Positions 1 through 64,000 of a stretch of DNA of 64,000 nucleotides are shown one piece after another. Below the pieces are notes generated by a model. The model saw only the letters and a list, made by a program, of their open reading frames with translations. It was not told the DNA's origin and searched no databases. Position 1 is the first letter of the stretch; each line of letters starts with the position of its first letter. The stretch comes from a virus. Taxonomy: Duplodnaviria > Caudoviricetes. The stretch covers positions 1 to 64,000 of the IMG/VR virus record IMGVR_UViG_3300033075_001751; one strand, written 5' to 3'. The translations under genes and the position numbers were made by a program.

Positions 1-4
1 GAAA

Positions 5-298
5 ATGTTGACGTTAAACTTGAATAAAATGAAATCTGATCCTGTATTGGAAAATGCAGAAGGCGAAAAGCCTTTTATGATGAGCAAAAAACAGTTTGAT
101 ACAATGAACAATGCATTGAATGTATTGAATCAGATCGAACGAAATCTTACTCGTCTTATTCGGAAAAAATCATGTCAGTTATCACTGGGGGCTGGAATTG
201 GCGAAAATAAACTTTTGCTGGTTCAACAAACAGAAATTCTTGACGATCTCTTTTCAGAAATCAACGAAGCCAACCGTAAACTGCATGCCGGCGTTTGA
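5..298 (+). CDS. hypothetical protein
   Basis: 97-aa ORF with helical composition, co-oriented with and overlapping the next ORF; start uncertain. Confidence 0.55.
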   Translation: MLTLNLNKMKSDPVLENAEGEKPFMMSKKQFDTMNNALNVLNQIERNLTRLIRKKSCQLSLGAGIGENKLLLVQQTEILDDLFSEINEANRKLHAGV

Positions 299-554
299 GG
301 TTGAGTTCGAAGTCTACTGCAACACATGCGGACTCGGACTTTCCGGTGACTCGGAGACAGCAAACACCCGTAATAGAAATGCTCTTTCAGTGCGTGTGAA
401 TGCTTGTCCGGGTTGCATGGAAAAGAAAGATGACGAAATTTCAGAGTTGAAAGATCAACTTGCTACCATGGAAGCAGAATGGAACAATACGTTGACTGAG
501 AAGGATCAGCTTGAAACTGAACTTGAAGAGCTGAAAAAGGTCTTTACTGTTTGA
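285..554 (+). CDS. small Zn-ribbon (CxxC...CxxC) plus coiled-coil protein
   Basis: CNTC and CPGC pairs followed by heptad-like acidic helix; ATG at 285 preferred over the TTG at 198. Confidence 0.65.
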   Translation: MPAFEVEFEVYCNTCGLGLSGDSETANTRNRNALSVRVNACPGCMEKKDDEISELKDQLATMEAEWNNTLTEKDQLETELEELKKVFTV

Positions 555-831
555 TTTCTCCGTTTTCGTCTACTTCTACTTCATGGACAAATCCTTCAGC
601 CCGGGCTGCTTCAGTGATCAGGACGATCATACTGAGGATGGTTTCGGTATTGAAGTCAGGGTTTTTGTCAAGTTTTTCACCTTTTCCGATAGCCGCGCAC
701 ACTTCTACCATGTGTTTTTCGTCGGTAAACCAACCGCTTGTAAGCAACAAATGGTTGAGCCGTGAAAGGTAGTTCGTGCTCATTTTTACGGTTATTATTT
801 TTTCACCGTCAACATATTCGATCTTAGCCAT
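544..831 (-). CDS. hypothetical protein (95 aa), divergent from the UDG-like gene
   Basis: MAKIEYVDGEK...ENGEIKQ is protein-like and fills the gap between + strand genes; ATG at 831. Confidence 0.65.
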   Translation of the reverse strand: MAKIEYVDGEKIITVKMSTNYLSRLNHLLLTSGWFTDEKHMVEVCAAIGKGEKLDKNPDFNTETILSMIVLITEAARAEGFVHEVEVDENGEIKQ

Positions 832-1531
832 GTCGCAAGTTAATGAAAAAGTCTCAAAGCAAATAGACGATGCAATCGAGAGAATGCTGGAACGTCTCAA
901 ACCAGCCGGCTGGTACAGTTCTTTTGAATTTATCCTTGACTCAGCTGCTTTTAGGGATGTTCTGGCTACTCTCATGCATGATGTGGACCTGCAACACATT
1001 TTCTATCCGAAGATGTTGCACTGGTTCAAAACATTTGAAGAATGTCCTTTTGCGTTGGTAAGAACGATTATCGTTTCAGGTTTGCCGCCAAAACACTGGA
1101 AGACAGCGGTAGGAATTCCTTACAATACGATTGACCTCAAAAAGAGTATTGTCCACGATTGGTTTGAACGCGACATCAGGGAATCAAGTGGCGACAGGTT
1201 GTATGCGGTACCTACCGATCTGACCAAATGGACCAATCAAGGATTGCTTTTTCTTCCATGCGCTCTTACAAACGGGTTTGAGAGAGATCATTTTGAACTA
1301 TGGAAACCGGTGATGGTGGAAATTGTCGATATGCTTTCTCACAAATTTCCGGGAATACCTTGGGTGTTGATGGGAAACAAGGCTAAATGGTTTGAAGATC
1401 TGATCGACGGAAAGATTCTCTTCAGGCAACAGCCTCTCAACTCCCGCAACGTTCCTTGGGAAGGAAAAGGAATGTTTCACGAAATCAATGAAATCCTGCT
1501 TACGCAGGGAAAGGATGATTTTATATGGTAA
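830..1531 (+). CDS. uracil-DNA glycosylase family-1-like protein, catalytic motifs degenerate
   Basis: FYPKM..WFKTFEECP, DLTKWTNQGLLFL, H..LWKP, WVLMGNKA, F.EINE.L match the UNG scaffold; GQDPY appears as SGLPP and HPSPL as QQPLN. Confidence 0.8.
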   Translation: MSQVNEKVSKQIDDAIERMLERLKPAGWYSSFEFILDSAAFRDVLATLMHDVDLQHIFYPKMLHWFKTFEECPFALVRTIIVSGLPPKHWKTAVGIPYNTIDLKKSIVHDWFERDIRESSGDRLYAVPTDLTKWTNQGLLFLPCALTNGFERDHFELWKPVMVEIVDMLSHKFPGIPWVLMGNKAKWFEDLIDGKILFRQQPLNSRNVPWEGKGMFHEINEILLTQGKDDFIW

Positions 1532-2106
1532 ATTTTGATGATTTGCTGAAGGAAGGTGTTACTCCCAACGGCTTTTATGTGCTTTGTTGTCTTGACAAAG
1601 ATCTACCGATTTCTCCTTTGATCAATTTCAATCTGGAAGTTTCGCAAATACCTGAAAAGTTTGCGGACGTAGATGATCATTTGCATGCATGGCATATTTC
1701 TGCCGAGGGAGCAAAACTGGTGAAAAAGTTCTCACCCAAGGTCAAGGTGGAAGTGACCGACGAAATGATCAAGGAATTTCGAGACATTTTTCCGAATGAG
1801 ACGATTCACACCAGCGGTAAGAAAGCCAAGTCTACTCCGGGTGAAATCAGGTCTCAGTTTGAACGTTTTTTCAAGCATTACGACTACGGATGGAACACGA
1901 TTTTGAACGCAACACGTCAGTATGTCGACGAGTATGAAAAGAAACGACCTGCTTATTCTTACATGCGTGCTGCCAATTGGTTCATCATCAAACAGGAGTC
2001 GGGATCGGCTGTAACTTCTGATCTTGCCGCCTACTGCGAGGCTATCGTGGAGGACGGAAAAAGTTTTGAAGAAGCTCCAAAACGCTTGCGTAGTGATGTG
2101 GTATGA
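1525..2106 (+). CDS. putative replication initiation/helicase-loader-associated protein
   Basis: Sits directly upstream of DnaB; W..IL.AT..YV.EY..YMR.A..FI.KQ motif; function inferred from position. Confidence 0.5.
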   Translation: MVNFDDLLKEGVTPNGFYVLCCLDKDLPISPLINFNLEVSQIPEKFADVDDHLHAWHISAEGAKLVKKFSPKVKVEVTDEMIKEFRDIFPNETIHTSGKKAKSTPGEIRSQFERFFKHYDYGWNTILNATRQYVDEYEKKRPAYSYMRAANWFIIKQESGSAVTSDLAAYCEAIVEDGKSFEEAPKRLRSDVV

Positions 2107-2112
2107 TGTAAA

Positions 2113-3102
2113 TTGGAAACCCTTTCGGCTATTTCTATGAAGTGGATTTCCAAAACTCATCAGCGTCAAGAGGCGTTACAATACATTGACGATCGACGAA
2201 AAGGACTGATTACGTCGTTCAAAACGCCATGGGACCGTATCAACGATGCAACCTGTGACGGAATCGAATGGGGTACAGTGACAATCATTGCCGGTAGACC
2301 AAGTAACGGAAAGTCTTTGTTCAAAGATCAGCTGGTAAACGAAGGTATGCTACTGAACAACGGTAGTACCGAGATCAGGAATTTGAGCTTTTCGATGGAC
2401 ATGAGCTCATTGATGGTAGGTCTGAGAGAAATTTCCGCCGGCACCGGTAAAACCTATACCGAGTTGTGCAGTACCAGGGGTTATGTGGTAAGTGATGAGG
2501 ACATGATGGCGTGTTTCGCTACGGTTGCGTCCAACAACTCTTATCCTTGTGATGTAATCGAAGACAGTCCTACGGTTAGACAATTCGAAGAGATTGTTAC
2601 TGAGTACATGGAAGCTCATCCAAATTCGAAAGTCATTGTTGATGTGGACCACATGATCCTATTCGAACTGTCTGACGAGTTTGACGATCAAACCAAAGCT
2701 CTCTATGGAGTCTGCAATGCAGTACGCCGACTCAAGAAGAAATACAAGCAACGGATTCTGTTTCTTTTGTTGAATCAGATTCTCAAGGATGCCGACAAGT
2801 TTGACAGGAATGAAGATGGGTTGCTTGCCAACTATCCTACGACCGGAGATTTGTTTGGCGGAGATGCAACAATGCAATTGGCGGATACCGTATTTGCGTT
2901 GAAAATGCCGTGGAAAAACGGTATCAACTACTACGGTCCGGACCGCTACATCATCGACGATCCGAGCATCATTGCTTGTCACGTAATGAAAGCCAGGAAT
3001 AACAGTGTCCGGTTGTCTTTCTTTGGAGCAGACTTTGCTCACATGAGAATTACCGACATTCCTATTCCTGGACAGCAGCAGTCAAGAAGTAAAGGAAGAT
3101 AA
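2113..3102 (+). CDS. dnaB: DnaB-like replicative helicase (C-terminal RecA-fold domain)
   Basis: Walker A AGRPSNGKS, SFSMDMS, Walker B VDVDH, LNQ, DLFGGDATMQLAD, KARN arginine finger. Confidence 0.9.
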   Translation: METLSAISMKWISKTHQRQEALQYIDDRRKGLITSFKTPWDRINDATCDGIEWGTVTIIAGRPSNGKSLFKDQLVNEGMLLNNGSTEIRNLSFSMDMSSLMVGLREISAGTGKTYTELCSTRGYVVSDEDMMACFATVASNNSYPCDVIEDSPTVRQFEEIVTEYMEAHPNSKVIVDVDHMILFELSDEFDDQTKALYGVCNAVRRLKKKYKQRILFLLLNQILKDADKFDRNEDGLLANYPTTGDLFGGDATMQLADTVFALKMPWKNGINYYGPDRYIIDDPSIIACHVMKARNNSVRLSFFGADFAHMRITDIPIPGQQQSRSKGR

Positions 3103-3103
3103 A

Positions 3104-3625
3104 ATGAATACAAGTAATGAAAGACCCTCCAAAGAGGAGATCCAGAAGAGAAAAAACGAAATTCGGGAGTATCACCAACCAATGTTAGACTCATTGGGTA
3201 TTCCACTGGTGTACGTCGTCGGAAAAATGCACAAGCAAAATTCTGAAGGCAACGATGTTGTTTTTCTGTTTCCTACGGAGCTGGAAAAGGGAGATGACGT
3301 GTACATCGAGTTTACCACCCGGGATTATTTGCCAGCTACTTCTGAAAGGAAGTTGTATAAATGGTGTTTCAATCCAAATTGGAGGAAAGATTACCCGACA
3401 GTAGAAGGTAGCGATCACCGGTTGATTCCTTTCAGTGAGTTCAAAGAAGTGGTTGCTCCAGTCAAAGCTAAAGATACCCGATTTGAATTACCTGTACCAG
3501 GTAGTGAAGAAGACTGTGCAATGAAGGATATGACATTGCGGGATCATCTTACGCTCAAATACGGTAAACCTTATTCACTGAAACCGTGGTTGAACAAAAT
3601 TGTACTTGAAAATTCGAAGGTATGA
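3104..3625 (+). CDS. hypothetical protein
   Basis: 173-aa ORF tightly coupled in the replication operon. Confidence 0.75.
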   Translation: MNTSNERPSKEEIQKRKNEIREYHQPMLDSLGIPLVYVVGKMHKQNSEGNDVVFLFPTELEKGDDVYIEFTTRDYLPATSERKLYKWCFNPNWRKDYPTVEGSDHRLIPFSEFKEVVAPVKAKDTRFELPVPGSEEDCAMKDMTLRDHLTLKYGKPYSLKPWLNKIVLENSKV

Positions 3626-4449
3626 GAGAGATTGAGCTCCCGACGGAGACTATTAAGCCCAACGACCCAAAGCTGGCGAAGCTTTTGTTGTTTGGAGAAA
3701 GTGGTGTAGGTAAATCACCCATTGCAGCGCAGCTGCCAAATTCGCTGGTTCTCAGCTTTGATCCCAGTGGGATGAAGTTTGTAGAAGCCTGTTATGTGCA
3801 GATCAAGGAGTTCGATGACTTGCGGGTTATTCAGGAGGCTATTCGCAAGCACCGGAAAGAAGAACGGACAAAACTTGCAGCCGATCCTACCTACATTGGT
3901 AAGGATAAATACAAGTTCATTGTGGTTGACACGATTACATACTTGGTGGACCTTTGTGTCACCGAGGCAGAAAATATGTATTCGCGCAGTCCAATGGGTA
4001 AGTATTGGTTTGTCGGGAAGGATGCTGAACCCAGTGGCAAACAGCAGTACGGAAGCATCTTGAGTTTGGCTGACGGTGCCGGTTATGCGTGGTTGCGCCA
4101 AGCAGTGGAATCAGCATTGGACATCATTGAAACCATGGCTGCAAACGTGGTCATTCTTGCGCACACTCGCACTAATCGTGAGTCAGACCAAGTGGACAGC
4201 AAGAACATCGATCTTCCTGGCAAGCTCGTGGACATCGTGTGTCGCCGCATGGAGGCGGTAGGACACCTTGCACGTATCGCGGATGATCGTGTGACAGCTA
4301 CTTTTCAAGTAGGAAAAAAGTTGTCGTCCAAATCAAAGATTGACAGGCTCGAAGGGAATGTTTTTGTGATTTCCCAAAAGAAAGATGGAAAAATCGTCAC
4401 ATACTGGGACGAAATTTTTGATATTTTGAAACCAGAAGTAAAAGCATGA
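3622..4449 (+). CDS. AAA_24/Sak4-like P-loop ATPase (putative recombination protein)
   Basis: Walker A GESGVGKS, Walker B IVVDT, GAGY.WLR, VILAH; adjacent to SSB. Confidence 0.85.
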   Translation: MREIELPTETIKPNDPKLAKLLLFGESGVGKSPIAAQLPNSLVLSFDPSGMKFVEACYVQIKEFDDLRVIQEAIRKHRKEERTKLAADPTYIGKDKYKFIVVDTITYLVDLCVTEAENMYSRSPMGKYWFVGKDAEPSGKQQYGSILSLADGAGYAWLRQAVESALDIIETMAANVVILAHTRTNRESDQVDSKNIDLPGKLVDIVCRRMEAVGHLARIADDRVTATFQVGKKLSSKSKIDRLEGNVFVISQKKDGKIVTYWDEIFDILKPEVKA

Positions 4450-5198
4450 AGACTGGAGAAATCAAGACAGGTGGAGGCGGAAGCTTCACGAATTACAAGT
4501 TGCAACCGGAAACGCAAATCATTTTCATTGAATCGTTTGACATACGTCCTGCGACTTATTCAAGTGCAGCACCGGATGAAGTTACCCTTTCAATGCAATG
4601 TCGCGGACCGGCGATTGAAGGATTTCAAGGATTTGCTTACGACAAGAACGACGCAAGCAAAGGAAAGCGCGATCATCAAGTCGGTTGGATCAAAGCAGAC
4701 AAATTCAATTACGCCAGCAAAACTGTTGGAGGTAAAGAAATTGATCGCGATACCAGCATCGGTCGGTTCATGATTGAAGTGATGACCGCCTTGGGCTGCA
4801 AGGAATGGTTGGACTCGGTGGATCCGGAAGGAATCATGAATTTGGAAATCTGGTTCAAGAAAATCAATGCTGCGGATGCTCCTTGGAGAAACAAACCTTT
4901 GCGGACATGCGTTGCGTGCCGGCAATACTGGAAAAAACCTCCTGGAAAATATGCCGAGAACGATCTGTTCATCGTCAGGTGGAAAGCTGATCAAGTTCGG
5001 ATGGAAGACGGAAACATTCCTGAATCTGAATCAAAAGTTGTGAAATGGGATTCCAACAATCCTGAACACATGGAACGTGCTGTCAATCCAGCTCTTCTTC
5101 CAGGATTCAAAGGAGAAACCAAAGCTGGTGCATCTGCTACACCTCCTGTTACGGGTGACAGTGCTGCAGCTGGCGCAGACGACGACATTCCGTTCTGA
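4446..5198 (+). CDS. putative single-stranded DNA-binding protein
   Basis: Beta-rich core, Ala/Pro linker and acidic C-terminal tip DDDIPF (canonical SSB tail). Confidence 0.75.
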   Translation: MKTGEIKTGGGGSFTNYKLQPETQIIFIESFDIRPATYSSAAPDEVTLSMQCRGPAIEGFQGFAYDKNDASKGKRDHQVGWIKADKFNYASKTVGGKEIDRDTSIGRFMIEVMTALGCKEWLDSVDPEGIMNLEIWFKKINAADAPWRNKPLRTCVACRQYWKKPPGKYAENDLFIVRWKADQVRMEDGNIPESESKVVKWDSNNPEHMERAVNPALLPGFKGETKAGASATPPVTGDSAAAGADDDIPF

Positions 5199-5226
5199 TA
5201 ACGGTTTCATTATCAATGTATTACAT

Positions 5227-5258
5227 AACAGGGAGGACTTACAATCCTCCCTGTTTTT
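5227..5258 (+). terminator. intrinsic terminator after SSB
   Basis: AACAGGGAGGA-cttacaa-TCCTCCCTGTT perfect 11-bp stem running into T tract. Confidence 0.8.
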
Positions 5259-5270
5259 CATAAAATCATC

Positions 5271-6215
5271 ATGAGGACAGATGTATTGACAATTCGTGAT
5301 GTGCCTCCTTCCTGGATTTACGAGTATTACCTGGGTATTGAGTTACAGGGTAATACTACCAAAGCTCAGTCTCCGCTTGGACCTACCGACAGAAGACCTA
5401 GCTTGTCTATCCATCGACACGAAGGAGGAGTATGGACTTGGGCTGATTTTCGAGCTGGAAAAAAAGGTAACGCTGCGGGATTGATCTATGAGATGATGCT
5501 TGAAGGAAAGATTGTTTTGACATCATTTTCTCCCAACTATGAAGGGATTTGCAAAATGATTGTTCATGATTATCGGGAATACCTTACGTCAGGAAAAGTC
5601 TACAAAGAACCCGAAGCTGCTGATCGCTGGAGATTCTCAGGATATGGGTTAAGAGGATGGAGTGAAGCAGACAGAGATTTTTGGGCTCCATTTGGACTTG
5701 GTTCGGAACAGCTTGAAGCAAATCGGGTTGCTCCTTTGAGTTGGTACGAGTATGAAAAGGAAAATGGTTCTGATCAATTTCGGACCGAGAGTATCAACTT
5801 GTACGGGTATTTTACAAAAGCCGGTTTACTCTATAAGATTTATCAGCCTTACTTTGCTGACAAAAAGTACAGAAAGGTTCGTAACTATCTTGAAGGTAGT
5901 GAAGACATCAATCCGAAATGGAAACACACAATCGTCATGTCAGGAAAGAAAGACAAAATGTGTTTTCAACTGTTGGGTTTGGAATTCAATGTGCTTTGCC
6001 CGGATTGCGAAACGTCATTGTTGGACATTGATCCGAGCATACCCATCATGCTCGATAATGACTTAGCCGGTCACCAAGCAATGGCAAAATACAGAGAAAA
6101 AGGTCACAAATGCATTGATATGGGGATGGAGAAAGATTTTGCGCTATGTGTGCGCAACCATCCTCTTGATCAAGTGCGAGACAGATTTATTCACGCTTTT
6201 ACAACACGGTCATGA
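5271..6215 (+). CDS. DNA primase (TOPRIM), crAss-like type
   Basis: SPL..TDRRPSL, W.DF, KIYQP, SGKKD, LDND.AG TOPRIM acidic motif, KDFA. Confidence 0.85.
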   Translation: MRTDVLTIRDVPPSWIYEYYLGIELQGNTTKAQSPLGPTDRRPSLSIHRHEGGVWTWADFRAGKKGNAAGLIYEMMLEGKIVLTSFSPNYEGICKMIVHDYREYLTSGKVYKEPEAADRWRFSGYGLRGWSEADRDFWAPFGLGSEQLEANRVAPLSWYEYEKENGSDQFRTESINLYGYFTKAGLLYKIYQPYFADKKYRKVRNYLEGSEDINPKWKHTIVMSGKKDKMCFQLLGLEFNVLCPDCETSLLDIDPSIPIMLDNDLAGHQAMAKYREKGHKCIDMGMEKDFALCVRNHPLDQVRDRFIHAFTTRS

Positions 6216-6409
6216 ATACCCGAAGTCTTTTTGTAAATTATTGTTGGGAAGAGGGGGGATCAAAAGGAGAAGGAAACAAAGTTATACCTATTACCGGTCC
6301 TTTGGATGAAAAATGTTTAAGAGATATTGAAAAGAAAATCAAAACCGATCGCGGGTATTACAATGTAGTGATTCGCTTTTTTAGTTTACTTGAACAAGCT
6401 GAATCATGA
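6212..6409 (+). CDS. hypothetical protein
   Basis: ATGA overlaps at both ends. Confidence 0.6.
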   Translation: MNTRSLFVNYCWEEGGSKGEGNKVIPITGPLDEKCLRDIEKKIKTDRGYYNVVIRFFSLLEQAES

Positions 6410-6633
6410 GTCTTGTCAAAGAAACAATAGAAAGACTGAAACGCGAAGCGGTATGGTCTACTCCGCCAACTCTCAGAGGTGGTCAATCTGTGGGAAAAAT
6501 AGATACGACTGCAATTTTGACAAGCGATGAGACTGGATTTTCGATCAGTATTGGTTATCACAGGTCTCAATACAAAAACAAAGAGACAGCAATGCTTTTG
6601 TTCGAACTTTACTTGAGTGACATTTTTAAATGA
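6406..6633 (+). CDS. hypothetical protein (short, RF-1/peptidyl-tRNA-hydrolase-like GGQ fragment)
   Basis: RGGQSVGK...RSQYKNKE.A resembles the GGQ..NK / RSQ..NK..A motifs of the RF-1/ArfB domain. Confidence 0.55.
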   Translation: MSLVKETIERLKREAVWSTPPTLRGGQSVGKIDTTAILTSDETGFSISIGYHRSQYKNKETAMLLFELYLSDIFK

Positions 6634-6636
6634 AAA

Positions 6637-7164
6637 ATGATGAGATACGTTATCATTGGAATTGACATAGGAAATGACGGAGCAATTGTAGTGCAACATC
6701 GTACAGGGCTCAAGTCATCTCATCCTATTGTTTGTCACCGGATGCCTGTAAAAGGTTCCAAAAAACCTTCTGTGGACATTGCCCGGTTGCGTGATATTCT
6801 TAGTCCTCACGTTGGTCAAGATACGCTTGTCATTTACGAAAGGATCGGACAAATCTTTAAGTCTACCAAAGCTACTGCCTTTTCAATGGGATATCAAAGA
6901 GGAGTGATTGAATCGCTATGCGTATCGTTAAATCTTCCTTACCTGGATGTTCCTCCGAAAGAATGGCAAGCAGAAATGTTCATTGGTACACCCGAGATGA
7001 AAACCAAAGATGATAAGCGCGATACAAAAGGTATGTCTGCTGTGGCTGCGCGGAGATTGCATCCTGAGTTGGATTTGACTTTTCCGGGAATGAAAAAGCC
7101 TTTTCATGATGGGCTTTGCGATGCTCTTTTGATTGGCGATTACGCAATACGTAAAAATCTATGA
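6637..7164 (+). CDS. RuvC-like Holliday junction resolvase
   Basis: IIGIDIGNDGAI, IYE, TAFSMG, VPPKEWQ, HDGLCDALLI. Confidence 0.9.
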   Translation: MMRYVIIGIDIGNDGAIVVQHRTGLKSSHPIVCHRMPVKGSKKPSVDIARLRDILSPHVGQDTLVIYERIGQIFKSTKATAFSMGYQRGVIESLCVSLNLPYLDVPPKEWQAEMFIGTPEMKTKDDKRDTKGMSAVAARRLHPELDLTFPGMKKPFHDGLCDALLIGDYAIRKNL

Positions 7165-7472
7165 CGATGGAAAATGAAACATTGAGGCAAGAATCTCGCG
7201 ACAAAATTCGAGAAATGCTGAACAAAGCAGATGGTGTAGAGGAAGTACTTTCGCAAGAACAAATCAAAGCTTTGCAAAAAGAGAACAGAGATTTGGAAGA
7301 TGAAGTGAAAAGTCTCGGTCGAGAACTTGAACATTTGCGTGACAAAAGTCCAAATGACATTCCGGCATACACGTTACCTGCGCAAGAAGTCGTTGATCTT
7401 GTCAAAGAAAACATTGACAAGTTGACCCGACATCATTTACTTTTTGAGGAATTTCTTCAATTGTTGGAATAA
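7161..7472 (+). CDS. hypothetical coiled-coil protein
   Basis: Heptad-rich 103-aa ORF in operon. Confidence 0.65.
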   Translation: MTMENETLRQESRDKIREMLNKADGVEEVLSQEQIKALQKENRDLEDEVKSLGRELEHLRDKSPNDIPAYTLPAQEVVDLVKENIDKLTRHHLLFEEFLQLLE

Positions 7473-7816
7473 TGGAACAGTTTGAAAAGATCAATGAGCT
7501 ACTACGACGGACTGAAGACAGAGCATTGGGTGTGACGATGCTGGAGCAGCTCACCGATCTCGAAATTCTGGTTCATGTCTTGAGCAATCCTCAAATCGTC
7601 TGGACACGTCTTCTTTCAAACAAAATTGGGGGTATGATGTCAGAACTGATTCTCAGTTCGAACATGCATTCAAAATCTGAATTTGTCGATGAGAAAGGTT
7701 TTACTGTGAATTGGGAGGCTTTCAAATCGAACGGTTTATATACCATACCTTCAATTGTGACAAAGCTCATGGTGTTGGATAAAGCTCAGATGAAATGGCT
7801 ACTGAAGTGCGTATGA
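7472..7816 (+). CDS. hypothetical protein, helical-tag paralog family
   Basis: N-terminus EQFEKINELLRRTEDRALGVTML. Confidence 0.7.
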   Translation: MEQFEKINELLRRTEDRALGVTMLEQLTDLEILVHVLSNPQIVWTRLLSNKIGGMMSELILSSNMHSKSEFVDEKGFTVNWEAFKSNGLYTIPSIVTKLMVLDKAQMKWLLKCV

Positions 7817-8211
7817 CTCCCGAGCAATGGATAAAGATTGCAGATTTAATGAAAGGAGATATTGAGTCTGTGAAGATTGGTCTTTCCATGATCAACTCTT
7901 TTCCGATGACTGGAAACCGCGCTGCTGTCGTTACCCTTGCAATTATTCTCGAAAATCATATCGGAAATAACAAAGGATCAGTTAGAGATATGTGGGCAAC
8001 CTACTGCAAGAATTGGTACTGGTTTCTCTACAGCATCAACAGTAGTTTAGCTGGAATACATTCTCCTCGTCGTGAAGTCAGAGGAAAAAGCTATCCTCAT
8101 GTTCTTATCGTATGGATCAATCAACCTAAACGCACACCAGATGAAAAAGAATGGGTCGAGTTCTACAAAAAGTGGATCGAAGACACAGATAAGGGAGGAT
8201 TCCTTCCTTAA
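7813..8211 (+). CDS. hypothetical protein, helical-tag paralog family
   Basis: N-terminus MTPEQWIKIADLMKGDIESVKIGLSMI; ATGA overlap at 7813. Confidence 0.7.
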   Translation: MTPEQWIKIADLMKGDIESVKIGLSMINSFPMTGNRAAVVTLAIILENHIGNNKGSVRDMWATYCKNWYWFLYSINSSLAGIHSPRREVRGKSYPHVLIVWINQPKRTPDEKEWVEFYKKWIEDTDKGGFLP

Positions 8212-8485
8212 AATTCTTGAGCTGGTGCGGTCCAACAGTCGAGATGATTTGAATCTTGCTTTTGTTCTTCTCGATCAATTCAAACCGAACATGTGGGAGA
8301 AAATGCAACTGAATTATACTCTCAGAAGGATTTCTGATTGGATTACAGATGACTTGGTAGAAGAACAGCCCACCCGAAAATACCTATGGGAAGGTCGTAC
8401 CTGGGATAAAATGATCCATCGTGTCGAAAAAGAGCTGTATGAAAAATGTGACGAGTTGTGGTGGACCTATTGTAATCCTTTCTGA
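8141..8485 (+). CDS. hypothetical protein, helical-tag paralog family (start uncertain: ATG 8141 or ATA 8189)
   Basis: REDSFLKILELVRSNSRDDLNLAFVLL. Confidence 0.65.
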   Translation: MKKNGSSSTKSGSKTQIREDSFLKILELVRSNSRDDLNLAFVLLDQFKPNMWEKMQLNYTLRRISDWITDDLVEEQPTRKYLWEGRTWDKMIHRVEKELYEKCDELWWTYCNPF

Positions 8486-8982
8486 TGAATGAGCAACAAT
8501 ACTTGAAAATTCTGGAGCTTCTCCGGGAAAAAGATTCAGTTGAATTGGGTAAAGAGATGATGTTGAGTTTTCGAAGAGACCTTCATCCTTTCGGGTTTGT
8601 TCTTTTTGCAATGCTTGCCTATGAAGTAGACCGGATTCGTTGGGACGACATTATGTATGGACGCGCAAGAACTTTTTTTGAAAGAGACACTTATCGTAAC
8701 GGATGTTTACATGACGTGCGATTATTAAAAGAGTGTATTCTTCACAACAGTAATTCTTGTGATGCCCTTGACAACTGGTTAAGCAAACAAGGTTTCAAGT
8801 CTTACGAGGATTCGGATCGCAAACGCCAATACTTGTTGTTGTTTTTCAGAAGACTTTATCGATTAAAGTTTTCAATTTACGATATCGAACATTGGTTGTT
8901 TGAGCTGGAAAACAATAACTCTTATACTCTTGGAGTCGAATTACCTGTTTACAACATTACTAGAGATGAAATTATCAATTAA
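8485..8982 (+). CDS. hypothetical protein, helical-tag paralog family
   Basis: N-terminus MNEQQYLKILELLREKDSVELGKEMM. Confidence 0.7.
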   Translation: MNEQQYLKILELLREKDSVELGKEMMLSFRRDLHPFGFVLFAMLAYEVDRIRWDDIMYGRARTFFERDTYRNGCLHDVRLLKECILHNSNSCDALDNWLSKQGFKSYEDSDRKRQYLLLFFRRLYRLKFSIYDIEHWLFELENNNSYTLGVELPVYNITRDEIIN

Positions 8983-8987
8983 AGAAT

Positions 8988-10241
8988 ATGGCTGAACCGT
9001 GGGATAGGCAGCACGTTATACGTGAGGCGATGTACAACTTACACCGGAAAGAACCCTTTTGGGCAGACTTTTTGGTGCAGATGCAACAAAGATGGAACGA
9101 TGAAATTTCTACTGCAGGTGTCATGTCTGCGCCGGATGGAATCAACGTTATCTTGTGCATGAACGAAGGATTCTTCCGGGAGATTGGAGCTCCTCCGAAT
9201 CCAAAATACAAAGACTATCCTTGTGGAGTACTCCAACACGAAGTACTTCATGTAGGTTTTGGTCACCACCTGACGTTCAAGGACTACGCAGACAAGCGCG
9301 TTGCAAACTTGGCAATGGATTGTCTTGTAAACTGCTACGTTCCATTTGCGGATCTACCCAATTTTGTAATGGCTGACGGAACAAAGTTCGAGCCGGTTAC
9401 AATTGCGTCTTTCCCGGAATTGAATCTTGAGCCTAAAAAGGATACCAAGTATTACTACGACAAGCTCATGCAAGCACATCAGCAACAGAGCTCTCCAAAA
9501 TTGGAAGGTCTTTTGTCGCAAATGGCTGCAGACGGGTATGGTGATACTCCCATGGAACACAAGCTATGGGAATCTTTTGAAGACATGACCGATGCTGAAA
9601 AAGCTCTGATGGAGCAGGCTGTAGGTCAAGGTTTGGTTGCTGCTTATGAACGTTTGCCGGAAGGACACAAAAGCAGGGGAATGCTTCCGGGAGAGATTGT
9701 CGAAAAGATCGGGAAGATCATGAATCCCGAACCGCCTAAATTCAATTGGCGAAAGTATTTGAGGAACTTCATTGGTAACTCCGAGGTATGCGGGACACGC
9801 AAGACTCGAAGAAAAGACAATGAAAGATATCCTGACAACCCCGCATTGAAAGTACTTCACAGGAAAAAGATTCTTGTAGGCATTGACACAAGCGGGTCGG
9901 TCAGTACTGCCGAATTGGAAGAGTTCATTCGTGAACTTACCCATATTCACAAATGCGGTACCGAGATTACAGTGGTGCAGTGCGACACTGCTATCCGGCA
10001 CATTGACAAATTCAAACCGGGCATGGAAGTTCACATCCACGGAAGGGGTGGAACAATCCTTACACCGGTATTGGAATATTTCCGAGAACGCAGCCGGGAA
10101 TACAACTGTCTTATTTTCTTTACTGACGGTGGTTGTGAAGCAACTCCCGATTGGTTCAAGCTCAGATGCTTGTGGGTTCTTTCAAATCGCTCTTGTGATG
10201 CTGATCACTTGAAGCCGTATGTTATTCGTTTAGAAAAATAA
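8988..10241 (+). CDS. DUF2201-type metallopeptidase-vWA domain protein
   Basis: HEVLH zincin motif, AN.AMD..VN, W...LR.F, MIDAS DTSGS, GRGGT, FTDG. Confidence 0.9.
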   Translation: MAEPWDRQHVIREAMYNLHRKEPFWADFLVQMQQRWNDEISTAGVMSAPDGINVILCMNEGFFREIGAPPNPKYKDYPCGVLQHEVLHVGFGHHLTFKDYADKRVANLAMDCLVNCYVPFADLPNFVMADGTKFEPVTIASFPELNLEPKKDTKYYYDKLMQAHQQQSSPKLEGLLSQMAADGYGDTPMEHKLWESFEDMTDAEKALMEQAVGQGLVAAYERLPEGHKSRGMLPGEIVEKIGKIMNPEPPKFNWRKYLRNFIGNSEVCGTRKTRRKDNERYPDNPALKVLHRKKILVGIDTSGSVSTAELEEFIRELTHIHKCGTEITVVQCDTAIRHIDKFKPGMEVHIHGRGGTILTPVLEYFRERSREYNCLIFFTDGGCEATPDWFKLRCLWVLSNRSCDADHLKPYVIRLEK

Positions 10242-10254
10242 AACCAAATTCAAG

Positions 10255-11529
10255 ATGTCGAAAAACACAGTAGTTTCGAATTTTCACGGGTCTAAACTCG
10301 ACAGTAAACAAATCGGTGATTTGATCAAGCACTTTGTGCTTACCAATCGCCAACTTCAAGCCGAAGGTAAACCTCCGGTAGCATTTTCGATTGTCGGCAA
10401 GCCCGGTATTTCCAAAACATCAATCGTCGAGCAAACAGCAGAAGAACTCGGTTTGCATTTTGTCAAAAAAGACTTGGGTCAGCTGGAAGAACTCGGTGAC
10501 TTGGTAGGGATGCCGGTCAAAGAGTTTGAGATTTCCAAGATGGAACTGATGCAAAACGAAAAAGGTGAAACCGTACCCGTTCGTGTCAAAGATTCTGAAA
10601 AGTGGGTTACCGAAGGAACTCTTTCCATTTACCTGAGCAACGGTTATGTTCAATCCGGTCGCCGCAGGACCAATACTGCAAAACCTTACTGGGTTGAAGG
10701 TTTGGGAGAGAACGGAATTCTTCTGATCGATGACTTTTCGCGTGCCGGCAGTCAATTTCAAACTGCCATCATGGAACTTGTCAGGGTTCAGACTTACGAT
10801 TCATGGAAGCTTCCAAAAGGTTGGACGATTGTTCTGACTGAAAACCCTGATGACGGATCTTACAACGTGAACAGCATTGACGAAGCGCAACGTACCAGGT
10901 TCATACAGTTTGAACAAAAATTCACAGCTGAAGCTTGGGCTGAATGGGCGGAAAAAGTTCAGATGGACAGCCGGTGCATCTCTTATATGCTCTTGAACAA
11001 GTCGGTTGTCATGACAGCCATGGACAATCCGGAGCAGCGTGTGAATGCGCGGTCGATCACAAACTTTTTCAATGCGATCAGCTCGATCAAGGACTTTAAT
11101 TCAAATCTCGCGTTGATCAACATGATCGGCGAAGGTTCGGTTGGTTCTGTCATTGCAAATGACTTTACTTTGAATTTTATCCACAAGGGCGCGGATAAGA
11201 TGATCACTCCTGAACAGGTGCTCCAAGAAGATTCCAAAAAAGTGTTTGACCGTTTGCGCGAGTTGATTCAACCAGGCTCCAATTCGGAGCGTGCAGATAT
11301 TGCTGCCATGATGATCTTCCGGCTCAACAATCACTTGATCGGTATGTGCGAGCGAGGAGAAACGATTGGAAAACCGATCAACCAGCGTGTCATTGAGATC
11401 ATGGAAAGCGATTGCTTTGGAATGGACCTCAAGAAGCGGATCGGAACCGGGGTTTTGGTTCATCCAAAGCACGGTGACAAGTTTGCTGAAGCCCGTAGTC
11501 ACAAATCACTTTTGCAAATCATCGCATGA
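10255..11529 (+). CDS. MoxR-like AAA+ ATPase
   Basis: Walker A GKPGISKT, ELGDLVGMP, Walker B LLIDDFSRA, W.LPKGW.IVLTENP, D.AQRTRF, NARS. Confidence 0.9.
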   Translation: MSKNTVVSNFHGSKLDSKQIGDLIKHFVLTNRQLQAEGKPPVAFSIVGKPGISKTSIVEQTAEELGLHFVKKDLGQLEELGDLVGMPVKEFEISKMELMQNEKGETVPVRVKDSEKWVTEGTLSIYLSNGYVQSGRRRTNTAKPYWVEGLGENGILLIDDFSRAGSQFQTAIMELVRVQTYDSWKLPKGWTIVLTENPDDGSYNVNSIDEAQRTRFIQFEQKFTAEAWAEWAEKVQMDSRCISYMLLNKSVVMTAMDNPEQRVNARSITNFFNAISSIKDFNSNLALINMIGEGSVGSVIANDFTLNFIHKGADKMITPEQVLQEDSKKVFDRLRELIQPGSNSERADIAAMMIFRLNNHLIGMCERGETIGKPINQRVIEIMESDCFGMDLKKRIGTGVLVHPKHGDKFAEARSHKSLLQIIA

Positions 11530-12578
11530 GAACACAGGATGTCGCAGTGGATTTCTCTCAAGTGAAGGAATTGACCTTCATGGGAGAAGTCCACGGCTTC
11601 TCCTGGATGGAGGACGGCGATATAAACAGAGGATTACTGATCCCGATCGTAGAAAACAAGTTTGAGAAAGTGTGTAATCTTTTAGCCGGAAATGATGCGT
11701 ATAGCCTCAAAAAAGGTGACAAGATTTACAAGATTCCTGCTTGTGCTTTCGATGACCACTTAGTGAAAAGAGTTGCTAAAAAATTTGGCGCAATGGTTAC
11801 CGATGATGTTGACAAGGCAACTGTGTTTCTCGGAAACGAAAATCTTGGAAGATGGATGGGAAGCATGGAAGTTCCCGGAAGAGACGATCTGTTTTTTCAT
11901 CATGAATATTTCAATCCGGGTAAATCGGTTTCTTATCCCCATAACAGGTGTCAATCATATTCAGTTTTGGAAGACGTATCCAATTTACCTGAAGTGTTTT
12001 CAGAAAGAGTTGTTCGTTACACTCCTATTTATGATGTATTGGCTCCTACTCGATGGGCAACTCCGCTTGGATTCAAGATTCTTTACAAATGGGTGAGTGA
12101 AAAGATACCTGTGATGTCAGAAGATTACTTCCTTAGCTTGGACGATCGTTTAAAACTGACTGCAGATCAATTCGAAAAGATTACAGAATTGTTGGAAGGA
12201 GGAGAATCTTCCGCTAAACTGGGTCGGGAAATGTTGTGGAGGATGGACTATGAGGATCCAGAGACTATTTTAAATCTTTTCCTATGGTCAAAAACCGAAT
12301 GGGTGAGGGACAAAGTGGCAACGGAAATAGGTAGGACCAAAAGAGAGCAGCTTTTCTTGCGAAAAAGCAATTTTGCACAACTTAGAAACATGACTCAGGG
12401 GGCATTTGTTGCTCACATGAAAAATGTCATTACGAAAGAGAATGTTTTGAAACTGAAAACTCTTCCCAGTGAAGTGTTTACGATTCGTACCGAGTTTTCA
12501 AAGTTGGGTGTGAGTGATTGTTATGATTTGAAACTGGTTCCAAAGAAAGGATTGGAACATTTACTGAATGAAGTATGA
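11526..12578 (+). CDS. protein with split BRCT-like domain and internal helical-tag motif
   Basis: AKKFGAMVTDDVDKATVFLG and KIPVMSEDYFL resemble the two halves of a BRCT domain; DQFEKITELLEGGESSAKLGREML follows. Confidence 0.6.
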   Translation: MRTQDVAVDFSQVKELTFMGEVHGFSWMEDGDINRGLLIPIVENKFEKVCNLLAGNDAYSLKKGDKIYKIPACAFDDHLVKRVAKKFGAMVTDDVDKATVFLGNENLGRWMGSMEVPGRDDLFFHHEYFNPGKSVSYPHNRCQSYSVLEDVSNLPEVFSERVVRYTPIYDVLAPTRWATPLGFKILYKWVSEKIPVMSEDYFLSLDDRLKLTADQFEKITELLEGGESSAKLGREMLWRMDYEDPETILNLFLWSKTEWVRDKVATEIGRTKREQLFLRKSNFAQLRNMTQGAFVAHMKNVITKENVLKLKTLPSEVFTIRTEFSKLGVSDCYDLKLVPKKGLEHLLNEV

Positions 12579-13561
12579 GAACTACTGATCTGAACACCAG
12601 GGATGAACTGGAAAGAAAATTCCTTGCGGGGGATTATTTTATGCATTACAGCGGAGGAAAGAAGATTTTGTCCCATCCTCGCAAGTTTTTCAATGAGGAA
12701 GTGCTTCTTCTTGGCGAACAGGAAAAGGAGTCTTTCCTTCAAGCTGGTAAGCTTACTCACGCTTTGATGTTGGAGAATGAAAACTTCAAAGATAAATATG
12801 TGGTGAGCGAGATCAGACTTCCCAGTGAAAATGTGAGGATTGTCATTGACGAGATTGTTCCGCAGCGTACATCAGACTTGCTGGAAGATCACCGCGATCA
12901 GGTTCTTGCGATTATGACCAGGATTGGTTTTCACTCAGCCATGGTGGACATGGAAAAGAAATTCATGAAGGTTGCGGGTGATGGCGGTCAAGCTTACTGG
13001 GACCATCTGATCAAATCCACTGGAAAGATCTTGGTGGATCCTGTAATGTTTGCTGATTGTGAACGTGCTGCACACTTGATCAATGCAAATCCGGAAGCTG
13101 TCCGGTTACTTGTACCTACCGATGGGATCTATCTCAATGAGTTTTATCATGAAATGAAGTTCGATGAAGATTCTGTAGGACTTGCCGGTACCATTGACAA
13201 CTTGGCTATTGATTTGGCTGCTAATACGGTTCTTGTCAATGACATCAAAACCAGTTCAAAGCCTTTGTCACATTTTCCTGACGCTGTAGAAGTGTACAAA
13301 TACTGGTTGCAGGCTTGTTTTTACAAGCGACTGGCGTTGAACTACGCTTCTATGCTCGGAATGGTTAATCCAAAATTTGAATTTCACTTTATTGTCTCAG
13401 ACGTTGGTGACAGCGTGTACTGTTTTCCTGTATCTGATGCGACCTGGATGCGTTGGGAATCTCAGTTCGAAGAGTTTTGGAAGCGATTCCGTTTTCACTA
13501 TGACTCTCGTAACTGGGAGATGCCGATGGAGTTTGCGACTCCGGGAGGTTTTGTTTTATGA
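12575..13561 (+). CDS. PD-(D/E)XK exonuclease (RecE/exonuclease VIII-like)
   Basis: HYSG, GKLTHALMLE, NE, GTIDNL, NDIKT, YWLQACFY. Confidence 0.85.
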   Translation: MRTTDLNTRDELERKFLAGDYFMHYSGGKKILSHPRKFFNEEVLLLGEQEKESFLQAGKLTHALMLENENFKDKYVVSEIRLPSENVRIVIDEIVPQRTSDLLEDHRDQVLAIMTRIGFHSAMVDMEKKFMKVAGDGGQAYWDHLIKSTGKILVDPVMFADCERAAHLINANPEAVRLLVPTDGIYLNEFYHEMKFDEDSVGLAGTIDNLAIDLAANTVLVNDIKTSSKPLSHFPDAVEVYKYWLQACFYKRLALNYASMLGMVNPKFEFHFIVSDVGDSVYCFPVSDATWMRWESQFEEFWKRFRFHYDSRNWEMPMEFATPGGFVL

Positions 13562-14163
13562 TTCCAAGGGTTTTGTCTAAATATGTCCAGAAGAGTGGGC
13601 TGTTTTTGTATCCTCTGCTTCAAATAAAAAGAAGAGGTAGCATCAATCCTCTGGGCACATATATTCAAATCGAAGGAAAACCCGCAAGATTTAAAAGAAG
13701 TCTCTTTGTTTTGCATCCAGCACGACTGGATTCTGATTTTAGGGATTTTGAGAGGCTACAACTTACCAAGTCACCCTGTTTCAGGGATTTGATCAAGGTG
13801 GGTGACGAGAAGATTTACGTTTACGACATGGCTGCACATGCAGCAGATTACGATCTTTTCCTTGCGGGAAAGTATTCTCGTATGTCGGAAAGCGCAAAAG
13901 CAAGGATAATGGCGTACCAACGGGAGCCGCTCAGGATGGGTCAAGAGCCGTCCAGTAATGCGGCATATATTCAAACGTACCTATATCCCCAAGATTACCA
14001 TGAAATATACGCGGATCTTCTTTGGAATGGAGAGGATCCGAACAGAAGCGAAGGAATGAGAAGTATGATGGAGATTTGCGAATTATGCAATCCCCCCGAT
14101 ATTCAAAAAGAGAAGTTGGTTGTTGTCAACAACAAGGTTGAAGTGTTATATTCGCTACGGTAA
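13558..14163 (+). CDS. hypothetical protein
   Basis: 201-aa ORF with ATGA overlap; QKS..FLYPLL and FLAGKYS motifs. Confidence 0.75.
   Translation: MIPRVLSKYVQKSGLFLYPLLQIKRRGSINPLGTYIQIEGKPARFKRSLFVLHPARLDSDFRDFERLQLTKSPCFRDLIKVGDEKIYVYDMAAHAADYDLFLAGKYSRMSESAKARIMAYQREPLRMGQEPSSNAAYIQTYLYPQDYHEIYADLLWNGEDPNRSEGMRSMMEICELCNPPDIQKEKLVVVNNKVEVLYSLR
14123..14154 (+). promoter_or_regulatory. putative Bacteroidota sigma-A type promoter upstream of the polymerase operon
   Basis: TTG (14123)-21 nt-TATATTCG (14147-14154), close to the TTTG/TAnnTTTG consensus; small GGTAAC/GTTACC hairpin follows. Confidence 0.45.
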
Positions 14164-14189
14164 CGGGTTGTTACCTAAAATCTCATTCT

Positions 14190-14612
14190 ATGAAAAACAT
14201 GTTATTGATTTCCGGGATGTTTGCTATTGGTGAATCCAAAGCAGTACCGTCCCTTCGAATGGTTCCCTGTACGAAAGATTGCCCTTATCTTGAGGCACAG
14301 TTGGATCCTCGTACAAATGTACTTACCGTCATCCTCAAGGATACAATCATTGATCGGGAAATGATTCCTCGCCGGGATGTCAACGGAAGTTTGATTCCGG
14401 TTTCAGGTACAAAAAAAGAAGCTGCCAAATGGCAGATGAAGGAAAATGAAGCTGTCATCAATCATGTGTTTTACATTTTGTACCCGCATGAAATTGAGGC
14501 TTTCATTGAATTGATGGCGTTCAATGCTGACAAGTACGATTACAAGCGTTTCTTTGCGGCACCCGAAGCGGAAAACACAGAAGTTCCCAAGATCGAAATC
14601 GTCAAAAACTGA
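14190..14612 (+). CDS. hypothetical protein
   Basis: 140-aa ORF coupled to the DNA polymerase gene. Confidence 0.75.
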   Translation: MKNMLLISGMFAIGESKAVPSLRMVPCTKDCPYLEAQLDPRTNVLTVILKDTIIDREMIPRRDVNGSLIPVSGTKKEAAKWQMKENEAVINHVFYILYPHEIEAFIELMAFNADKYDYKRFFAAPEAENTEVPKIEIVKN

Positions 14613-16606
14613 TGAACTATGTGGTGGATTTTGAAACCCACCCAAATTTCACCCTGTTGGTAGCTGAGGAAACTCGGTCTACCAGCAGGAGGATTTTTGA
14701 GGTTTCCTATTGGAAGAATGATTTTGTCGATCTTGCAAATTTCTTGTGGGGTGCTGCAAAAAACGGGGAGGTCCACATTGGTTACAACAATCTCGCTTTT
14801 GATGCACAGGTCGAAGAATTCATTCTTACCAATTGTCATGCATTGAAACAAGTGTCAGGTGAGCAGTGTGCGCTGCAGATCTATGAGTTTGTTCAACATC
14901 TGATCGAACTGTCTAACACCAATCAATTCTTACCATTCGCGCCCTGGAACATCCGCATCAAAAATGTGGACATGTACAAGCTGAACGGTTGGGATAACAT
15001 GGCGAAAAGATCATCCTTGAAATGGATTCAGTATTCCATGGACTGGGAAGATATCGTTGAAATGCCAGTTGAGCACGATACGCTAATCAAGGATCGGGCA
15101 ATCGCCGATCGTATCATCAATTACTGCATTAATGACGTGCGCAGTACCAAGGAGGTGTACATGCGCAGTATTGGTGAGGTAAAGATGCGTAAAGAATTGG
15201 ACGATTTGTTTTTTGAAGGTAAAGGCTTGATTTATTCGCATAGTAGAACTGCTTTGGGAAAAGACATTTTTCTTGACAAGCTTTCTGCTGCAATGCAAAT
15301 GGATAAAAGGGATTTGCGTAAAATGCAAACCTGGCGAGATTCTGTAGAGTTGAAATACGCTATCTTACCTCAGCTGACGTTTACTACCAAGGAGTGTATC
15401 GGAGTCTTGGAAATGTTCCGGATGAAGCGTGTTGATCCTTTGAACATGAAAGGGGCGTTTTCACATTCGATGCGGTTCCGAGGAATGAAGATTGGATACG
15501 GTGTCGGCGGTGTTCATGGTGCAGCTGCCCATGGACATTACAAATCCGGTAAAGGATGGATCATCAAGTCCAGTGACGTTTCCAGTTACTATCCAAATCT
15601 TACTATTTCCAACAGTTGGGCTCCTGCTCACATTCCTAAAAAGGTTTTTTGCGATCAGTATAAGTGGTTTTACGATGAGCGGAAAAAGATTCCTAAAAAG
15701 AATCCCGTCAATCCTGCTTACAAAGAGGTGCTCAATGCTGCCGGCTTTGGTTTGACTAACGAGAAGAACTCGTTTCTGTACGATCCTTTGCATTTTCTCC
15801 GAGTTACGGTGAATGGGCAATTGGGTTTGACCAAACTGCTTGAGATGATCTGTCTTGCGATTCCGGAAGCAAAACCTCTCATGTTTAATACCGATGGTGT
15901 AGAAACGCTGATACCGGAAGGTGCAAGTGATTTGTACATGAAAGTCTGTAAAGAATGGGAAGACTTGATGAAATTGCAGCTGGAGCACGCTGAGTATTCC
16001 GATATCTATCTCACTGATGTGAACAATTACATCGCGGTTCAGGAGGAGCAGGAAGTCCCGCAGGAAAAGTGGGAAGCGATGAAGAAGGATGTGCCGCATG
16101 ATGTGTACAAGGAAAGGGATGGAAAATTCTATGTACAGCAGACTAAGAGTAAGGGAAGATTTGAATTTCATGACTTGCCGTTACACAAGAACAAAAGTTT
16201 TCTTGTAATCCGTAAAGCTGCGTTCAACTTTCTTGTACACAAGATCGATCCGGTTGTCACTCTTGCTCATAACAAGAACATCTTCGATTGGTGTGCCGGT
16301 CTGAAGATTGATCGGAGCTGGATGTTTGACGAGCACAAATTGATCGAAGGTGTTGATCAGGTCAGTCCGCTTCAGCGAGTTTTGCGGTATTACATTTCAA
16401 ATACAGGTGCAAAGATCTGGAAACGAAAAGTAGCAACCGGGAAGCTGCTTCAAGTGCATGCTGACAAAAGTTATCAAACACCCTATTGTACCCACAAGGA
16501 TGTTCCATGGGAAGATAGAAAGATTGATGTGAAATGGTATTTGTCCAAAGTTGCAGAGGAGATTGCCTCGGTGATTGGACCAACTGAATTAGATTTAACC
16601 TATTGA
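14612..16606 (+). CDS. polB: family B DNA polymerase with 3'-5' exonuclease
   Basis: ExoI DFE, ExoII GYNNLAFD, ExoIII YCINDV; motif A DVSSYYPN, motif B KEVLN..GFG, motif C NTDG; DVNNY. Confidence 0.93.
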   Translation: MNYVVDFETHPNFTLLVAEETRSTSRRIFEVSYWKNDFVDLANFLWGAAKNGEVHIGYNNLAFDAQVEEFILTNCHALKQVSGEQCALQIYEFVQHLIELSNTNQFLPFAPWNIRIKNVDMYKLNGWDNMAKRSSLKWIQYSMDWEDIVEMPVEHDTLIKDRAIADRIINYCINDVRSTKEVYMRSIGEVKMRKELDDLFFEGKGLIYSHSRTALGKDIFLDKLSAAMQMDKRDLRKMQTWRDSVELKYAILPQLTFTTKECIGVLEMFRMKRVDPLNMKGAFSHSMRFRGMKIGYGVGGVHGAAAHGHYKSGKGWIIKSSDVSSYYPNLTISNSWAPAHIPKKVFCDQYKWFYDERKKIPKKNPVNPAYKEVLNAAGFGLTNEKNSFLYDPLHFLRVTVNGQLGLTKLLEMICLAIPEAKPLMFNTDGVETLIPEGASDLYMKVCKEWEDLMKLQLEHAEYSDIYLTDVNNYIAVQEEQEVPQEKWEAMKKDVPHDVYKERDGKFYVQQTKSKGRFEFHDLPLHKNKSFLVIRKAAFNFLVHKIDPVVTLAHNKNIFDWCAGLKIDRSWMFDEHKLIEGVDQVSPLQRVLRYYISNTGAKIWKRKVATGKLLQVHADKSYQTPYCTHKDVPWEDRKIDVKWYLSKVAEEIASVIGPTELDLTY

Positions 16607-18357
16607 TTATGCCACCAAAAGCAATGTCGGGCGCAAGTGAGCCCGCAGTAAGAAACGTAGCATTGCCGCAACACGCGGCTAGTTATACAGTGATTCCAAA
16701 TGGTCTTGCGATCGATGAGAGCCGGCGGCAACTTGCTTCCTACGGTTTCAAGATTGCAAAGGAAGAATACATGCTCGCCGGTAGGGATGAGACCGGTGCT
16801 CATCAAATTGCGATGGGAAGATATATCTGCGAAATGCCGGGAGCTCCGATGGAGTTCAAAATGGTGTTGCTGTGGGTAAACTCTTATGACAAGTCTACAC
16901 GATTCAAGGTTGCAATTGGAGTACACTTGGAAGATGCCGGCGTAGATATCATCAAAGGAGAAGGTTCCAGCTTCAGACGCAAGCATACGGGTAAAGCGGA
17001 CGAAGAGGTTGTTGCTTCATTGGATGAAAAACTTCAGATGCATGCACAGCTGTTTCAAGAAATCATGGACGACAAGGTTCTGATGGAACAGGTCGAGATG
17101 GGTTCCGATCGTCAAAGCTTTTTTCTCGGAAAAGGATTTCTTGAATGGAAACTGTTGTCTGGAGAACAGATGCATTCGGTTCGCCGGTTCATCGAAAAAC
17201 CTGTGTACCAACCTGAGTGCAGCAATGCCTGGTGTTTCTATGTTCGTACTTTGATGGCGTGTGCAAAAGAACACCCTCGGACTTATGTCGAAACTTTCCG
17301 TGCATTGCATGCTAAGATCATGTATTACGTCACAGCAGGATTTCCGAATTTGTCGGATGTGAAAATTGACGTTCCTCTTATGGACAAGGTGCATTCCAAT
17401 GTGCCGGCATCTGTTGTTGAAGAACAATTGAAACTCAACGCTGAGGAAGAAGTCAAAGCTCCACCTATCGAGGTATTGCCCAATCAGATCAGTTTGTTTG
17501 AGGAAGTCAAACCAGAGGTCAAGCAAGAAGTTCGCTATGACTTGGGAGACGATGGTCCAGTTGAAATCAAAACGATTGTTCCGGTTGAACCTCCCAAAGA
17601 ATTGCCGGTAGTAGAAGTAAAAGCTGAACCGAAGATTGTATCTGAAACTTTTTCGATCGCTTCAGCTCTTTTTCAAAATGACTATGACGTTGCTTTCAAA
17701 AGTGAAATCATGGCAGCGTATGGAGAGGTGCACGGTTTTGGAGAAGTTGAAGAAACCTTGTTCCGGGAATTTCTGGCGAAGGATGCGAATGTGCAACAGT
17801 ACAAGAAGAAACCCAAAGAAGTTGTACCGGCTGAAGAAACACCGGCTGAAAGATCTACCCGTTTGTTGGATGCAATCGAAGAATCCCGTAAGCCGGCAAA
17901 TGGTTCTGACTTTGACGTAGACGAAGTCTACCACAAAGCTCAAGAAAAGTACGGCAACCTTCTTGGTGCTCTTGCTGACAAAGACAAAACTTTGCTTGAC
18001 GCTATCGAACGGGGTGATGTAGAAGAAGTTGTTGTTGAAGACAAAGCTCAAGTCGAAGTAGTTGAAGCAGCAGTTGTTGTCCCTCAAACCGAATGGGAAA
18101 AAGTCGATACCAGTAAAGGTATGGCGGGTCAACCGACTATCTATGATTACAAGATCATTGATCATGAATTGTACCGTAAGTTGAAGCGACCTGCTCTTAT
18201 TGTTGATGAAGATTTGGACAATCCTGATTTCTTTGCGACTCCCGCACCCGGAAAAATTGTAAGCATTGAGCTTCCAACTGCGGAGATTCCAAGTGTCGAT
18301 GTTCCAATCATCCCGGTTGTAAAGCCAGAGTCACCCAACATTTCGCCTTTCTTGTAA
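16603..18357 (+). CDS. DUF932/DUF945-like domain protein with long acidic low-complexity C-terminus
   Basis: SYTVIPN, VNSYDKS.RF.VAIG, FRRKHTG, NAW.FY in first ~240 aa; E/V/P/K-rich remainder. Confidence 0.7.
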   Translation: MIMPPKAMSGASEPAVRNVALPQHAASYTVIPNGLAIDESRRQLASYGFKIAKEEYMLAGRDETGAHQIAMGRYICEMPGAPMEFKMVLLWVNSYDKSTRFKVAIGVHLEDAGVDIIKGEGSSFRRKHTGKADEEVVASLDEKLQMHAQLFQEIMDDKVLMEQVEMGSDRQSFFLGKGFLEWKLLSGEQMHSVRRFIEKPVYQPECSNAWCFYVRTLMACAKEHPRTYVETFRALHAKIMYYVTAGFPNLSDVKIDVPLMDKVHSNVPASVVEEQLKLNAEEEVKAPPIEVLPNQISLFEEVKPEVKQEVRYDLGDDGPVEIKTIVPVEPPKELPVVEVKAEPKIVSETFSIASALFQNDYDVAFKSEIMAAYGEVHGFGEVEETLFREFLAKDANVQQYKKKPKEVVPAEETPAERSTRLLDAIEESRKPANGSDFDVDEVYHKAQEKYGNLLGALADKDKTLLDAIERGDVEEVVVEDKAQVEVVEAAVVVPQTEWEKVDTSKGMAGQPTIYDYKIIDHELYRKLKRPALIVDEDLDNPDFFATPAPGKIVSIELPTAEIPSVDVPIIPVVKPESPNISPFL

Positions 18358-18358
18358 T

Positions 18359-18946
18359 ATGGCATGGTTCGTTCCAAAAGGGGACGGAAATTTCTATGAC
18401 GTATTCGGCAAAGTTCGTACTCCTGAACAGCAGGAGTTTTTTAGGAATAATCCCCCTGTCACAGGTATCGTTGTAGATGCCGGCGTGATAGGGGGAAAAA
18501 CCTATATCGCTTCATACGATTTAGAAACTCACATATACAAGATAGACAGGTTACCTTTTAAACACGATTCTTCGGTTGCTGAACTGATGGCGATCGCAAA
18601 AGGCGTGTCAGCAGCAAAGTGGAAAGATGATCCGGTTTGCGTCCATTGTGACAATAGCCAAGCAGTGATATGGGCGATTAAACGATACTCGATGGATCCG
18701 CGTGAGTACAAGTACATCGATGTGATGGCTTACAACTGCGCGATGCAAGTAATCTTCAGTAAACGCTCGGATGTAAAGATACGACCGTGGTATACAAATA
18801 ACTGGGGTGAGAACCCGGCTGACTACCGCTATCGTAAAAATACAGATGGCTTTAGAGGATTTGTAAGACCCAAGCAGAAAGAAGGAGATCCGCCAAGAAA
18901 AAAGATAAGGCGGAGAAAAAGAAGAAAAAAGAAAGAAGAAGGATAA
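18359..18946 (+). CDS. ribonuclease HI-like protein with basic C-terminal tail
   Basis: VVDAG, S.AELMAI, HCDNSQA..W, W.T..WGENPADY (Bacteroidota-type RNase HI). Confidence 0.8.
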   Translation: MAWFVPKGDGNFYDVFGKVRTPEQQEFFRNNPPVTGIVVDAGVIGGKTYIASYDLETHIYKIDRLPFKHDSSVAELMAIAKGVSAAKWKDDPVCVHCDNSQAVIWAIKRYSMDPREYKYIDVMAYNCAMQVIFSKRSDVKIRPWYTNNWGENPADYRYRKNTDGFRGFVRPKQKEGDPPRKKIRRRKRRKKKEEG

Positions 18947-18960
18947 AAAAAAGCAAGGAA

Positions 18961-19272
18961 ATGGAAAAGAAATACTTAGTGAAGATCAAGTTTGACTGCA
19001 ATGATGCAGCGTATGTCTATGGTCTTCTCGTCATTGACGAAAACGATCTTAAAGGACTAAAAGATAAAAAGCGAAAGATTACACTTGGGCGAAATGAGTT
19101 CGGCGGAGCTCAACGCAAAATTGAAGACTGTCTTGAAATTAAAGAAATTTCTCATGACGATGTAGTTGTACTCAAACGATTGGGATTATTGTCATTTGGA
19201 GAAGGTGAAATGTTGGCTGACATGGAAGAGTTGAGCTTTGCATTTTATGAAAACAATCCTGATGCGCGGTAA
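18961..19272 (+). CDS. hypothetical protein
   Basis: 103-aa ORF after A-rich leader. Confidence 0.65.
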   Translation: MEKKYLVKIKFDCNDAAYVYGLLVIDENDLKGLKDKKRKITLGRNEFGGAQRKIEDCLEIKEISHDDVVVLKRLGLLSFGEGEMLADMEELSFAFYENNPDAR

Positions 19273-19691
19273 TGGAAACAACATCTGATCAAATAGTAGC
19301 AAAAATCGAGGAGTTTTGGTTTAACGGCAATCGTGAATTGGCTGTTTTACTTGCTTCTCAGATTGAAGATCCTTTTGTTTTGATGCCTTTTTACGGAAAG
19401 ATTCGAGACAATTTTGATATAATCCAAGTTCGAAATGATAGGCACCCGGAGGTAAACGCTTTCGGGTGTCCTACTATTTCGTCTCCTGAATATAATCAGT
19501 ATGCTTGGGAAAAAGCATTATCTATCCGTAATCGATATACTCGTCATCTTGCTACTCTTTGTTTTGGACGTGCAAATCAACAATGGGAAGTTGTGGAAGA
19601 ACATGTCATGAAGTTTAAACCTGTTTCTCGATTGACCTCCTATGATTGTTCTCAAAAAATGACTTCCCGAAAACTTCAATTCGACCTATGA
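19272..19691 (+). CDS. hypothetical protein, tandem paralog 1
   Basis: Helical N-terminal tag, EVNAFGCP, LCFGR. Confidence 0.7.
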   Translation: METTSDQIVAKIEEFWFNGNRELAVLLASQIEDPFVLMPFYGKIRDNFDIIQVRNDRHPEVNAFGCPTISSPEYNQYAWEKALSIRNRYTRHLATLCFGRANQQWEVVEEHVMKFKPVSRLTSYDCSQKMTSRKLQFDL

Positions 19692-20008
19692 CAACTACCG
19701 AAACTCAAATACAAAACCTGTATGAGATTGCTGATCAATACAATTGGGATTTGTTTGTATTGCTTGTTGGACAGCTTTCATTTGAAATGAAGGATAGGTT
19801 TCAGCTCGCTCCTGTTATACTTCATTTTATGGATAATCTACCTGGATTTTTTCAGTTTGACTGTAAAGAAGTAAACGTTTTCGGGACTCCTGGGGTTTAT
19901 GATCGAGGTGATGTTCGTTCTTCTTTTGCAATGGATGAAGCATGTTTTATGAGAGGTGGGGAAATAAACTTTCGTTGGGCTCAAGGAACATACTATGTTA
20001 GACATTGA
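19688..20008 (+). CDS. hypothetical protein, tandem paralog 2
   Basis: ATGA overlap at 19688; EVNVFGTPG, DEACFMRGG. Confidence 0.7.
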   Translation: MTTTETQIQNLYEIADQYNWDLFVLLVGQLSFEMKDRFQLAPVILHFMDNLPGFFQFDCKEVNVFGTPGVYDRGDVRSSFAMDEACFMRGGEINFRWAQGTYYVRH

Positions 20009-20456
20009 AAAACTACATGAACTGTTGAATACAAAAGAAGAAGATTTATTCCGATTGCTTTTTCCGCAGGTTGCAATGGAAATGGGAGAAGAGAATCGGT
20101 TTCAACTTATAGAGGTTGTACTTCATGCTGTTGATGTATTGACGTGGAACTTTGCAGCAGAATTTACAGAATTCAACATTTTCGGTAATCAAGGTTTTAA
20201 CAGTAAGGGTGATTCTCAAAACCCTGATTATTTGATAGATCGAACTTGTTATGGTAGAGGAGGAAGAGAATTTAGTGTTCAAATTGTTGAAGTTATTCAG
20301 GTCAACAAAAGACAAGTTAAAAAAGCTCCTAGGTTTGAACTTCTCATCAAAGCCGTTTCGCTTTATTTCGATTCTTCTTTTCACGGTCACATGCTTCCGT
20401 TTAACTGTCCTATAAATAACTATTACGAAAATAATATATATGAATTGGTTTTTTGA
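19995..20456 (+). CDS. hypothetical protein, tandem paralog 3
   Basis: EFNIFGNQG, DRTCYGRGG. Confidence 0.7.
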   Translation: MLDIEKLHELLNTKEEDLFRLLFPQVAMEMGEENRFQLIEVVLHAVDVLTWNFAAEFTEFNIFGNQGFNSKGDSQNPDYLIDRTCYGRGGREFSVQIVEVIQVNKRQVKKAPRFELLIKAVSLYFDSSFHGHMLPFNCPINNYYENNIYELVF

Positions 20457-22236
20457 TGGATTCAGCGGAATGGGTGGCGTGTCGCTTGGAATTGAACGTG
20501 CCGGCTGTAGAGTAGCAGTAGCAGTCAATCACGATGACAGAGCCATCAAAGCACATGCTGCAAACCATCCTTACACTGCACACCTTAATGGTGACATACG
20601 GAATGTAAACATTCGAAAGCTTGCCACGAGGTTGATCCGGAAAGGTATCTGGAGAATCAATCTATGGTGGTCCGCAGAGTGCACTCATTTTTCCAATGCA
20701 AAGGGTGGCGCATCCCGCGATGCTGATAGCCGGATGCTGTCGGAAGAACTGATTCGCTACATTCGGGAATTTGAGGAAAACGGTATTCGGATTGACTACG
20801 TGTTTGTCGAAAACGTCAAAGAGTTTTTGGGATGGACCATTCTTCTTCCAAAAGTCTTGATTGAAGCAAAGCGTTTGTTGCATGTTGAATCCCGCTACGG
20901 TGAGATTCAGTTTGAAATGTTCGACGCAGTTGCCGCCAATGATCTGGTCAAGAAAGAAAATCTGAAGAATGAACTTGACAGTTTGTACATCTCATTGCAG
21001 CAATCCGGAGCTTATGTTATGGATGACAAAAGCAAGATCACAATGCTTCCTGACAAAACATCCAAAGGACAGTTTTATCAGGAGTGGGTTGATGCGATTT
21101 GCAACATGGGATACGTTTACGAGTACAAGGTTTTGAACGCAGCTGACTTTGGAATCTGGCAAACTCGGGAGAGATATTTCGGAATATTTGTCAGGTCTTC
21201 TTTGGGTATCAAACCTGTGTTTCCTAAACCGACTCATTCGAAAAAGAAAGTATCCGGTTTCAAACCATGGGTTGCGTGTAAAGGAATGTTGGATCTTTCC
21301 GACTTGGGGGAAGATATTCTGACTGGTCGCAAAGGCAAAAAACCTTTGGTGCCAGCAACACTTGCCCGTATCAAATACGGAATAGAAAAGTTCGGTAGCG
21401 CAAATCTGATCGACAACTATACTTTTGGAAGCCGTCCCAAGAAAACGGATGATCCGATCGATACGATCATGGCTAAGAGAGACAAGTATCTCTTCAAAGC
21501 CTCTTTTGTATTGCCGGGTAACTACGGAAATCAGCCGATACCGACAACAGAGGTGCTGCCTACAATCCTTGCAAGCAGACATCATCATTCTCTGTGTGTT
21601 CCTTTCATTGCTCAGAGTTATTCAAGCAGCGGTAATGCATGTCAGGTTTCAAGTTGCGACCATCCTTTGTGGACCGTTACGACAGCGAACAAGGCAAATC
21701 TTGTCGTTCCGTTCATCGTACCTCAGTTTGGTCAGAGTAAAGCAACCGGGTTGAATGAGCCGTTGGGATGTGTTACAGTCAATCCGAAGTACAGCTGCAA
21801 CGTTGCGTTTCTTACAAAGCATTACAGTGCCGGCAGGAATGTATCCAGCCTTGATGATCCCTGTGGAACATGTACGACAAAAGACAGATTCAGTCTCATC
21901 AACTGCAATTTGCGACCTTCGATTGACAACAAGATCGTACTGGAGATTGCTCCGTCTTTTCACAAGACAAGCAAGGGTAATTGGATTTGCGGTAACTGGG
22001 GAAGCACTCGAATCACGAACGGATACAAGGTATCTAGAAACATTGACAAAATTCATTATCGCATGCTGAAGGTTTCAGAACTGCTGCAAGCGCAAGGGTT
22101 TCCTGTGGATTACATTGTGGATCCCGACAGCGAAACTGTTGCTAAAAAGCATATCGGAAATGCGGTTCAGGTAGAGATGGCAAGATTGATTGTCAAAGCA
22201 AATGTTGGTATTTCTACTCTACCTGCTTTGGTTTAA
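20440..22236 (+). CDS. DNA (cytosine-5)-methyltransferase
   Basis: Motif I DGFSGMGG, motif IV SAECTHFS, motif VI ENV, motif VIII QTRER, motif IX RMLKVSEL..AQGFP, motif X IGNAV. Confidence 0.92.
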   Translation: MNWFFDGFSGMGGVSLGIERAGCRVAVAVNHDDRAIKAHAANHPYTAHLNGDIRNVNIRKLATRLIRKGIWRINLWWSAECTHFSNAKGGASRDADSRMLSEELIRYIREFEENGIRIDYVFVENVKEFLGWTILLPKVLIEAKRLLHVESRYGEIQFEMFDAVAANDLVKKENLKNELDSLYISLQQSGAYVMDDKSKITMLPDKTSKGQFYQEWVDAICNMGYVYEYKVLNAADFGIWQTRERYFGIFVRSSLGIKPVFPKPTHSKKKVSGFKPWVACKGMLDLSDLGEDILTGRKGKKPLVPATLARIKYGIEKFGSANLIDNYTFGSRPKKTDDPIDTIMAKRDKYLFKASFVLPGNYGNQPIPTTEVLPTILASRHHHSLCVPFIAQSYSSSGNACQVSSCDHPLWTVTTANKANLVVPFIVPQFGQSKATGLNEPLGCVTVNPKYSCNVAFLTKHYSAGRNVSSLDDPCGTCTTKDRFSLINCNLRPSIDNKIVLEIAPSFHKTSKGNWICGNWGSTRITNGYKVSRNIDKIHYRMLKVSELLQAQGFPVDYIVDPDSETVAKKHIGNAVQVEMARLIVKANVGISTLPALV

Positions 22237-22248
22237 TTGGATTTGGTT

Positions 22249-22281
22249 GGACAGTGGGCGATTCCTGCTGTCCTTTTTTTT
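22249..22281 (+). terminator. intrinsic terminator after methyltransferase
   Basis: GGACAGTGGG-cgatt-CCTGCTGTCC stem followed by T8. Confidence 0.75.
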
Positions 22282-22291
22282 GCATCGACTT

Positions 22292-22459
22292 ATGAAAGAA
22301 CATTGGATTGTACTTGTCGAAGACGACATTGTGTGTTCCTCTCATGATCTCAAAGAAATAGAGGAACTGTATCAAGGAAAAGTAAAACAATGGGAGCACA
22401 ACGGCAAAAGGAAAATTGCTGCTCCAGCTCTCTACAAACTTGTGAAAGAAGCAGTATGA
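22292..22459 (+). CDS. hypothetical protein
   Basis: ATG at 22292 just after terminator; ATGA overlap with next gene. Confidence 0.55.
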   Translation: MKEHWIVLVEDDIVCSSHDLKEIEELYQGKVKQWEHNGKRKIAAPALYKLVKEAV

Positions 22460-22992
22460 TACAGACACCGAATAAGATTTACTGCGTCGAATACAAAGGT
22501 GACCACGCAAAGCTTGGAGGCACGTATCATAGTCACTTTGTAATTGTAGTTGCTGCGTCCAGTATTGATGTTGCTCGACAATATGTAAAAGAGCAAATTG
22601 GTATTGATGAGGTTCCTACATGGCTCATGGGTTCTGCTTACCCGACGATCTGGAGTCAAGATGGAAGTGTTCCGTTACAGGTCCAAGCACAGATCTTGTA
22701 CAACGGAAATCATCATGTTCATCTCAAAGACAAGGAACCATCAGATTATCGGAGAAAACTGAATCCTTTAGTGTTTGATGAAGTTGGAACACACGCCTTT
22801 AGAATGACTGCAACCGATCCTGTATACGGTTGGTTTTGGTCAATTGTAAAAGGTAAAATGTTCAAAGCTTTTGTTCATATCAAAGACATTCCTCCAATAG
22901 AAGCTGATTCTTTGGAAGAAGTTTTAACAGAAATAGAAGACTTTCGAAACATCCGGCTGCTAGCTAATCTCCAACCTAGTCGCGGTTCTTAG
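22456..22992 (+). CDS. hypothetical protein (last gene of + arm)
   Basis: ATGA-coupled start at 22456; 3' end overlaps the convergent giant gene. Confidence 0.65.
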   Translation: MIQTPNKIYCVEYKGDHAKLGGTYHSHFVIVVAASSIDVARQYVKEQIGIDEVPTWLMGSAYPTIWSQDGSVPLQVQAQILYNGNHHVHLKDKEPSDYRRKLNPLVFDEVGTHAFRMTATDPVYGWFWSIVKGKMFKAFVHIKDIPPIEADSLEEVLTEIEDFRNIRLLANLQPSRGS

Positions 22993-25900
22993 CTCCTTGG
23001 AAGTTTTTGATTGCCATAACCGGTGAGGTAGTCGAACCGGTTACACCGATCGATTTCATCATGTGGTTGATAAATTTGGAACCACCTTCGTCTTGCCAGG
23101 TGTATGGACCAACCTCACGCTGGTAGTAACCTTTGTCATCCAAGAGTTGGCTTACGTCATTTATCATTGTCAACCACATGTTGACGGTAGGTGACATGGC
23201 TACACTCTTGGTGTCAAGGGATCTCTTGTAATCGTCCAAACCAAAACCGGGAAGCGGAACGAAAGATTCATTCTCTGCACGGATGTTCATGGCAAGAGAG
23301 AGCGCATGGTTTGATAACCATCCTCCAAGATGGAATTCTTCGTCTTGCTCATGAGTAAACAGACCCGGGAGAGCTCCTGATTTTTCCCTGAGTTTTGCGT
23401 AACGTTCTTCATCGTCATCGTCCCATCCAAAAACAAGAGGAAGGATGATCATGTTAACCATCATGAGCAGACCCATTTCCAAACCTACTTTTTGGAATGC
23501 TCTCATCTCCCGACTTTTCATTGCCGGCATATACTTGAACTTGGATTTTACCATGTGCATCAAAGCTTGGATAGCCGTGATGTAGTATCCTTCAGATGTA
23601 TCTCCAAGTGCAATGTCGTAACGTGCCTGTGGAGCCCAGATCTTTCCTCGGAATGCCCAACGACTCATCAGCATCGGTGTAAAGTATCGCTTCATGAAAC
23701 TGATTGCACGGAATGCAAGGTACCGGGAAGCTTCCGGTTGATCAAAGCCGGCGTATGCACCGTTGAGTGAGTTGGATACCTGGTGTCCGCGATTGCGGAA
23801 AGCTTTGAATTCTTTTGCGGATCCGACAGTTATCGAAGCTCCTTCCGTAAGATCGATCGTCCTATTGCGTTCTTTGAGTTGTGCAACTGTAATGTTGTAT
23901 CGGGCAGCAATCGAATCTTCTGTATCACCGGCAGCTACGGTGTGAACGGTTTTACGGTTTGACCATTCCGGATCAATACCAGGCTTCAATGTGATTTGAC
24001 CGTCTATCAGCTGCCATGCTTCCGCATAAGGAATCATCCTTTTGGTTCCATTGGTTGTTTGCTCCACCATTTGAGTGTAGAGCATTGCACCATGAAGTGT
24101 ATGTGCAGCATGAAGTTCAGACCACTTTCGGAAGTTGTAGAGCGGACCGGTGCTGACTGCATCTTTGAAGATGGTACGTGACATTCCTTCACCAAACTTC
24201 TCTTCGAACCTACCTTGAGCTACGTCAAAGATTTCGCTCAATTGGATTTCAAGAGGTTTGTTTCCATGGTTGTAAACATGCATGGATGTTTTAGCCATGA
24301 GATTGGTTGCCCAGGTCAAACCCTTTGGAATACTTGACGGTGCAACGTGAGCTCCGCCGGCAGCTTCCAACATTGTTTGGAACTGCGCACCCATCGAGTT
24401 CTTGAGAGCCGACGGGATATTGAGTGCGAAAAAGGCAAAGGATGCACGACCAAAGATTGCAGAGCTGATCGCTTGCACTTGTTTGTTGTCACTTCCCCAT
24501 CCTTTCATCCGGATTCCTTGGAACTCGCGTTCATAGAGATTTTCAATAGCTGCAGCTCGAACCGACTTTCCTTTTTTGGTAGTGGGGTGGAACAAACCAG
24601 TGCGCTGCCAAATAGATTTGTTGGCGGTACCGATTTGTTGAATTGCAGATTCCGGGGAACTGACAATGTTTTTCAAAGCTTTTGCGATCGGATTCATCTT
24701 GCGCAAAACCTTGTGACGTTCACCTGAAAGCATGTAGCGCATCATGGATGTTGTTACATCCAATGACGTTTCTTCTAGTGACAGATCCGATAGACCCTGC
24801 ATCGGGATCCCCTTGTCTTCTTCATCCCACATGTCTGCGTTCACGAGCGTCGCGTCATCTTGCCAGTTCAAACCCTGGTCGTAGTCGTCTTTCATCTTGA
24901 ACCAGAAAGACTTGATCCAATCGATGAGACGCTTCCACAATGTGGTAGGGGTATCCTTGTCGGCAGCCCTCACGATTTCCAAACCTTGTTTCCTGAAACG
25001 GGGTATGTCCATCCACAATTTAGATCCCCTGCCCAGACCCGATTGGGCTGCGAGGTGATGCTCTTTCATTTTCTCAAGTACAGCGAAGAGTGCAGGCTCC
25101 TGGCGTTTGATCCGATAGTATTCAGGGTTGATGTACTCAAAATTGACAGAGATGTCTCCTATCATCACATCTTGTCTACCTTCGATCCCACCATGCTCTG
25201 CGAGTAGTGGCAATGGATTTCTCTGGTTGTCAACCGTCACGCCGACACCGTTGTAGGGTTGGTTCCAAGTCTTGTATTCGTCCTTGACCTTACGCATGAA
25301 ATAACGACGGGAAGGAATACCCATGATCTCTTCAATGGTGCCGTCTTCTTGCATGACTCCGGTAGTCTCATAGTGGGTAGAGTCAAGTGGTCGGATCACA
25401 CTCCATACATAAAGCCTTTCTTTACCGGGAACGTATTTCTTTTGAGCATCGTCCCAAGTATCTTTGTCAAGATGATTTTTGTCGTACCATTCTTTGAAAG
25501 CTTGGTTCTTCATTCCGATCATGGTCTTGACTTTCATTTGATCTACCAGCATTGAAGCAGTAGTTTCATCAAACTCGCTAAAACCGTATAGCAGTTTCAA
25601 ATCGTTTCGATTTTCTGCTGTAAGTAAACGGTTGACCGTTGTAATGTAATACTCGGTAGGTTCCTTGGATTGAAGATTTGCCAAGTCTGCATACGCCTTA
25701 TTCAGTTCGTCCAACATCAACGGTGTGATGGGACTGTTTTTCATGAAAGCGTCACGCTTGTCGTTCAGATCTTTAAGGGTCTGTTCGTCTGCCGGGCTAT
25801 TCTGGATCCCATTCTTTTTGTTGCTGTACAGTATTGACCGCAACCTTCTTTCATCTTTGGTAAGACCGCTGAGAGATTCCTGCTTGTCTTTGATTTCTTG

Positions 25901-28729
25901 GATCATTTTCTGAAGATCCTTTACACGCTGTATCCGAGTTTCACTTACTTGCGAACCTACCGGCTGACCATCTTCGTCACGGTTGGGACTTACCACATCG
26001 ATGATCTCAGCCCATTTAAGGGCAATGTCTTCGTCAGCACCTTGAGTCTTGGGTATGAAAGAAGTGATTCTTGCAATCACTCCCAAGATACGTTCGCGCT
26101 CCTGGTAAAAAGAGTCTTTGAGTTTTACCCGGGTGTTTTTGTCCAACCATCTTTGACGTTCCTTGTCCCATGCATCACGTTCGGTAGAACCCGGTGCACC
26201 TTTTACAAAACCGTCATTGAGCATTTTCTGCTCCCATCTTTTGAGAGCATTTTCAAACACGCCTTCCCGGGGTTTATCTTCGAAAAATTCGAGCGATGCT
26301 GCACGGTATGCGCGAAGACGTTCCGCAACATTCAAATCTTTTGTTGCATCGTAGGAAGGATCATTTGGATTCAGTGCAACTTTTAAGACACCATCATCAT
26401 CCCGCAAACTGTGAAGCTGTCTGATTTTGGATTGAATCACATCAAGTTCATCCAAGATGTTCAATTCTGCTTCTTCTTGGTCCGGTGTACCAGTGATGCT
26501 TTTTTCCAAAGCTTCCATTTCACTGTATAATTTTTGACGAGCTTCGTATGCAATCTGTCCGATCCCATCGTCAAACATTCTTTCGCGCTCATAAAACGCA
26601 GGAACGTTTTCTTGATGAAAGTGTGTGCGTAGGTGAACTCTTTTTTGCTGTTGAAGTCTACGAAGCTTCAACCGGTCTTCATTCAAACCGGTTTCATTGT
26701 AAGTGCGCTTTGCACTCTCAATCTCAAAGTCAAACATCCCCATTACAAAACGGTAGTCTTTATGAGGAGAGATGAAACTGTGACGCATCTTTGTAGTAAA
26801 GACACGCTTTCCTTCTACTTTTTCGATACCGCCAACCCGGTCTACGAAAGTTACCTGTGAACCCAGTTTGCCAATGTTGGAAGGATTGTAACCAAGAGCA
26901 GCAAGAAGAGGCTGCATGTCCCGCGCAAAGTCATTGTACCGGGTCTGAGAATTTTGCAATGCCTCGGTAACACCTGACTTTACAAATGATGCAAAGCTGG
27001 AGATGATTGGATCTTGATTGTACAAATAACCTTCAAGGAAGGAGTTGAGGAAGTGTGCATCACCCAACTGACCTTTCATTGTTTTTCGCAGTGTTTCCCG
27101 AACTACATCCCGAAGAGATTCACCAGGTTGCAGCTCACGTCCCACAAGAGACATCGCCTTGTATTCTTTCTCGTACTTGTTTTTGATCCAATCCTGTCCT
27201 GTGCGGGTTGCATGTTCGATCAATTGCTTGTAACGAGCTTCCACTTGTTTGACCATGGGTTCGATTTGTTCCCACAGTACATCCAAAACACCTTCTTCAT
27301 TAATAATACCTGCATTTTTGTTTGCTGCCTTGATCGCTGTTTGAATAGATGATACAAGTGCAAATAAGGGAGAATCGACTGCAATGTTGTTGTCGAGCAT
27401 GGACTGCTCCATTTCCGTTGCAAATTTTCCCCAGTAGGAAAGCAAGTTGTTGAAGTACGTCAGACGAGCGACGTTTTCAACTGTATCTTGATTGTTGTGC
27501 GCAAGCTTATCGATCTCATCTTTGATGTGCTTGAGAGCTTTGTGCAGACGTTGAAGATTGTCTACAAAAGCTGCAGCGTGAGCCCGGGCATTGTCACTAT
27601 CTTCAAGTACACGGTCCGCAGCGTTGTTGATGAGAGTTTCGTATTTTCCGAGGTTTGCTTTGATCTCCTGTAAGATACCACGATTGAACTCGTCAGTGAG
27701 AGCATCAACCAAACCTTTATGGTCTTTGTTTGCCTTCATCGATTTGATTTGCCGGGAAATCATTTCGTGAAAATCGTTGATCTGACTTTGGATTACTTTG
27801 TTTGGAAGCTTTTCCATGTCATCGATCATCTCCTTTTGAGATGCAGCATAAGCCACAATCTCATCCGGAGAAGCATTCTCCATATCCAGATTAAACCTAC
27901 CGCCGTTCTCCAGCATCTTTGCAAGATCAATCAGAGAGGTATTTACATCAAGATTCTCTACACTGCTGGTGATACCGAATAGTGCACGGAACATTTGACG
28001 TAGCGCGAAGAGCATGTCTTCAATCCATGATGCGAATCCTCCTGAAGAAACTTTATTGTTGTGTTGGTCCTGCCAGGCTTTTGAAAGAGCTTTTACAACA
28101 GCTTCTTCAACTGTCATCCACTCGGGTAATCCTTCGGTTTCGTTGATTGCCTCTTCAATGATCTGTCTACCTTCCTCGGTTTGTTGAAGTGACCGGTAGA
28201 GATTGTCAAGCAGATTGGGATTTTGCGCAGAGAGAGCCCTGACAAACGGGTGAGAAAATTCGTGGAATACAGTATCTTCGGTAATGTTCTCTCCGACAAG
28301 ATAGACAACACCATCCAAAAAGAAAGCTTTCTGATTGACATAAGGGTTTTGCCGGTTCGCAGTAAGCATCCTTGCTTCTTCACGACTGACTACCCTGTGT
28401 TGCACACCCAATGATTCCGATAGACGGTTCATCATTTGAGCGGTAGCTTTTCTTGCAGAAAGATTGGATTGGTCCAATGTGATCTCATTGCTGGACCACA
28501 CTTCCCCGAATGCAGAACTTGATGCAAAATCCAGATCTTCGAAGTCAGGTTGAAATGTAAGTGTTTCGACAGGTGCAATAAGTCGCTTTTCCATGATGAG
28601 CTTTTCCGCTACATCTTCAACACTTCGAATAGTATCGTTGTGTTGAGCGAAGTCTCGGTAAGCTTCAAACTTTCCAAATGCCGCTTCGAGAGCCTGCCAT
28701 TCTGGTGTGTAAATATTAGGACAACCCAT
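22976..28729 (-). CDS. giant virion ejection/cargo protein (~1917 aa) with zincin-like HExxH, LysM and C-terminal hydrophobic helix
   Basis: Likely start MGCPN at 28729; FHEFSH near 28255; LysM HTVAAGDTEDSIAARYNITVAQLKERN at ~23820-23945; hydrophobic GLLMMVNMIILPLVFGW. Confidence 0.8.
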   Translation of the reverse strand: MGCPNIYTPEWQALEAAFGKFEAYRDFAQHNDTIRSVEDVAEKLIMEKRLIAPVETLTFQPDFEDLDFASSSAFGEVWSSNEITLDQSNLSARKATAQMMNRLSESLGVQHRVVSREEARMLTANRQNPYVNQKAFFLDGVVYLVGENITEDTVFHEFSHPFVRALSAQNPNLLDNLYRSLQQTEEGRQIIEEAINETEGLPEWMTVEEAVVKALSKAWQDQHNNKVSSGGFASWIEDMLFALRQMFRALFGITSSVENLDVNTSLIDLAKMLENGGRFNLDMENASPDEIVAYAASQKEMIDDMEKLPNKVIQSQINDFHEMISRQIKSMKANKDHKGLVDALTDEFNRGILQEIKANLGKYETLINNAADRVLEDSDNARAHAAAFVDNLQRLHKALKHIKDEIDKLAHNNQDTVENVARLTYFNNLLSYWGKFATEMEQSMLDNNIAVDSPLFALVSSIQTAIKAANKNAGIINEEGVLDVLWEQIEPMVKQVEARYKQLIEHATRTGQDWIKNKYEKEYKAMSLVGRELQPGESLRDVVRETLRKTMKGQLGDAHFLNSFLEGYLYNQDPIISSFASFVKSGVTEALQNSQTRYNDFARDMQPLLAALGYNPSNIGKLGSQVTFVDRVGGIEKVEGKRVFTTKMRHSFISPHKDYRFVMGMFDFEIESAKRTYNETGLNEDRLKLRRLQQQKRVHLRTHFHQENVPAFYERERMFDDGIGQIAYEARQKLYSEMEALEKSITGTPDQEEAELNILDELDVIQSKIRQLHSLRDDDGVLKVALNPNDPSYDATKDLNVAERLRAYRAASLEFFEDKPREGVFENALKRWEQKMLNDGFVKGAPGSTERDAWDKERQRWLDKNTRVKLKDSFYQERERILGVIARITSFIPKTQGADEDIALKWAEIIDVVSPNRDEDGQPVGSQVSETRIQRVKDLQKMIQEIKDKQESLSGLTKDERRLRSILYSNKKNGIQNSPADEQTLKDLNDKRDAFMKNSPITPLMLDELNKAYADLANLQSKEPTEYYITTVNRLLTAENRNDLKLLYGFSEFDETTASMLVDQMKVKTMIGMKNQAFKEWYDKNHLDKDTWDDAQKKYVPGKERLYVWSVIRPLDSTHYETTGVMQEDGTIEEIMGIPSRRYFMRKVKDEYKTWNQPYNGVGVTVDNQRNPLPLLAEHGGIEGRQDVMIGDISVNFEYINPEYYRIKRQEPALFAVLEKMKEHHLAAQSGLGRGSKLWMDIPRFRKQGLEIVRAADKDTPTTLWKRLIDWIKSFWFKMKDDYDQGLNWQDDATLVNADMWDEEDKGIPMQGLSDLSLEETSLDVTTSMMRYMLSGERHKVLRKMNPIAKALKNIVSSPESAIQQIGTANKSIWQRTGLFHPTTKKGKSVRAAAIENLYEREFQGIRMKGWGSDNKQVQAISSAIFGRASFAFFALNIPSALKNSMGAQFQTMLEAAGGAHVAPSSIPKGLTWATNLMAKTSMHVYNHGNKPLEIQLSEIFDVAQGRFEEKFGEGMSRTIFKDAVSTGPLYNFRKWSELHAAHTLHGAMLYTQMVEQTTNGTKRMIPYAEAWQLIDGQITLKPGIDPEWSNRKTVHTVAAGDTEDSIAARYNITVAQLKERNRTIDLTEGASITVGSAKEFKAFRNRGHQVSNSLNGAYAGFDQPEASRYLAFRAISFMKRYFTPMLMSRWAFRGKIWAPQARYDIALGDTSEGYYITAIQALMHMVKSKFKYMPAMKSREMRAFQKVGLEMGLLMMVNMIILPLVFGWDDDDEERYAKLREKSGALPGLFTHEQDEEFHLGGWLSNHALSLAMNIRAENESFVPLPGFGLDDYKRSLDTKSVAMSPTVNMWLTMINDVSQLLDDKGYYQREVGPYTWQDEGGSKFINHMMKSIGVTGSTTSPVMAIKNFQGAKNRD

Positions 28730-29045
28730 ATTCGTAGATATCGCGAATAATTGAAAGACCTCTAGTAAGGTCGATATTACCTTCAAAAATTAAACGTTGT
28801 TCACCCTTTCTATTTAGAATCTCTAAAAATTTGCAACGCTCGTAGTTTAGTTTTGGTTGGGATCGCTTCTTTTCCATTGTAAACCAACACACATCGTAAA
28901 GTTTCCCCTTTGTCAAAATTGACGGTGAAGTAGAATACTTTTTTCTCCACATTTCAAATAAAGTATAACCCAAATCTCGATCTGGTTGATGTGTTGAGTT
29001 TATCAGCTCTTGACACTTTACAATTTCAACATTCAAAATCCACAC
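28716..29045 (-). CDS. small hypothetical protein inserted between giant genes (helical-tag-like N-terminus)
   Basis: Fills the ~300-bp gap; KCQELINSTHQPDRDLGYTLF; GTG/TTG start. Confidence 0.5.
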   Translation of the reverse strand: MWILNVEIVKCQELINSTHQPDRDLGYTLFEMWRKKYSTSPSILTKGKLYDVCWFTMEKKRSQPKLNYERCKFLEILNRKGEQRLIFEGNIDLTRGLSIIRDIYEYGLS

Positions 29046-32000
29046 TCCTTCATTTTTTCCCGGATCATGTGATCCGAAACCGGCTGAACTGCTTGAACGA
29101 TATTCAATCCTTCCCTTTTCACTGAATCCGCAGTAGTCATGCCGGGATTAATGTAACCGAACTCGTCAAACAATTGCTGAGACAAATATAGGAAAAGTAT
29201 TGGATTGAACGCTGGTCCTTGTTGGAGCATGTGTTGCCCATACCCCCTTTTTGCAAAGACGATTTTAGCTCCTTGAGATTGTTTTTCTTTTATACGCTTG
29301 ATCGCAGTGTCAATACCGATCATGGCTTCTTCGGTCATGTTCCCATCGTTTTCCGGAATTGCATCTACACCGGCAACAAAAGAATCGAACACAGGAAGCC
29401 CAATTGCAGCATCCGCAAGAATTGCATGAGAAAGTGATGACTCATTCATCTTACTAATCCCAGTGGTTCCTTGAAGTGCGCCATTGAATACTACAAGAAG
29501 ATTGTCAGGATTTTTGACAAGATTCGATTTAGGATAGCTTACACCACCAACTACAATGCTGGTTTGGTTGATCTCATCAAACTGAGCATTGTCCCAATCA
29601 ACTACTTTTTGATCGGGTGCAACATCTTTGATTCTTTCAAATGAAGTTTGCCAGCTTCCAATCTTTACAGTATTGGTCTTTCCAAGAATTGATTTGAAAT
29701 GTCCTACCGTCCATCTTTCCTTTTGAGACCATTGTTCAATCCATGTGGGATCGGATGTATTTTGTGCTGTAAGTTGTTCTACTCCAGTAATTCTGTATCT
29801 CTGCGGTCTATTCTCAAAAGTTACAATATCCCCCACATTCCCCAATGGAAAACTTCGTGTCGTTGCGGTACGTTCCCCCGATTCTACAAGTGCAAGAGTT
29901 GTAGTTTTCTTTCCCGTAAGGTTCTCATTGACAGGCATGTCATAAGACATTGCGTGATTCTTTACAGGACTGTCTTTTTTTACTTCTTCTTTTTTGGCTG
30001 GTTTCGCCAGATCCGACAAAGAAGAAGCATTCAGATAATCCTTACCTCGTTGACGTTCGCCACTGGAACGTTTGTTTTGGGCAACGAAATCAGAATAGTA
30101 CGCCTGCAAGAGAGTATTGTCCAGTTTACCTTCAGCTACACCATCAAGGTAATTCTCAATCATTGTGAGAGGAGCATCCATGATGTCGGTAAAGTATCGC
30201 GCCGGTATGATCCTGGTAAGTGACATTGCTCCACGAGTACTCAGACCTGATTGCAGAAAAGCATAGAAAGGAATCGCATTGAACACATCATGAATCCAAA
30301 TGTTGTCTTCACGATCGGATACAATCACTTCGTCACGATCCATCAACCTTTGAAGATTCTCATAGAGTGCATCAATCTGATCGGATGTCAGTTTGGATTC
30401 TCTGAGTTTCAAGTTTTTGTAAGGCAATTCCGTAGAGCCTTCTTGAAGTTCGCCGGTGTCAGTTACAACCATGTCCAACAAATCAAACTCTGCACGGAGT
30501 TCCGGATACTTTTGTTTGATTCGGTACACCTGGTCCGCGATGGAATTGCCGGGAGACTTGAACAGAAACCATGGGTTGTGAGTATTCATCAATGCTTTGT
30601 CGCGCAGCATACCTTCATATACCTGCCGGCGTACATGGGACTCTTGTTCCGGTGTAAGACCATCCGGTTTTCCACGAAGTGCGCGCTCCATCGAAAACTC
30701 CAACTTTTCTTTGTAAGCATTGGTATCGCGCACTGTATCGAACGAGTAGGTAGTACCGCGAAGATTTTCACGTTCAAACACAAAACGCATGTATTCTTTA
30801 CGAGTCTTAAATGCTCCAACTGGAATAGAAGCAAGACCACGTTCTGAGTAAGATCCCTTGTCGTATTCGGCTTTGGTGTAATCTGCACTGAGAGTGGCTG
30901 CGTCGTAATACAACACACCGTCTTTCATGAAGACCCCAAACTTCAACGAAGGTACTTTCTGAATATTTCCGGTCTTGACAACCGATCCTTTGTAAGTATC
31001 TTTTTCAGGATTGAATTCACCGCGCAAAGTGTTCTGGAATACCCAGGACATGAAATCGTTTGCAAATTCCGAGATGAATCGATCCTGTTGACCTTCGCCG
31101 AAAGTAGCTTCTACATCTTTACGGAATCCTTTGGATTTTACTTTTGCAAGCATGAACTCTTTCATTGCGTCATGTGTGCGCACAGTAAAGACTCCTTCTC
31201 CCCTGTTACCGCCCCAAAGAGCTACCAAGAAGTCTTGAATCTTGAAAGACGAAATAGCAGAAGCCTCATCAATCTTGTCAAGAATGTAGGTTGGAATCAT
31301 CGGATTTTGTTTCAGTTCATCCACCTGTGATGTTCGGAGATGAGCTTCAAAAAATGAATTTGTACGAGTTGTATCGTAGTTCATTCTCATTTTTACATCC
31401 CGGATTGAGTCAGCCATTCCATCAATGTGCAGAAATTCAAGAAAGACAGCTTCGTTGAAAGCATCTGACTGGTTACCGTTTACCGCTGCTTCTAAGCTTG
31501 TTTCTGTAAATTCTCCCATTGCTTGGTTCTTTGCAATGCGCATTTCTTCAACTGCTTTTACAGACTGTGGACTGTTAGGCTTTTCGATGTTGAAGTACCG
31601 TGCAAGCATTTTCTCTTTTGCAAAGTTCTTGTACCAATTGGGATTCTCCGGTGCCTGGTTGGGAAATGCTTTGCCGAAAGTAGACTGAGCAGTCTCCAGC
31701 ATCTTTTTGTATTCCCGGACCATGGGGTTGGATACAAAAAGTACCGCTTGACGAAATGGTACTCCTGCTTCAATCAAGAATTCCATTGCCGGTGTAAGTT
31801 GTTTGTTACCCTGTACATCAAAAACCCAGGCATCTTTTGCCACGTCAACCCATCCGTTGATAAGCTGTGCAATCACTTCGGAGATGACATTTTCTCCTTT
31901 TACATCCCGCTCATGGCTTAACGAAATAGCATCTTTTCCTTTGTAGGGCAAGATGTTATGCTTCATGTTGATGCTTTGTGTTTTACGAAAGGATAGTTTT

Positions 32001-35000
32001 GTCGATCCGTTGAAAGGATTGGTTTCCATCACATCATACTCGGGCTCCATGTGAAATCCGACCTGAGTAAAAATGGAACTGAATGTGTTGGCGACAGCTC
32101 CCATCCCAAGTACTTGCTTACCAACGTTGTTGGATTCCTGCTTGTACATGTTGTAAGGAATCTCGTAAACCCTTGTTGGAGAAATCGTCTTTCCTCTTTC
32201 GTTGTTCACGTTTGCCCGGGAGTCGTATTCTCTCAAGTTTGAAAGTTCATCAGCAACCGGCTTTACGATCGAAGTATCGTTCGGTGCAATGAGTGACACA
32301 AAGTTGGAATCAAGTTCAAGAATAGATTTGATGCTCTGAAGAACGCGGTTCTCTGCGGACTTCATTTTATTTCCTTTGGTAACTATTTCAAACCATTCTT
32401 CGAAGGTTTCATTGATTCCTTCTTCAGCCAACATTTCGTTCAGTTCCTCTTCAGTCCATTCGCCGAATACGGCTTCCATCAAGTTGTTGATAGGTTCGTT
32501 ACCTTTATACCTATCAAGTTTATCTACAATGTTTCCATCTTCATCGCGAGATAAATTGCGTTGAAATTCTTTGTCGTTTACTTTTTTCCAAAGTTCGAAA
32601 GCCTTGTCTCTGTCCAGATCTTTTGTAAAAATCACTTCTCCTGTATTTCTAAAGATAGATAAAGAAGGCATCAACGTTGTCATCTTGTCAATGTCAAAGT
32701 CGGATCCTGCTTTTGCTACGATCTCAGCTGGCGGAATCAAAATGTTACCGGCAGACTCAGGAAGGAACTCATACACTTCCATGAATTCCATGGAGTTGTG
32801 ACCTTGGACCGGAATACGTACACCGACCATGGTAATCAGTTGACGGTTTTTCTCAACCCAGGTAGTATCTTTCAACAACACATTCAATCGTGCAAGAGAA
32901 CCTATGATGTTACCTTCATTGTCTTTGTGCTTCAGGAGTTTTTTGAAATCTCCCTGAAGTGCGATCTTGACTTTCATCGCTGAAGTCTTACCGTTGTTAC
33001 CTTGCGGGATATAGAAAGGTAAATCGGAAGTACCGTATCGGGCAAGCTCTTCAGGGGTAGCATTGCGCAACTTACCCTTCATGAACTCTTTGTTCTCATA
33101 GCCGGTATTTGCCACGAGAACCATTGCTTCACCTTTTGCTTTCTGCTTGATGATCCGCCGGGTCACAAGAGACGAAAGAATCTTCTCGACTTTTTCCGCA
33201 GAAGGTGATACATCCGCAGGATACAGAATATTTCCAGATGAATCGGTTGTGAAAAACTCACGCTCATGGTCGGACAAATCCTGATTGCGAAGTTCATCGG
33301 TAACCAGTTTGAGCATTGCTTCCATCGAACCTTTTACCAGCACACCGTCCTTGAACTCCCACCCTGCATCGTTGTACAGTTTCTCTTTGTGAAGACGGGT
33401 AAGCTCGTTGATGTTGTCAAAATACTCTTGTTGTATTTTGTACATCGGTGAAGTATCACGTCGCTTTTGTTCTGTCGCAACCGGGTCAACTTTTCCATCA
33501 GTCATCACAACGATTTTAGACCATGCAAGTTGTCTTTCGTCATCAGATGCTTTTTTCATGAAGTCTGCCGGTACACCAAATTCAGTAAGACCGTTTACAA
33601 TGAGCTTCCTCATTTGGGTGGGGAACGTGACTTTACCTTTAAAGTGTGTGCTCATTGCGAGCTGGTCTTTCAGGTACGGAATGTGAATGACATTTGGTGT
33701 AAACCTGAATCCTTCTTTAGAGAAAGCTGTGTCAAGTGTTGCACGGTCATCGTAGAACTTATCGACAATCCCATCTGAAGTAAGTGTTGCAACTTTCGAA
33801 CCAGACAAGAATAGAGAATAGTCGATTCCCTGTTCGACCATCCGGTTGTGCAAATCTTCGAGAGGGGTTCCTTCGATTACATTAGGGATCAAAGGAGCAA
33901 GTTCAAATTTGTGAAACGCCATTGCTGTAACTCCACCGGTACGGAGCGGTCCCCAGTATTGCATTTTCCGCACAGGGAAGAATTCAGAAAGATCGAATCC
34001 GCTGATGTCTTCTTTGCGCATGATCTTTTGATAAAGCTTTTCTTGCTCGACAGACCAGTCTCCCTGTGAGTCAGCTACCAACCGGTACGCATCAAAAGCC
34101 ATCCAGCCTTGACCGTCACCCTCTTTCATACCACTGTAATCAGCCAGCTTTTTAGTAGCTTTTTCCAGTGACATACCACTACGTACAAGCGCAGCAATGT
34201 AAGTTGGAAGATAACTACTTGTGGTCTTGGTATCTTGGTGCACAGAAGTGTTCAGCGTTTTTCCCCATGCTTGACGATCTGTGATTTTTTGTCCGTCAAA
34301 TTCTTGCGGACCTTTATACCAGGCACTTGACGCATAGGGTCTACCCATTACATCATTTGCATAACGGATGTAATCAGCATCGATACGGAAGAGCTCACCG
34401 GTAGAAGATATACCGGCGTTACGTTTATGGAATCCTTCATCAGCATGGTTGTAAATTGCAATGTCACCATAGAACATGACAGTGGACTCATAGTTGTGGA
34501 TCCATGAGTTTATGACAACTGCTTCGGTCGCCATGTTCATCATTGTATCCAATGACAACTTGCCGGCTTTGGTTTTGTCTACAATAATCTTTTGTACCGA
34601 ATCAGATATGAACGGTGTCCGGTCAAACATCTTTCGGTATTCTCTGGTCTTTGCGGTCCAGTACTTGTTCAAATCCCGGGTGATTGCCGCCAGTACATTT
34701 TTCTGATCTGTAGGAAGATTCATCCCTTCTTTACTTTCCAGCATCAGATATTCTGCAAGATCGAACCCTGGAATAGCAGCAAGACTCATCAGTTTATCGC
34801 GCAACGGTTTCGAAAGAATGTCATCGAACGTATTGAAACGCGCACCGGTTTGCTTATAGGTCTCACCAGTCTTTGCGTTTACAACCAGTTTGGCGGTGAC
34901 ATCATCAGAAGATGCATTCAACATGTACGAGATTCTCCTCATCTCTGAAGTGAGGTATCCCATCATCATTCTATTTGCCATCTTCCTACCCTGTGTCGGT

Positions 35001-38000
35001 ACAGATGGATCGACCGAGTGAAAGTTACTGACTCCGATGTAGGTTGTACCGTCACTGAAAGAATTGTAGTTACCGTTGGTATTGTACTCCAACCCATTCA
35101 TATAAGATGGACCGTAGAGATAGGTACTACCTTTATCGGCATGACGAGTACCTTCTGTAAAGCCGTTGTGCAGAATGGTGTGCAAATCCATGAGGATCTT
35201 GGTTGCACTGTCTGCTGTTGCGCTGGAAACACCGTGGGAATCTTCTCCTTCAATTGATCGGGCTCCCGAGAGATTCTTAAGATTAAGAATTACCGGGTTT
35301 CTTTCACTGTCAAGTTTCCGGTTTCCTTCCTCATCGAACATCATGTTGAACCAGGCTGACTCTTTTACAAAAAAATTGTAGCGAGGATCAAGGTATTCCA
35401 TGTGAGGCATTGCAATCAATTCCGCAACAGTGTTTGCGCGGTTGAGTGAATCCACCATCATTGAGAGTGTGGAATGAAGAGATGTCTCATACTGAGAGTT
35501 ACCTGTTGCATTTTGTGACGCGAAAGACCATGGTGTATTACCATGCTTCAGTTCTATCTCAAGCAACCAGTTAAGATTCTTACCTTCATTTGCAAAAACT
35601 GATTTTGCTTTGTTGCCGCTTGAAATCTCCGAGTGTTCTGTTGCCAGTACTGTAATCTTACCAAACTTGTCGGTTACTCTTTGCTCCAAAGGTTTGGTCA
35701 TTTCACTGAGCTTTGCAGTGATTTGTTTACGCAACAAAATTCCTTCCGGTGAACCAAGCTCCTTGATGACTCCTTCGCTGCTGGAAAAATTCAAACCCAG
35801 TTGGGACCAGAACCAAAAATGATTGTCCGGAAGACGTGCTGCTTCTTGCAAAAATGAAGGGATATCCAGGAACCTGCCTTTTTCAGATTCCTTGATGTGA
35901 GGATACATGTAAGGATTGGAAATAGATTGAAAATAGGAATTCCAATCCCGGCGCAATTTTGGTGTTGAACCTTGTGCGTTACCAAAGCGAGTACTGTGTA
36001 TTGTAGCTGCAGTATCCCAGGTACCATCAGGGTTTTGCTTTTTGTTTCCCCGGGTTGTTTCCATGATCAACTCGTTCAGCGGGATCCAAGCTTTATTGAA
36101 TGTCTGCCAGAACCGGGTTTGCATTTTGGTACTGTTGGTAGGATCACCCAACTTGTCAATGATTTGAGACAGGAAAGGATTTTCTCCTCTCAAGTTTTCC
36201 ATGATTTCAATCATCTCCCGGGGACTGTTCACGTTGAGAAGATTCTTTTGAAGAACTGCCCATACTGTTTCACGCTTCATTAGTTTGCGGAAACCGAGAC
36301 GATTGAGTACAGGTTTCCCTTCGCGGTCTACTTCAATGATCGAACCGACCATTTCAAGCACACCTTCTTTGGCAAGTTCTTGCATAGAACTTTCATTGCC
36401 GGCTCGATCAAATCCTTCGCGTGCAGTTACAGCTGCATCCTGACGATCGGATTCTTCCATCTCTTCCAAGATAGCTTTCCGGTCTGCAAAGCGTGATCTG
36501 ACGATATGGTACGAAGCAACTCCTTTCTTTCCGAGCCCGTTGAGATCTCCGAAGTTTTCTATCGTAGCATTGATCAACTCAAAATCCCGAGTGCGTAAAT
36601 TGAATTCATGACGAACCTGCTCGTCTTCTTTTTCATGAAGCTTTTCAGCAAGAGCGTTTACTTCTTGAGCGATTCGCAGACGTTGTGGGACCAGGCGTTC
36701 TTCTAAGATCCATTCGTATGCCAATTGTCGGATAGCAGGATTGCGCAGAACTACGTGTACGTTCATGTACCGGGTAGGGTACTTCATCGAAGGAGTATCT
36801 ATTTCTTCCCATTGGGAAGGATCCTCTATCAATCCACTTTCAACAGCGTTATAGAACTCAGTGTATTCAGCTATGAGTCCATCGATTGTTTCGACAATAA
36901 GCTTGGAATCTTGGGCACCCATTTCAGAGTGTCCTTCACCTGGCTCAATGAGGTCGATACCCTTTTCAAACACACCGTTAAATTGGGTTTCCTCATAAGA
37001 AGCAACCTTGAATTTTCCACTGTGGAGTTTTTGGTACATCTCGCGTACCATTGGGACTTCACCGACAAGTCCTTCCGCAACAGTGGCATCTGAGAAAAGA
37101 GCTTTAAGAATAGCCCAGATTTTTTGAAAAAACGTTTTGACAGGAGACAGCTCAGGTTCTTTCGCACCGCCGGTAAGAACATATTGGCGAAATCCTTCTG
37201 CCAACCATTCTTCAATTTCCAGATCATCTGCAACCCGGAAAGAGCGAGTCTTACCTTTATGAGTTTTGAATGTTCCGGATTGTTTCCGGACCGCATCGTA
37301 GAGTTTCTTCTTTTTGTTTCCAAGCACAAGCGTGGAAAATCCGTGCCAGGCTTCGTGGTAAATGTCTGTGCGGTCAGACCCTCTCCAAAGCACAATACCG
37401 TTGCGTGAGAATGTTGCAACTGCATTTGGATTGTCGGTACTTACCAGATCGTAAGCTTCTTCCAATGTGATTACTTTGGAAAGAGGACTTGCGTCAAACC
37501 ATCTTTTTGCTTCGTCTTGCTGTTCTTTTGATGAGAAATCGTTCAAGACTTTTTGAGCGCGTCCTTTTTCAAAAACTTGTTTTGTGCCGGCGGTGTACTT
37601 TTTTGCTTGTCCTTCAGTTTTTCCTTTTTCTTTATTCTCTTTCTTTTTTTCTTCTGACTTTGGTGTTTCGAATTTGAAAGAGAGATATGGATTCAACTGG
37701 ACAAATTTTCCTTCAGCATTTGTCTTGAGGTTTACAAACGAAACGGATTTGATCCATTCATTGTAACTGGTCTGCTTACCGGTTACAAGATCTCCTTCTG
37801 CATCAAAATGAAAAGGAGTGTATTTTCCATTTGCTTCCCGGGACTTCAGGTTGTATTGGACCTGGCGGACCCTTGTAAAAGTTTCTGTTTTGTTCCGCGT
37901 GCGTATCAAATCTCCTTGCTTTGCATTGTTTTCCCAGTCTTCAGTAGAATCCCAAATTCTAGCGGAACTTTCTCCGTTTGAAATTGCCTTTGCAAGTTTT

Positions 38001-39475
38001 CGAGCATTTGATTGAGACTCTTTGCTTCCTTCGACACGTTTTGAAAAGGCAGCTTTCAGCAGTACGTCCAAGCCGGCTGTGTCGTAAGGATAAGATGTAG
38101 TACCAATAACAACCGCATCCAAAGTAATATTCACTTTGGACATGGACTTGGGACCGAGCAAAACAATACTTTCAATCAGATCTTTCTTCTGTTTGATTGT
38201 GATTGGAATTTTACCCTTGTAGAGAATGAGCTTTACAACCCTGTCAATGTCTTCTTCGGACAGCGCATTCATCCAAAGCTTTTGTGACTGGGTTACTCCA
38301 GGGATGATGACAGACAGATCCATGACATCTCCAATTACACCAGCTTCAACTGTAATCTCACCAATCTGTACTTCTGACAGCTGTTGATTTTTGAATGTCG
38401 GTTCAATGAATCCTTCGGAACCACTTGTGATTTGAGCAGATACAGAATTGTTCGCCCGATCTTGATTGACATGCGCAACAGCATTTTCAACCATATCCGT
38501 CTGAGCTTCGATCAAAGCTCCGTACCTGTTTATCTTTACTTCCCGATCGATCGTATTGTCAGGATCATTGTCAGCAAGCTCATACGCGTTTTGCGCATTG
38601 TTCATTTTCGTAGAGCCTTCCCTTGCATACGGATCAAACCTTTCACCGGCAGCATTGCGAGTTTTGCGCATGGGAAAGTACAGCAAGCGTCCATCTGCTG
38701 AAACGTTACCGTCTTCATCAAACCTTACAATGTTACCTGCACGGTCTGTAATGACCATGACAACATCAGATTCCTCGTATGCTTTGTTTGCATCGGGATC
38801 TTGTATTTTGTCCCGGTCTGCTGAAGTGAGATCGTTTACATCAACTCTGTTGAAAGCAATTGCATTGAGTTTGAGTGGTCCGCCCAATCCCGGATACACC
38901 CAGTCATCGTTCTCTTTGCCGTTGGTAAGAGCAACAACCTTTTGAATCACTTTTGTGTGCAGTACCTTTTCAGGATCGGGAACATTCAGACTAGCTGGTA
39001 TCTCTTTTGTATCGATTGCTGTCTGACCGGTGGTACTCATGAAGTCTGCCGGTCTTGCAGTTGTCACTCGTCTTACCGCAAAAGGAGAAGGAGTTTCTTG
39101 TTGCGGCTGCGCTGCTTCCTCGATGTTTGGTTTTTCTTCTACAACTGGTTCTTCTACTTTGAAGAAGTCTTCTACTGCTTTGAGTCCTGCAACAGGATCC
39201 ATAAAAGAATCTTCAAGCGAGTAAATCTCATCAGAAGCTTTGGCGATTTCACGTTTTGCTTCTACAAAACCTGTAGCTTTTCCAATCTGAGCAGGAACCA
39301 TTGCTACTTGAGTATACACCCAGGCTTTGTCATCACTCACTTTGGAAAACAGCTCTTTCATCTTTTCCATGAAAGCCTTGACATCAAAAGCTTCACCTTT
39401 GGGATGAGCTTTGAGACGCTTATACACAATCTGGAATACCCGGCGTTCAGAAGAACTATCTATTGGACACTGCAT
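29033..39475 (-). CDS. virion-packaged single-chain DNA-dependent RNA polymerase (crAss-like, phi14:2 gp66 type) with accessory domains
   Basis: Catalytic AGSDFDIDK (~32685-32710) preceded by RIPVQGHNSM; DGQGW..AYR, SGSKV, TQMRKLI; HEAWH (~37345); C-terminal ASCH-like insert. Confidence 0.92.
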   Translation of the reverse strand: MQCPIDSSSERRVFQIVYKRLKAHPKGEAFDVKAFMEKMKELFSKVSDDKAWVYTQVAMVPAQIGKATGFVEAKREIAKASDEIYSLEDSFMDPVAGLKAVEDFFKVEEPVVEEKPNIEEAAQPQQETPSPFAVRRVTTARPADFMSTTGQTAIDTKEIPASLNVPDPEKVLHTKVIQKVVALTNGKENDDWVYPGLGGPLKLNAIAFNRVDVNDLTSADRDKIQDPDANKAYEESDVVMVITDRAGNIVRFDEDGNVSADGRLLYFPMRKTRNAAGERFDPYAREGSTKMNNAQNAYELADNDPDNTIDREVKINRYGALIEAQTDMVENAVAHVNQDRANNSVSAQITSGSEGFIEPTFKNQQLSEVQIGEITVEAGVIGDVMDLSVIIPGVTQSQKLWMNALSEEDIDRVVKLILYKGKIPITIKQKKDLIESIVLLGPKSMSKVNITLDAVVIGTTSYPYDTAGLDVLLKAAFSKRVEGSKESQSNARKLAKAISNGESSARIWDSTEDWENNAKQGDLIRTRNKTETFTRVRQVQYNLKSREANGKYTPFHFDAEGDLVTGKQTSYNEWIKSVSFVNLKTNAEGKFVQLNPYLSFKFETPKSEEKKKENKEKGKTEGQAKKYTAGTKQVFEKGRAQKVLNDFSSKEQQDEAKRWFDASPLSKVITLEEAYDLVSTDNPNAVATFSRNGIVLWRGSDRTDIYHEAWHGFSTLVLGNKKKKLYDAVRKQSGTFKTHKGKTRSFRVADDLEIEEWLAEGFRQYVLTGGAKEPELSPVKTFFQKIWAILKALFSDATVAEGLVGEVPMVREMYQKLHSGKFKVASYEETQFNGVFEKGIDLIEPGEGHSEMGAQDSKLIVETIDGLIAEYTEFYNAVESGLIEDPSQWEEIDTPSMKYPTRYMNVHVVLRNPAIRQLAYEWILEERLVPQRLRIAQEVNALAEKLHEKEDEQVRHEFNLRTRDFELINATIENFGDLNGLGKKGVASYHIVRSRFADRKAILEEMEESDRQDAAVTAREGFDRAGNESSMQELAKEGVLEMVGSIIEVDREGKPVLNRLGFRKLMKRETVWAVLQKNLLNVNSPREMIEIMENLRGENPFLSQIIDKLGDPTNSTKMQTRFWQTFNKAWIPLNELIMETTRGNKKQNPDGTWDTAATIHSTRFGNAQGSTPKLRRDWNSYFQSISNPYMYPHIKESEKGRFLDIPSFLQEAARLPDNHFWFWSQLGLNFSSSEGVIKELGSPEGILLRKQITAKLSEMTKPLEQRVTDKFGKITVLATEHSEISSGNKAKSVFANEGKNLNWLLEIELKHGNTPWSFASQNATGNSQYETSLHSTLSMMVDSLNRANTVAELIAMPHMEYLDPRYNFFVKESAWFNMMFDEEGNRKLDSERNPVILNLKNLSGARSIEGEDSHGVSSATADSATKILMDLHTILHNGFTEGTRHADKGSTYLYGPSYMNGLEYNTNGNYNSFSDGTTYIGVSNFHSVDPSVPTQGRKMANRMMMGYLTSEMRRISYMLNASSDDVTAKLVVNAKTGETYKQTGARFNTFDDILSKPLRDKLMSLAAIPGFDLAEYLMLESKEGMNLPTDQKNVLAAITRDLNKYWTAKTREYRKMFDRTPFISDSVQKIIVDKTKAGKLSLDTMMNMATEAVVINSWIHNYESTVMFYGDIAIYNHADEGFHKRNAGISSTGELFRIDADYIRYANDVMGRPYASSAWYKGPQEFDGQKITDRQAWGKTLNTSVHQDTKTTSSYLPTYIAALVRSGMSLEKATKKLADYSGMKEGDGQGWMAFDAYRLVADSQGDWSVEQEKLYQKIMRKEDISGFDLSEFFPVRKMQYWGPLRTGGVTAMAFHKFELAPLIPNVIEGTPLEDLHNRMVEQGIDYSLFLSGSKVATLTSDGIVDKFYDDRATLDTAFSKEGFRFTPNVIHIPYLKDQLAMSTHFKGKVTFPTQMRKLIVNGLTEFGVPADFMKKASDDERQLAWSKIVVMTDGKVDPVATEQKRRDTSPMYKIQQEYFDNINELTRLHKEKLYNDAGWEFKDGVLVKGSMEAMLKLVTDELRNQDLSDHEREFFTTDSSGNILYPADVSPSAEKVEKILSSLVTRRIIKQKAKGEAMVLVANTGYENKEFMKGKLRNATPEELARYGTSDLPFYIPQGNNGKTSAMKVKIALQGDFKKLLKHKDNEGNIIGSLARLNVLLKDTTWVEKNRQLITMVGVRIPVQGHNSMEFMEVYEFLPESAGNILIPPAEIVAKAGSDFDIDKMTTLMPSLSIFRNTGEVIFTKDLDRDKAFELWKKVNDKEFQRNLSRDEDGNIVDKLDRYKGNEPINNLMEAVFGEWTEEELNEMLAEEGINETFEEWFEIVTKGNKMKSAENRVLQSIKSILELDSNFVSLIAPNDTSIVKPVADELSNLREYDSRANVNNERGKTISPTRVYEIPYNMYKQESNNVGKQVLGMGAVANTFSSIFTQVGFHMEPEYDVMETNPFNGSTKLSFRKTQSINMKHNILPYKGKDAISLSHERDVKGENVISEVIAQLINGWVDVAKDAWVFDVQGNKQLTPAMEFLIEAGVPFRQAVLFVSNPMVREYKKMLETAQSTFGKAFPNQAPENPNWYKNFAKEKMLARYFNIEKPNSPQSVKAVEEMRIAKNQAMGEFTETSLEAAVNGNQSDAFNEAVFLEFLHIDGMADSIRDVKMRMNYDTTRTNSFFEAHLRTSQVDELKQNPMIPTYILDKIDEASAISSFKIQDFLVALWGGNRGEGVFTVRTHDAMKEFMLAKVKSKGFRKDVEATFGEGQQDRFISEFANDFMSWVFQNTLRGEFNPEKDTYKGSVVKTGNIQKVPSLKFGVFMKDGVLYYDAATLSADYTKAEYDKGSYSERGLASIPVGAFKTRKEYMRFVFERENLRGTTYSFDTVRDTNAYKEKLEFSMERALRGKPDGLTPEQESHVRRQVYEGMLRDKALMNTHNPWFLFKSPGNSIADQVYRIKQKYPELRAEFDLLDMVVTDTGELQEGSTELPYKNLKLRESKLTSDQIDALYENLQRLMDRDEVIVSDREDNIWIHDVFNAIPFYAFLQSGLSTRGAMSLTRIIPARYFTDIMDAPLTMIENYLDGVAEGKLDNTLLQAYYSDFVAQNKRSSGERQRGKDYLNASSLSDLAKPAKKEEVKKDSPVKNHAMSYDMPVNENLTGKKTTTLALVESGERTATTRSFPLGNVGDIVTFENRPQRYRITGVEQLTAQNTSDPTWIEQWSQKERWTVGHFKSILGKTNTVKIGSWQTSFERIKDVAPDQKVVDWDNAQFDEINQTSIVVGGVSYPKSNLVKNPDNLLVVFNGALQGTTGISKMNESSLSHAILADAAIGLPVFDSFVAGVDAIPENDGNMTEEAMIGIDTAIKRIKEKQSQGAKIVFAKRGYGQHMLQQGPAFNPILFLYLSQQLFDEFGYINPGMTTADSVKREGLNIVQAVQPVSDHMIREKMKECGF

Positions 39476-39476
39476 A

Positions 39477-42400
39477 TCAACAAGTTTTTTCGTCTTTCAT
39501 TTTTTGCAAAAGCTCATCTTCGGAAAGCTCGTCTGCTTCTTTGATAAGTTCGTCTATGTTATCTGCGGCAACTTGAGCTTGATACCCTTTGTTCGCAAGT
39601 GATTGGTCTTGAGGTGTTACTACCTCTTCCGAAACTGGTGTCAGTTCTTTTTCTTTCTGTTCAATCATTTCACTTATTTCGATAGATGAGACACCGCCAG
39701 TCGCTTCTGCGTCTCCTGTCGAGAACGCTTCCATAGCTTCCTGCTTTACTTCTGCAAGTTCGTCAAGTGAACCTGCATTTGCAACTTGTTCAGCGATAGA
39801 GTTTTCTCCAAGAGGAGAAAGCGTACTGCGCCGGTTAGCTTCCGCATTGAGAATAGCTTCCAAAGATACACCCGTAGTTTGCTTTACAGTCTTTTCAATC
39901 TCTTTGAGTTGATCGCGCAATGAGATTTTTCTGCTGTTGAGATCTCCGTAAAAAGTAGTATCGCTTTTACTGTTTACAGATCCTACGCCGGCAGGATAAG
40001 ACAAAATGAAATCTGCAATGGCATCTTCAATTTCACGTTCACTATTTCCTATACCTTCGTTGAGAAGACTGGCTGCTACACTGGATAAAGTGTCATTATC
40101 TTCATCGGCATTTTTGAAATACCGGTTCATCTGAGAAGTCACTTTGCTTTTACCAACATGACCTTCAAGACTTTTCTTGGATACTGTGATGCCGCCATCG
40201 GATACGATTTGAGCATGCACCGGATCAAGTAAGGTCAAGTCATCCAATTCTGCAAGTTCTTGTGTAATGCGAGCATGATCTTGAATAAGAATGTAAATAT
40301 CCCGAGGAGCTTCTTGTTCTTCTCCAGAAAAAGCTCCTTCGAATGGTTCTTCGATTTGAGTCTGAGGTTGGACCGGGGCAGTTTTCTTTTCTACAGGTTG
40401 ATTCGAGCGAACATCAGAAATAGCCTTTCTAATGAAAGCTTCCATTGCCGGTGTGAAATTCAATCTTGGAGCAAACGGACCTTGTGTTTTTGCTGCTTCT
40501 TTCCACCAGGTAATCAAAGCATCCGCATCGTCCGGTGACAGTTCTCCAGAAAGAATCTCAGCCTGTATTTTTACGCTTGTCTCTTTCGGGTCCAGCCCAT
40601 AGTTTTCAAACCTGCGGTACAGCTTTTCTCCAAGAGGAGCTCTTGCTTTGGCTTCTTCTATTTCTCTTGCCTGTTCTGCAAGACCATCCATGAAAGGATC
40701 ACTTGTAGGAATTTCAGCTACAGGTTCAACCGGTAATGGTTGTTCTTCGATTTGAGGTTCAGCTGCTTCTAATACTTTTGGATTGATTACTCGTCCTTCA
40801 ACATCATCTTTTGCAGTGAGACCAATCAGTTCAAGTCTTCCGTCGTCTTTGTTTTTGAGGATGTATGCTTCTTGAGTAGACATGTCTCCGGGTTCATACG
40901 ATACCTTGATCGGAATAATCGCAAGTTCTTGAGCAACTAGACCATGTGTATTTGCAAGCAGGATGCGGTAAAGAGAAAGCTGATCAGTGTGTTTTTCTCG
41001 GTTCGATCTCTTTCCATCAAAACGATAATCGTAGTAAGAAGCATCCGACGTTCCGACAGCTTGGGCTTCAAGTTGGTTTTTACGCATGGATTTCATGTCG
41101 TAAATACGAACCACACCCATGTTGTCTACGGTCATGATGTCAACAGTACCGGCAAGTTTAAGCTGATCGTTGTACAAAACGATACCGGATGACATAACCT
41201 GCTCGTTCCTTGACTCAAAGAATTTCTTCAGTTCTTGAAGATCTTTGATGAAAGAATTGAACGTTGCTTCAGACGTATCATTACCCTGATCATCTTTGGA
41301 TTGAATCTTGGGAGAGACAACAAAGTATTCTCCCAAACTCAAGTCCATGAGAATAGTACCGCTTGGTCCCTTTGCGGATATCCTATTAGGGGTATTACCC
41401 TTACCTTTGATAAAAGCGTTTACTATGAATTTGTCTCCTCTTCCATTTACAATCTCGGTACCTTCTTTGAGATTTTTTTGATTCTCGGCGGTTACTGGAA
41501 TCCGGTGTCTGTAGTTAGACCAGACCATGGGTTTACCGTCGAAGAAGTCCCTTGTGATTTCGTCAATTGAGTTTCCGATTGTACTTGCAGATGGTCCCCA
41601 TTCCTCACCAATACCTTTTCCATCAGATCCGACAGAAGTTACCCGGTCATACAGTTGACCTGTTCTTTGATTTACATACTTGCTAGTAGCCCATTTTTTG
41701 AAATGCTCATCGGTATGTTCAAGAATTTTATTTGTGATCAAATACTGAAGATAGTCATCTAACGCAGCTGCAAGAAGTTCATCTTCGCCAAGTTGTTCAA
41801 AAGTGAATGTACTTGAAAGAAGTGTAATAAACGAAGCATTCTCTTTTACTTCATTGATGACTTGTTGGACCGATCGATTGACAGGAACCGCAGGTACAGG
41901 AGTTGGTGTAGGTTTGGAATCTAATGCAGCAATTTCAGCATCATACTTATCATTGATTTCTTTTTCTAAAGCCTCATATTTCAATGCGTTATCAAACTGT
42001 TCTTTTGTAACGTGAGACAATCTTTCGTCTTCCCTAAGTTCTTTTATCAAGTCTTTATTACCTTGAGCATAAGCAACTGTTGTTCCATCGCGACGTATAA
42101 ACTCAGCTGTATAGACTGTATAATTATCCCCTTCAAAAGAACCCTTTACTATATAGTAAGGTACTTTTTCGTTTAGTTCTTTATACCTTCTTTCTTGAAT
42201 TGCTTCTATTTTAGCATCTTTTTCAGAAACAACTGTAGCTGGCTTCTCTTCTTGAACAACAGGTGGTTGACCAATGTGATAATCAGTTTCATCCAGCAAT
42301 GAGATCGGCGAGAGTGATCCCATCTTGTCATTGGGATCCACCGGTATAGCCCTGACGTATCCTCCTGTAAGATTACCCGCTTTATCCCGGACAGGTTTTA

Positions 42401-45400
42401 CTTCCTCGACTCGCATCTGTTTGGAGCCAGTAGGAAAATCCTCATCATCAGCAAATGGAGAAATGACAGTTACAATATCTCCTACTTGGGGAACATCTGT
42501 TTGTACAGAAGGTGTCGGCGGTGTTGGTGTAACAGGAGGAGCAGGTGGAAGTGGAACCGGTGTATTTTGAACTACTGGTACAGCAGTACCAAGTTCGGTC
42601 AATACAATTGCAGCCAAACCTGCAAGCAAAGGTTCGTCATTGACTACTCCGGCTCTTACCAAAATTTTCCTGAGTTCTCCTCCCTGTCCGTTTTTACCGA
42701 TAAGAACTTCTCGTTGCTTTTCAGGAGTAGCAGACTTGAACGTAGGTGTATTTTGCACAAGTGTAAACAGTGCAACAATATCTTTTATGACCTGTTCCCG
42801 TTTTGCTCTTGCTTGAGGATCTCTGGCAGCAAGTTCAGGTGAATTGAGTAATCTTACCAAAAGGACTTGCTCGAACGTAGGTCCGGAAGAACTTACTCGT
42901 TGTTGCGATACAGGTTGTGCGGCAGGTGCAGGAGTTACCGGTGGGGCGACTGGTGGTTGCAGTTGATTCAGCAGTGTTGTTGCTGTGGTGCTTTTCTTCA
43001 ACCATTCTTCGAAAGTAGGATAGTCTTTTTCAACTTCCGGATCAGCTACAATCGCTGCCATATAAGCATCACGTAATGCTTTTTCCGTAGCTGCAGTCAT
43101 CTGAACAGGTGGAGCAACAGGAGCAGCTACAGGAGCCTGGACAGGGGCAGCAACCCTACCTTCAGCCTGCATCCATTTGTCAATGATTTCAGCTGCTTTC
43201 TTGTGTTTAGGTGAATTCTTTGCAATAGGTTGATGTCCTACAGCGTCATAAAACGTTTCCGGAATTACATTCTTTTCCAGCATTTTAAGCATGGACTCAG
43301 GTTCGAAGTAAATTCCTTCAGCTGTAAGTAGCGAAATTAGTTCGTTGGTTGACTTCTTTTTCAACCATTTCTTCAAAGACTTTTCAATGTGCTTTGCACG
43401 GTTCTTGTGTATTTCACCAAGTGTTGCAGCATGTATTTGAGCAAGTCTGGTAAACGATTCCGGGTTGTGAAACTGATTGACTACGGTCGATAGTACTTGA
43501 GCATCTTCGGACAAGCGCAAAAAGTCTACGTATTGTTCAAAAGACTTTGCAACATTCTCATCCAAATTGAATGTACCCCATTTGGTAATTCGTTTCAGAT
43601 AAGCGTTGTACGATTTCTTCAGTGCTTTGTGGGCAAGCTTTGCAGCATTCTCATCAATCTTTTCTTCTTTGGTACCTTTCTCTCTTGCTTTTTCATTGCG
43701 AGCTTGTGCTGCAGCAAGCTCTTTCATTACTTTTTTGTAGTTGTCGCGCGCGGTGTGGAATTCGTTTAAAGCAACAAGTTTCTTTTTGAGTTTAGCTGCT
43801 TCTTTACGAGCTGCAGCATCACCTTGAGAAAGGACCGCAACTTGCTTGATAAGATTTTTCATTTCATCGCTGGCATTCTCTTCGTCAAAAATGAGAGAAT
43901 AGTCCAACGCATTCACATCGGTAAGACCGGCATTTCCCAATGCAGTATTGGAAATAGAATCCATACGCTCAAGAGCCTGGTCAAATGCACGCCGATTAAA
44001 CACAACTTGAAGTTGAGCTCCTCGCCAGCCATGAAAACCCATTACTTCTTGTTCGTATTCCGGTGTACCAGGTTTGTAAAGTTTCGGATCAAAAGGGTTG
44101 ACAAAGTTTTCATTGACTGCTTTGAATCGCGCAGTCATCTCTTTTACATCTGCAATACTTTTGTCGATACGCTGATAAAGATCGGTAGGATCATCAGCTT
44201 GCAATCCGAATGCTTCTTTGAGTTCTTCAGCTGTCAGGTCTTTGAGGGAAGCAAGTTGCTTGATAAGCAGATCGGTCTTACCGCTATGGAAAAGAGTATG
44301 GACGTGTTTAAGGAGAGCTTCATCTACTGTATCACGACCTACTTTTTGATCTCCTTCAACTTCGTTCATCAAAGTATGGACATCCAGTTGCTCGACCATT
44401 CCGTTAGAAATCGCATCAAAGTATTTTGCGGGATCTTTGTACAGATCGTTCATCGCGTTGAGAAGCTCTGTCTCGGCTTTCTCTTTTTGTTCGCGCATAG
44501 CCTTGAACTGTTCAGGCTTGGTGAACTTCATGTACTGACGGGTACTTTGATTTGCAATCCATTTTGGACCTTGCATCATTGTACCCATCAAAAAACCGGA
44601 AGCGAATACTTCAGCTCCTTCTGCGGAAAACTGCGAAGCTACTCCCTTGGAAACACTGTCCCACATGAGAGCACTGTTGAGCTTGGTACCCTCCCGGTCC
44701 GGATGTTCCATTTGGTTAAGGTAGTAGTTTTTGACCCCGACCTGAAGAGCTTCTTGAATTGATTCTTGGAAACCTTCTGCAAAGTTTGCTGCACTATACC
44801 GGAGGGAACCTTTTGCAATTGCTTTCGGAAGGTTTTGCCAGTAGGCTTTTGTGCCAAGGGCTTTCATTCCTTTTGCTGCAAACTCAAAAGGATCTTTACC
44901 CAGTTCTTTCCATCCTTTGTTTCGAATGATGTTTCTGGAAAAACCGGAAGATTCCAGCTCTTGCATTACTGCCCGAGGACCGATACCTCTTACTGCACGC
45001 TCAAGTACAATTTTGTTTGTGAGAAAGATTGCCGGCATGTTCAAGAATGCGGTTGCGCGTCCAGCTTGCTTTGCCTGACTTGCAATCATCTCGGCTTCTT
45101 TACCTTCAGGAAGTCTTCCGTTCTTTTCGTAAAAGTTACGAGAAAGTTCATCGTAAGTATCTGTCTCGGTAAATCCCCCTTCCAATTGGGATTCGGTTAA
45201 TACCGATCGCATCGCACGCAAGTCCCGGTAGAAAGCTCCTACTCCGTTTTTCATTTTTGCAAACTCGCTGATCGAATTTGCAGCACGCGCAGCGTCGGTC
45301 ATACCTGCAAGTTTGTCACCTTGCATCAGAAGTTTGGTTGTGTTTTCCATAGGATTCAAGACATTCAATGCTCCCTTACCTATTGTTTTTGCACTGTTCC

Positions 45401-46097
45401 AAAACGTTCTTGCGTCTTGTGCGGTATTGATTGCACGAAAAATATCCCGAGTATTGGAAAGAGTACGCCCCAATCTACCAAGCTGCATAGCATGTCGTGC
45501 TTCCATTGGACCGTGCAAAGGTGTACTGGCACCACCAGTCAATGCATCAAGTCCGACCAAAGCAGCTTCTTCCAACAGCATTTCACCAAGGATACCGAAT
45601 GTATAAGCACTGTTGCCGGCAAGGTTCGTAACAAATCCTCCTACACCACCACGAGACGAGTTTGCAATGGACATTGATTTTTCCATTGCCGCGGAAGCTT
45701 CTGTATTTCCGTCAGCAGTAAGATTGAAAAAACCGGTAGCATTGTCCCATGCTGCACGCCCAACCATCCCCGGAATCTCTTTTGCTGCACGCCAAAAGTC
45801 ATCTGTCCAGGATGAGTTTTCGTTGTATTTTGTTTCGTTGTCGATGTATGGATCGAAACCCAACTTTGAGAAAGAAGGATGCGAGTAGTATCGCTCAAAG
45901 TTTTGACCGCGATGATTCGTACCAAATGCATGCTCTTTTGCAAAGTGCATTTGATCTTGGGATCCTGCAGACTTGAGTTTTTGCTCAAAGTTGAAACCTG
46001 GTGCAGTAGCAGGTACCGGCGACATCAAAGGCTCGCCGGTAGTGACTGCTTGTTTGCTTTGGTAAAGACTTTCGATGGGTGACTTAACCTCTTCCAT
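39477..46097 (-). CDS. giant virion ejection/cargo protein (2206 aa) with PD-(D/E)XK nuclease domain
   Basis: Helical Ala/Gly-rich N-terminal half, Pro-rich linkers, LAGTVDI...IYDMKS...QLSLY nuclease motifs at ~40950-41160. Confidence 0.8.
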   Translation of the reverse strand: MEEVKSPIESLYQSKQAVTTGEPLMSPVPATAPGFNFEQKLKSAGSQDQMHFAKEHAFGTNHRGQNFERYYSHPSFSKLGFDPYIDNETKYNENSSWTDDFWRAAKEIPGMVGRAAWDNATGFFNLTADGNTEASAAMEKSMSIANSSRGGVGGFVTNLAGNSAYTFGILGEMLLEEAALVGLDALTGGASTPLHGPMEARHAMQLGRLGRTLSNTRDIFRAINTAQDARTFWNSAKTIGKGALNVLNPMENTTKLLMQGDKLAGMTDAARAANSISEFAKMKNGVGAFYRDLRAMRSVLTESQLEGGFTETDTYDELSRNFYEKNGRLPEGKEAEMIASQAKQAGRATAFLNMPAIFLTNKIVLERAVRGIGPRAVMQELESSGFSRNIIRNKGWKELGKDPFEFAAKGMKALGTKAYWQNLPKAIAKGSLRYSAANFAEGFQESIQEALQVGVKNYYLNQMEHPDREGTKLNSALMWDSVSKGVASQFSAEGAEVFASGFLMGTMMQGPKWIANQSTRQYMKFTKPEQFKAMREQKEKAETELLNAMNDLYKDPAKYFDAISNGMVEQLDVHTLMNEVEGDQKVGRDTVDEALLKHVHTLFHSGKTDLLIKQLASLKDLTAEELKEAFGLQADDPTDLYQRIDKSIADVKEMTARFKAVNENFVNPFDPKLYKPGTPEYEQEVMGFHGWRGAQLQVVFNRRAFDQALERMDSISNTALGNAGLTDVNALDYSLIFDEENASDEMKNLIKQVAVLSQGDAAARKEAAKLKKKLVALNEFHTARDNYKKVMKELAAAQARNEKAREKGTKEEKIDENAAKLAHKALKKSYNAYLKRITKWGTFNLDENVAKSFEQYVDFLRLSEDAQVLSTVVNQFHNPESFTRLAQIHAATLGEIHKNRAKHIEKSLKKWLKKKSTNELISLLTAEGIYFEPESMLKMLEKNVIPETFYDAVGHQPIAKNSPKHKKAAEIIDKWMQAEGRVAAPVQAPVAAPVAPPVQMTAATEKALRDAYMAAIVADPEVEKDYPTFEEWLKKSTTATTLLNQLQPPVAPPVTPAPAAQPVSQQRVSSSGPTFEQVLLVRLLNSPELAARDPQARAKREQVIKDIVALFTLVQNTPTFKSATPEKQREVLIGKNGQGGELRKILVRAGVVNDEPLLAGLAAIVLTELGTAVPVVQNTPVPLPPAPPVTPTPPTPSVQTDVPQVGDIVTVISPFADDEDFPTGSKQMRVEEVKPVRDKAGNLTGGYVRAIPVDPNDKMGSLSPISLLDETDYHIGQPPVVQEEKPATVVSEKDAKIEAIQERRYKELNEKVPYYIVKGSFEGDNYTVYTAEFIRRDGTTVAYAQGNKDLIKELREDERLSHVTKEQFDNALKYEALEKEINDKYDAEIAALDSKPTPTPVPAVPVNRSVQQVINEVKENASFITLLSSTFTFEQLGEDELLAAALDDYLQYLITNKILEHTDEHFKKWATSKYVNQRTGQLYDRVTSVGSDGKGIGEEWGPSASTIGNSIDEITRDFFDGKPMVWSNYRHRIPVTAENQKNLKEGTEIVNGRGDKFIVNAFIKGKGNTPNRISAKGPSGTILMDLSLGEYFVVSPKIQSKDDQGNDTSEATFNSFIKDLQELKKFFESRNEQVMSSGIVLYNDQLKLAGTVDIMTVDNMGVVRIYDMKSMRKNQLEAQAVGTSDASYYDYRFDGKRSNREKHTDQLSLYRILLANTHGLVAQELAIIPIKVSYEPGDMSTQEAYILKNKDDGRLELIGLTAKDDVEGRVINPKVLEAAEPQIEEQPLPVEPVAEIPTSDPFMDGLAEQAREIEEAKARAPLGEKLYRRFENYGLDPKETSVKIQAEILSGELSPDDADALITWWKEAAKTQGPFAPRLNFTPAMEAFIRKAISDVRSNQPVEKKTAPVQPQTQIEEPFEGAFSGEEQEAPRDIYILIQDHARITQELAELDDLTLLDPVHAQIVSDGGITVSKKSLEGHVGKSKVTSQMNRYFKNADEDNDTLSSVAASLLNEGIGNSEREIEDAIADFILSYPAGVGSVNSKSDTTFYGDLNSRKISLRDQLKEIEKTVKQTTGVSLEAILNAEANRRSTLSPLGENSIAEQVANAGSLDELAEVKQEAMEAFSTGDAEATGGVSSIEISEMIEQKEKELTPVSEEVVTPQDQSLANKGYQAQVAADNIDELIKEADELSEDELLQKMKDEKTC

Positions 46098-49000
46098 TTG
46101 CTGTTTCTTTTTTGCTCATTCTCAACTGTCTGACCCTTGTCGCATTTTCCATGAGACTGGATTCGATCCCTTGTACCAAACCGGTTGTAGTAAAAGGCTT
46201 GGTAAATGTCGTAATTGGGATCTTGATAATTTGTCCATTGGGAGTTACGTCAAGACTATATCCTTCAACAACAAAACCGTTTGCTCCGCGATAAACGGAT
46301 ACCTTTCCTCCGTTAGGTTGATTAAGTACGATCGGATTCATTTGATTCGACATGTTCAACCGTGCATCTTCCGGGTCAGTTTGAATTTGACGTACAAGAG
46401 CAAGGTTTCCAGCGTCTCCTTTATTTGCGGTAAACGTAATACCGTTCATCAGTAGCTTTTCTTCTTTTTCAGTAAAAAGACCAGGTTTCGTTTTTGTTCC
46501 TTTGTTAGCAAGAATGAAAGCAGGGTCAGCGCGAAATGTGAATCCGACACTGTAGGGATCACCGCCGGTTATTCCAGACATTTCGAACTTACCTCTTGCT
46601 CGTCCGAGCTCATCATCTTTTGCAAGTCCCGGGTCTCTGAATACAGATCCTACTTTTTCCCAAAGCTGACGAGCTTCATCATCGTTTTCAAGCTCACCTT
46701 GACCGATTGTTTTAACTGAACCGAATTGATATTTTCCTTGGAGTCCTTGGCTGTTTGTCATCACTTCATGGATGGCAGTAAAGTCAGGATCAATGTAATT
46801 TGCCTGATCTACAGCATAGGTGCGAATACCTGCAGTTCCTCCGCCGGCTCCATTTCCCAACAACGGAGATCCGTTCCATTGTTTTGCTACTGCACCGGAA
46901 CCGTCTGGAGACTGGAAGTTTCCGTTGTATGTTTCGTAAAATTTGGAATTGATCTTGTCATATACGGAAGAAGCTGCTTTCATTTCGTTCTGTACTCGAA
47001 AATTGTGCAGATCGACCAATCCCGGCATAGAGAAATTTCCTGCTTCCTCTGGTTGACTTACAAGTCTATCGCGATATCTTTTCCATTGATACTTCCAGCT
47101 TTCTGCTGTTTGATCATGAGCAATGCGAGTTGAGGGATCCATTGAATTCAGTCTTGCAAGCATGTTGTCTGCAAGAGCAATTGCTTTGGATGTATATCCC
47201 GGTGCGTAAACGTTATTGTTTTGCTTTTGAAAACTTGCAAGTTGATCGTTGATTGTTTTTGTGTATTGTTCAAATTGATTGCGTTCAGGATTGATGTTTT
47301 TTGCAACAAACTCTTGACGGTCAATAATCTTTCCGTCTTGAACAAACATTGAAACTTTGTCAGCACCGACACCCTCCACTTTTCCTTGAATGTACTGCGC
47401 TACACTTTGGTTTTGACGCTTGCTGAAATCGTCAAAGCTTTTCCAATCGTTGTGAGCACGCTTTACCTGTTGGCTCTGTTGTTGATACTCCATCAGTTTA
47501 GCTTCAGGAACTTCCAGAATCTTACCTGAAGCTTTTACAGATGCATCAGCTTCAGCATAGGCTTTGCTACTGTTGCGCAAAGATTCCTGGGCTCTTTGGT
47601 AAATGGCTCCGGTCGATCCTTCATCGGAATCATAAAAGAAATTCTGCACTCCTTTTTCAAAGTGAAGTTTTTTCAATGCCACGACTACGTTTGCCTCTCC
47701 TCCAAGTTGAGCACTCATCTTGTTGAAGTATGCTTCGCCGACAATCTTTTTGATTTCACCCATTGCAACTTTGCGCTGCTCCGGAGTACTGCCATTTTCA
47801 AATGTCGAAACCAAAGTTGACATCCAATCGTTGGTCAAGGTGTTGGCTGCAGCTATGGCAGAAGCTTTTGAGGTTTCTACTTTCTTGTAGTTCTCTTCAT
47901 AGACCTTGTATTTCTCGGTATCGGTTGAATTACCTACACCTCCTGTTTCTATCGACATGGAAGGATGGTTTGATCCGCCGTTTCCTGTAGTCGTTGTCGA
48001 AGCTCCCCCGAATCCGGTAGGTTGCCCGGTACCAGGATAACCGGGTGCGGTTGTTGTACCTGATCCTTTACCTGATCCTGAAGACATCATCAGACGCATT
48101 GTTTTCATCTGATCGAATGCATCAGGAGAATGTGCATCAATTCCATACTTTGCGTATTCAAGAAACAAGTCTGTTTCAGCACGGGCTTTTATTTCCGACA
48201 TTTGGTTTGCGTGATTGACCGCAGCAAGAGCAAAAGGATCTGCTTCTGCTTCCTGTTCCATTGTCAGTTGAGAGTACGCTCTTGCTGCATGGGAAAGATC
48301 ATTCAACATAAGATAGTTTGCAGATGCACCGTCTACACGCATGCGTTTTGCGTCAAGATCAAGTTGACCCATTCCGCTTACGTTTACATGCTGGAGAATC
48401 GTTTCTGCATTTGCTTTGGTTGCAGATACAGCTTTTTCATCCATGTGAAGTTGAGCTGCAAGGTCAGCAATGTCTTTGTCCAACTCTGGATCGTAGGTAT
48501 AAGACTGCATTGCTTTTTCGGCAAGAGTTTTCTTTGCTGCGATCGATTCGAGTTTTGGTTGGGTTTGGGCAACAACTTCTTTTGCATCCATTTCCATTGC
48601 AGCAAGACTCATGTCAAGGTATGCTGCTTCTGCAAGTTCGGCTGAAGGATACTGATCCAGTGTAGAAGCTATCGCGTCTTTTCGAGTAAGGTATGCCTGG
48701 GTACGATACATCTCTTGGACCGCTGCATCATTTCCAAATACCGATAGAAATGTATCCCTCAGATCAGCTTCCATGGGCTGACCGTTTTTGGTAGTGATGA
48801 TGTAACCTCCTTCTTTGGAAGTAGTGGTCATTGACAACCCCATGTCTTTTGCCCACTTCATTGCTTTTTCTGCAACGTTGACGAAAGGAGTGTAGCGTGG
48901 TGCTTGCATGGTCAAAGACTTTTCACGCGGAGCTGCGGCAAAATCATCCACCTGATAAGTCAATGCTCTAATACCACCTTCCCAAAACTTTGGCTCCCCT

Positions 49001-49392
49001 TCTTTTGGAACAGTGTTACGCAAGGATTCAGCTCTTCCCAATTCAGCTTGAACCTGTTTGGTGAATGCGATATCCTTCATGATGAACGGATCATCTGAAA
49101 GAGGTTTGAATATTTTTTGAGCAGATGTGATGTTTTGTTCCAACGACAAGTCATAGCCGGCAAGCTTCTTGATGTCTGATTCGATTTTGTCGAAGTACTT
49201 GGATCGGGCTTCTTTGTTATCTTCCCTGATCATAGGGGAGTTGTAAAGTGATCCATATAATCCGCTAATCTTCTGATAGCCAGCTTGATACTGCGCTTCC
49301 TTCATGGAAAGGATTTGCTGATACGAAGTGAGGTCCGGTTGGAACTCAGGTACCGTCGGAACAAACGGTTGGGGATTATTGTAACTTGCCAT
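46084..49392 (-). CDS. large virion cargo/structural protein (~1100 aa)
   Basis: Likely start MASYNNPQ at 49392; helical, Cys-free, Gly/Thr linker; in virion operon. Confidence 0.7.
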   Translation of the reverse strand: MASYNNPQPFVPTVPEFQPDLTSYQQILSMKEAQYQAGYQKISGLYGSLYNSPMIREDNKEARSKYFDKIESDIKKLAGYDLSLEQNITSAQKIFKPLSDDPFIMKDIAFTKQVQAELGRAESLRNTVPKEGEPKFWEGGIRALTYQVDDFAAAPREKSLTMQAPRYTPFVNVAEKAMKWAKDMGLSMTTTSKEGGYIITTKNGQPMEADLRDTFLSVFGNDAAVQEMYRTQAYLTRKDAIASTLDQYPSAELAEAAYLDMSLAAMEMDAKEVVAQTQPKLESIAAKKTLAEKAMQSYTYDPELDKDIADLAAQLHMDEKAVSATKANAETILQHVNVSGMGQLDLDAKRMRVDGASANYLMLNDLSHAARAYSQLTMEQEAEADPFALAAVNHANQMSEIKARAETDLFLEYAKYGIDAHSPDAFDQMKTMRLMMSSGSGKGSGTTTAPGYPGTGQPTGFGGASTTTTGNGGSNHPSMSIETGGVGNSTDTEKYKVYEENYKKVETSKASAIAAANTLTNDWMSTLVSTFENGSTPEQRKVAMGEIKKIVGEAYFNKMSAQLGGEANVVVALKKLHFEKGVQNFFYDSDEGSTGAIYQRAQESLRNSSKAYAEADASVKASGKILEVPEAKLMEYQQQSQQVKRAHNDWKSFDDFSKRQNQSVAQYIQGKVEGVGADKVSMFVQDGKIIDRQEFVAKNINPERNQFEQYTKTINDQLASFQKQNNNVYAPGYTSKAIALADNMLARLNSMDPSTRIAHDQTAESWKYQWKRYRDRLVSQPEEAGNFSMPGLVDLHNFRVQNEMKAASSVYDKINSKFYETYNGNFQSPDGSGAVAKQWNGSPLLGNGAGGGTAGIRTYAVDQANYIDPDFTAIHEVMTNSQGLQGKYQFGSVKTIGQGELENDDEARQLWEKVGSVFRDPGLAKDDELGRARGKFEMSGITGGDPYSVGFTFRADPAFILANKGTKTKPGLFTEKEEKLLMNGITFTANKGDAGNLALVRQIQTDPEDARLNMSNQMNPIVLNQPNGGKVSVYRGANGFVVEGYSLDVTPNGQIIKIPITTFTKPFTTTGLVQGIESSLMENATRVRQLRMSKKETANGRG

Positions 49393-49571
49393 ACTCGAAA
49401 TTACACGATCTTTTTTATACAAATGAATTATGAAACTTTATGATTATCAAGATGTACATTCTTGAAATCTATATATGCTGTTTTCACTTTCTTCAAAAAC
49501 AGAAAAATAATTGCAAAAACAAACAGAAAAATATAAATTGCAGTTGAAAACAGTAAAAATAAAGCTAGAAA

Positions 49572-49937
49572 ATGGAAAGTAAAGGAAAGAAAAAGAAAGA
49601 AAAGGAAATCGTACATGACTCCCCAATCGGCGTAGAGAATGTAACTCCTGCTGGTAAAAAAGCAACCAGAGAGTATGAGTATGTGATTTCAAGAATATCG
49701 AGTCTTGGTAAGGAGATCAAGATTAGTCCCAAATCTCATTGTACTGTAAACAAGTCAGGTTTCAAAACAGAATTTTACGTGGAGACTGTAAACGTCTGTA
49801 TTGGAATTGGAACGGATCACAGTGCTGATCTCATCATGACAGTAGATGCATGGGAAGCATTGAATGCAGGTGAACCTTTGAGTATCACAACCGCAAAGGA
49901 ATTTAATGATAGATACGTTTACACAAAAAAAGCATGA
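49572..49937 (+). CDS. hypothetical protein
   Basis: ATG after AT-rich intergenic region; ATGA-coupled to HAD gene. Confidence 0.65.
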   Translation: MESKGKKKKEKEIVHDSPIGVENVTPAGKKATREYEYVISRISSLGKEIKISPKSHCTVNKSGFKTEFYVETVNVCIGIGTDHSADLIMTVDAWEALNAGEPLSITTAKEFNDRYVYTKKA

Positions 49938-50401
49938 TCTCACCAATTACGATAGCGATAGATTTTGATGGTACGTGTGTTACACATGAGTTTCCCATTG
50001 TTGGAAAAGACATTGGTGCAGAACCAGTATTGAAAAAATTGGTTGCCGCTGGTCATCAATTGATTCTTTGGACAATGCGTGCAGATGAAGATAGTCTGGC
50101 TTCAAGAGACTCTGGAGATCGTAAGATGTATCTTACCGATGCAGTCGATTGGTTCAAAGCAAGAAATATTCCTTTGTGGGGAACACAAACCAATCCTGAG
50201 CAAAAGTCTTGGACTAGTAGCCCGAAAGCATACGCTCAACTTTATATTGACGACGCTGCACTGGGTACCCCATTGACAAAGAAAGCTTTGCGCAGTTCCA
50301 TTTCTACAAAGGATTCTTACTGGACAATTCCAGCAAGACCCTATGTAGATTGGGTAAAAGTTGAAGAGATGCTAGTTGAGATGGGTCTTATTTCCCACTG
50401 A
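49934..50401 (+). CDS. HAD-superfamily phosphatase-like protein (BT0820-like)
   Basis: IAIDFDGT (motif I), LILWTMR (II), SPK (III), YIDD (IV). Confidence 0.85.
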   Translation: MISPITIAIDFDGTCVTHEFPIVGKDIGAEPVLKKLVAAGHQLILWTMRADEDSLASRDSGDRKMYLTDAVDWFKARNIPLWGTQTNPEQKSWTSSPKAYAQLYIDDAALGTPLTKKALRSSISTKDSYWTIPARPYVDWVKVEEMLVEMGLISH

Positions 50402-52970
50402 TCAATTTCAACAACACATCATCGGGGATGTGACTGTATTGGGGATCCGTCCGATACCTGTCATAAAGTTCGATCGGATTAGATGGAGTAGGGGTCAAGC
50501 TTTCAAGGTTTGACCCCTTTTTGAAATACATGCTACCGGCACGAGTAGGATCAATTTGGAAGTGAGGATTGACCATGTTCAAGTTATGAGCATCAGCACG
50601 GTTTCCGTACATCCTTGAGATTCTGGACATCACTGCTCCACGAGCTGTACGCTTATCCTGATCGTATCGCTCATTGGAAAGCACTGTATCATCGTATGCT
50701 TTCATCATGCTGTCCGCATTGTAGAATGCAGCGTTGTTCAGGATATCAGCTTTCTGACCTTCGAACTGATTGAAGACACCTACGTTCAGGTTACTGTACT
50801 TTCCGAGCACCTGAGCATTTTGCTGTGCGAGCTGACCCTGTACCGCAGATGATCTTGCGCTCAATGATTGTGGACCAGCGTAAGCAGACAGACCCGAGAT
50901 AATCTCAGATCCGCCAGCAAGGTTGGCTGCAATCTCCGACTGAGGAGAATACGGTACCGGTTGTGGAAGATAAGGTTGGACCCGGTTGCGCCATGGTAAT
51001 CTTTTGCGGATACCGGAATAGTCCATGAGGTTCGCACCGAGTCCGACAACATCCTGAAGAAAGAAACCTTCATCGGTATCATCCACAACTGGTGCTTCCA
51101 ATTCAGGAGCTTTCAGTTCTTCTTGTACGGGTACTTCCGGCGCAGGTACAGCGGGTATGTCTGCAAGTTCAAACTCAGCATCTCCTGGTGTTACCATTTG
51201 ACCGATCGAAGTGTTGCCCATAACAGCATCGACCCGGGAAATAGGTTTGTTTCCCCGTCTACCGGCATCATCGTCTTTACCTCGTGCACGGATATTTAAC
51301 CGCGCTACTTTTGGATCTCCTTTTTCTTGAAGATCGACAAGACCATAGTATCCTGCTTGAAATGCTGCAATGTCCTCTTCAGGTAAAGCATCTAATCCAA
51401 GCATACCCATTGTCTCTTGATACTTTTTGTTACGACCGTAACCACGATCCCAAGTAGTCCCTTCTGTGGTACCGAGTTTGTCAAACACTTCAGGTGTACT
51501 CCGTACAGCATACACCTGTTCTTGAGCTTTCATGAAGAGATCTTTCACCTTTGCCGGCGAATCATATTTCTTGAGGATCTTGTCCCGTTGTGCGACAACT
51601 TGCGGTACAGTGGAAGCATTGATGTTCTTTTTCCATTCTTCGTACCAGGATGCTTGCAGCTCTGGATCCGAAAGAATCCTATTTACGTATCCGTATGAGT
51701 CTTGAAGATTCTGGGCAATCTTTTCACCGGCGTACCTTTCAGCATCGGTAAGAGCTTCTAATTTCTTGGGAGCAACCATCTTCACTACCTCACCGTTCTT
51801 CACAGTGATCTTTTCAGTAGGGTGAGCTTTGGCGTACTCTTTCCAGTAAGTGGTAAACTGCTCTTCGGTTTGATCGGGTTTGCGTTCAAGTGTTACTTGT
51901 CCTCCGTCCTGAGCATACATGTGTTCAATTTCACCTCCTTCTGCATAGATTTCACCACCCTTGCGATTGATGTTTGGTTGATATCCGTAAAGATACTCTT
52001 TGAAGTTACCGCTGTTCACATCGTAGTTACCCCGATCGCTACGCGTTTTTGTTGCATATTGATTGGTGGACGAAAGCATCCGGCGAAGTTGGGGGAGCTG
52101 GTTTCGTTGGTTTCCAGTTTCAATTGCGCCTGTAATCAAATCCATGCCGGCAAGAATTGCACCTGCCGTTTGCGGTCCACCATACGCCGTACCGTATTTT
52201 GAATCCACTGTGGTTTTGGTCATACCACCAGGATTGTAACAAGGAGAAGTAGGGTCCATCATCTGCTCTTGGGTACAGGGAGCTTTGATCGACTGATTCT
52301 CTTTTGGTATCCACTGTTGGGTTTGATTGATGCCGCCGACAAATTCATTGTCTCCTGTCAAAGGAGTATTGTCCATTTCTCCACCTGGCTCAAACCAGAA
52401 TTGTCCGCCCATTCCATATTCTCCTTGCTCATCTCCATTCTGATCCATGGGCGAACCTTCATTCATTTCACCTACATACTCTTGAGCAACTTTGGGGATT
52501 CCTTGTGGAAACCCTTTCGTTGCTTCTTGGACCAATGCGAGCTTTGCAAGTTTTTCCTCGTAGTTTCCGATCATTCTTGCTGCGGTTTCTTTTTGCAACT
52601 TATCTGCAATCGGATTTGCAAATACTTCACGGAACTTGTTAATGTCGTAACGTTTTGCAATGTGCGCCGGCGTGCGAGGTTTTGTACCGGTTATGCCGAA
52701 TTCCTCAAGGAGTTTCTTATCCTTGATACGCATATCTTTTGTATCGGAAAAAATGAAAGCCTCTTCTGGAAGATTCAGCGGAGTGCCTCCTTCTGTGTGA
52801 CGTTTACCACCAACAGTATAGTGTGCAGGGTTACCGAGTTTGTCTTCGAGCAAAACAGACTCTCCTTTTTCCGCTTCCATGTTGGCGCGGGATTTCGGCA
52901 CCGGTTTCAGGAGCTTTCTTGCTTTTGGAGCCTTTTCACTTCCGTGAAGATATTGTTTTGACTTTAACAT
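50388..52970 (-). CDS. virion cargo protein with repeated xxGG motifs
   Basis: EAEKGE...G.RH.EGG.PL...FIFSD N-terminal module; YGMGG, FEPGG, RKGG, YAEGG, AQDGG. Confidence 0.75.
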   Translation of the reverse strand: MLKSKQYLHGSEKAPKARKLLKPVPKSRANMEAEKGESVLLEDKLGNPAHYTVGGKRHTEGGTPLNLPEEAFIFSDTKDMRIKDKKLLEEFGITGTKPRTPAHIAKRYDINKFREVFANPIADKLQKETAARMIGNYEEKLAKLALVQEATKGFPQGIPKVAQEYVGEMNEGSPMDQNGDEQGEYGMGGQFWFEPGGEMDNTPLTGDNEFVGGINQTQQWIPKENQSIKAPCTQEQMMDPTSPCYNPGGMTKTTVDSKYGTAYGGPQTAGAILAGMDLITGAIETGNQRNQLPQLRRMLSSTNQYATKTRSDRGNYDVNSGNFKEYLYGYQPNINRKGGEIYAEGGEIEHMYAQDGGQVTLERKPDQTEEQFTTYWKEYAKAHPTEKITVKNGEVVKMVAPKKLEALTDAERYAGEKIAQNLQDSYGYVNRILSDPELQASWYEEWKKNINASTVPQVVAQRDKILKKYDSPAKVKDLFMKAQEQVYAVRSTPEVFDKLGTTEGTTWDRGYGRNKKYQETMGMLGLDALPEEDIAAFQAGYYGLVDLQEKGDPKVARLNIRARGKDDDAGRRGNKPISRVDAVMGNTSIGQMVTPGDAEFELADIPAVPAPEVPVQEELKAPELEAPVVDDTDEGFFLQDVVGLGANLMDYSGIRKRLPWRNRVQPYLPQPVPYSPQSEIAANLAGGSEIISGLSAYAGPQSLSARSSAVQGQLAQQNAQVLGKYSNLNVGVFNQFEGQKADILNNAAFYNADSMMKAYDDTVLSNERYDQDKRTARGAVMSRISRMYGNRADAHNLNMVNPHFQIDPTRAGSMYFKKGSNLESLTPTPSNPIELYDRYRTDPQYSHIPDDVLLKLISGK

Positions 52971-55900
52971 TTTTCGCCTCCCTTCTTGTAAAACTCGTTT
53001 GCGATTTTCAAACGATCTTCAACTGAACCGCCTTCCTTGAACTTTTTCGACAGTTGACGGTATTCATTTTCCCTACGGATCAACATCTGTTCTGTCTCAT
53101 CGATTGACATTCCGGGACGCATATTCGTCTGGGTTTTACTATCCTTTGAAACCAACGGTCTACGAAGATAATCATATTTGGAGACAATCTTTTTTGCTTT
53201 TCGTACACTAGCTGCTTTAGGATCATTTTTCGATTCGGGTGAATCCAAAAGATAATCGTATTTCTTCAGTGTTCTGCGAGCTTCAGCTAGACTCATTTCA
53301 CTACCGGGAGAAGTGCTACTGTGAACTGCCGGCGCATCTTCTTGATAAGGAAGTTCCTGACCACCTCCTATGTTTCCCATAAAAGGTATTGCTCCATCAT
53401 CCTCATAGGGAATTGTATAGTCAAGATTCACATGAGGACGAGCCCGATAAGGAGATTCGTCAATTTCCATAGACGGAACAGGTGCGTTTGGTCTTTGAGT
53501 ACTTGGTATATTTACCTGTGGTGTACTTGTACCCCGACCATAGGGTGTATAGAATTCATAGTGTTCGCTCTTCAGTCTACCTGTTTTTTTTCCAAAAATG
53601 TTGTTTCTGTAGTTTGCTGTATAGTTTGCAATGTGAGACTGATTCCAATCAATCGGAGCAATTACACCGGGATGATAAAGACCTTCAACCGGTCCTTCGT
53701 AATGGAGATCGATCGGTTTCTGAAGATTGGGAACAAATCCTCGCATACGGTTGCGCTTGATGTATGCCGGTACTTCAGCTCCGTTTTGTGCAGTTTGGAT
53801 CCGGGGATCAAAATCTTCAACTCTTACTTTGTCCCGTTGGGTTTGGTACGCTGATCCAAGAAGATTGTCGATTGCACTTTGAAAACCCGTAGTTGCTTGA
53901 CCCCAATGATCCTGGCTTTGTTGCGAGAGGTACATGTCAATAATCTCTTGCGGAACTTGTCCCCCGGTTTGAAAACTGTTCCGGTTGCTCATAAAGTAAG
54001 GTACTTCGTTGTTGCTACGCAGCGAAGAAGACACAACGTTTTGAGCAAATGAGTTTGTGTATTTGGGTTGGGTTTTAGTGACTTTTTGTTTCACTTGATC
54101 CAACAATCTGCGATCGCCGGCTAACTTGCTGTCAAGTACAACCAGTGTATCAGAATCAGGAAGAGCTTCATTGATCCGGGTATAGTCTTCGTCTGCTAAA
54201 TTTACACATCCCCAGGATGTACATTTCTTTTTGACATCGGATCCTTTGAGAGCCGCAAGACGACGGAGGTATTCGGAATCAAGAGGATTGTCAGTATTGT
54301 TGGAATACAACCTGTGCAAAGCTACATTTTCAATTTCAGCTTTGGACATACCCTCCATTTCAATTGGAGTCAAACCTCTCATTTGACCTTTGTAGTGTTT
54401 TTGCAAATACTCTGCGTAAGGTGTACCGTCGTCCATCAAAACATTCATATCCGGATTATTGATGTCCGGAGTGTTCATGATGTATCCGCCACGAGGTGTT
54501 ACTCTTGCATTTGGATTTCGATCTTTTTCCGCTTCGGACTTGCTTCCGTCGTTGCTGTCTTGGTTATAGCCGGTCAATACAGGAAACGATCCGGACTTTC
54601 CGTTTTCATTGTAGTAATACCCCGTGTTGGTTCTTTTGTCAATAACAACACCTGACCGCGGAATCTTCGCCAATTCTTTTTTTGAAGTATCTGCAACCGG
54701 TTTAGACGTATTGTTTTTTACCGGTGTTTGTTTCGAAGAATCTGCTTTTTGTGCAGAAGGTTTGTCACCAGCCATTGCTGTGGTGTAACGTTTACCGTTG
54801 AACTCGAATGTTGCATCCGGTCCCAACTCACGACGAGCTCTACTGAAAGCTTCTCCGAACGAAAGAGGTTTGCTACTTGCTCCTTCCGGTTCACCTCCTT
54901 GCTGAAGATACTCAAGTACATCCTCACCTTTTTCAGTAGGATATGAATCCATCGAAACTTTTGCTTTTTTCGCTGCAATGCGAGCAAGGGTATTCAGGAA
55001 TGCATTCTTATTCATCTCTCCTCCTTTACGGGCTGTATTTTGTGAAAAGGATTTTTCATTGCTCGCCATGTAATTCAACATGTTGAGTAGTGCACCTTTG
55101 CTTTTGCTTATTTCAATTAGATCGTTGATGTTGGTATTTTTACCGTCGTATTGTTTGAAAAAGTTGTCCAAAAATTTCTCGTCTACAACCTGATCGGGTT
55201 TAATACCGGCTTGTTTGCGAAGTACCATGATCCGGGAATGAACTTCGTCAGGATCCGCAATTTGATTGTAGTGATCCTTGTATTCTTGATTGGACATTTC
55301 ACTCTGAGATTTCACCTCATTGTTTACAATGTCGTTGTGTATAGTGCGCATGTATTCACCTGAACCATCACTATTCAGATAATGATTTTGCTCATGCGTT
55401 TTTACATAGTTTTCAGAACGAGGTGTAAGAAGAACTCTTTTGTTTTTTTCTTCATAACGACCTGTTATGTTCGGATCATCGGTTATTTTAACAACGTTTA
55501 CATAAGGAGCAAAGCTTTTTGCTTTTTCAAGATAAGCGGGTTTATCAAGCTCATAAGCTTCCTGAATGTAGTCATCCGGAATCTGTCTGTTTTCATACCA
55601 GTTTTTTAGAAAGGCTTGATGTTCATCCAACGATCCTCCATCTTGAAAAATCAAAGGTGTTCCTTTTGCAGGACTCACCATTCGCTTGGCTTTTTGTTCT
55701 GCTACTATTTTTCTTCCTTTTGCTTCCCATTCGGTTCCTCTGGCTTCCGGATGAGCTGCAAGAAATGTATCAAGCTTTTCTTGGGCTGTAGCTTCTTTGT
55801 GCTGTTGTACAGGTGTACCGTCATCCAGTAAAGCTTTGGGTTTACCTCCTCCTGGAAGTGTTCCGTTTGCAGCCATGTCTTGTGACATCAAAGCAAAAAG

Positions 55901-56098
55901 ACCTTTGACCGGAACTTCCGCAACCATAGGATTTGTAAACTGATGTTCCTCACCGGGAAACATGAGTTTTGTTTCAATACCGTCAGACCCCATAACAGGA
56001 TAGTCTACCTCAGACATACTGATTCGGTCTGAAGGTATCAGATTGAAAGGACGATTCCTATGAGGAGAGTCCCTGCGGTATCCTGTGCGAGAGATCAT
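52964..56098 (-). CDS. modular virion cargo protein with zincin-like and L,D-transpeptidase (YkuD)-like domains separated by xxGG motifs
   Basis: THEQNH...DEVHSR (zincin); VIDK, FPVLTG, TPRG.Y, ALH...SWGCVN (LDT); FQDGG, RKGG, LQQGG, FQTGG, FKEGG, YKKGG. Confidence 0.8.
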   Translation of the reverse strand: MISRTGYRRDSPHRNRPFNLIPSDRISMSEVDYPVMGSDGIETKLMFPGEEHQFTNPMVAEVPVKGLFALMSQDMAANGTLPGGGKPKALLDDGTPVQQHKEATAQEKLDTFLAAHPEARGTEWEAKGRKIVAEQKAKRMVSPAKGTPLIFQDGGSLDEHQAFLKNWYENRQIPDDYIQEAYELDKPAYLEKAKSFAPYVNVVKITDDPNITGRYEEKNKRVLLTPRSENYVKTHEQNHYLNSDGSGEYMRTIHNDIVNNEVKSQSEMSNQEYKDHYNQIADPDEVHSRIMVLRKQAGIKPDQVVDEKFLDNFFKQYDGKNTNINDLIEISKSKGALLNMLNYMASNEKSFSQNTARKGGEMNKNAFLNTLARIAAKKAKVSMDSYPTEKGEDVLEYLQQGGEPEGASSKPLSFGEAFSRARRELGPDATFEFNGKRYTTAMAGDKPSAQKADSSKQTPVKNNTSKPVADTSKKELAKIPRSGVVIDKRTNTGYYYNENGKSGSFPVLTGYNQDSNDGSKSEAEKDRNPNARVTPRGGYIMNTPDINNPDMNVLMDDGTPYAEYLQKHYKGQMRGLTPIEMEGMSKAEIENVALHRLYSNNTDNPLDSEYLRRLAALKGSDVKKKCTSWGCVNLADEDYTRINEALPDSDTLVVLDSKLAGDRRLLDQVKQKVTKTQPKYTNSFAQNVVSSSLRSNNEVPYFMSNRNSFQTGGQVPQEIIDMYLSQQSQDHWGQATTGFQSAIDNLLGSAYQTQRDKVRVEDFDPRIQTAQNGAEVPAYIKRNRMRGFVPNLQKPIDLHYEGPVEGLYHPGVIAPIDWNQSHIANYTANYRNNIFGKKTGRLKSEHYEFYTPYGRGTSTPQVNIPSTQRPNAPVPSMEIDESPYRARPHVNLDYTIPYEDDGAIPFMGNIGGGQELPYQEDAPAVHSSTSPGSEMSLAEARRTLKKYDYLLDSPESKNDPKAASVRKAKKIVSKYDYLRRPLVSKDSKTQTNMRPGMSIDETEQMLIRRENEYRQLSKKFKEGGSVEDRLKIANEFYKKGGEKC

Positions 56099-59000
56099 CG
56101 TTTTGACTCAAGTGATTTCACCGTTGTCAATTTAAGCAACATCTTGATCTTCCCCGAATTTCTTTTTCGCAGGAAGAGACGGAGTATGTTGCTGCGTAGC
56201 TTTTTACGTTGGAATTGAGGCTTCTGGTAATTGACTGCAGCCGGATTGATCGAGAACGAGTATCCATTCAAATCAGTAATGAAGATCGGAATCTGAGCTC
56301 CCGAAAACTCTCCTCTGTCATTGACTACATCCCAAAATTGATTGAACCGGGTCTTGTTTTCTTCAATGTCAAAAAGAATCCTGATGCCGTTCAGGAGAAT
56401 GATAGGATACTGCAGTCTTGCTGCCACATTGTTTTTCGGTGTTGGTAACATTTGAAGCATCCCGGAACACTGTTCATTGTTGAACAGGATAGCTTCGTCA
56501 AACGCTACGTCTGGTACCGAAAACCAATCGTTGTTGGAATTATACAATCTTGTTTCCAATAGATATTCCACGCTGCGCACAGATTCTACAGCTGGTACGG
56601 AAGAAACATAACCAGCTACTTCCCATGGATACTGCGCTCCATAGTAATTGCAATAAAGATCTGTTCTTACGCCGTGTCTCCAAATAGTAGATCTTGCAAC
56701 CGATAGGAAATTATTCTTGGAGGCAACCAATAGTGTCGGATGCCAATCGTGATGGGATACCCAGTTTTTAGTCTTGGTATTGTAACTCAAAGTCCAGGAG
56801 GCATTGTCAAAATACCGTCCGTCTCCAAGAGCTACGTTGAATTGATTGTTAATCCTGAATTGATCGTCTTGCAACCAAACTACAGTCTCGGTAAGGTTCG
56901 GTTTGAGTTTCCAGTCTTTTTTGCAGATATAAAGTATCTCATCTTGATTGTCGTAGACACACTGGATACCGATACCGGAAACAGGATTACCCTGAAGTGA
57001 AAACGTCGGAAAGTCTTCAGTCAACCGATACGGAAGGTTTCGTTGCAACCACCATTTGATACCTCTGCGCGAAATCTCATCTGTTCCGCCGGCAATCTGA
57101 AAAATCTTTCCTTGGTTTTGACTGACCCAAAACAATCCAGCGGCAGTGTTGATTACCGAAAGCATATCCTGACATGATCCGTATTCATAGGAAATGTCTG
57201 CATTCATTACCGACTGCATCGGTTGAGAAAAAAGACCTCCGTCTCCTATAGTGACTTTTGTACCCAAATCCGTATTCAAAGTATCGACTCCTTGAAATTC
57301 TACCGGAGAATCCGATCGGAAAAGGATAAGAGCACCGCTTTTGTTTACTGGCTTGACCGCAACAGGAAAATTCATGAAGTCGCGGTAGTTGTTTGCAAGC
57401 CACACTTTCCAGTAGTCTTTGCGCGACTCCAGCTGATTCGGAAGCGAGTAGATGATTCTTTTCGGGTAATAGGTATAACAAGTCTGAGCTATGAGAGGAT
57501 CGTAGTCTCTTTCCTGTATGTTTCCCCATGAAAAGAAATTGTTGAACAACCTGGATACACTCAGGGATCGGTCGTACCGGTAGAAGTTCACATCCTTGAT
57601 GATCGGTACATCAAAAAGTGACCTGAGATCAGTGAATCCATACGGGTCATAATGCTTTTCTTGGGGAAGATCGCCCCAGTCACGTTGAGCAGTATTGATT
57701 TCAGACTCTACAAAGAAATCCCTTACCGCAGATTGAAACAGATAAAAGTATCTGTCCTTGACCCGAAAAGAAACTCCGTTGGTTATCGCGCTGAAAAGTC
57801 CTGTACCGTTAAACACGTCGCCATCAAGTCTTGCTTTTTTAGATGGTAGACCTGTCCACGCCGAACCTTGAAGAACCGCAAAGATTCCCTGCGTAAATTC
57901 AGCAGCTTCAAATTCTTGAAAGTCAGCCCAAAACCGAGGATACGTAATCATGTACCTCAACCGGTAATCGTATTCATATCCGTTCGGTTGCTGATAAAGC
58001 CAGTCCGAGAAATAGAAGAAGGTGTTTTTTTCAGTGTATCGAGTAATATAAGTGTCGCCGCCAAAGTAGACTTTGGTACGTGCAAGAGGTTGATTGTTGG
58101 TAAAAGCGGTTGTGAGTTCTTGTTGGGAAACATTAGTGATACAGCCCGCTGGCATTTGAAGGATGGAATCAAGCTGTCCGTATTGATTGGGTAAAGCAAC
58201 CTTGATTCCCGCATAGTAAGAACACGTAGTTGTCTTGAACGGAATTTCCGGTTTTTGAAAAGAAGGTCTCTGAGACCCGAATGGAAGTCCTTCGTTTGGA
58301 ATGAAACCCCCTCCATAGTTGGTGCTCACCCTTATTTGAGGGATGGTTCCACTTGCCGTACCGATAGTTTGAAGGGTAGTATCTTCAACGGAAGGATCCG
58401 AAAACGTACTGTTGATTTCTATCGCAACTGCATTTCCTCTGAAAAGATTATTGACCTTGCGCGTTGCTCCAAGATTTTCAATCGAATTGTCAATGTAGAT
58501 TGCATCGTTGATGCGACGACGGGTATTTCCTGCTAAAGCTCCTCCTTGTGCAAACCTGTTATTGAAACCATGAGAAATATATCTCATTGCATATTGGTTA
58601 AACGGCACCACAGCTTTGATAAGCTGAAGAGTAGAGTCCGCTCCCATGGACCAATAACTTGAGAAAATAGTAAACCCGCTCAAAACATTGGCTATGCTGC
58701 CAAGCTGACCATAGTCCGTAGCTTCTACAGATTGTTGATCTTCATTTGATTTTACACCTGGTATTGCAGACGCTCCTATGTCTACCCCTTTGCTGACAAT
58801 CTGTTCGTAAGCATCTGTACCGGCTAACAAAGATGCCAAGAGATTGGGAATGGGAATTGTCGTGTTACCAAGTTCAGCTGCAAGTTTTGCTCCTTTGTAT
58901 AAAGGAGCTGCACCGGCAAAGATCGCCCAGTCAGGATCTAAACCTGCTATAAGAGGAGCAATGTAACCTTCAGATTCAAAGCTGACATCTTTTCTATGAG

Positions 59001-61041
59001 ATGTCTTTTTTCCTTTGATTGCAATTGATGCACTACCGAAACCTATGAGAGCTGCGACAAAAAAAGCAATGTCCGACAACAACTTGTGTTTGGGATGCCC
59101 GGGGGACTTTTCAAAATTACCCAATACTTCTCCTGACATTTCCCCGAAAAGCTTTAGCTCCCGAGCTGCAAGTGTCGGTTTCCAGAATTGTGTTTCAGGT
59201 GAATGAAAAGTAAAATGAGACTGGGAGTATCGAAACAATTCTACGTTACCAGGCATCCCCACGGATTGATAACCTCCGTCGGTTTCTTGCCGGGTAAGGG
59301 ATGGATCCTTGTAGAGAGGATTGTACGGATAGTTTTGATACAGTCCGTCTTCACTGAAGGTGGGTTGCGCAGGATCAAGGTTGATGTCGTATTGACGCAT
59401 GTTATTGATCAACCCTTTTGCTATGACACTGCGTTGTCCTTCCCTTGAACCACGCAAGATTTCATATCCTACGATACCAGGGATTGGTACTCCGTCATTA
59501 TCCACTGGTACGCGGATACCTTCAAAGAAAACCCCGAGGATGAGGATGTTGCGGGACAGCGGACCCACATGGTTGGATGTAACATTGTCTGGCATCTTGT
59601 GGTGCCGGATCTTCTTTCCGCACAGGTCGTTGTCGAAGTTGATGACGGGATTGGACCACGGGTGTGCTGATCCGTTCCAGATGTCGGGTCTGTCCGAAGG
59701 ATATCTTTCGGTTGATTCCCAGTAGCCCATGACACCCATGTTATCAATCACACCTCCATCTGGAAGCACCCCTCCTATGTTGGGTATTGCACCTCCTGTA
59801 TTGTAAACCTGCCAGCGGGGTGTACCGAATCCTTCCAACACGTCATTGCCGGCTACGGGTTGAACATCGAATGCAGTCGGAGGTCTACCAGGAATGTGGT
59901 AAGAACTCGTTTTTTCGCCTGTGTCATAAATCCAGCGAATGAAAAACGAGTATACTTCGTCGCGCATGTATCCGACGTTGTGACCACCGTTTTCATAATA
60001 GGTTGCAGGGTAACGCACTTCCGCCCACTTTGCACGAATGTTGTTTGCAAGAGGCTGGTAGTTGAAATCAAACCTGGTACGCGGTCCAATCCGCAACAAA
60101 TAACCTCCCGTTTCTTGCATGATATCGCTGCGCTCGAATACCGGTGTTCTCAATGGTATGAGATTCAAGGGTATCTCTGCAAGCTGCTCGGCGATGTTTC
60201 CTATATCCACCCGAGTTTGATGCGTATCATACAAACCTATTTTGCGAGCTGATGTCTGATTGTCATTTACCCTTACGAGAACGAGTTCGAATTCTTCAAA
60301 ATGGTCAGTGTCAAGATTGGAAAATTCTACCAAAAGTGATCCTCCGGTATTGTTGTGAACGAACAAACTCTGCACATTGGATGGTGAAAAGTAATCTGTC
60401 ACCCTTTGACCGTTGACAGTGTATGCCACCAGTGCCATGTAAGAACCATTCTTTACAGAACCTCCTCCGTCTCCCTTGCGCAAATTCAAGCAAGGTGTAG
60501 AAATCAAAGGAGCAAGACGGATTTTTTCACAATCCAATTGAAGAGGAAGTACGTTGACACACTCGACGCATTGAGTGTTCGGATCATTTGGATTGACTAC
60601 TGTGTCAACGCATATCCAAGGAATCCGGCTAGTGTTCATTGTACGATCGGGATTCAGTCCGTCTGTCCAGTACACTTGCCAGGTGCAATCAAAATTTACT
60701 TTTACCTGACCTGTTATGAGATGATAGGTGCTGAAATTAAGACACCTGTCGTTTACCAATTTAGTATAGGTGCAAAGAGTTTCGTCGAAAATTCCAATCT
60801 CGGAATCAGTATTGTCAGTTGAAAACACAACCCACTTACCTGACTCTGCGTGCAAAAATCCTATTGAAATATACGGAAGTTGGACACAAAACTTATTTGC
60901 CGGCTCATTTCCTACCACACCAATATCACCGTCAGTGGAGTTGTCAACCCCATTGCGCATGTGCCACCAGCTACCTTCGGCAGGATAAAGATCGGACTGA
61001 TCCTTTATGAGTCCTTTGTTGTATGTATTTGGTTTTTCCAT
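56095..61041 (-). CDS. tail stabilisation / muzzle-like protein
   Basis: 1648 aa; beta-propeller-like ends (YWTDGLNP.R, WTLSY....W.S.HDW.P), GYMRDEVYSF, KIRHHKMP; follows the ring proteins. Confidence 0.75.
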   Translation of the reverse strand: MEKPNTYNKGLIKDQSDLYPAEGSWWHMRNGVDNSTDGDIGVVGNEPANKFCVQLPYISIGFLHAESGKWVVFSTDNTDSEIGIFDETLCTYTKLVNDRCLNFSTYHLITGQVKVNFDCTWQVYWTDGLNPDRTMNTSRIPWICVDTVVNPNDPNTQCVECVNVLPLQLDCEKIRLAPLISTPCLNLRKGDGGGSVKNGSYMALVAYTVNGQRVTDYFSPSNVQSLFVHNNTGGSLLVEFSNLDTDHFEEFELVLVRVNDNQTSARKIGLYDTHQTRVDIGNIAEQLAEIPLNLIPLRTPVFERSDIMQETGGYLLRIGPRTRFDFNYQPLANNIRAKWAEVRYPATYYENGGHNVGYMRDEVYSFFIRWIYDTGEKTSSYHIPGRPPTAFDVQPVAGNDVLEGFGTPRWQVYNTGGAIPNIGGVLPDGGVIDNMGVMGYWESTERYPSDRPDIWNGSAHPWSNPVINFDNDLCGKKIRHHKMPDNVTSNHVGPLSRNILILGVFFEGIRVPVDNDGVPIPGIVGYEILRGSREGQRSVIAKGLINNMRQYDINLDPAQPTFSEDGLYQNYPYNPLYKDPSLTRQETDGGYQSVGMPGNVELFRYSQSHFTFHSPETQFWKPTLAARELKLFGEMSGEVLGNFEKSPGHPKHKLLSDIAFFVAALIGFGSASIAIKGKKTSHRKDVSFESEGYIAPLIAGLDPDWAIFAGAAPLYKGAKLAAELGNTTIPIPNLLASLLAGTDAYEQIVSKGVDIGASAIPGVKSNEDQQSVEATDYGQLGSIANVLSGFTIFSSYWSMGADSTLQLIKAVVPFNQYAMRYISHGFNNRFAQGGALAGNTRRRINDAIYIDNSIENLGATRKVNNLFRGNAVAIEINSTFSDPSVEDTTLQTIGTASGTIPQIRVSTNYGGGFIPNEGLPFGSQRPSFQKPEIPFKTTTCSYYAGIKVALPNQYGQLDSILQMPAGCITNVSQQELTTAFTNNQPLARTKVYFGGDTYITRYTEKNTFFYFSDWLYQQPNGYEYDYRLRYMITYPRFWADFQEFEAAEFTQGIFAVLQGSAWTGLPSKKARLDGDVFNGTGLFSAITNGVSFRVKDRYFYLFQSAVRDFFVESEINTAQRDWGDLPQEKHYDPYGFTDLRSLFDVPIIKDVNFYRYDRSLSVSRLFNNFFSWGNIQERDYDPLIAQTCYTYYPKRIIYSLPNQLESRKDYWKVWLANNYRDFMNFPVAVKPVNKSGALILFRSDSPVEFQGVDTLNTDLGTKVTIGDGGLFSQPMQSVMNADISYEYGSCQDMLSVINTAAGLFWVSQNQGKIFQIAGGTDEISRRGIKWWLQRNLPYRLTEDFPTFSLQGNPVSGIGIQCVYDNQDEILYICKKDWKLKPNLTETVVWLQDDQFRINNQFNVALGDGRYFDNASWTLSYNTKTKNWVSHHDWHPTLLVASKNNFLSVARSTIWRHGVRTDLYCNYYGAQYPWEVAGYVSSVPAVESVRSVEYLLETRLYNSNNDWFSVPDVAFDEAILFNNEQCSGMLQMLPTPKNNVAARLQYPIILLNGIRILFDIEENKTRFNQFWDVVNDRGEFSGAQIPIFITDLNGYSFSINPAAVNYQKPQFQRKKLRSNILRLFLRKRNSGKIKMLLKLTTVKSLESKR

Positions 61042-61973
61042 TAGAGCGCATTGTCAATGGGCATTGTATCCAACCAGGTAGTACGAGACTTGAACATATC
61101 GTAGAATCGTGCATACTGGGCTCTACGATTCATAGCCCACAATTTTGCCATCTCCGAAAAGTTCGGCATCGTTACAAGACTGCGTGCTGCACGACGCGCC
61201 GGTACAAGACGGGCTTCGATAAGTTGTACAATTGCTTGATCAACCTGCTCTCCATTCAGAATTGCATTTTCAACAATTCTTTGTTTGAGAGCATATTCGG
61301 TATACTCATTCAAAATCTCATGATCCGGTACCAGAAGATTTCCTTCGGCATCTACCATCGATCCTTGGTAGTTGATGTAAAGTGTACCGGATTCAAAGGA
61401 TGTATCAACAAACCCGTCTTTGATTGACGCTGTATAGGGAGTGTTCCATCGCATTTTGACGTTGGGACAATCACAATCTATGTCTTTGGAATTGATGAAA
61501 CGCACCCGGGCAAAGTCTTTGTACTCTCTGCTCTGCCAGTTGAGATGCTGGATCAACTTGTATTCGGTCCCACACTTTGTAAGACATGTGCCGGTTACAA
61601 CCGGTGTCGGTTCGCACACAGGTTCTACCATACCGCAGTCCAGCAATTCTGGAATTTGCCGGTAAGGAGGAAGTACTGTTTCGATAATGTTGCCTTGTGC
61701 CGGCATGGTAATGACAGTATACTTTCCGCACAGAAAAGCATAGTTCAAAACAAAAAAGTCTTCGGGAAGACGAGCCCGGTAATTCCGTACTTCGATTGCT
61801 TGTTCTTTTGACTGAAGGATCCGCAGACCCATTTTGTAATTTGTCAGTCTTGCGACTTTGATAAGTTGTGCTGCGTCTATCTTTCCTTCCGCTGCAAAGT
61901 TGGGCATGTCGATCCTGATGTCGTCAAGGACAGACTCGAACGTTCGATAGCGGAGGGTGTAGTTCGCATTCAT
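61041..61973 (-). CDS. tail tubular / ring protein
   Basis: A.LP.DF, F..G.LYINY.G..D.EG.LLVPD; position between ring protein and muzzle gene. Confidence 0.65.
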   Translation of the reverse strand: MNANYTLRYRTFESVLDDIRIDMPNFAAEGKIDAAQLIKVARLTNYKMGLRILQSKEQAIEVRNYRARLPEDFFVLNYAFLCGKYTVITMPAQGNIIETVLPPYRQIPELLDCGMVEPVCEPTPVVTGTCLTKCGTEYKLIQHLNWQSREYKDFARVRFINSKDIDCDCPNVKMRWNTPYTASIKDGFVDTSFESGTLYINYQGSMVDAEGNLLVPDHEILNEYTEYALKQRIVENAILNGEQVDQAIVQLIEARLVPARRAARSLVTMPNFSEMAKLWAMNRRAQYARFYDMFKSRTTWLDTMPIDNAL

Positions 61974-61974
61974 C

Positions 61975-62613
61975 TTATTGTCTCAATACATTCATTTTAT
62001 CTGTGATTGCCTGGTCTACAGGAATCTGAGCAGCGATCATGAAATCGGCTTTTACCAAACGTTCCACTTCACCCATGATAAAGTCAGGAAAGGGTACATC
62101 TGAATCTTGCATTCTGGTACAGTCGTCACGGTTAGGATCCTCTTCGAAAATACCGTATACGGTAATCTGTTCCCATTCTACGTTAGGTGACCAGATTCTA
62201 CCGTTTTCGTACCAGTAGTATTTTGTCTTGTTGTATTTGAAAGAAGAGCTGCGAGTCATTGAAGCGTAACTCGTAGGGTTGGTGCGAGTCATTTCAATGC
62301 TGTTGTCTATGGATGACACAGCTTTGATGAGTGGACCAGCTGGACCTTCCATCGGTTTTGGAATTGTACGGACACTTCTTTTCAGTTTGACCAATCCCAT
62401 GCATTCGGATTTGTCCACTTCTTCCATCTCAAGACATTCGGTAGGTTTGAAGTAAAGCTCCATCTTCCAGGTAGGACCGAGTTTGTCTTTACGTTTCATA
62501 ACGGTTTTGGCGTAAAGCATCAACAGGCTCCAAATGGTCCTGTCTGTAACAAACGAATCCTCCATAAGCTTGAGGACTGTTCGCATTTGAGATATTGCTT
62601 CGCCAACTTTCAT
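61975..62613 (-). CDS. putative tail ring/adaptor protein
   Basis: D.F.TDR.I, C.EM.EVD..EC, YYW..NG, V.G.FEED, D..FP motifs of crAss-like ring proteins. Confidence 0.6.
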   Translation of the reverse strand: MKVGEAISQMRTVLKLMEDSFVTDRTIWSLLMLYAKTVMKRKDKLGPTWKMELYFKPTECLEMEEVDKSECMGLVKLKRSVRTIPKPMEGPAGPLIKAVSSIDNSIEMTRTNPTSYASMTRSSSFKYNKTKYYWYENGRIWSPNVEWEQITVYGIFEEDPNRDDCTRMQDSDVPFPDFIMGEVERLVKADFMIAAQIPVDQAITDKMNVLRQ

Positions 62614-63182
62614 ACTTGCAGAGGATCGTATTTTTCTTTGTCGATGTAAGATGCTCGCTTTTCTCGGCTATATGCAAGAAATTCATCACTTATTTTTCCT
62701 GTCCGGGAAAGATAAACGTATTTTTCCCAATCTGTGCGATATCTTTTTGACAGTGTTCGAGTAAATTTACGACACCCTTTAAACGCCCACAACTGACGTT
62801 CTTCCCGCAGATATTTCAAATCATAGGTGGTGTACAGTATCTTACATTGGAATCCGCCGGTTCCGAGATTGGCAAGCTGTACCTCTTTTTCCTTATCGGC
62901 GTTAAAATTTACAGCTGCTCTCCAAGGTTTCCGGGAAGGTTCGACCGAAGCAATCATCAGAGTTCCCAACCAATGAGGCAGACTTACTCCGTTCCGATTG
63001 TCGATGATCTCTCTCATTACCTTTTCGTTGAACTTTTCTATGACTTCTTTCCAATCTGCAAACGAAAGCGGATTGCTTGCAGAAAGGCAATACCTTTCAT
63101 AAAAAGTGCGGGACGTGGTATTGACACGCTCTCGACGATGGCGCGGACCTTTATTCGGTAACAGTTTACGCGCTTCGCTCAT
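62610..63182 (-). CDS. IHF/HU-like DNA-binding protein (crAss-like)
   Basis: Helix with I...N.......I followed by V.LP..LGTL.I and W.F...R.F.R.L. Confidence 0.6.
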   Translation of the reverse strand: MSEARKLLPNKGPRHRRERVNTTSRTFYERYCLSASNPLSFADWKEVIEKFNEKVMREIIDNRNGVSLPHWLGTLMIASVEPSRKPWRAAVNFNADKEKEVQLANLGTGGFQCKILYTTYDLKYLREERQLWAFKGCRKFTRTLSKRYRTDWEKYVYLSRTGKISDEFLAYSREKRASYIDKEKYDPLQV

Positions 63183-63820
63183 CGTATCAATATCTTTTTC
63201 CTTGTGTTTGTTTCAACGTATACAACATTTTTGAGCAATTCTTCAAAGGGTATTTTTTTTGGATTGGTCCCCATGAGAATTTCTGTTAAAGGTTGATACC
63301 TTTTGATAGCTTCTTCTTCTTGATTAACACTTACTGTTTGTCCGCAAGTATCAAGATCCATGATAAAAGTATCGTACACCGTATGCTGCAAACCAGTGGG
63401 TTTACAGTAAAACATCACACTGTCCACCTGGTTTGAATCCCAATACATGCATACCTGGGTTTCTACCGGCACTTCTCCGTACATGTTGAATATACCCATC
63501 AGCGGTACAGAAAGCAATGCACAGGTGTCCCACAGCAAAAGATGACAGTCTGCTACCAACTGACATCCGATCATAGCAGATGAGGAATCAGAACATCCAA
63601 ATTGCATCAATCCTTCAAAACCTATTGCGCCTGCATAGGGGAGGGTCCAGCAATTGTACCTGTTTGCGTTATCACACGGCATAGGACAAAGACTGGTATA
63701 CGCTTCTCCGGTAGACCACAAAAAGTTGCCGGCAGGATTGTCGATTGATACGGTATCCTGCGGACATTGTGCGGCACACAGAAAAGGAATAAAAAACAAT
63801 ATGCAAACTAGATTTTTCAT
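63179..63820 (-). CDS. Cys-rich secreted protein with Sec signal peptide and possible T9SS-like C-terminal tail
   Basis: MKNLVCILFFIPFLCAA/Q signal peptide with N-terminal Gln; many Cys; ends ...TRKKILIR. Confidence 0.6.
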   Translation of the reverse strand: MKNLVCILFFIPFLCAAQCPQDTVSIDNPAGNFLWSTGEAYTSLCPMPCDNANRYNCWTLPYAGAIGFEGLMQFGCSDSSSAMIGCQLVADCHLLLWDTCALLSVPLMGIFNMYGEVPVETQVCMYWDSNQVDSVMFYCKPTGLQHTVYDTFIMDLDTCGQTVSVNQEEEAIKRYQPLTEILMGTNPKKIPFEELLKNVVYVETNTRKKILIR

Positions 63821-63999
63821 GAGCAGACAGCTATTGATGTCGAAGTTGCGAATACGTTATCCGGATTGTAAATGAATACTGAATCAGTAATTGCACAAAC
63901 CGTAGTATCAAGATCCCATCCCATCGGGAGTTCAACAAGGTTGCGACTGCAGTCAGTATACCAAACTGTTGCAGGTAGCGATCCATCTCCAGGATCAGC
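63817..63999 (-). CDS. 3' end of a CDS running off the window edge
   Basis: Open frame ADPGDGSLPATVWYTDCS...AVCS* whose TGA overlaps the ATG at 63820. Confidence 0.55.
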   Translation of the reverse strand, partial: ADPGDGSLPATVWYTDCSRNLVELPMGWDLDTTVCAITDSVFIYNPDNVFATSTSIAVCS

Positions 64000-64000
64000 T

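Follow-up and report, generated by a model that had tools for sequence, protein, structure and literature searches.

A helical hairpin of about 28 residues is, judging by its sequence relationships, a real modular element borne by otherwise unrelated proteins of an uncultured tailed phage, and its original home looks to have been the accessory proteins of an operon encoding a zincin metallopeptidase-vWA protein and a MoxR-type AAA+ ATPase. The window analysed here is a stretch of 64,000 nucleotides (positions 1 to 64,000 of IMG/VR record IMGVR_UViG_3300033075_001751), and the complete phage genome, of 133,958 bp, contains 34 copies of the hairpin by profile, all on the + strand. An expansion of this size looks specific to the lineage of the window, in which the hairpin has reached a fifth of all genes. 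Five copies adjoin the zincin-vWA/MoxR pair; the other 29 lie at 88.5-130 kb, i.e. 13-55 kb from it, so that the motif is not peculiar to the neighbourhood described in a first-pass annotation. Most copies are found in a + strand block of small genes beginning at a divergent junction at 88.5 kb, as is likewise the case in related contigs, and the carrier arrays are long and translationally coupled.

The consensus of the hairpin is Q-[FLW]-x-K-I-x-E-L-L-x-S-x-D-(4-6)-L-G-x-x-M-L, where helix 1 corresponds to x-[FLW]-x-K-I-x-E-L-L, the turn to S-x-D, and helix 2 to L-G-x-x-M-L. The motif had been proposed for five ORFs of the window, and all of the strings then quoted are present in real + strand ORFs (Table 1); a strict regular expression run over the six frames of the window returned no copy beyond those five. 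The 23-25 residues described initially are present, but the conserved unit is longer, the profile alignments between families spanning 26-52 columns. The third carrier, originally placed at about position 8189, does hold the motif at 8201, counted as residue 44 from the open ORF start at 8072; its start, however, is most likely ATG 8141, implying a 71-nt overlap with carrier B; the orthologue in L002 begins 8 residues before the motif.

Table 1. Hairpin carriers and neighbouring genes in the window
Feature	Position	Strand	Remarks
Carrier A, 114 aa	7472..7816	+	Hairpin aa 3-28 (nt 7478-7555); no Pfam or PHROG match
Carrier B, 138 aa (132 aa if ATG 7813)	7795..8211	+	Hairpin nt 7825-7902, from aa 11
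Carrier C, ~114 aa	8141..8485	+	Hairpin nt 8201-8278; ORF open from 8072
Carrier D, 165 aa	8485..8982	+	Hairpin nt 8497-8574, from aa 5
Zincin metallopeptidase-vWA protein, 417 aa	8988..10241	+	DUF2201_N + DUF2201, N4 gp25-like
MoxR-type AAA+ ATPase, 424 aa	10255..11529	+	N4 gp24-like
F protein, 350 aa	11526..12578	+	Weakly BRCT-like N-terminal region, helical C-terminal half, internal hairpin (aa 215-240, nt 12168-12245)

When each family was omitted in turn, a 36-column HMM built from the others still picked it out of the genome's 2,464 six-frame ORFs, with E-values of 5.8e-8 for A, 0.04 for B, 0.028 for C, 4e-7 for D, and 1.6e-4 for F. Among 86 distinct copies, the motif's K4 never varies, and conservation reaches 98-99% for the acidic residue at +3 and for the G/A in helix 2. 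Being short, helical, and located at gene starts, the motif might be taken for a chance likeness between amphipathic helices, or for a translated nucleotide repeat, for instance a promoter or a signal for ribosome loading; such an origin is of negligible probability and was refuted by the shuffled-ORF, reading-frame, and orthologue controls. The iterated HMM gave nothing at E<1 against five shuffled copies of all ORFs, a check that the initial alignment thus withstood, and its real matches all fall on the coding strand (29/29), in the coding frame of real + strand ORFs. The copies are only 18-40% identical in pairwise protein comparisons, with conservative substitutions, one of them is internal to F, and the tag is kept at approximately 50% identity between orthologues. 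The motif is retained in orthologues from two related metagenomic phages, and the orthologues of carrier B in L001, L002, and P0040 retain the tag. In orthologue comparisons, conservation was 0.42-0.73 for the tag versus 0.26-0.53 for the remainder, the two being about equal in most.

The small carriers are roughly 100-215 aa in length, and in 26 of the 28 the tag starts no more than 12 residues from the start codon (aa 1-7 in 22, aa 9-12 in four); the ORF at 110828-111487 holds two tag copies. The C-termini of the genome's 29 carriers fall into about 27 clusters unrelated in sequence, and each carrier in the window, once its tag is removed, matches its own orthologues only, so that the unrelated C-termini reported earlier are borne out at the sequence level. 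No Pfam match was obtained at E<0.05-0.1 for any of the 28 carriers or F, nor was any recognisable effector or enzyme domain seen in them; sub-threshold matches to ARM-like families were recorded. One carrier subfamily has related beta-type C-termini. A search of 1.84 billion representative sequences with the tag profile yielded 39 matches at E<=1e-3, of which 37 appear to be small proteins of the window's phage lineage with the tag at the N-terminus, the exceptions being a bacterial protein (P0029) and an unrelated repeat protein with a partial motif match (P0034). Relatives of P0029 were sought among genome contigs and none were found, a search for longer motif-bearing proteins gave no further architecture, and the look-up of carrier D in the ESM Atlas returned no usable match. 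Whether the hairpin serves for docking or not, a constant 28-residue head on unrelated bodies, in 34 members, represents an uncommon phage example of modular gene birth.

The two proteins encoded next to the carriers are, by profile, motif, and adjacency, assigned to the phage zincin-vWA/MoxR family (N4 gp25/gp24; PHROG 1314/1297), in agreement with the first identification of a DUF2201-type zincin-vWA protein and a MoxR-type ATPase. The zincin-vWA protein, whose gene begins 5 nt after the end of carrier D, matches DUF2201_N at 33.8 bits (cut-off 23.2, E=3.5e-8), DUF2201 at 55.1 bits (cut-off 26.4, E=1.1e-14), and phrog_1314 at 5e-51. It contains an HEVLH motif at aa 84 followed by H93 and a MIDAS motif DTSGS at aa 300; no variation is seen at H84, E85, H88, H93, D300-S304, or D380 across 103 homologues, and the enzyme therefore looks active as far as its sequence can tell. 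Lineage-specific insertions in this protein are small and uninformative. The ATPase matches phrog_1297 at 1.7e-29 and Pfam AAA at 24.4 bits (cut-off 21.2), with AAA_3 slightly short of its cut-off (26.5 against 27 bits); its Walker A is GKPGISKT, and its Walker B (LLIDD, D-D rather than D-E) is unchanged in the orthologues. A gap of 13 nt separates the two genes, which lie side by side in L001, L002, L016, and the further phages inspected as well, and the pair sits in the replication module, as it does in other phages. In N4-like phages, gp24 (AAA ATPase) and gp25 (vWFA) constitute an uncharacterised core gene pair (PMC4193335), and the pair extends beyond this group, with 258 phage records and 1,857 homologues at E<=1e-10. 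The nearest isolate relatives are distant (vWA protein ~26% identical, polymerase ~32%); the DNA of the region and the F protein gave no match in a collection of 50,697 phages, and no relatives were found with MoxR among viral contigs or with F.

The hairpin in F was recovered by profile-profile comparison (tag versus F, P=9.3e-9), and the AlphaFold2 model of F, usable at aa 210-300 only, places helices at 213-223 and 227-238 with pLDDT 50-70. The N-terminal region of F (approximately aa 60-115) may be weakly BRCT-like: the window protein itself has no match to Pfam BRCT, three of 44 family members match BRCT below threshold (best E 0.008), and the best PDB match of the family profile is the LigA BRCT domain 1l7b (E=0.094); the AlphaFold2 model of this part is unreliable, with pLDDT <45.

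A large sister clade of roughly 340 records, with the vWA protein ~40% identical and a shared gene order, carries the hairpin only in the genes flanking the pair, namely an upstream gene of ~100 aa overlapping the vWA start and the genes F1 and F2 after MoxR. A small ORF (<200 aa, mostly 79-104 aa) ends at the vWA start in all 80 sister-clade loci, and F1 and F2 are found downstream of MoxR in most. Using hhalign, the tag was aligned to F2 (P=2.9e-5), the upstream protein (2.2e-4), and F1 (7e-3), and F itself to F1 with P=1.6e-4 over 257 columns. The tag HMM of the window's lineage matches 34 of 36 F2 sequences at the same position and matches the upstream protein directly in nine of 43; the six top matches of the reciprocal search are all tag carriers, and in three near-complete sister genomes a clade-specific hairpin HMM matches the upstream protein and F2 only. 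These similarities to the sister clade are modest and cover short stretches. Given this confinement to pair-flanking genes, the link between the hairpin and vWA/MoxR looks ancestral. The co-occurrence that the first-pass annotation proposed to test is seen in the sister clade. The motif was absent from all five more distant phages tested that bear the pair, none of which has hairpin-tagged accessory genes, so vWA/MoxR pairs of phages are not generally accompanied by the hairpin.

Two bacterial arrangements invite comparison. The effector-associated domains (EADs) of the vWA-MoxR ternary conflict systems were described by Kaur, Burroughs, Iyer, and Aravind in 2020 (PMC7159879), and the hairpin resembles them in being small, non-enzymatic, and all-alpha. 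The layout is also alike: F, the third core protein, has an internal copy, carriers A-D stand beside the pair, and 29 further copies are remote from it, while the upstream protein, F1, and F2 of the sister clade are encoded on either side of the pair; as with EADs, copies of one lineage are the most similar (tag versus window F, 9e-9; versus sister F1, 7e-3). Unlike the EAD systems, the locus belongs to a phage and not to bacterial defence, the third protein is not VMAP, the vWA partner is of the DUF2201 zincin type (N4 gp25-like), the carriers lack recognisable effector or signalling domains, and 34 copies occur within one 134-kb genome; moreover, no Pfam match to a described EAD family (EAD1-11) was obtained for the 28 carriers or F at E<0.05-0.1, which leaves room for remote homology. 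The same survey describes vWA-MoxR-linked zincins that process small, fast-diverging precursors whose terminal peptide (FxSxx-COOH type) is conserved. Here too a zincin stands beside many small, diverging proteins that share a terminal segment, but that segment is N-terminal, helical, and ~28 residues long, and the window operon showed no radical-SAM partner. With respect to N4 itself, the window genes belong to the same PHROGs as gp25 and gp24 and differ in their order, which runs vWA, MoxR, then F.

It is tentatively proposed, as the most probable mechanism though at somewhat less than an even chance, that the 34-copy family arose from accessory proteins of the zincin-vWA/MoxR pair and acts as an EAD-type adaptor to F/zincin-vWA/MoxR, a proposal drawing on sequence relationships and on the two bacterial precedents of EAD coupling and zincin processing of small proteins. 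In the window's lineage the hairpin has spread to four genes ahead of vWA and about 28 in + strand small-gene blocks; it would link small proteins of variable sequence to the machine, either by pairing with F through the helical domain that holds F's own hairpin, or as a handle recognised by the vWA MIDAS/zincin, with MoxR remodelling or releasing the client. If the hairpin is such a docking element, the carriers would provide a ready list of the pair's clients or adaptors and the tag a pull-down reagent. Counted against this proposal were the distance of 29 of the 34 copies from the pair, the similar conservation of tag and remainder between orthologues, the lack of an effector or enzyme domain and of any Pfam EAD match in the carriers, the five pair-bearing phages without the motif, and the shortness of the sister-clade similarities together with the nine of 43 direct matches for the upstream protein. 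The carriers could instead form a tandemly duplicated, fast-diverging family in which the N-terminal helices are a folding nucleus without a shared partner, and the hairpin in F and the upstream protein merely marks the family's origin. This is rather unlikely, though it accords with long coupled arrays typical of duplication, with between-family homology that runs past the hairpin, with the integration of the hairpin into a larger helical unit in carrier A, with the comparable conservation of tag and remainder, and with the beta-type subfamily; it sits less easily with some 27 C-terminal clusters among which no relation was detected even by iterated HMM, with a conservation of K4, the +3 acidic residue, and the G/A beyond the needs of a simple hairpin, and with the tag inside F, a protein of 350 aa and different architecture.

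Docking of the hairpin elsewhere, be it on an abundant host hub (RNA polymerase, ribosome, AAA+ protease, or chaperone) or on another phage component, is a doubtful alternative in which a single address would serve many host-takeover proteins. The small, domain-less carriers do resemble host-takeover proteins, and most copies reside in the small-gene block from the divergent junction; a host address, however, leaves unexplained why the sister genomes confine the hairpin to the genes flanking vWA/MoxR, and no candidate hub was identified. Less probable still is a programmable form of client delivery, in which the variable parts of some 30 small proteins would bind different host or phage targets and the hairpin would plug into F/zincin-vWA/MoxR, the machine then unfolding, cleaving, or assembling the target. 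Were this true, it would constitute a phage counterpart of those viral substrate-adaptor families whose members have a docking domain in common, and would provide a first function for the widespread N4 gp24/gp25 pair. The targeting of host defence proteins for cleavage, put forward as an example in the first-pass annotation, is purely speculative.

As for the hairpin fold, the helical hairpin tag envisaged at the outset was reproduced as two helices (2-12 and 14-25) in the AlphaFold2 model of carrier A, the one confident model, albeit not as a free peptide: they pack with helices 30-37 and 46-62 (pLDDT 78-90, aa 1-66) and are predicted to be the first half of a confident four-helix unit of ~65 residues, so the hairpin may form part of a structural core instead of offering a free surface for docking. 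Searches with this fold (PDB Foldseek, BFVD, and VIA wide) gave generic helical matches only, with Foldseek E>2 and a best VIA match to the Ctf4 helical domain (Z 7.6, 63 residues, rmsd 2.4) within the range of generic helical bundles; the tag profile found nothing below E 0.35 among PDB sequences. The weak best structural matches of the unit are alpha-solenoids, none of them significant. A single HEAT/ARM-type hairpin is similar in its helix-turn-helix form, its L-L-x-S-x-D turn, and the small residue in helix 2, but the hairpin of the window stands single and not in a repeat array. Bacterial LRR/ROCO proteins may begin with similar hairpins, a likeness to which no weight is given here.

The five motifs quoted by the first-pass annotation for the tag, a motif of ~28 residues, were all found in the window (nt 7478, 7825, 8201, 8497, and 12168), and no further copies were present elsewhere in it in any of the six frames. 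HMMs built with one carrier family left out recovered every omitted family (E 5.8e-8 to 0.04 among 2,464 ORFs), and an iterated HMM, whose real matches all lay in + strand ORFs, gave zero matches at E<1 against five shuffled copies of all ORFs. The orthologues in two related metagenomic phage contigs, L001 and L002 (~50% identity), also retain the motif, and L001 holds one extra carrier. Given the leave-one-out recovery, the shuffle control, and the conservation in orthologues, the motifs are not attributable to chance. The C-termini were likewise confirmed to be unrelated at the sequence level, each tag-stripped in-window carrier matching only its own orthologues.

The + strand genes of the locus (6.6-16.6 kb) are packed tightly or overlap, the intergenic distances ranging from -71 to +13 nt. 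The assignments of the zincin-vWA protein and the MoxR-type ATPase (hereafter the pair) were upheld by Pfam and PHROGs, neither of which gave a match for carriers A-D or F. The pair has kept intact its zincin HExxH(x4)H motif, its MIDAS DxSxS/T/D residues, and its Walker A, and the zincin and MIDAS residues are unchanged across 103 homologues. Walker B of the ATPase reads LLIDD, with Asp-Asp instead of Asp-Glu, identically in the L001 and L002 orthologues. At the B/C overlap, C has an open reading frame from 8072 onwards, and the C motif starts 10 nt ahead of the B stop codon; the nearest ATG for C, at 8141, entails a 71-nt overlap with B, and in L002 the overlap between the orthologues is 35 nt, the start being GTG. 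The zincin-vWA gene of L002 (L002:1259-2778) was called as separate 101-aa and 372-aa pieces, possibly through a frameshift or an assembly error.

Features of the locus in window coordinates
Feature	Position	Strand	Basis
RuvC-like gene	6637-7164	+	named by eye from sequence
103-aa coiled-coil protein	7161-7472	+	
Carrier A, small ORF	7472-7816	+	
Carrier B, small ORF	7795-8211	+	
Carrier C, small ORF	8141-8485	+	
Carrier D, small ORF	8485-8982	+	
417-aa DUF2201_N/DUF2201 zincin-vWA protein	8988-10241	+	Pfam, PHROGs
424-aa MoxR-type AAA+ ATPase	10255-11529	+	Pfam, PHROGs
F (350 aa, internal tag)	11526-12578	+	
PD-(D/E)XK nuclease, two small genes, DNA polymerase (phrog_1252), in this order	3' of F	+	

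The window covers the first 64 kb of a virus record that is complete at 133,958 bp (CheckV 100%), and the motif profile located 34 places across this record, 5 within the window and 29 outside it (88.5-94.6, 107-114, 119-125, and 130 kb; all + strand); the five motifs first observed are an incomplete picture of the family. The tag starts at residue 1-7 in 22 of 28 small carriers and at residue 9-12 in 4 more. Clustering of the C-termini of 29 carriers yielded about 27 clusters, with a single beta-type subfamily visible and no Pfam domain in any carrier. Over 86 distinct tag copies one Lys is invariant, and conservation is 79-99% for the acidic residue three positions after it, for the two Leu, and for the L-G of helix 2. 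Similar arrays in the related contigs L008 (13 carriers) and L011 (17 carriers) begin at a divergent junction with structural genes. One 219-aa ORF (G000:C1:110828-111487; L005:6828-7487) carries two tags, at ~nt 110942 and 111116, and appears to join two carriers by fusion or read-through, its second half being a separate 134-aa gene in the relative P0020. Another tag-bearing ORF (G000:C1:93395-93703; L004:9395-9703), which has no start codon, overlaps the gene at 93084-93548 at that gene's end. The tandem triplicated genes at 19272-20456 of the window were matched by no tag HMM at E<=10, and their N-terminal helices lie outside the tag family; the suggested resemblance to the tag was not upheld.

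Homologues of the vWA protein at ~40% identity led to a large clade of 105-125-kb phages (343 loci in IMG/VR) with a gene order common to the window: primase, a ~129-aa gene, a ~100-aa gene ("up") with an 8-nt overlap between its end and the start of vWA, then vWA, MoxR, F1 (~345 aa), F2 (~385 aa), PD-(D/E)XK, and polymerase. By hhalign, the tag aligned with window F (P 9.3e-9, aa 214-254), F2 (P 2.9e-5, aa 240-267), up (P 2.2e-4, aa 12-37), and F1 (P 6.8e-3, aa 221-250); up aligned with F1 over their hairpin regions (P 1.7e-4), window F was colinear with F1 over 257 columns (P 1.6e-4), and F1 and F2 are paralogues (P 5.5e-17, 263 columns). The window's lineage is without F2. The window-lineage tag HMM alone matched 34 of 36 F2, 9 of 43 up, and 3 of 39 F1 proteins at the expected positions. 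An HMM trained on the sister-clade hairpins matched only up and F2 in three near-complete sister genomes (E 2.4e-12 to 3.6e-16), with no other copies at E<0.05; its top six matches in the window's genome were all tag carriers, and shuffled sequences gave zero matches. These sister-clade results, which are new here, indicate that the accessory proteins on either side of the pair are the ancestral home of the hairpin and that the 34-copy spread is an innovation of the window's lineage.

The first-pass annotation had tied the tag to vWA/MoxR as a docking element. The tie stood for the sister clade, where the hairpin lies in genes flanking the pair, but not as a general rule, 29 of the 34 copies being distant. 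Five of five other pair-bearing phages (Pollock, Vibrio 1.097.O, S-TIM5, nACB1, and Moorella MTATph1) gave no tag match at E<=1 in a search that yielded 34 matches when run on the genome of the window. That the hairpin addresses another hub, such as a host one, is rather improbable. In bacterial vWA-MoxR ternary systems, the effector-associated domain (EAD) is a small helical domain found in the core third component and also at the ends of variable proteins whose genes are adjacent or elsewhere; the copies within a lineage resemble each other most, homotypic contacts are proposed to couple the components, and zincins beside such systems process small proteins that diverge fast and share a conserved peptide at one terminus (PMC7159879). 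The tag architecture matches this EAD principle. The carrier hairpin could pair with the hairpin domain of F, or the vWA/zincin could recognise it; in either mode it would serve the F/zincin-vWA/MoxR machine as a docking element, a reading tentatively proposed here.

In the AF2 model of carrier A (58-row alignment), aa 1-66 form a four-helix N-terminal unit predicted with confidence (pLDDT 78-90), the tag being the first two helices (2-12 and 14-25); the C-terminal half of the model is unreliable. The model of F is poor overall (pLDDT 38.8) and places the same two helices (213-223 and 227-238) in a helical region of moderate confidence. On these models the tag is a two-helix hairpin, which at least in carrier A is predicted to be packed against further helices and not hanging free. 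In fold searches the matches, with a best Z of 7.6, were all of a generic alpha-solenoid or helical-bundle kind. The main alternative to docking, that the hairpin is no more than a folding core conserved within a duplicated family, is judged somewhat less likely. As for the BRCT-like label given earlier to F, the F/F1/F2 alignment displays a conserved pattern (KKxAFxLP...VKxxLKEHGxxVT...ADLxxG), Pfam BRCT matches fell below threshold in 3 of 44 members, and the best PDB matches of the family profile were to the NAD-dependent DNA ligase BRCT domain (E=0.094 and 2.7); the resemblance is suggestive, not established.

The tag family is globally rare, with 39 matches at E<=1e-3 among 1.84 billion representative proteins, 37 of them small proteins in which the motif lies at the N-terminus or close to it. 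One of the two exceptions, P0034, is an unrelated repeat protein with a partial motif match only. The other, P0029 (222 aa; L007:10001-10669, Logan SRR11785053 contig), is bacterial and the only significant non-phage match, its hairpin (aa 10-38) standing ahead of a DUF6272 domain; within 9 kb on L007 lie a bpMoxR ATPase, a CHAT protease-like gene, an AAA gene, and a 1,533-aa LRR protein. P0029 may be an instance of this hairpin being put to EAD-like use in bacteria. Elsewhere in the window, a 3,480-aa ORF (29033-39475, - strand) had no PHROG match at E<=1e-5. In the related phage contig L011, a 1,082-aa structural-block protein (L011:1557-4805) has Hint/LAGLIDADG homing-endonuclease matches, which suggests that it contains an intein.

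Follow-up and report, generated by a model that had tools for sequence, protein, structure and literature searches.

Paired cysteines at the facing ends of the virion RNA polymerase cargo proteins of crAss-like phages suggest an end-to-end tether

Crassviruses are the most abundant phages in the human gut, and their polymerase-associated cargo, which amounts to ~0.7 MDa, raises the question of how such large proteins are packed, how they pass through the tail and in which order. Virions of crAss001 contain gp47, gp49 and gp50, and the order in which the cargo is ejected was stated as open in the paper describing their structure (PMC10172136), while phi14:2 gp66 is known to be translocated into the cell (bioRxiv 10.1101/2020.03.07.982082). 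Here, we analysed a stretch of 64,000 nucleotides from a virus record of IMG/VR (hereafter the window), in which three giant proteins, designated A, B and C, follow a rule concerning a single residue that bears on this question. The features of the window that are referred to below are the following:

39477 to 46097, minus strand: protein A, first member of the chain, 2206 aa; by exact translation its sole Cys is the last residue
39480 to 39482, minus strand: codon of A Cys 2206, the C-side of the A|B junction
29033 to 39475, minus strand: protein B, the crAss-type virion RNA polymerase (vRNAP), 3480 aa; Cys at residues 3 and 3478 only
39467 to 39469, minus strand: codon of B Cys 3, the N-side of the A|B junction
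32687 to 32701, minus strand: DFDID catalytic motif of B, residues 2259-2263, placed by alignment to 6VR4
29042 to 29044, minus strand: codon of B Cys 3478, the C-side of the B|C junction
22976 to 28729, minus strand: protein C, last member of the chain, 1917 aa from its ATG; its sole Cys is residue 3, with none at the C-terminus
28721 to 28723, minus strand: codon of C Cys 3, the N-side of the B|C junction
28577 to 28729, minus strand: N-terminal three-helix module of C, residues 1-51, which bears Cys 3 (AF2 model)
28250 to 28264, minus strand: HExxH zincin motif of C (H156, E157, H160), invariant columns in alignment A1
23852 to 23944, minus strand: residues 1596-1626 of C, a LysM domain by Pfam PF01476 (E=4.8e-6, passing the curated cut-off)
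46084 to 49392, minus strand: protein D, 1102 aa, without Cys
56095 to 61041, minus strand: Crassvirus muzzle protein, 1648 aa with 18 Cys (Pfam PF25731 crAss_MUZ, E=5.5e-17)

We first considered the identity of these proteins. B matches phi14:2 gp66 (PDB 6VR4) over two stretches that include the DFDID motif (phmmer, E=2e-19), and of 34 B homologs checked for DFDxD, 33 contained it. A is homologous to crAss001 gp47 and has a conserved N-terminal domain of ~900 aa, which matches the N-terminus of fused vRNAPs; phi14:2 gp67 also aligns to these fused proteins. C is homologous to crAss001 gp49 and phi14:2 gp65, with HExxH present, and has a LysM domain in addition to its zincin-like HExxH domain, in which H156, E157 and H160 are invariant across the 41 sequences of alignment A1 and whose region is predicted to fold with pLDDT >90. 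The A/B/C block sits downstream of the muzzle gene, and the corresponding sets phi14:2 gp67-gp66-gp65 and crAss001 gp47-gp50-gp49 resemble it in comprising an A-like protein, a two-barrel DFDxD vRNAP and a zincin protein, in lying behind the muzzle gene and in obeying an identical Cys rule; packaging in the virion and delivery to the host have been shown for the homologs in these two phages. They differ in the size of the polymerase (3480 aa for B in the window, 2180-2412 aa in these phages), and the identity is ~22-30% over the parts that align. In a crAss-like phage, A, B and C most likely form the RNA-polymerase cargo block, which is packed in the particle and injected. D is probably a further cargo protein outside the Cys chain; most of its upstream counterparts, compared across 80 loci, contain 0 Cys and lack a terminal one. 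B, D, an 860-aa protein and a 78-aa ORF had no family in PHROGs or Pfam, and a tblastn search of the INPHARED phages with C as the query gave no match; the gut crAss families were reached by using crAss001 gp50 as the query. The muzzle gene marks where the tail and cargo block begins.

Exact translation gave four Cys in the 7,603 residues of A, B and C, all of them at facing termini, in agreement with the initial annotation, which had counted them by eye; its statement that the outer ends are free of Cys also holds for the N-terminus of A and the C-terminus of C. The remaining proteins of the window have a Cys share of 1.55% (155 in 10,013 aa), so that ~118 would be expected in A, B and C together (Poisson probability of four or fewer, ~6e-45), and base composition alone predicts a share of 2.7%. 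The chance that four Cys placed at random would all lie no more than three residues from the four facing ends is ~6e-12. At the A|B junction, a single nucleotide separates the TGA stop codon of A from the ATG of B. A fifth terminal Cys, outside the region covered initially, ends a 1044-aa protein (positions 52964-56098, ending in GGEKC); in this protein and in its one close homolog, the terminal Cys is alone, with the facing partner absent.

We then asked whether the two kinds of end are related to each other. The sequence contexts described earlier as common to them, KMK-x-C at the C-termini and M-x-C-P at the N-termini, are present in the window but are not family features. A common plug-and-socket fold was rejected, as hhalign gave a probability of 3.8% for the N-end of B against that of C and 0.4% for the C-end of A against that of B; by these profile comparisons, the Cys-bearing end modules are not homologous to each other beyond the Cys. 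On the N-side, residues 1-50 of C are predicted with pLDDT 92-97 (AF2 model m77787b77b2b0), and a disordered linker (52-85) lies between this Cys-bearing module and the zincin domain; the same type of module recurs at the N-terminus of phi14:2 gp65 and of extra link proteins in two loci (L025 and L036). On the C-side, B Cys 3478 lies directly behind the final helix of a folded C-terminal domain (helix 188-197 of AF2 model mf1e4eceec969, pLDDT ~92).

The conservation of the terminal Cys was examined in homologs compared at 20-35% identity. A Cys lies within the last six residues in 112 of 115 A homologs and within the last five in 35 of 37 vRNAP (B) homologs (P0001-P0037), the 11 closest of which have an additional Cys at residue 3-5. 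Among the C homologs, 53 of 54 have a Cys within the first six residues (M-x(1-4)-C) and none of the 54 has one at the C-terminus. Internal Cys are rare (14 in 233,226 aa of A homologs, 11 in 117,920 aa of C homologs), and over 673,062 aa of giant ORFs they make up 0.011%, compared to a Cys share of 0.88% in the small ORFs of those loci. In alignments A3-A6, with a mean column identity of 12-28%, the Cys is the sole invariant or nearly invariant column besides the start Met and one Ala: B C3 is the only invariant column in A6 and C Cys 3 in A4, and A3 has a single nearly invariant column, the C-terminal Cys of B (C198). In A2, the column of A Cys 2206 is invariant. The N-side Cys was at residue 3-6 in 83 of 83 junctions, and the C-side Cys was followed by 0-4 residues in 79 of 83. 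Relatives that keep the rule come from habitats as different as sea water and the human gut and include phi14:2 gp67/66/65, crAss001 gp47/50/49, crAss002, a p-crAssphage relative and FpV4. In phi14:2, the only Cys are residue 1797 of gp67 (the last), residues 3 and 2179 of gp66 and residue 3 of gp65; crAss001 has Cys 2339 in gp47, Cys 5, 1334 and 2404 in gp50 and Cys 5 in gp49.

A depletion of Cys is in itself not new. The ejection proteins of the N4-like Schitoviridae (N4 gp50, DEV gp71/72/73) contain 0.00075% Cys compared to 0.865% in the proteome, which has been explained by their passage through the periplasm (PMC11445570). The two systems are alike in having giant virion RNA polymerases with companions that cross the envelope and are purged of Cys, and the Cys frequency of A, B and C is likewise far below that of the proteome. 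They differ in that the polymerase families are unrelated and that retained terminal Cys were not reported in Schitoviridae (PMC11445570), whereas the proteins of the window are not Cys-free at their ends and keep one invariant Cys per facing end. This bears on the possibility that the terminal Cys have no function and are harmless sites left in proteins otherwise purged of Cys, for which the known depletion and its periplasmic explanation could be cited (PMC11445570). Sites that are merely tolerated would be expected to vary and to occur at the outer ends as well, and the N4-like ejection proteins are essentially Cys-free with their ends included (PMC11445570); we regard this explanation as barely credible. 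The initial annotation had further proposed that the absence of internal Cys prevents mis-pairing. The absence is real in the window, but this purpose is not needed, since periplasmic passage is a published alternative (PMC11445570), and the chain tolerates unpaired Cys, given that a clade of B homologs has an internal Cys ~80 residues before DFDxD and that gut phages have 3-10 internal ones.

We next looked at how the two sides of a junction vary together. In a set of 304 non-redundant gene junctions, drawn from 160 loci of IMG/VR, 82 had Cys on both sides, 217 on neither and five on one side only, two of the five being start-codon miscalls; in one locus (L082), an N-side Cys was seen whose partner was not visible. 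The pairing occurs in chains of two, three and four members, and the outer ends are without Cys whatever the number of members. Rearrangements follow the same rule. Three four-member chains (L025, L035 and L046) have a Cys pair at each joint, a split within C (L036) has acquired a new Cys pair at the split, and the Intestiviridae order, [A+zincin] followed by [B+rest of C], has one Cys pair. Three frameshift-like pseudo-splits (L017, L080 and L081) have none. Fused A+B proteins lack the N-terminal Cys, and the first ~4,300 residues seen are also Cys-free, so that there is no Cys where the junction would lie. An attempt to map the end of A and the start of B onto the fused proteins by BLAST matched 9 of 56 queries and none in pairs, these regions being too divergent. 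Many independent fusion events were rejected, as the fused forms make up one clade in a tree of the A N-terminal domain and a single change suffices; in three loci (L099, L120 and L157), the upstream ORF labelled in the tree set is non-homologous. The contrast between fused and split A|B is hence worth one event, and the independent support comes from about five other rearrangements rather than from dozens.

The rule is also independent of how the genes are arranged. The A-like gene of crAss001, DAC15 and IAS virus lies on the opposite strand and retains its C-terminal Cys, the intergenic gaps at junctions are up to 647 nt long and both Cys codons are in use, which excludes a by-product of a signal at the DNA level. 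It had been noted that the Cys pairs face each other in gene order, which is true at the junctions of the window and, as the opposite-strand genes of these three phages show, not required. Across these loci, the rule tracks protein ends and not genes. Direct observation covers the Cys pattern, how well it is conserved and how it follows the ends of proteins, and these findings support a strong selection on the facing terminal Cys as pairs. The earlier idea that terminal Cys join the three proteins was partly upheld by this evidence, namely by the paired selection, the both-or-neither rule, the pairs at new splits and their absence at the fusion.

Could each terminal Cys instead bind a third partner, such as an anchoring Cys in the portal, capsid or tail, or a host factor after ejection? 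Tail and portal-vertex proteins of crassviruses are rich in Cys and form disulfides (PMC10172136), the muzzle protein of the window carries 18 Cys, and unpaired terminal Cys occur in the 1044-aa protein, an 861-aa protein of LMMB, crAss002 gp30 and FpV4 gp30. A third partner would leave unexplained the co-occurrence of N-side and C-side Cys at joints, the Cys-free outer ends and the appearance of two Cys at a new split and of none at a fusion, which makes it improbable.

A role of the Cys as a processing signal, that is, as a recognition site or nucleophile for polyprotein-like cleavage or maturation (for instance by the zincin domain of C) with no tether involved, was also considered. The phi14:2 paper mentions A+B and A+B+C fusions in some crAss-like phages and proposes that fused forms are cleaved, with the zincin protein possibly activating the polymerase. 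The ends of separately encoded proteins require no cleavage, the fused A+B proteins are free of Cys over the residues seen, including the expected cleavage site, and the joints have no flanking protease or intein-like domain in PHROGs or Pfam; such a signal is thus very unlikely. The fused proteins hold the same domains in one polypeptide, the A N-terminal domain aligning with the N-terminus of vRNAPs of 4,100-5,100 aa, and a peptide bond in them does what is proposed for the Cys pair.

Hence, the conserved rule suggests an end-to-end tether, probably a disulfide, that would make A, B and C one thread. From the pattern of Cys we infer a bond between the terminal residues as well as its chemistry, timing and purpose. 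The C-terminal Cys of each protein would be bonded to the N-terminal Cys of the next, most likely by a disulfide that would form after the proteins are packed inside the particle, and the three chains, ordered A-B-C, would act as a single thread of ~7,600 residues. Only very short stubs extend past the Cys (N side, 2-5 residues; C side, usually 0-4), so the joint would be scarcely wider than one chain and could fit the tail channel. Each protein might then pull the next through the tail, giving a fixed order and 1:1:1 amounts, and once the reducing cytoplasm of the next host is reached, the links would open and free the polymerase. Taken as one joint reading, a disulfide thread of packed cargo with an ordered 1:1:1 exit and cytoplasmic release is, in our judgement, somewhat favoured by the sequence data. 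Several proteins would in that case be delivered as one molecule that dissociates at arrival.

The facing ends may instead be coupled in another way, by a thiolate-bridged metal (for instance Cu(I) in two-coordinate form, or Zn completed by further ligands), by non-covalent docking or by other thiol chemistry, since the both-or-neither rule demands pairing and is silent on chemistry. Phage particles assemble in a reducing cytoplasm, which argues against a disulfide, and no thioredoxin-family match was found across the 133,958-bp genome; a search for an Erv/ALR sulfhydryl oxidase was uninformative, as the control had no match anywhere. A complex prediction for the last 200 aa of B with the first 250 aa of C (49-row alignments) gave ipSAE values of 0.25 and 0.24, below the mark of 0.32, and was counted neither for nor against a docking of these ends. 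Further points that speak against the disulfide thread are the unpaired internal Cys that the chain tolerates, the imperfect pairing seen in the 1044-aa protein and in L082, and the lack of homology between the end modules. Against a metal bridge, there is one conserved residue per end and no His, Asp or second Cys to finish a site, and contact residues in a docking interface would normally allow substitutes, yet the Cys is invariant where the mean column identity is 12-28%. Disulfides are moreover found elsewhere in the crassvirus particle, as the crAss001 virion has inter-subunit disulfides in its tail and portal vertex (PMC10172136). Altogether, a coupling other than a disulfide seems rather unlikely.

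The proposed disulfide thread has partial counterparts in known systems. The disulfides of the crAss001 particle (in the gp57 dimer and in the tail hub and ring proteins) resemble the proposed ones in being inter-subunit bonds of a crassvirus virion; they brace fixed parts, whereas the proposed bonds would link the ends of mobile cargo proteins and would have to reopen. Von Willebrand factor and gel-forming mucins also build long threads through disulfides limited to terminal regions. These are homopolymers, linked tail-to-tail and head-to-head by Cys-rich domains in an oxidising compartment, whereas the proposed chain would link different proteins head to tail with a single Cys per end. As a tentative generalization, slightly short of an even chance, Crassvirales may join separate cargo proteins into a redox-cleavable covalent thread of 5,000-8,000 residues with one disulfide per joint; the thread would set ejection order and stoichiometry, reduction in the host cytoplasm would trigger the release of the RNA polymerase, and, when genes split or fuse, evolution would be able to keep the thread whole with either a peptide bond or a Cys pair, the two being interchangeable. 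The Cys depletion of ejected proteins has already been published for N4-like phages, while the retained terminal Cys pairs appear to be undescribed, no earlier description having been found in the open-access literature, including the searchable phi14:2 and crAss001 papers.

The one-residue rule is also of practical use, as it predicts which cargo proteins are tied together, separates true gene splits from frameshift artefacts and flags members of the cargo chain in unannotated metagenomic contigs. It fixes start codons as well: that of crAss002 gp33 is probably 32 codons downstream of the annotated one.

The crassvirus tail and cargo block of the window lies on the minus strand (22976-61041), and includes three giant proteins, designated A, B and C in chain order, together with the other components listed below.

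Tail and cargo genes of the window
39477-46097, minus strand, A, 2206 aa
29033-39475, minus strand, B, 3480 aa
22976-28729, minus strand, C, 1917 aa
same block, minus strand, muzzle protein, 1648 aa (Pfam crAss_MUZ, E=5.5e-17)
same block, minus strand, further proteins of 1044 aa, 860 aa and 1102 aa (the last designated D)

On the basis of its match to phi14:2 gp66 (PDB 6VR4, E=2e-19), the aligned part of which takes in the catalytic DFDID (residues 2259-2263), B is assigned as a crAss-type virion RNA polymerase (vRNAP). The ~900-aa N-terminal domain of A is the same domain that heads larger vRNAPs, and in C an invariant HExxH zincin motif is accompanied by a LysM domain. A 598-aa DNA methyltransferase (20440-22236, plus strand; PHROG 116, E=1.5e-63) is encoded by the penultimate gene of the plus-strand block, just ahead of the convergent end of gene C, and two small plus-strand genes of 121 and 155 aa (49572-50401) lie between the genes for the 860-aa protein and D, breaking up the minus-strand cargo block.

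The initial annotation had counted, by eye, four Cys in the three giants, all at termini facing each other, with Cys-free outer ends, and an exact count gave the same result. A and C contain a single Cys each, the final residue of A and residue 3 of C, B has just two, at residues 3 and 3478, and neither outer end of the set carries any. The remaining proteins of the window contain 1.55% Cys, from which ~118 would be expected in the 7,603 residues of A, B and C (P(<=4) ~6e-45); base composition alone gives an expectation of 2.7%. Such depletion is already known in kind, as Cys is suppressed in the ejected proteins of N4-like phages (vRNAP 0.00075%, proteome 0.865%), which has been ascribed to periplasmic passage (PMC11445570). 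However, that paper reports no Cys kept at the ends.

The same polarity was seen in full-length homologs (20-35% identity) drawn from 5.8 billion proteins, where Cys was again largely confined to the facing termini. Among A homologs, 112/115 have a Cys in the last six residues and 1/115 an N-terminal one, with 14 internal Cys in 233,226 aa in all; 53/54 C homologs have a Cys in the first six residues and 0/54 at the C-terminus, with 11 internal Cys in 117,920 aa. B homologs carry 1-5 Cys per protein in total, with one in the last five residues in 35/37, and the closest 11 also have one at residue 3-5. When the ends were aligned (A last 150 aa, B first 120 and last 200 aa, C first 250 aa), mean column identity was 12-28%, and besides the start Met and one Ala the Cys was the sole invariant or nearly invariant column. 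The cleanest case is phi14:2, in which the only Cys are residue 1797 (the last) of gp67, residues 3 and 2179 of gp66 and residue 3 of gp65, the counterparts of A, B and C. FpV4, whose record has no Crassvirales placement, also follows the rule.

To tabulate the joints, ORFs in 160 IMG/VR loci around A and C homologs were called by one fixed rule (first ATG past an in-frame stop), all joints of consecutive large ORFs were taken, and a Cys was scored within 10 residues of the facing end. After de-duplication, 304 junctions remained, of which 82 had Cys at both ends, 217 at neither and 5 at one. Two of these five are start miscalls, the true starts being MRRDC (L069) and MVNC (L097), and two lie between smaller ORFs. 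The remaining exception is L082 (6792-13768), where a 1504-aa zincin protein, similar to C only in the zincin domain, begins MSC and neither of the proteins encoded upstream of it (2261 and 820 aa) has a C-terminal Cys; this may be a different type of phage with the partner encoded elsewhere. The N-side Cys is at residue 3-6 in every case and at residue 2 in none, and 79/83 C-side Cys have 0-4 residues after them, with a maximum of 9. It is very probable that the facing terminal Cys are paired, and this seems much more secure than the chemistry or the purpose of any link.

The Cys rule tracks protein ends. In fused A+B ORFs (>4,100 aa), the N-terminal Cys is absent, and no Cys occurs in the first ~4,300 residues visible in the loci, a span covering the expected A|B junction site, whereas the C-terminal Cys opposite that of C is retained. 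Because all fused forms belong to one clade, this contrast with the split forms counts as one evolutionary event. Four-member chains (L025, L035 and L046) have a Cys pair at each joint, as in L025 (..KCDI / MAC..396 aa..DCG / MACK). Where C is split into a 739-aa piece carrying its N-terminal module and a 1858-aa piece with the remainder (L036), both facing ends of the new joint bear a Cys; splits resembling frameshift artefacts (L017, L080 and L081) have no pair. In Intestiviridae, the domain order is A plus zincin, then B plus the rest of C, and the single joint carries the pair (..SFSCM / MSCG in the p-crAssphage relative LMMB). In crAss002 (L168, MN917146), gp32 ends ..SFVCS, and an internal ATG at 17184, preceded by AT-rich sequence, would give gp33 the matching N-terminus MSCTPSNP; its annotated start is probably 32 codons too far upstream (17088-17184). 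A C-terminal Cys is retained even when the A-like gene is on the opposite strand, as in crAss001, DAC15 and IAS virus. The pattern is not a DNA-level effect: both Cys codons are used, the genes lie anywhere from -8 to 647 nt apart, and they are not always on the same strand.

In AlphaFold2 models (49-row alignments), Cys 3 of C stands at the head of a confidently predicted three-helix module (residues 1-51, pLDDT 92-97), which a disordered linker (52-85) joins to the zincin domain, and Cys 3478 of B immediately follows the final helix of a folded domain at the C-terminus. Each Cys is thus located at the extreme tip of an ordered end piece. The Cys-bearing N-terminal module of C, ~70 aa long, is portable, as it also heads the 396-aa link protein of L025 and the 739-aa piece of L036, and shows 39% identity between phi14:2 gp65 and a distant homolog (P0195). 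No relatedness was found among the Cys-bearing end pieces; the shared KMK..C and MxCP contexts pointed out in the initial annotation are therefore no more than a local resemblance.

The likeliest mechanism, towards which we lean modestly, is a bond between the two Cys of every facing pair, probably a disulfide, which would make one thread of the cargo. Because the stubs are short, the joints would be thin enough to pass the tail channel. Such a thread would dictate order and stoichiometry, and its parts would come free once the links were reduced in the host cytoplasm. For crAss001, disulfides between subunits are described in the tail and portal vertex, gp47, gp49 and gp50 were detected in virions by MS but unresolved in maps, and the order of cargo extrusion is stated to be unknown (PMC10172136). 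The word 'cysteine' is absent from the text of that paper, and neither 'cysteine' nor 'disulfide' occurs in the phi14:2 polymerase paper, which reports that the three cargo proteins are sometimes fused; our searches of open-access literature found no prior description of terminal Cys pairs.

Internal Cys are not excluded altogether. In a comparison of L166-L170 with the IMG/VR loci, gut crassviruses kept the terminal Cys but had more internal Cys in the chain proteins (3-10 per protein in LMMB, crAss002, IAS and DAC15), whereas the sampled IMG/VR relatives mostly have 0-1. Fused vRNAPs (P0016-P0033) share a Cys in the polymerase core (..CEI[ML]..[HR]WF), ~76-83 residues upstream of DFDxD, that the split clade, to which the window belongs, lacks. 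This clade-wide residue and the higher load in gut phages imply that unpaired Cys are tolerated.

A lone terminal Cys, for which no facing partner was seen, occurs in the first post-muzzle protein of several phages. In the window this is the 1044-aa protein (52964-56098, minus strand), whose Lys/Gly-rich tail ends ..KKGGEKC; the single close homolog covering this end (P0208) ends ..RKGGMKC. Similar tails are found in LMMB (..GGKQSCR) and crAss002 gp30 (..FRCGGKKKIA), and FpV4 gp30 has such a stretch at its N-terminus (MKKKCATKKK). A match of the 1044-aa protein to YkuD L,D-transpeptidase is borderline (23.1 bits, cut-off 23.4) and spans Cys 626 and 631. Elsewhere in the structural block lies a 213-aa protein without a family match (63179-63820, minus strand), 13 of whose residues (6.1%) are Cys and whose N-terminus, MKNLVCILFFIP, is hydrophobic and signal-like. 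The 300-nt B-C gap is occupied by a 78-aa ORF with two Cys and no family match (28716-28952, minus strand); L003, a relative with 89% identity, has just 9 nt there, so the ORF is a recent insertion.
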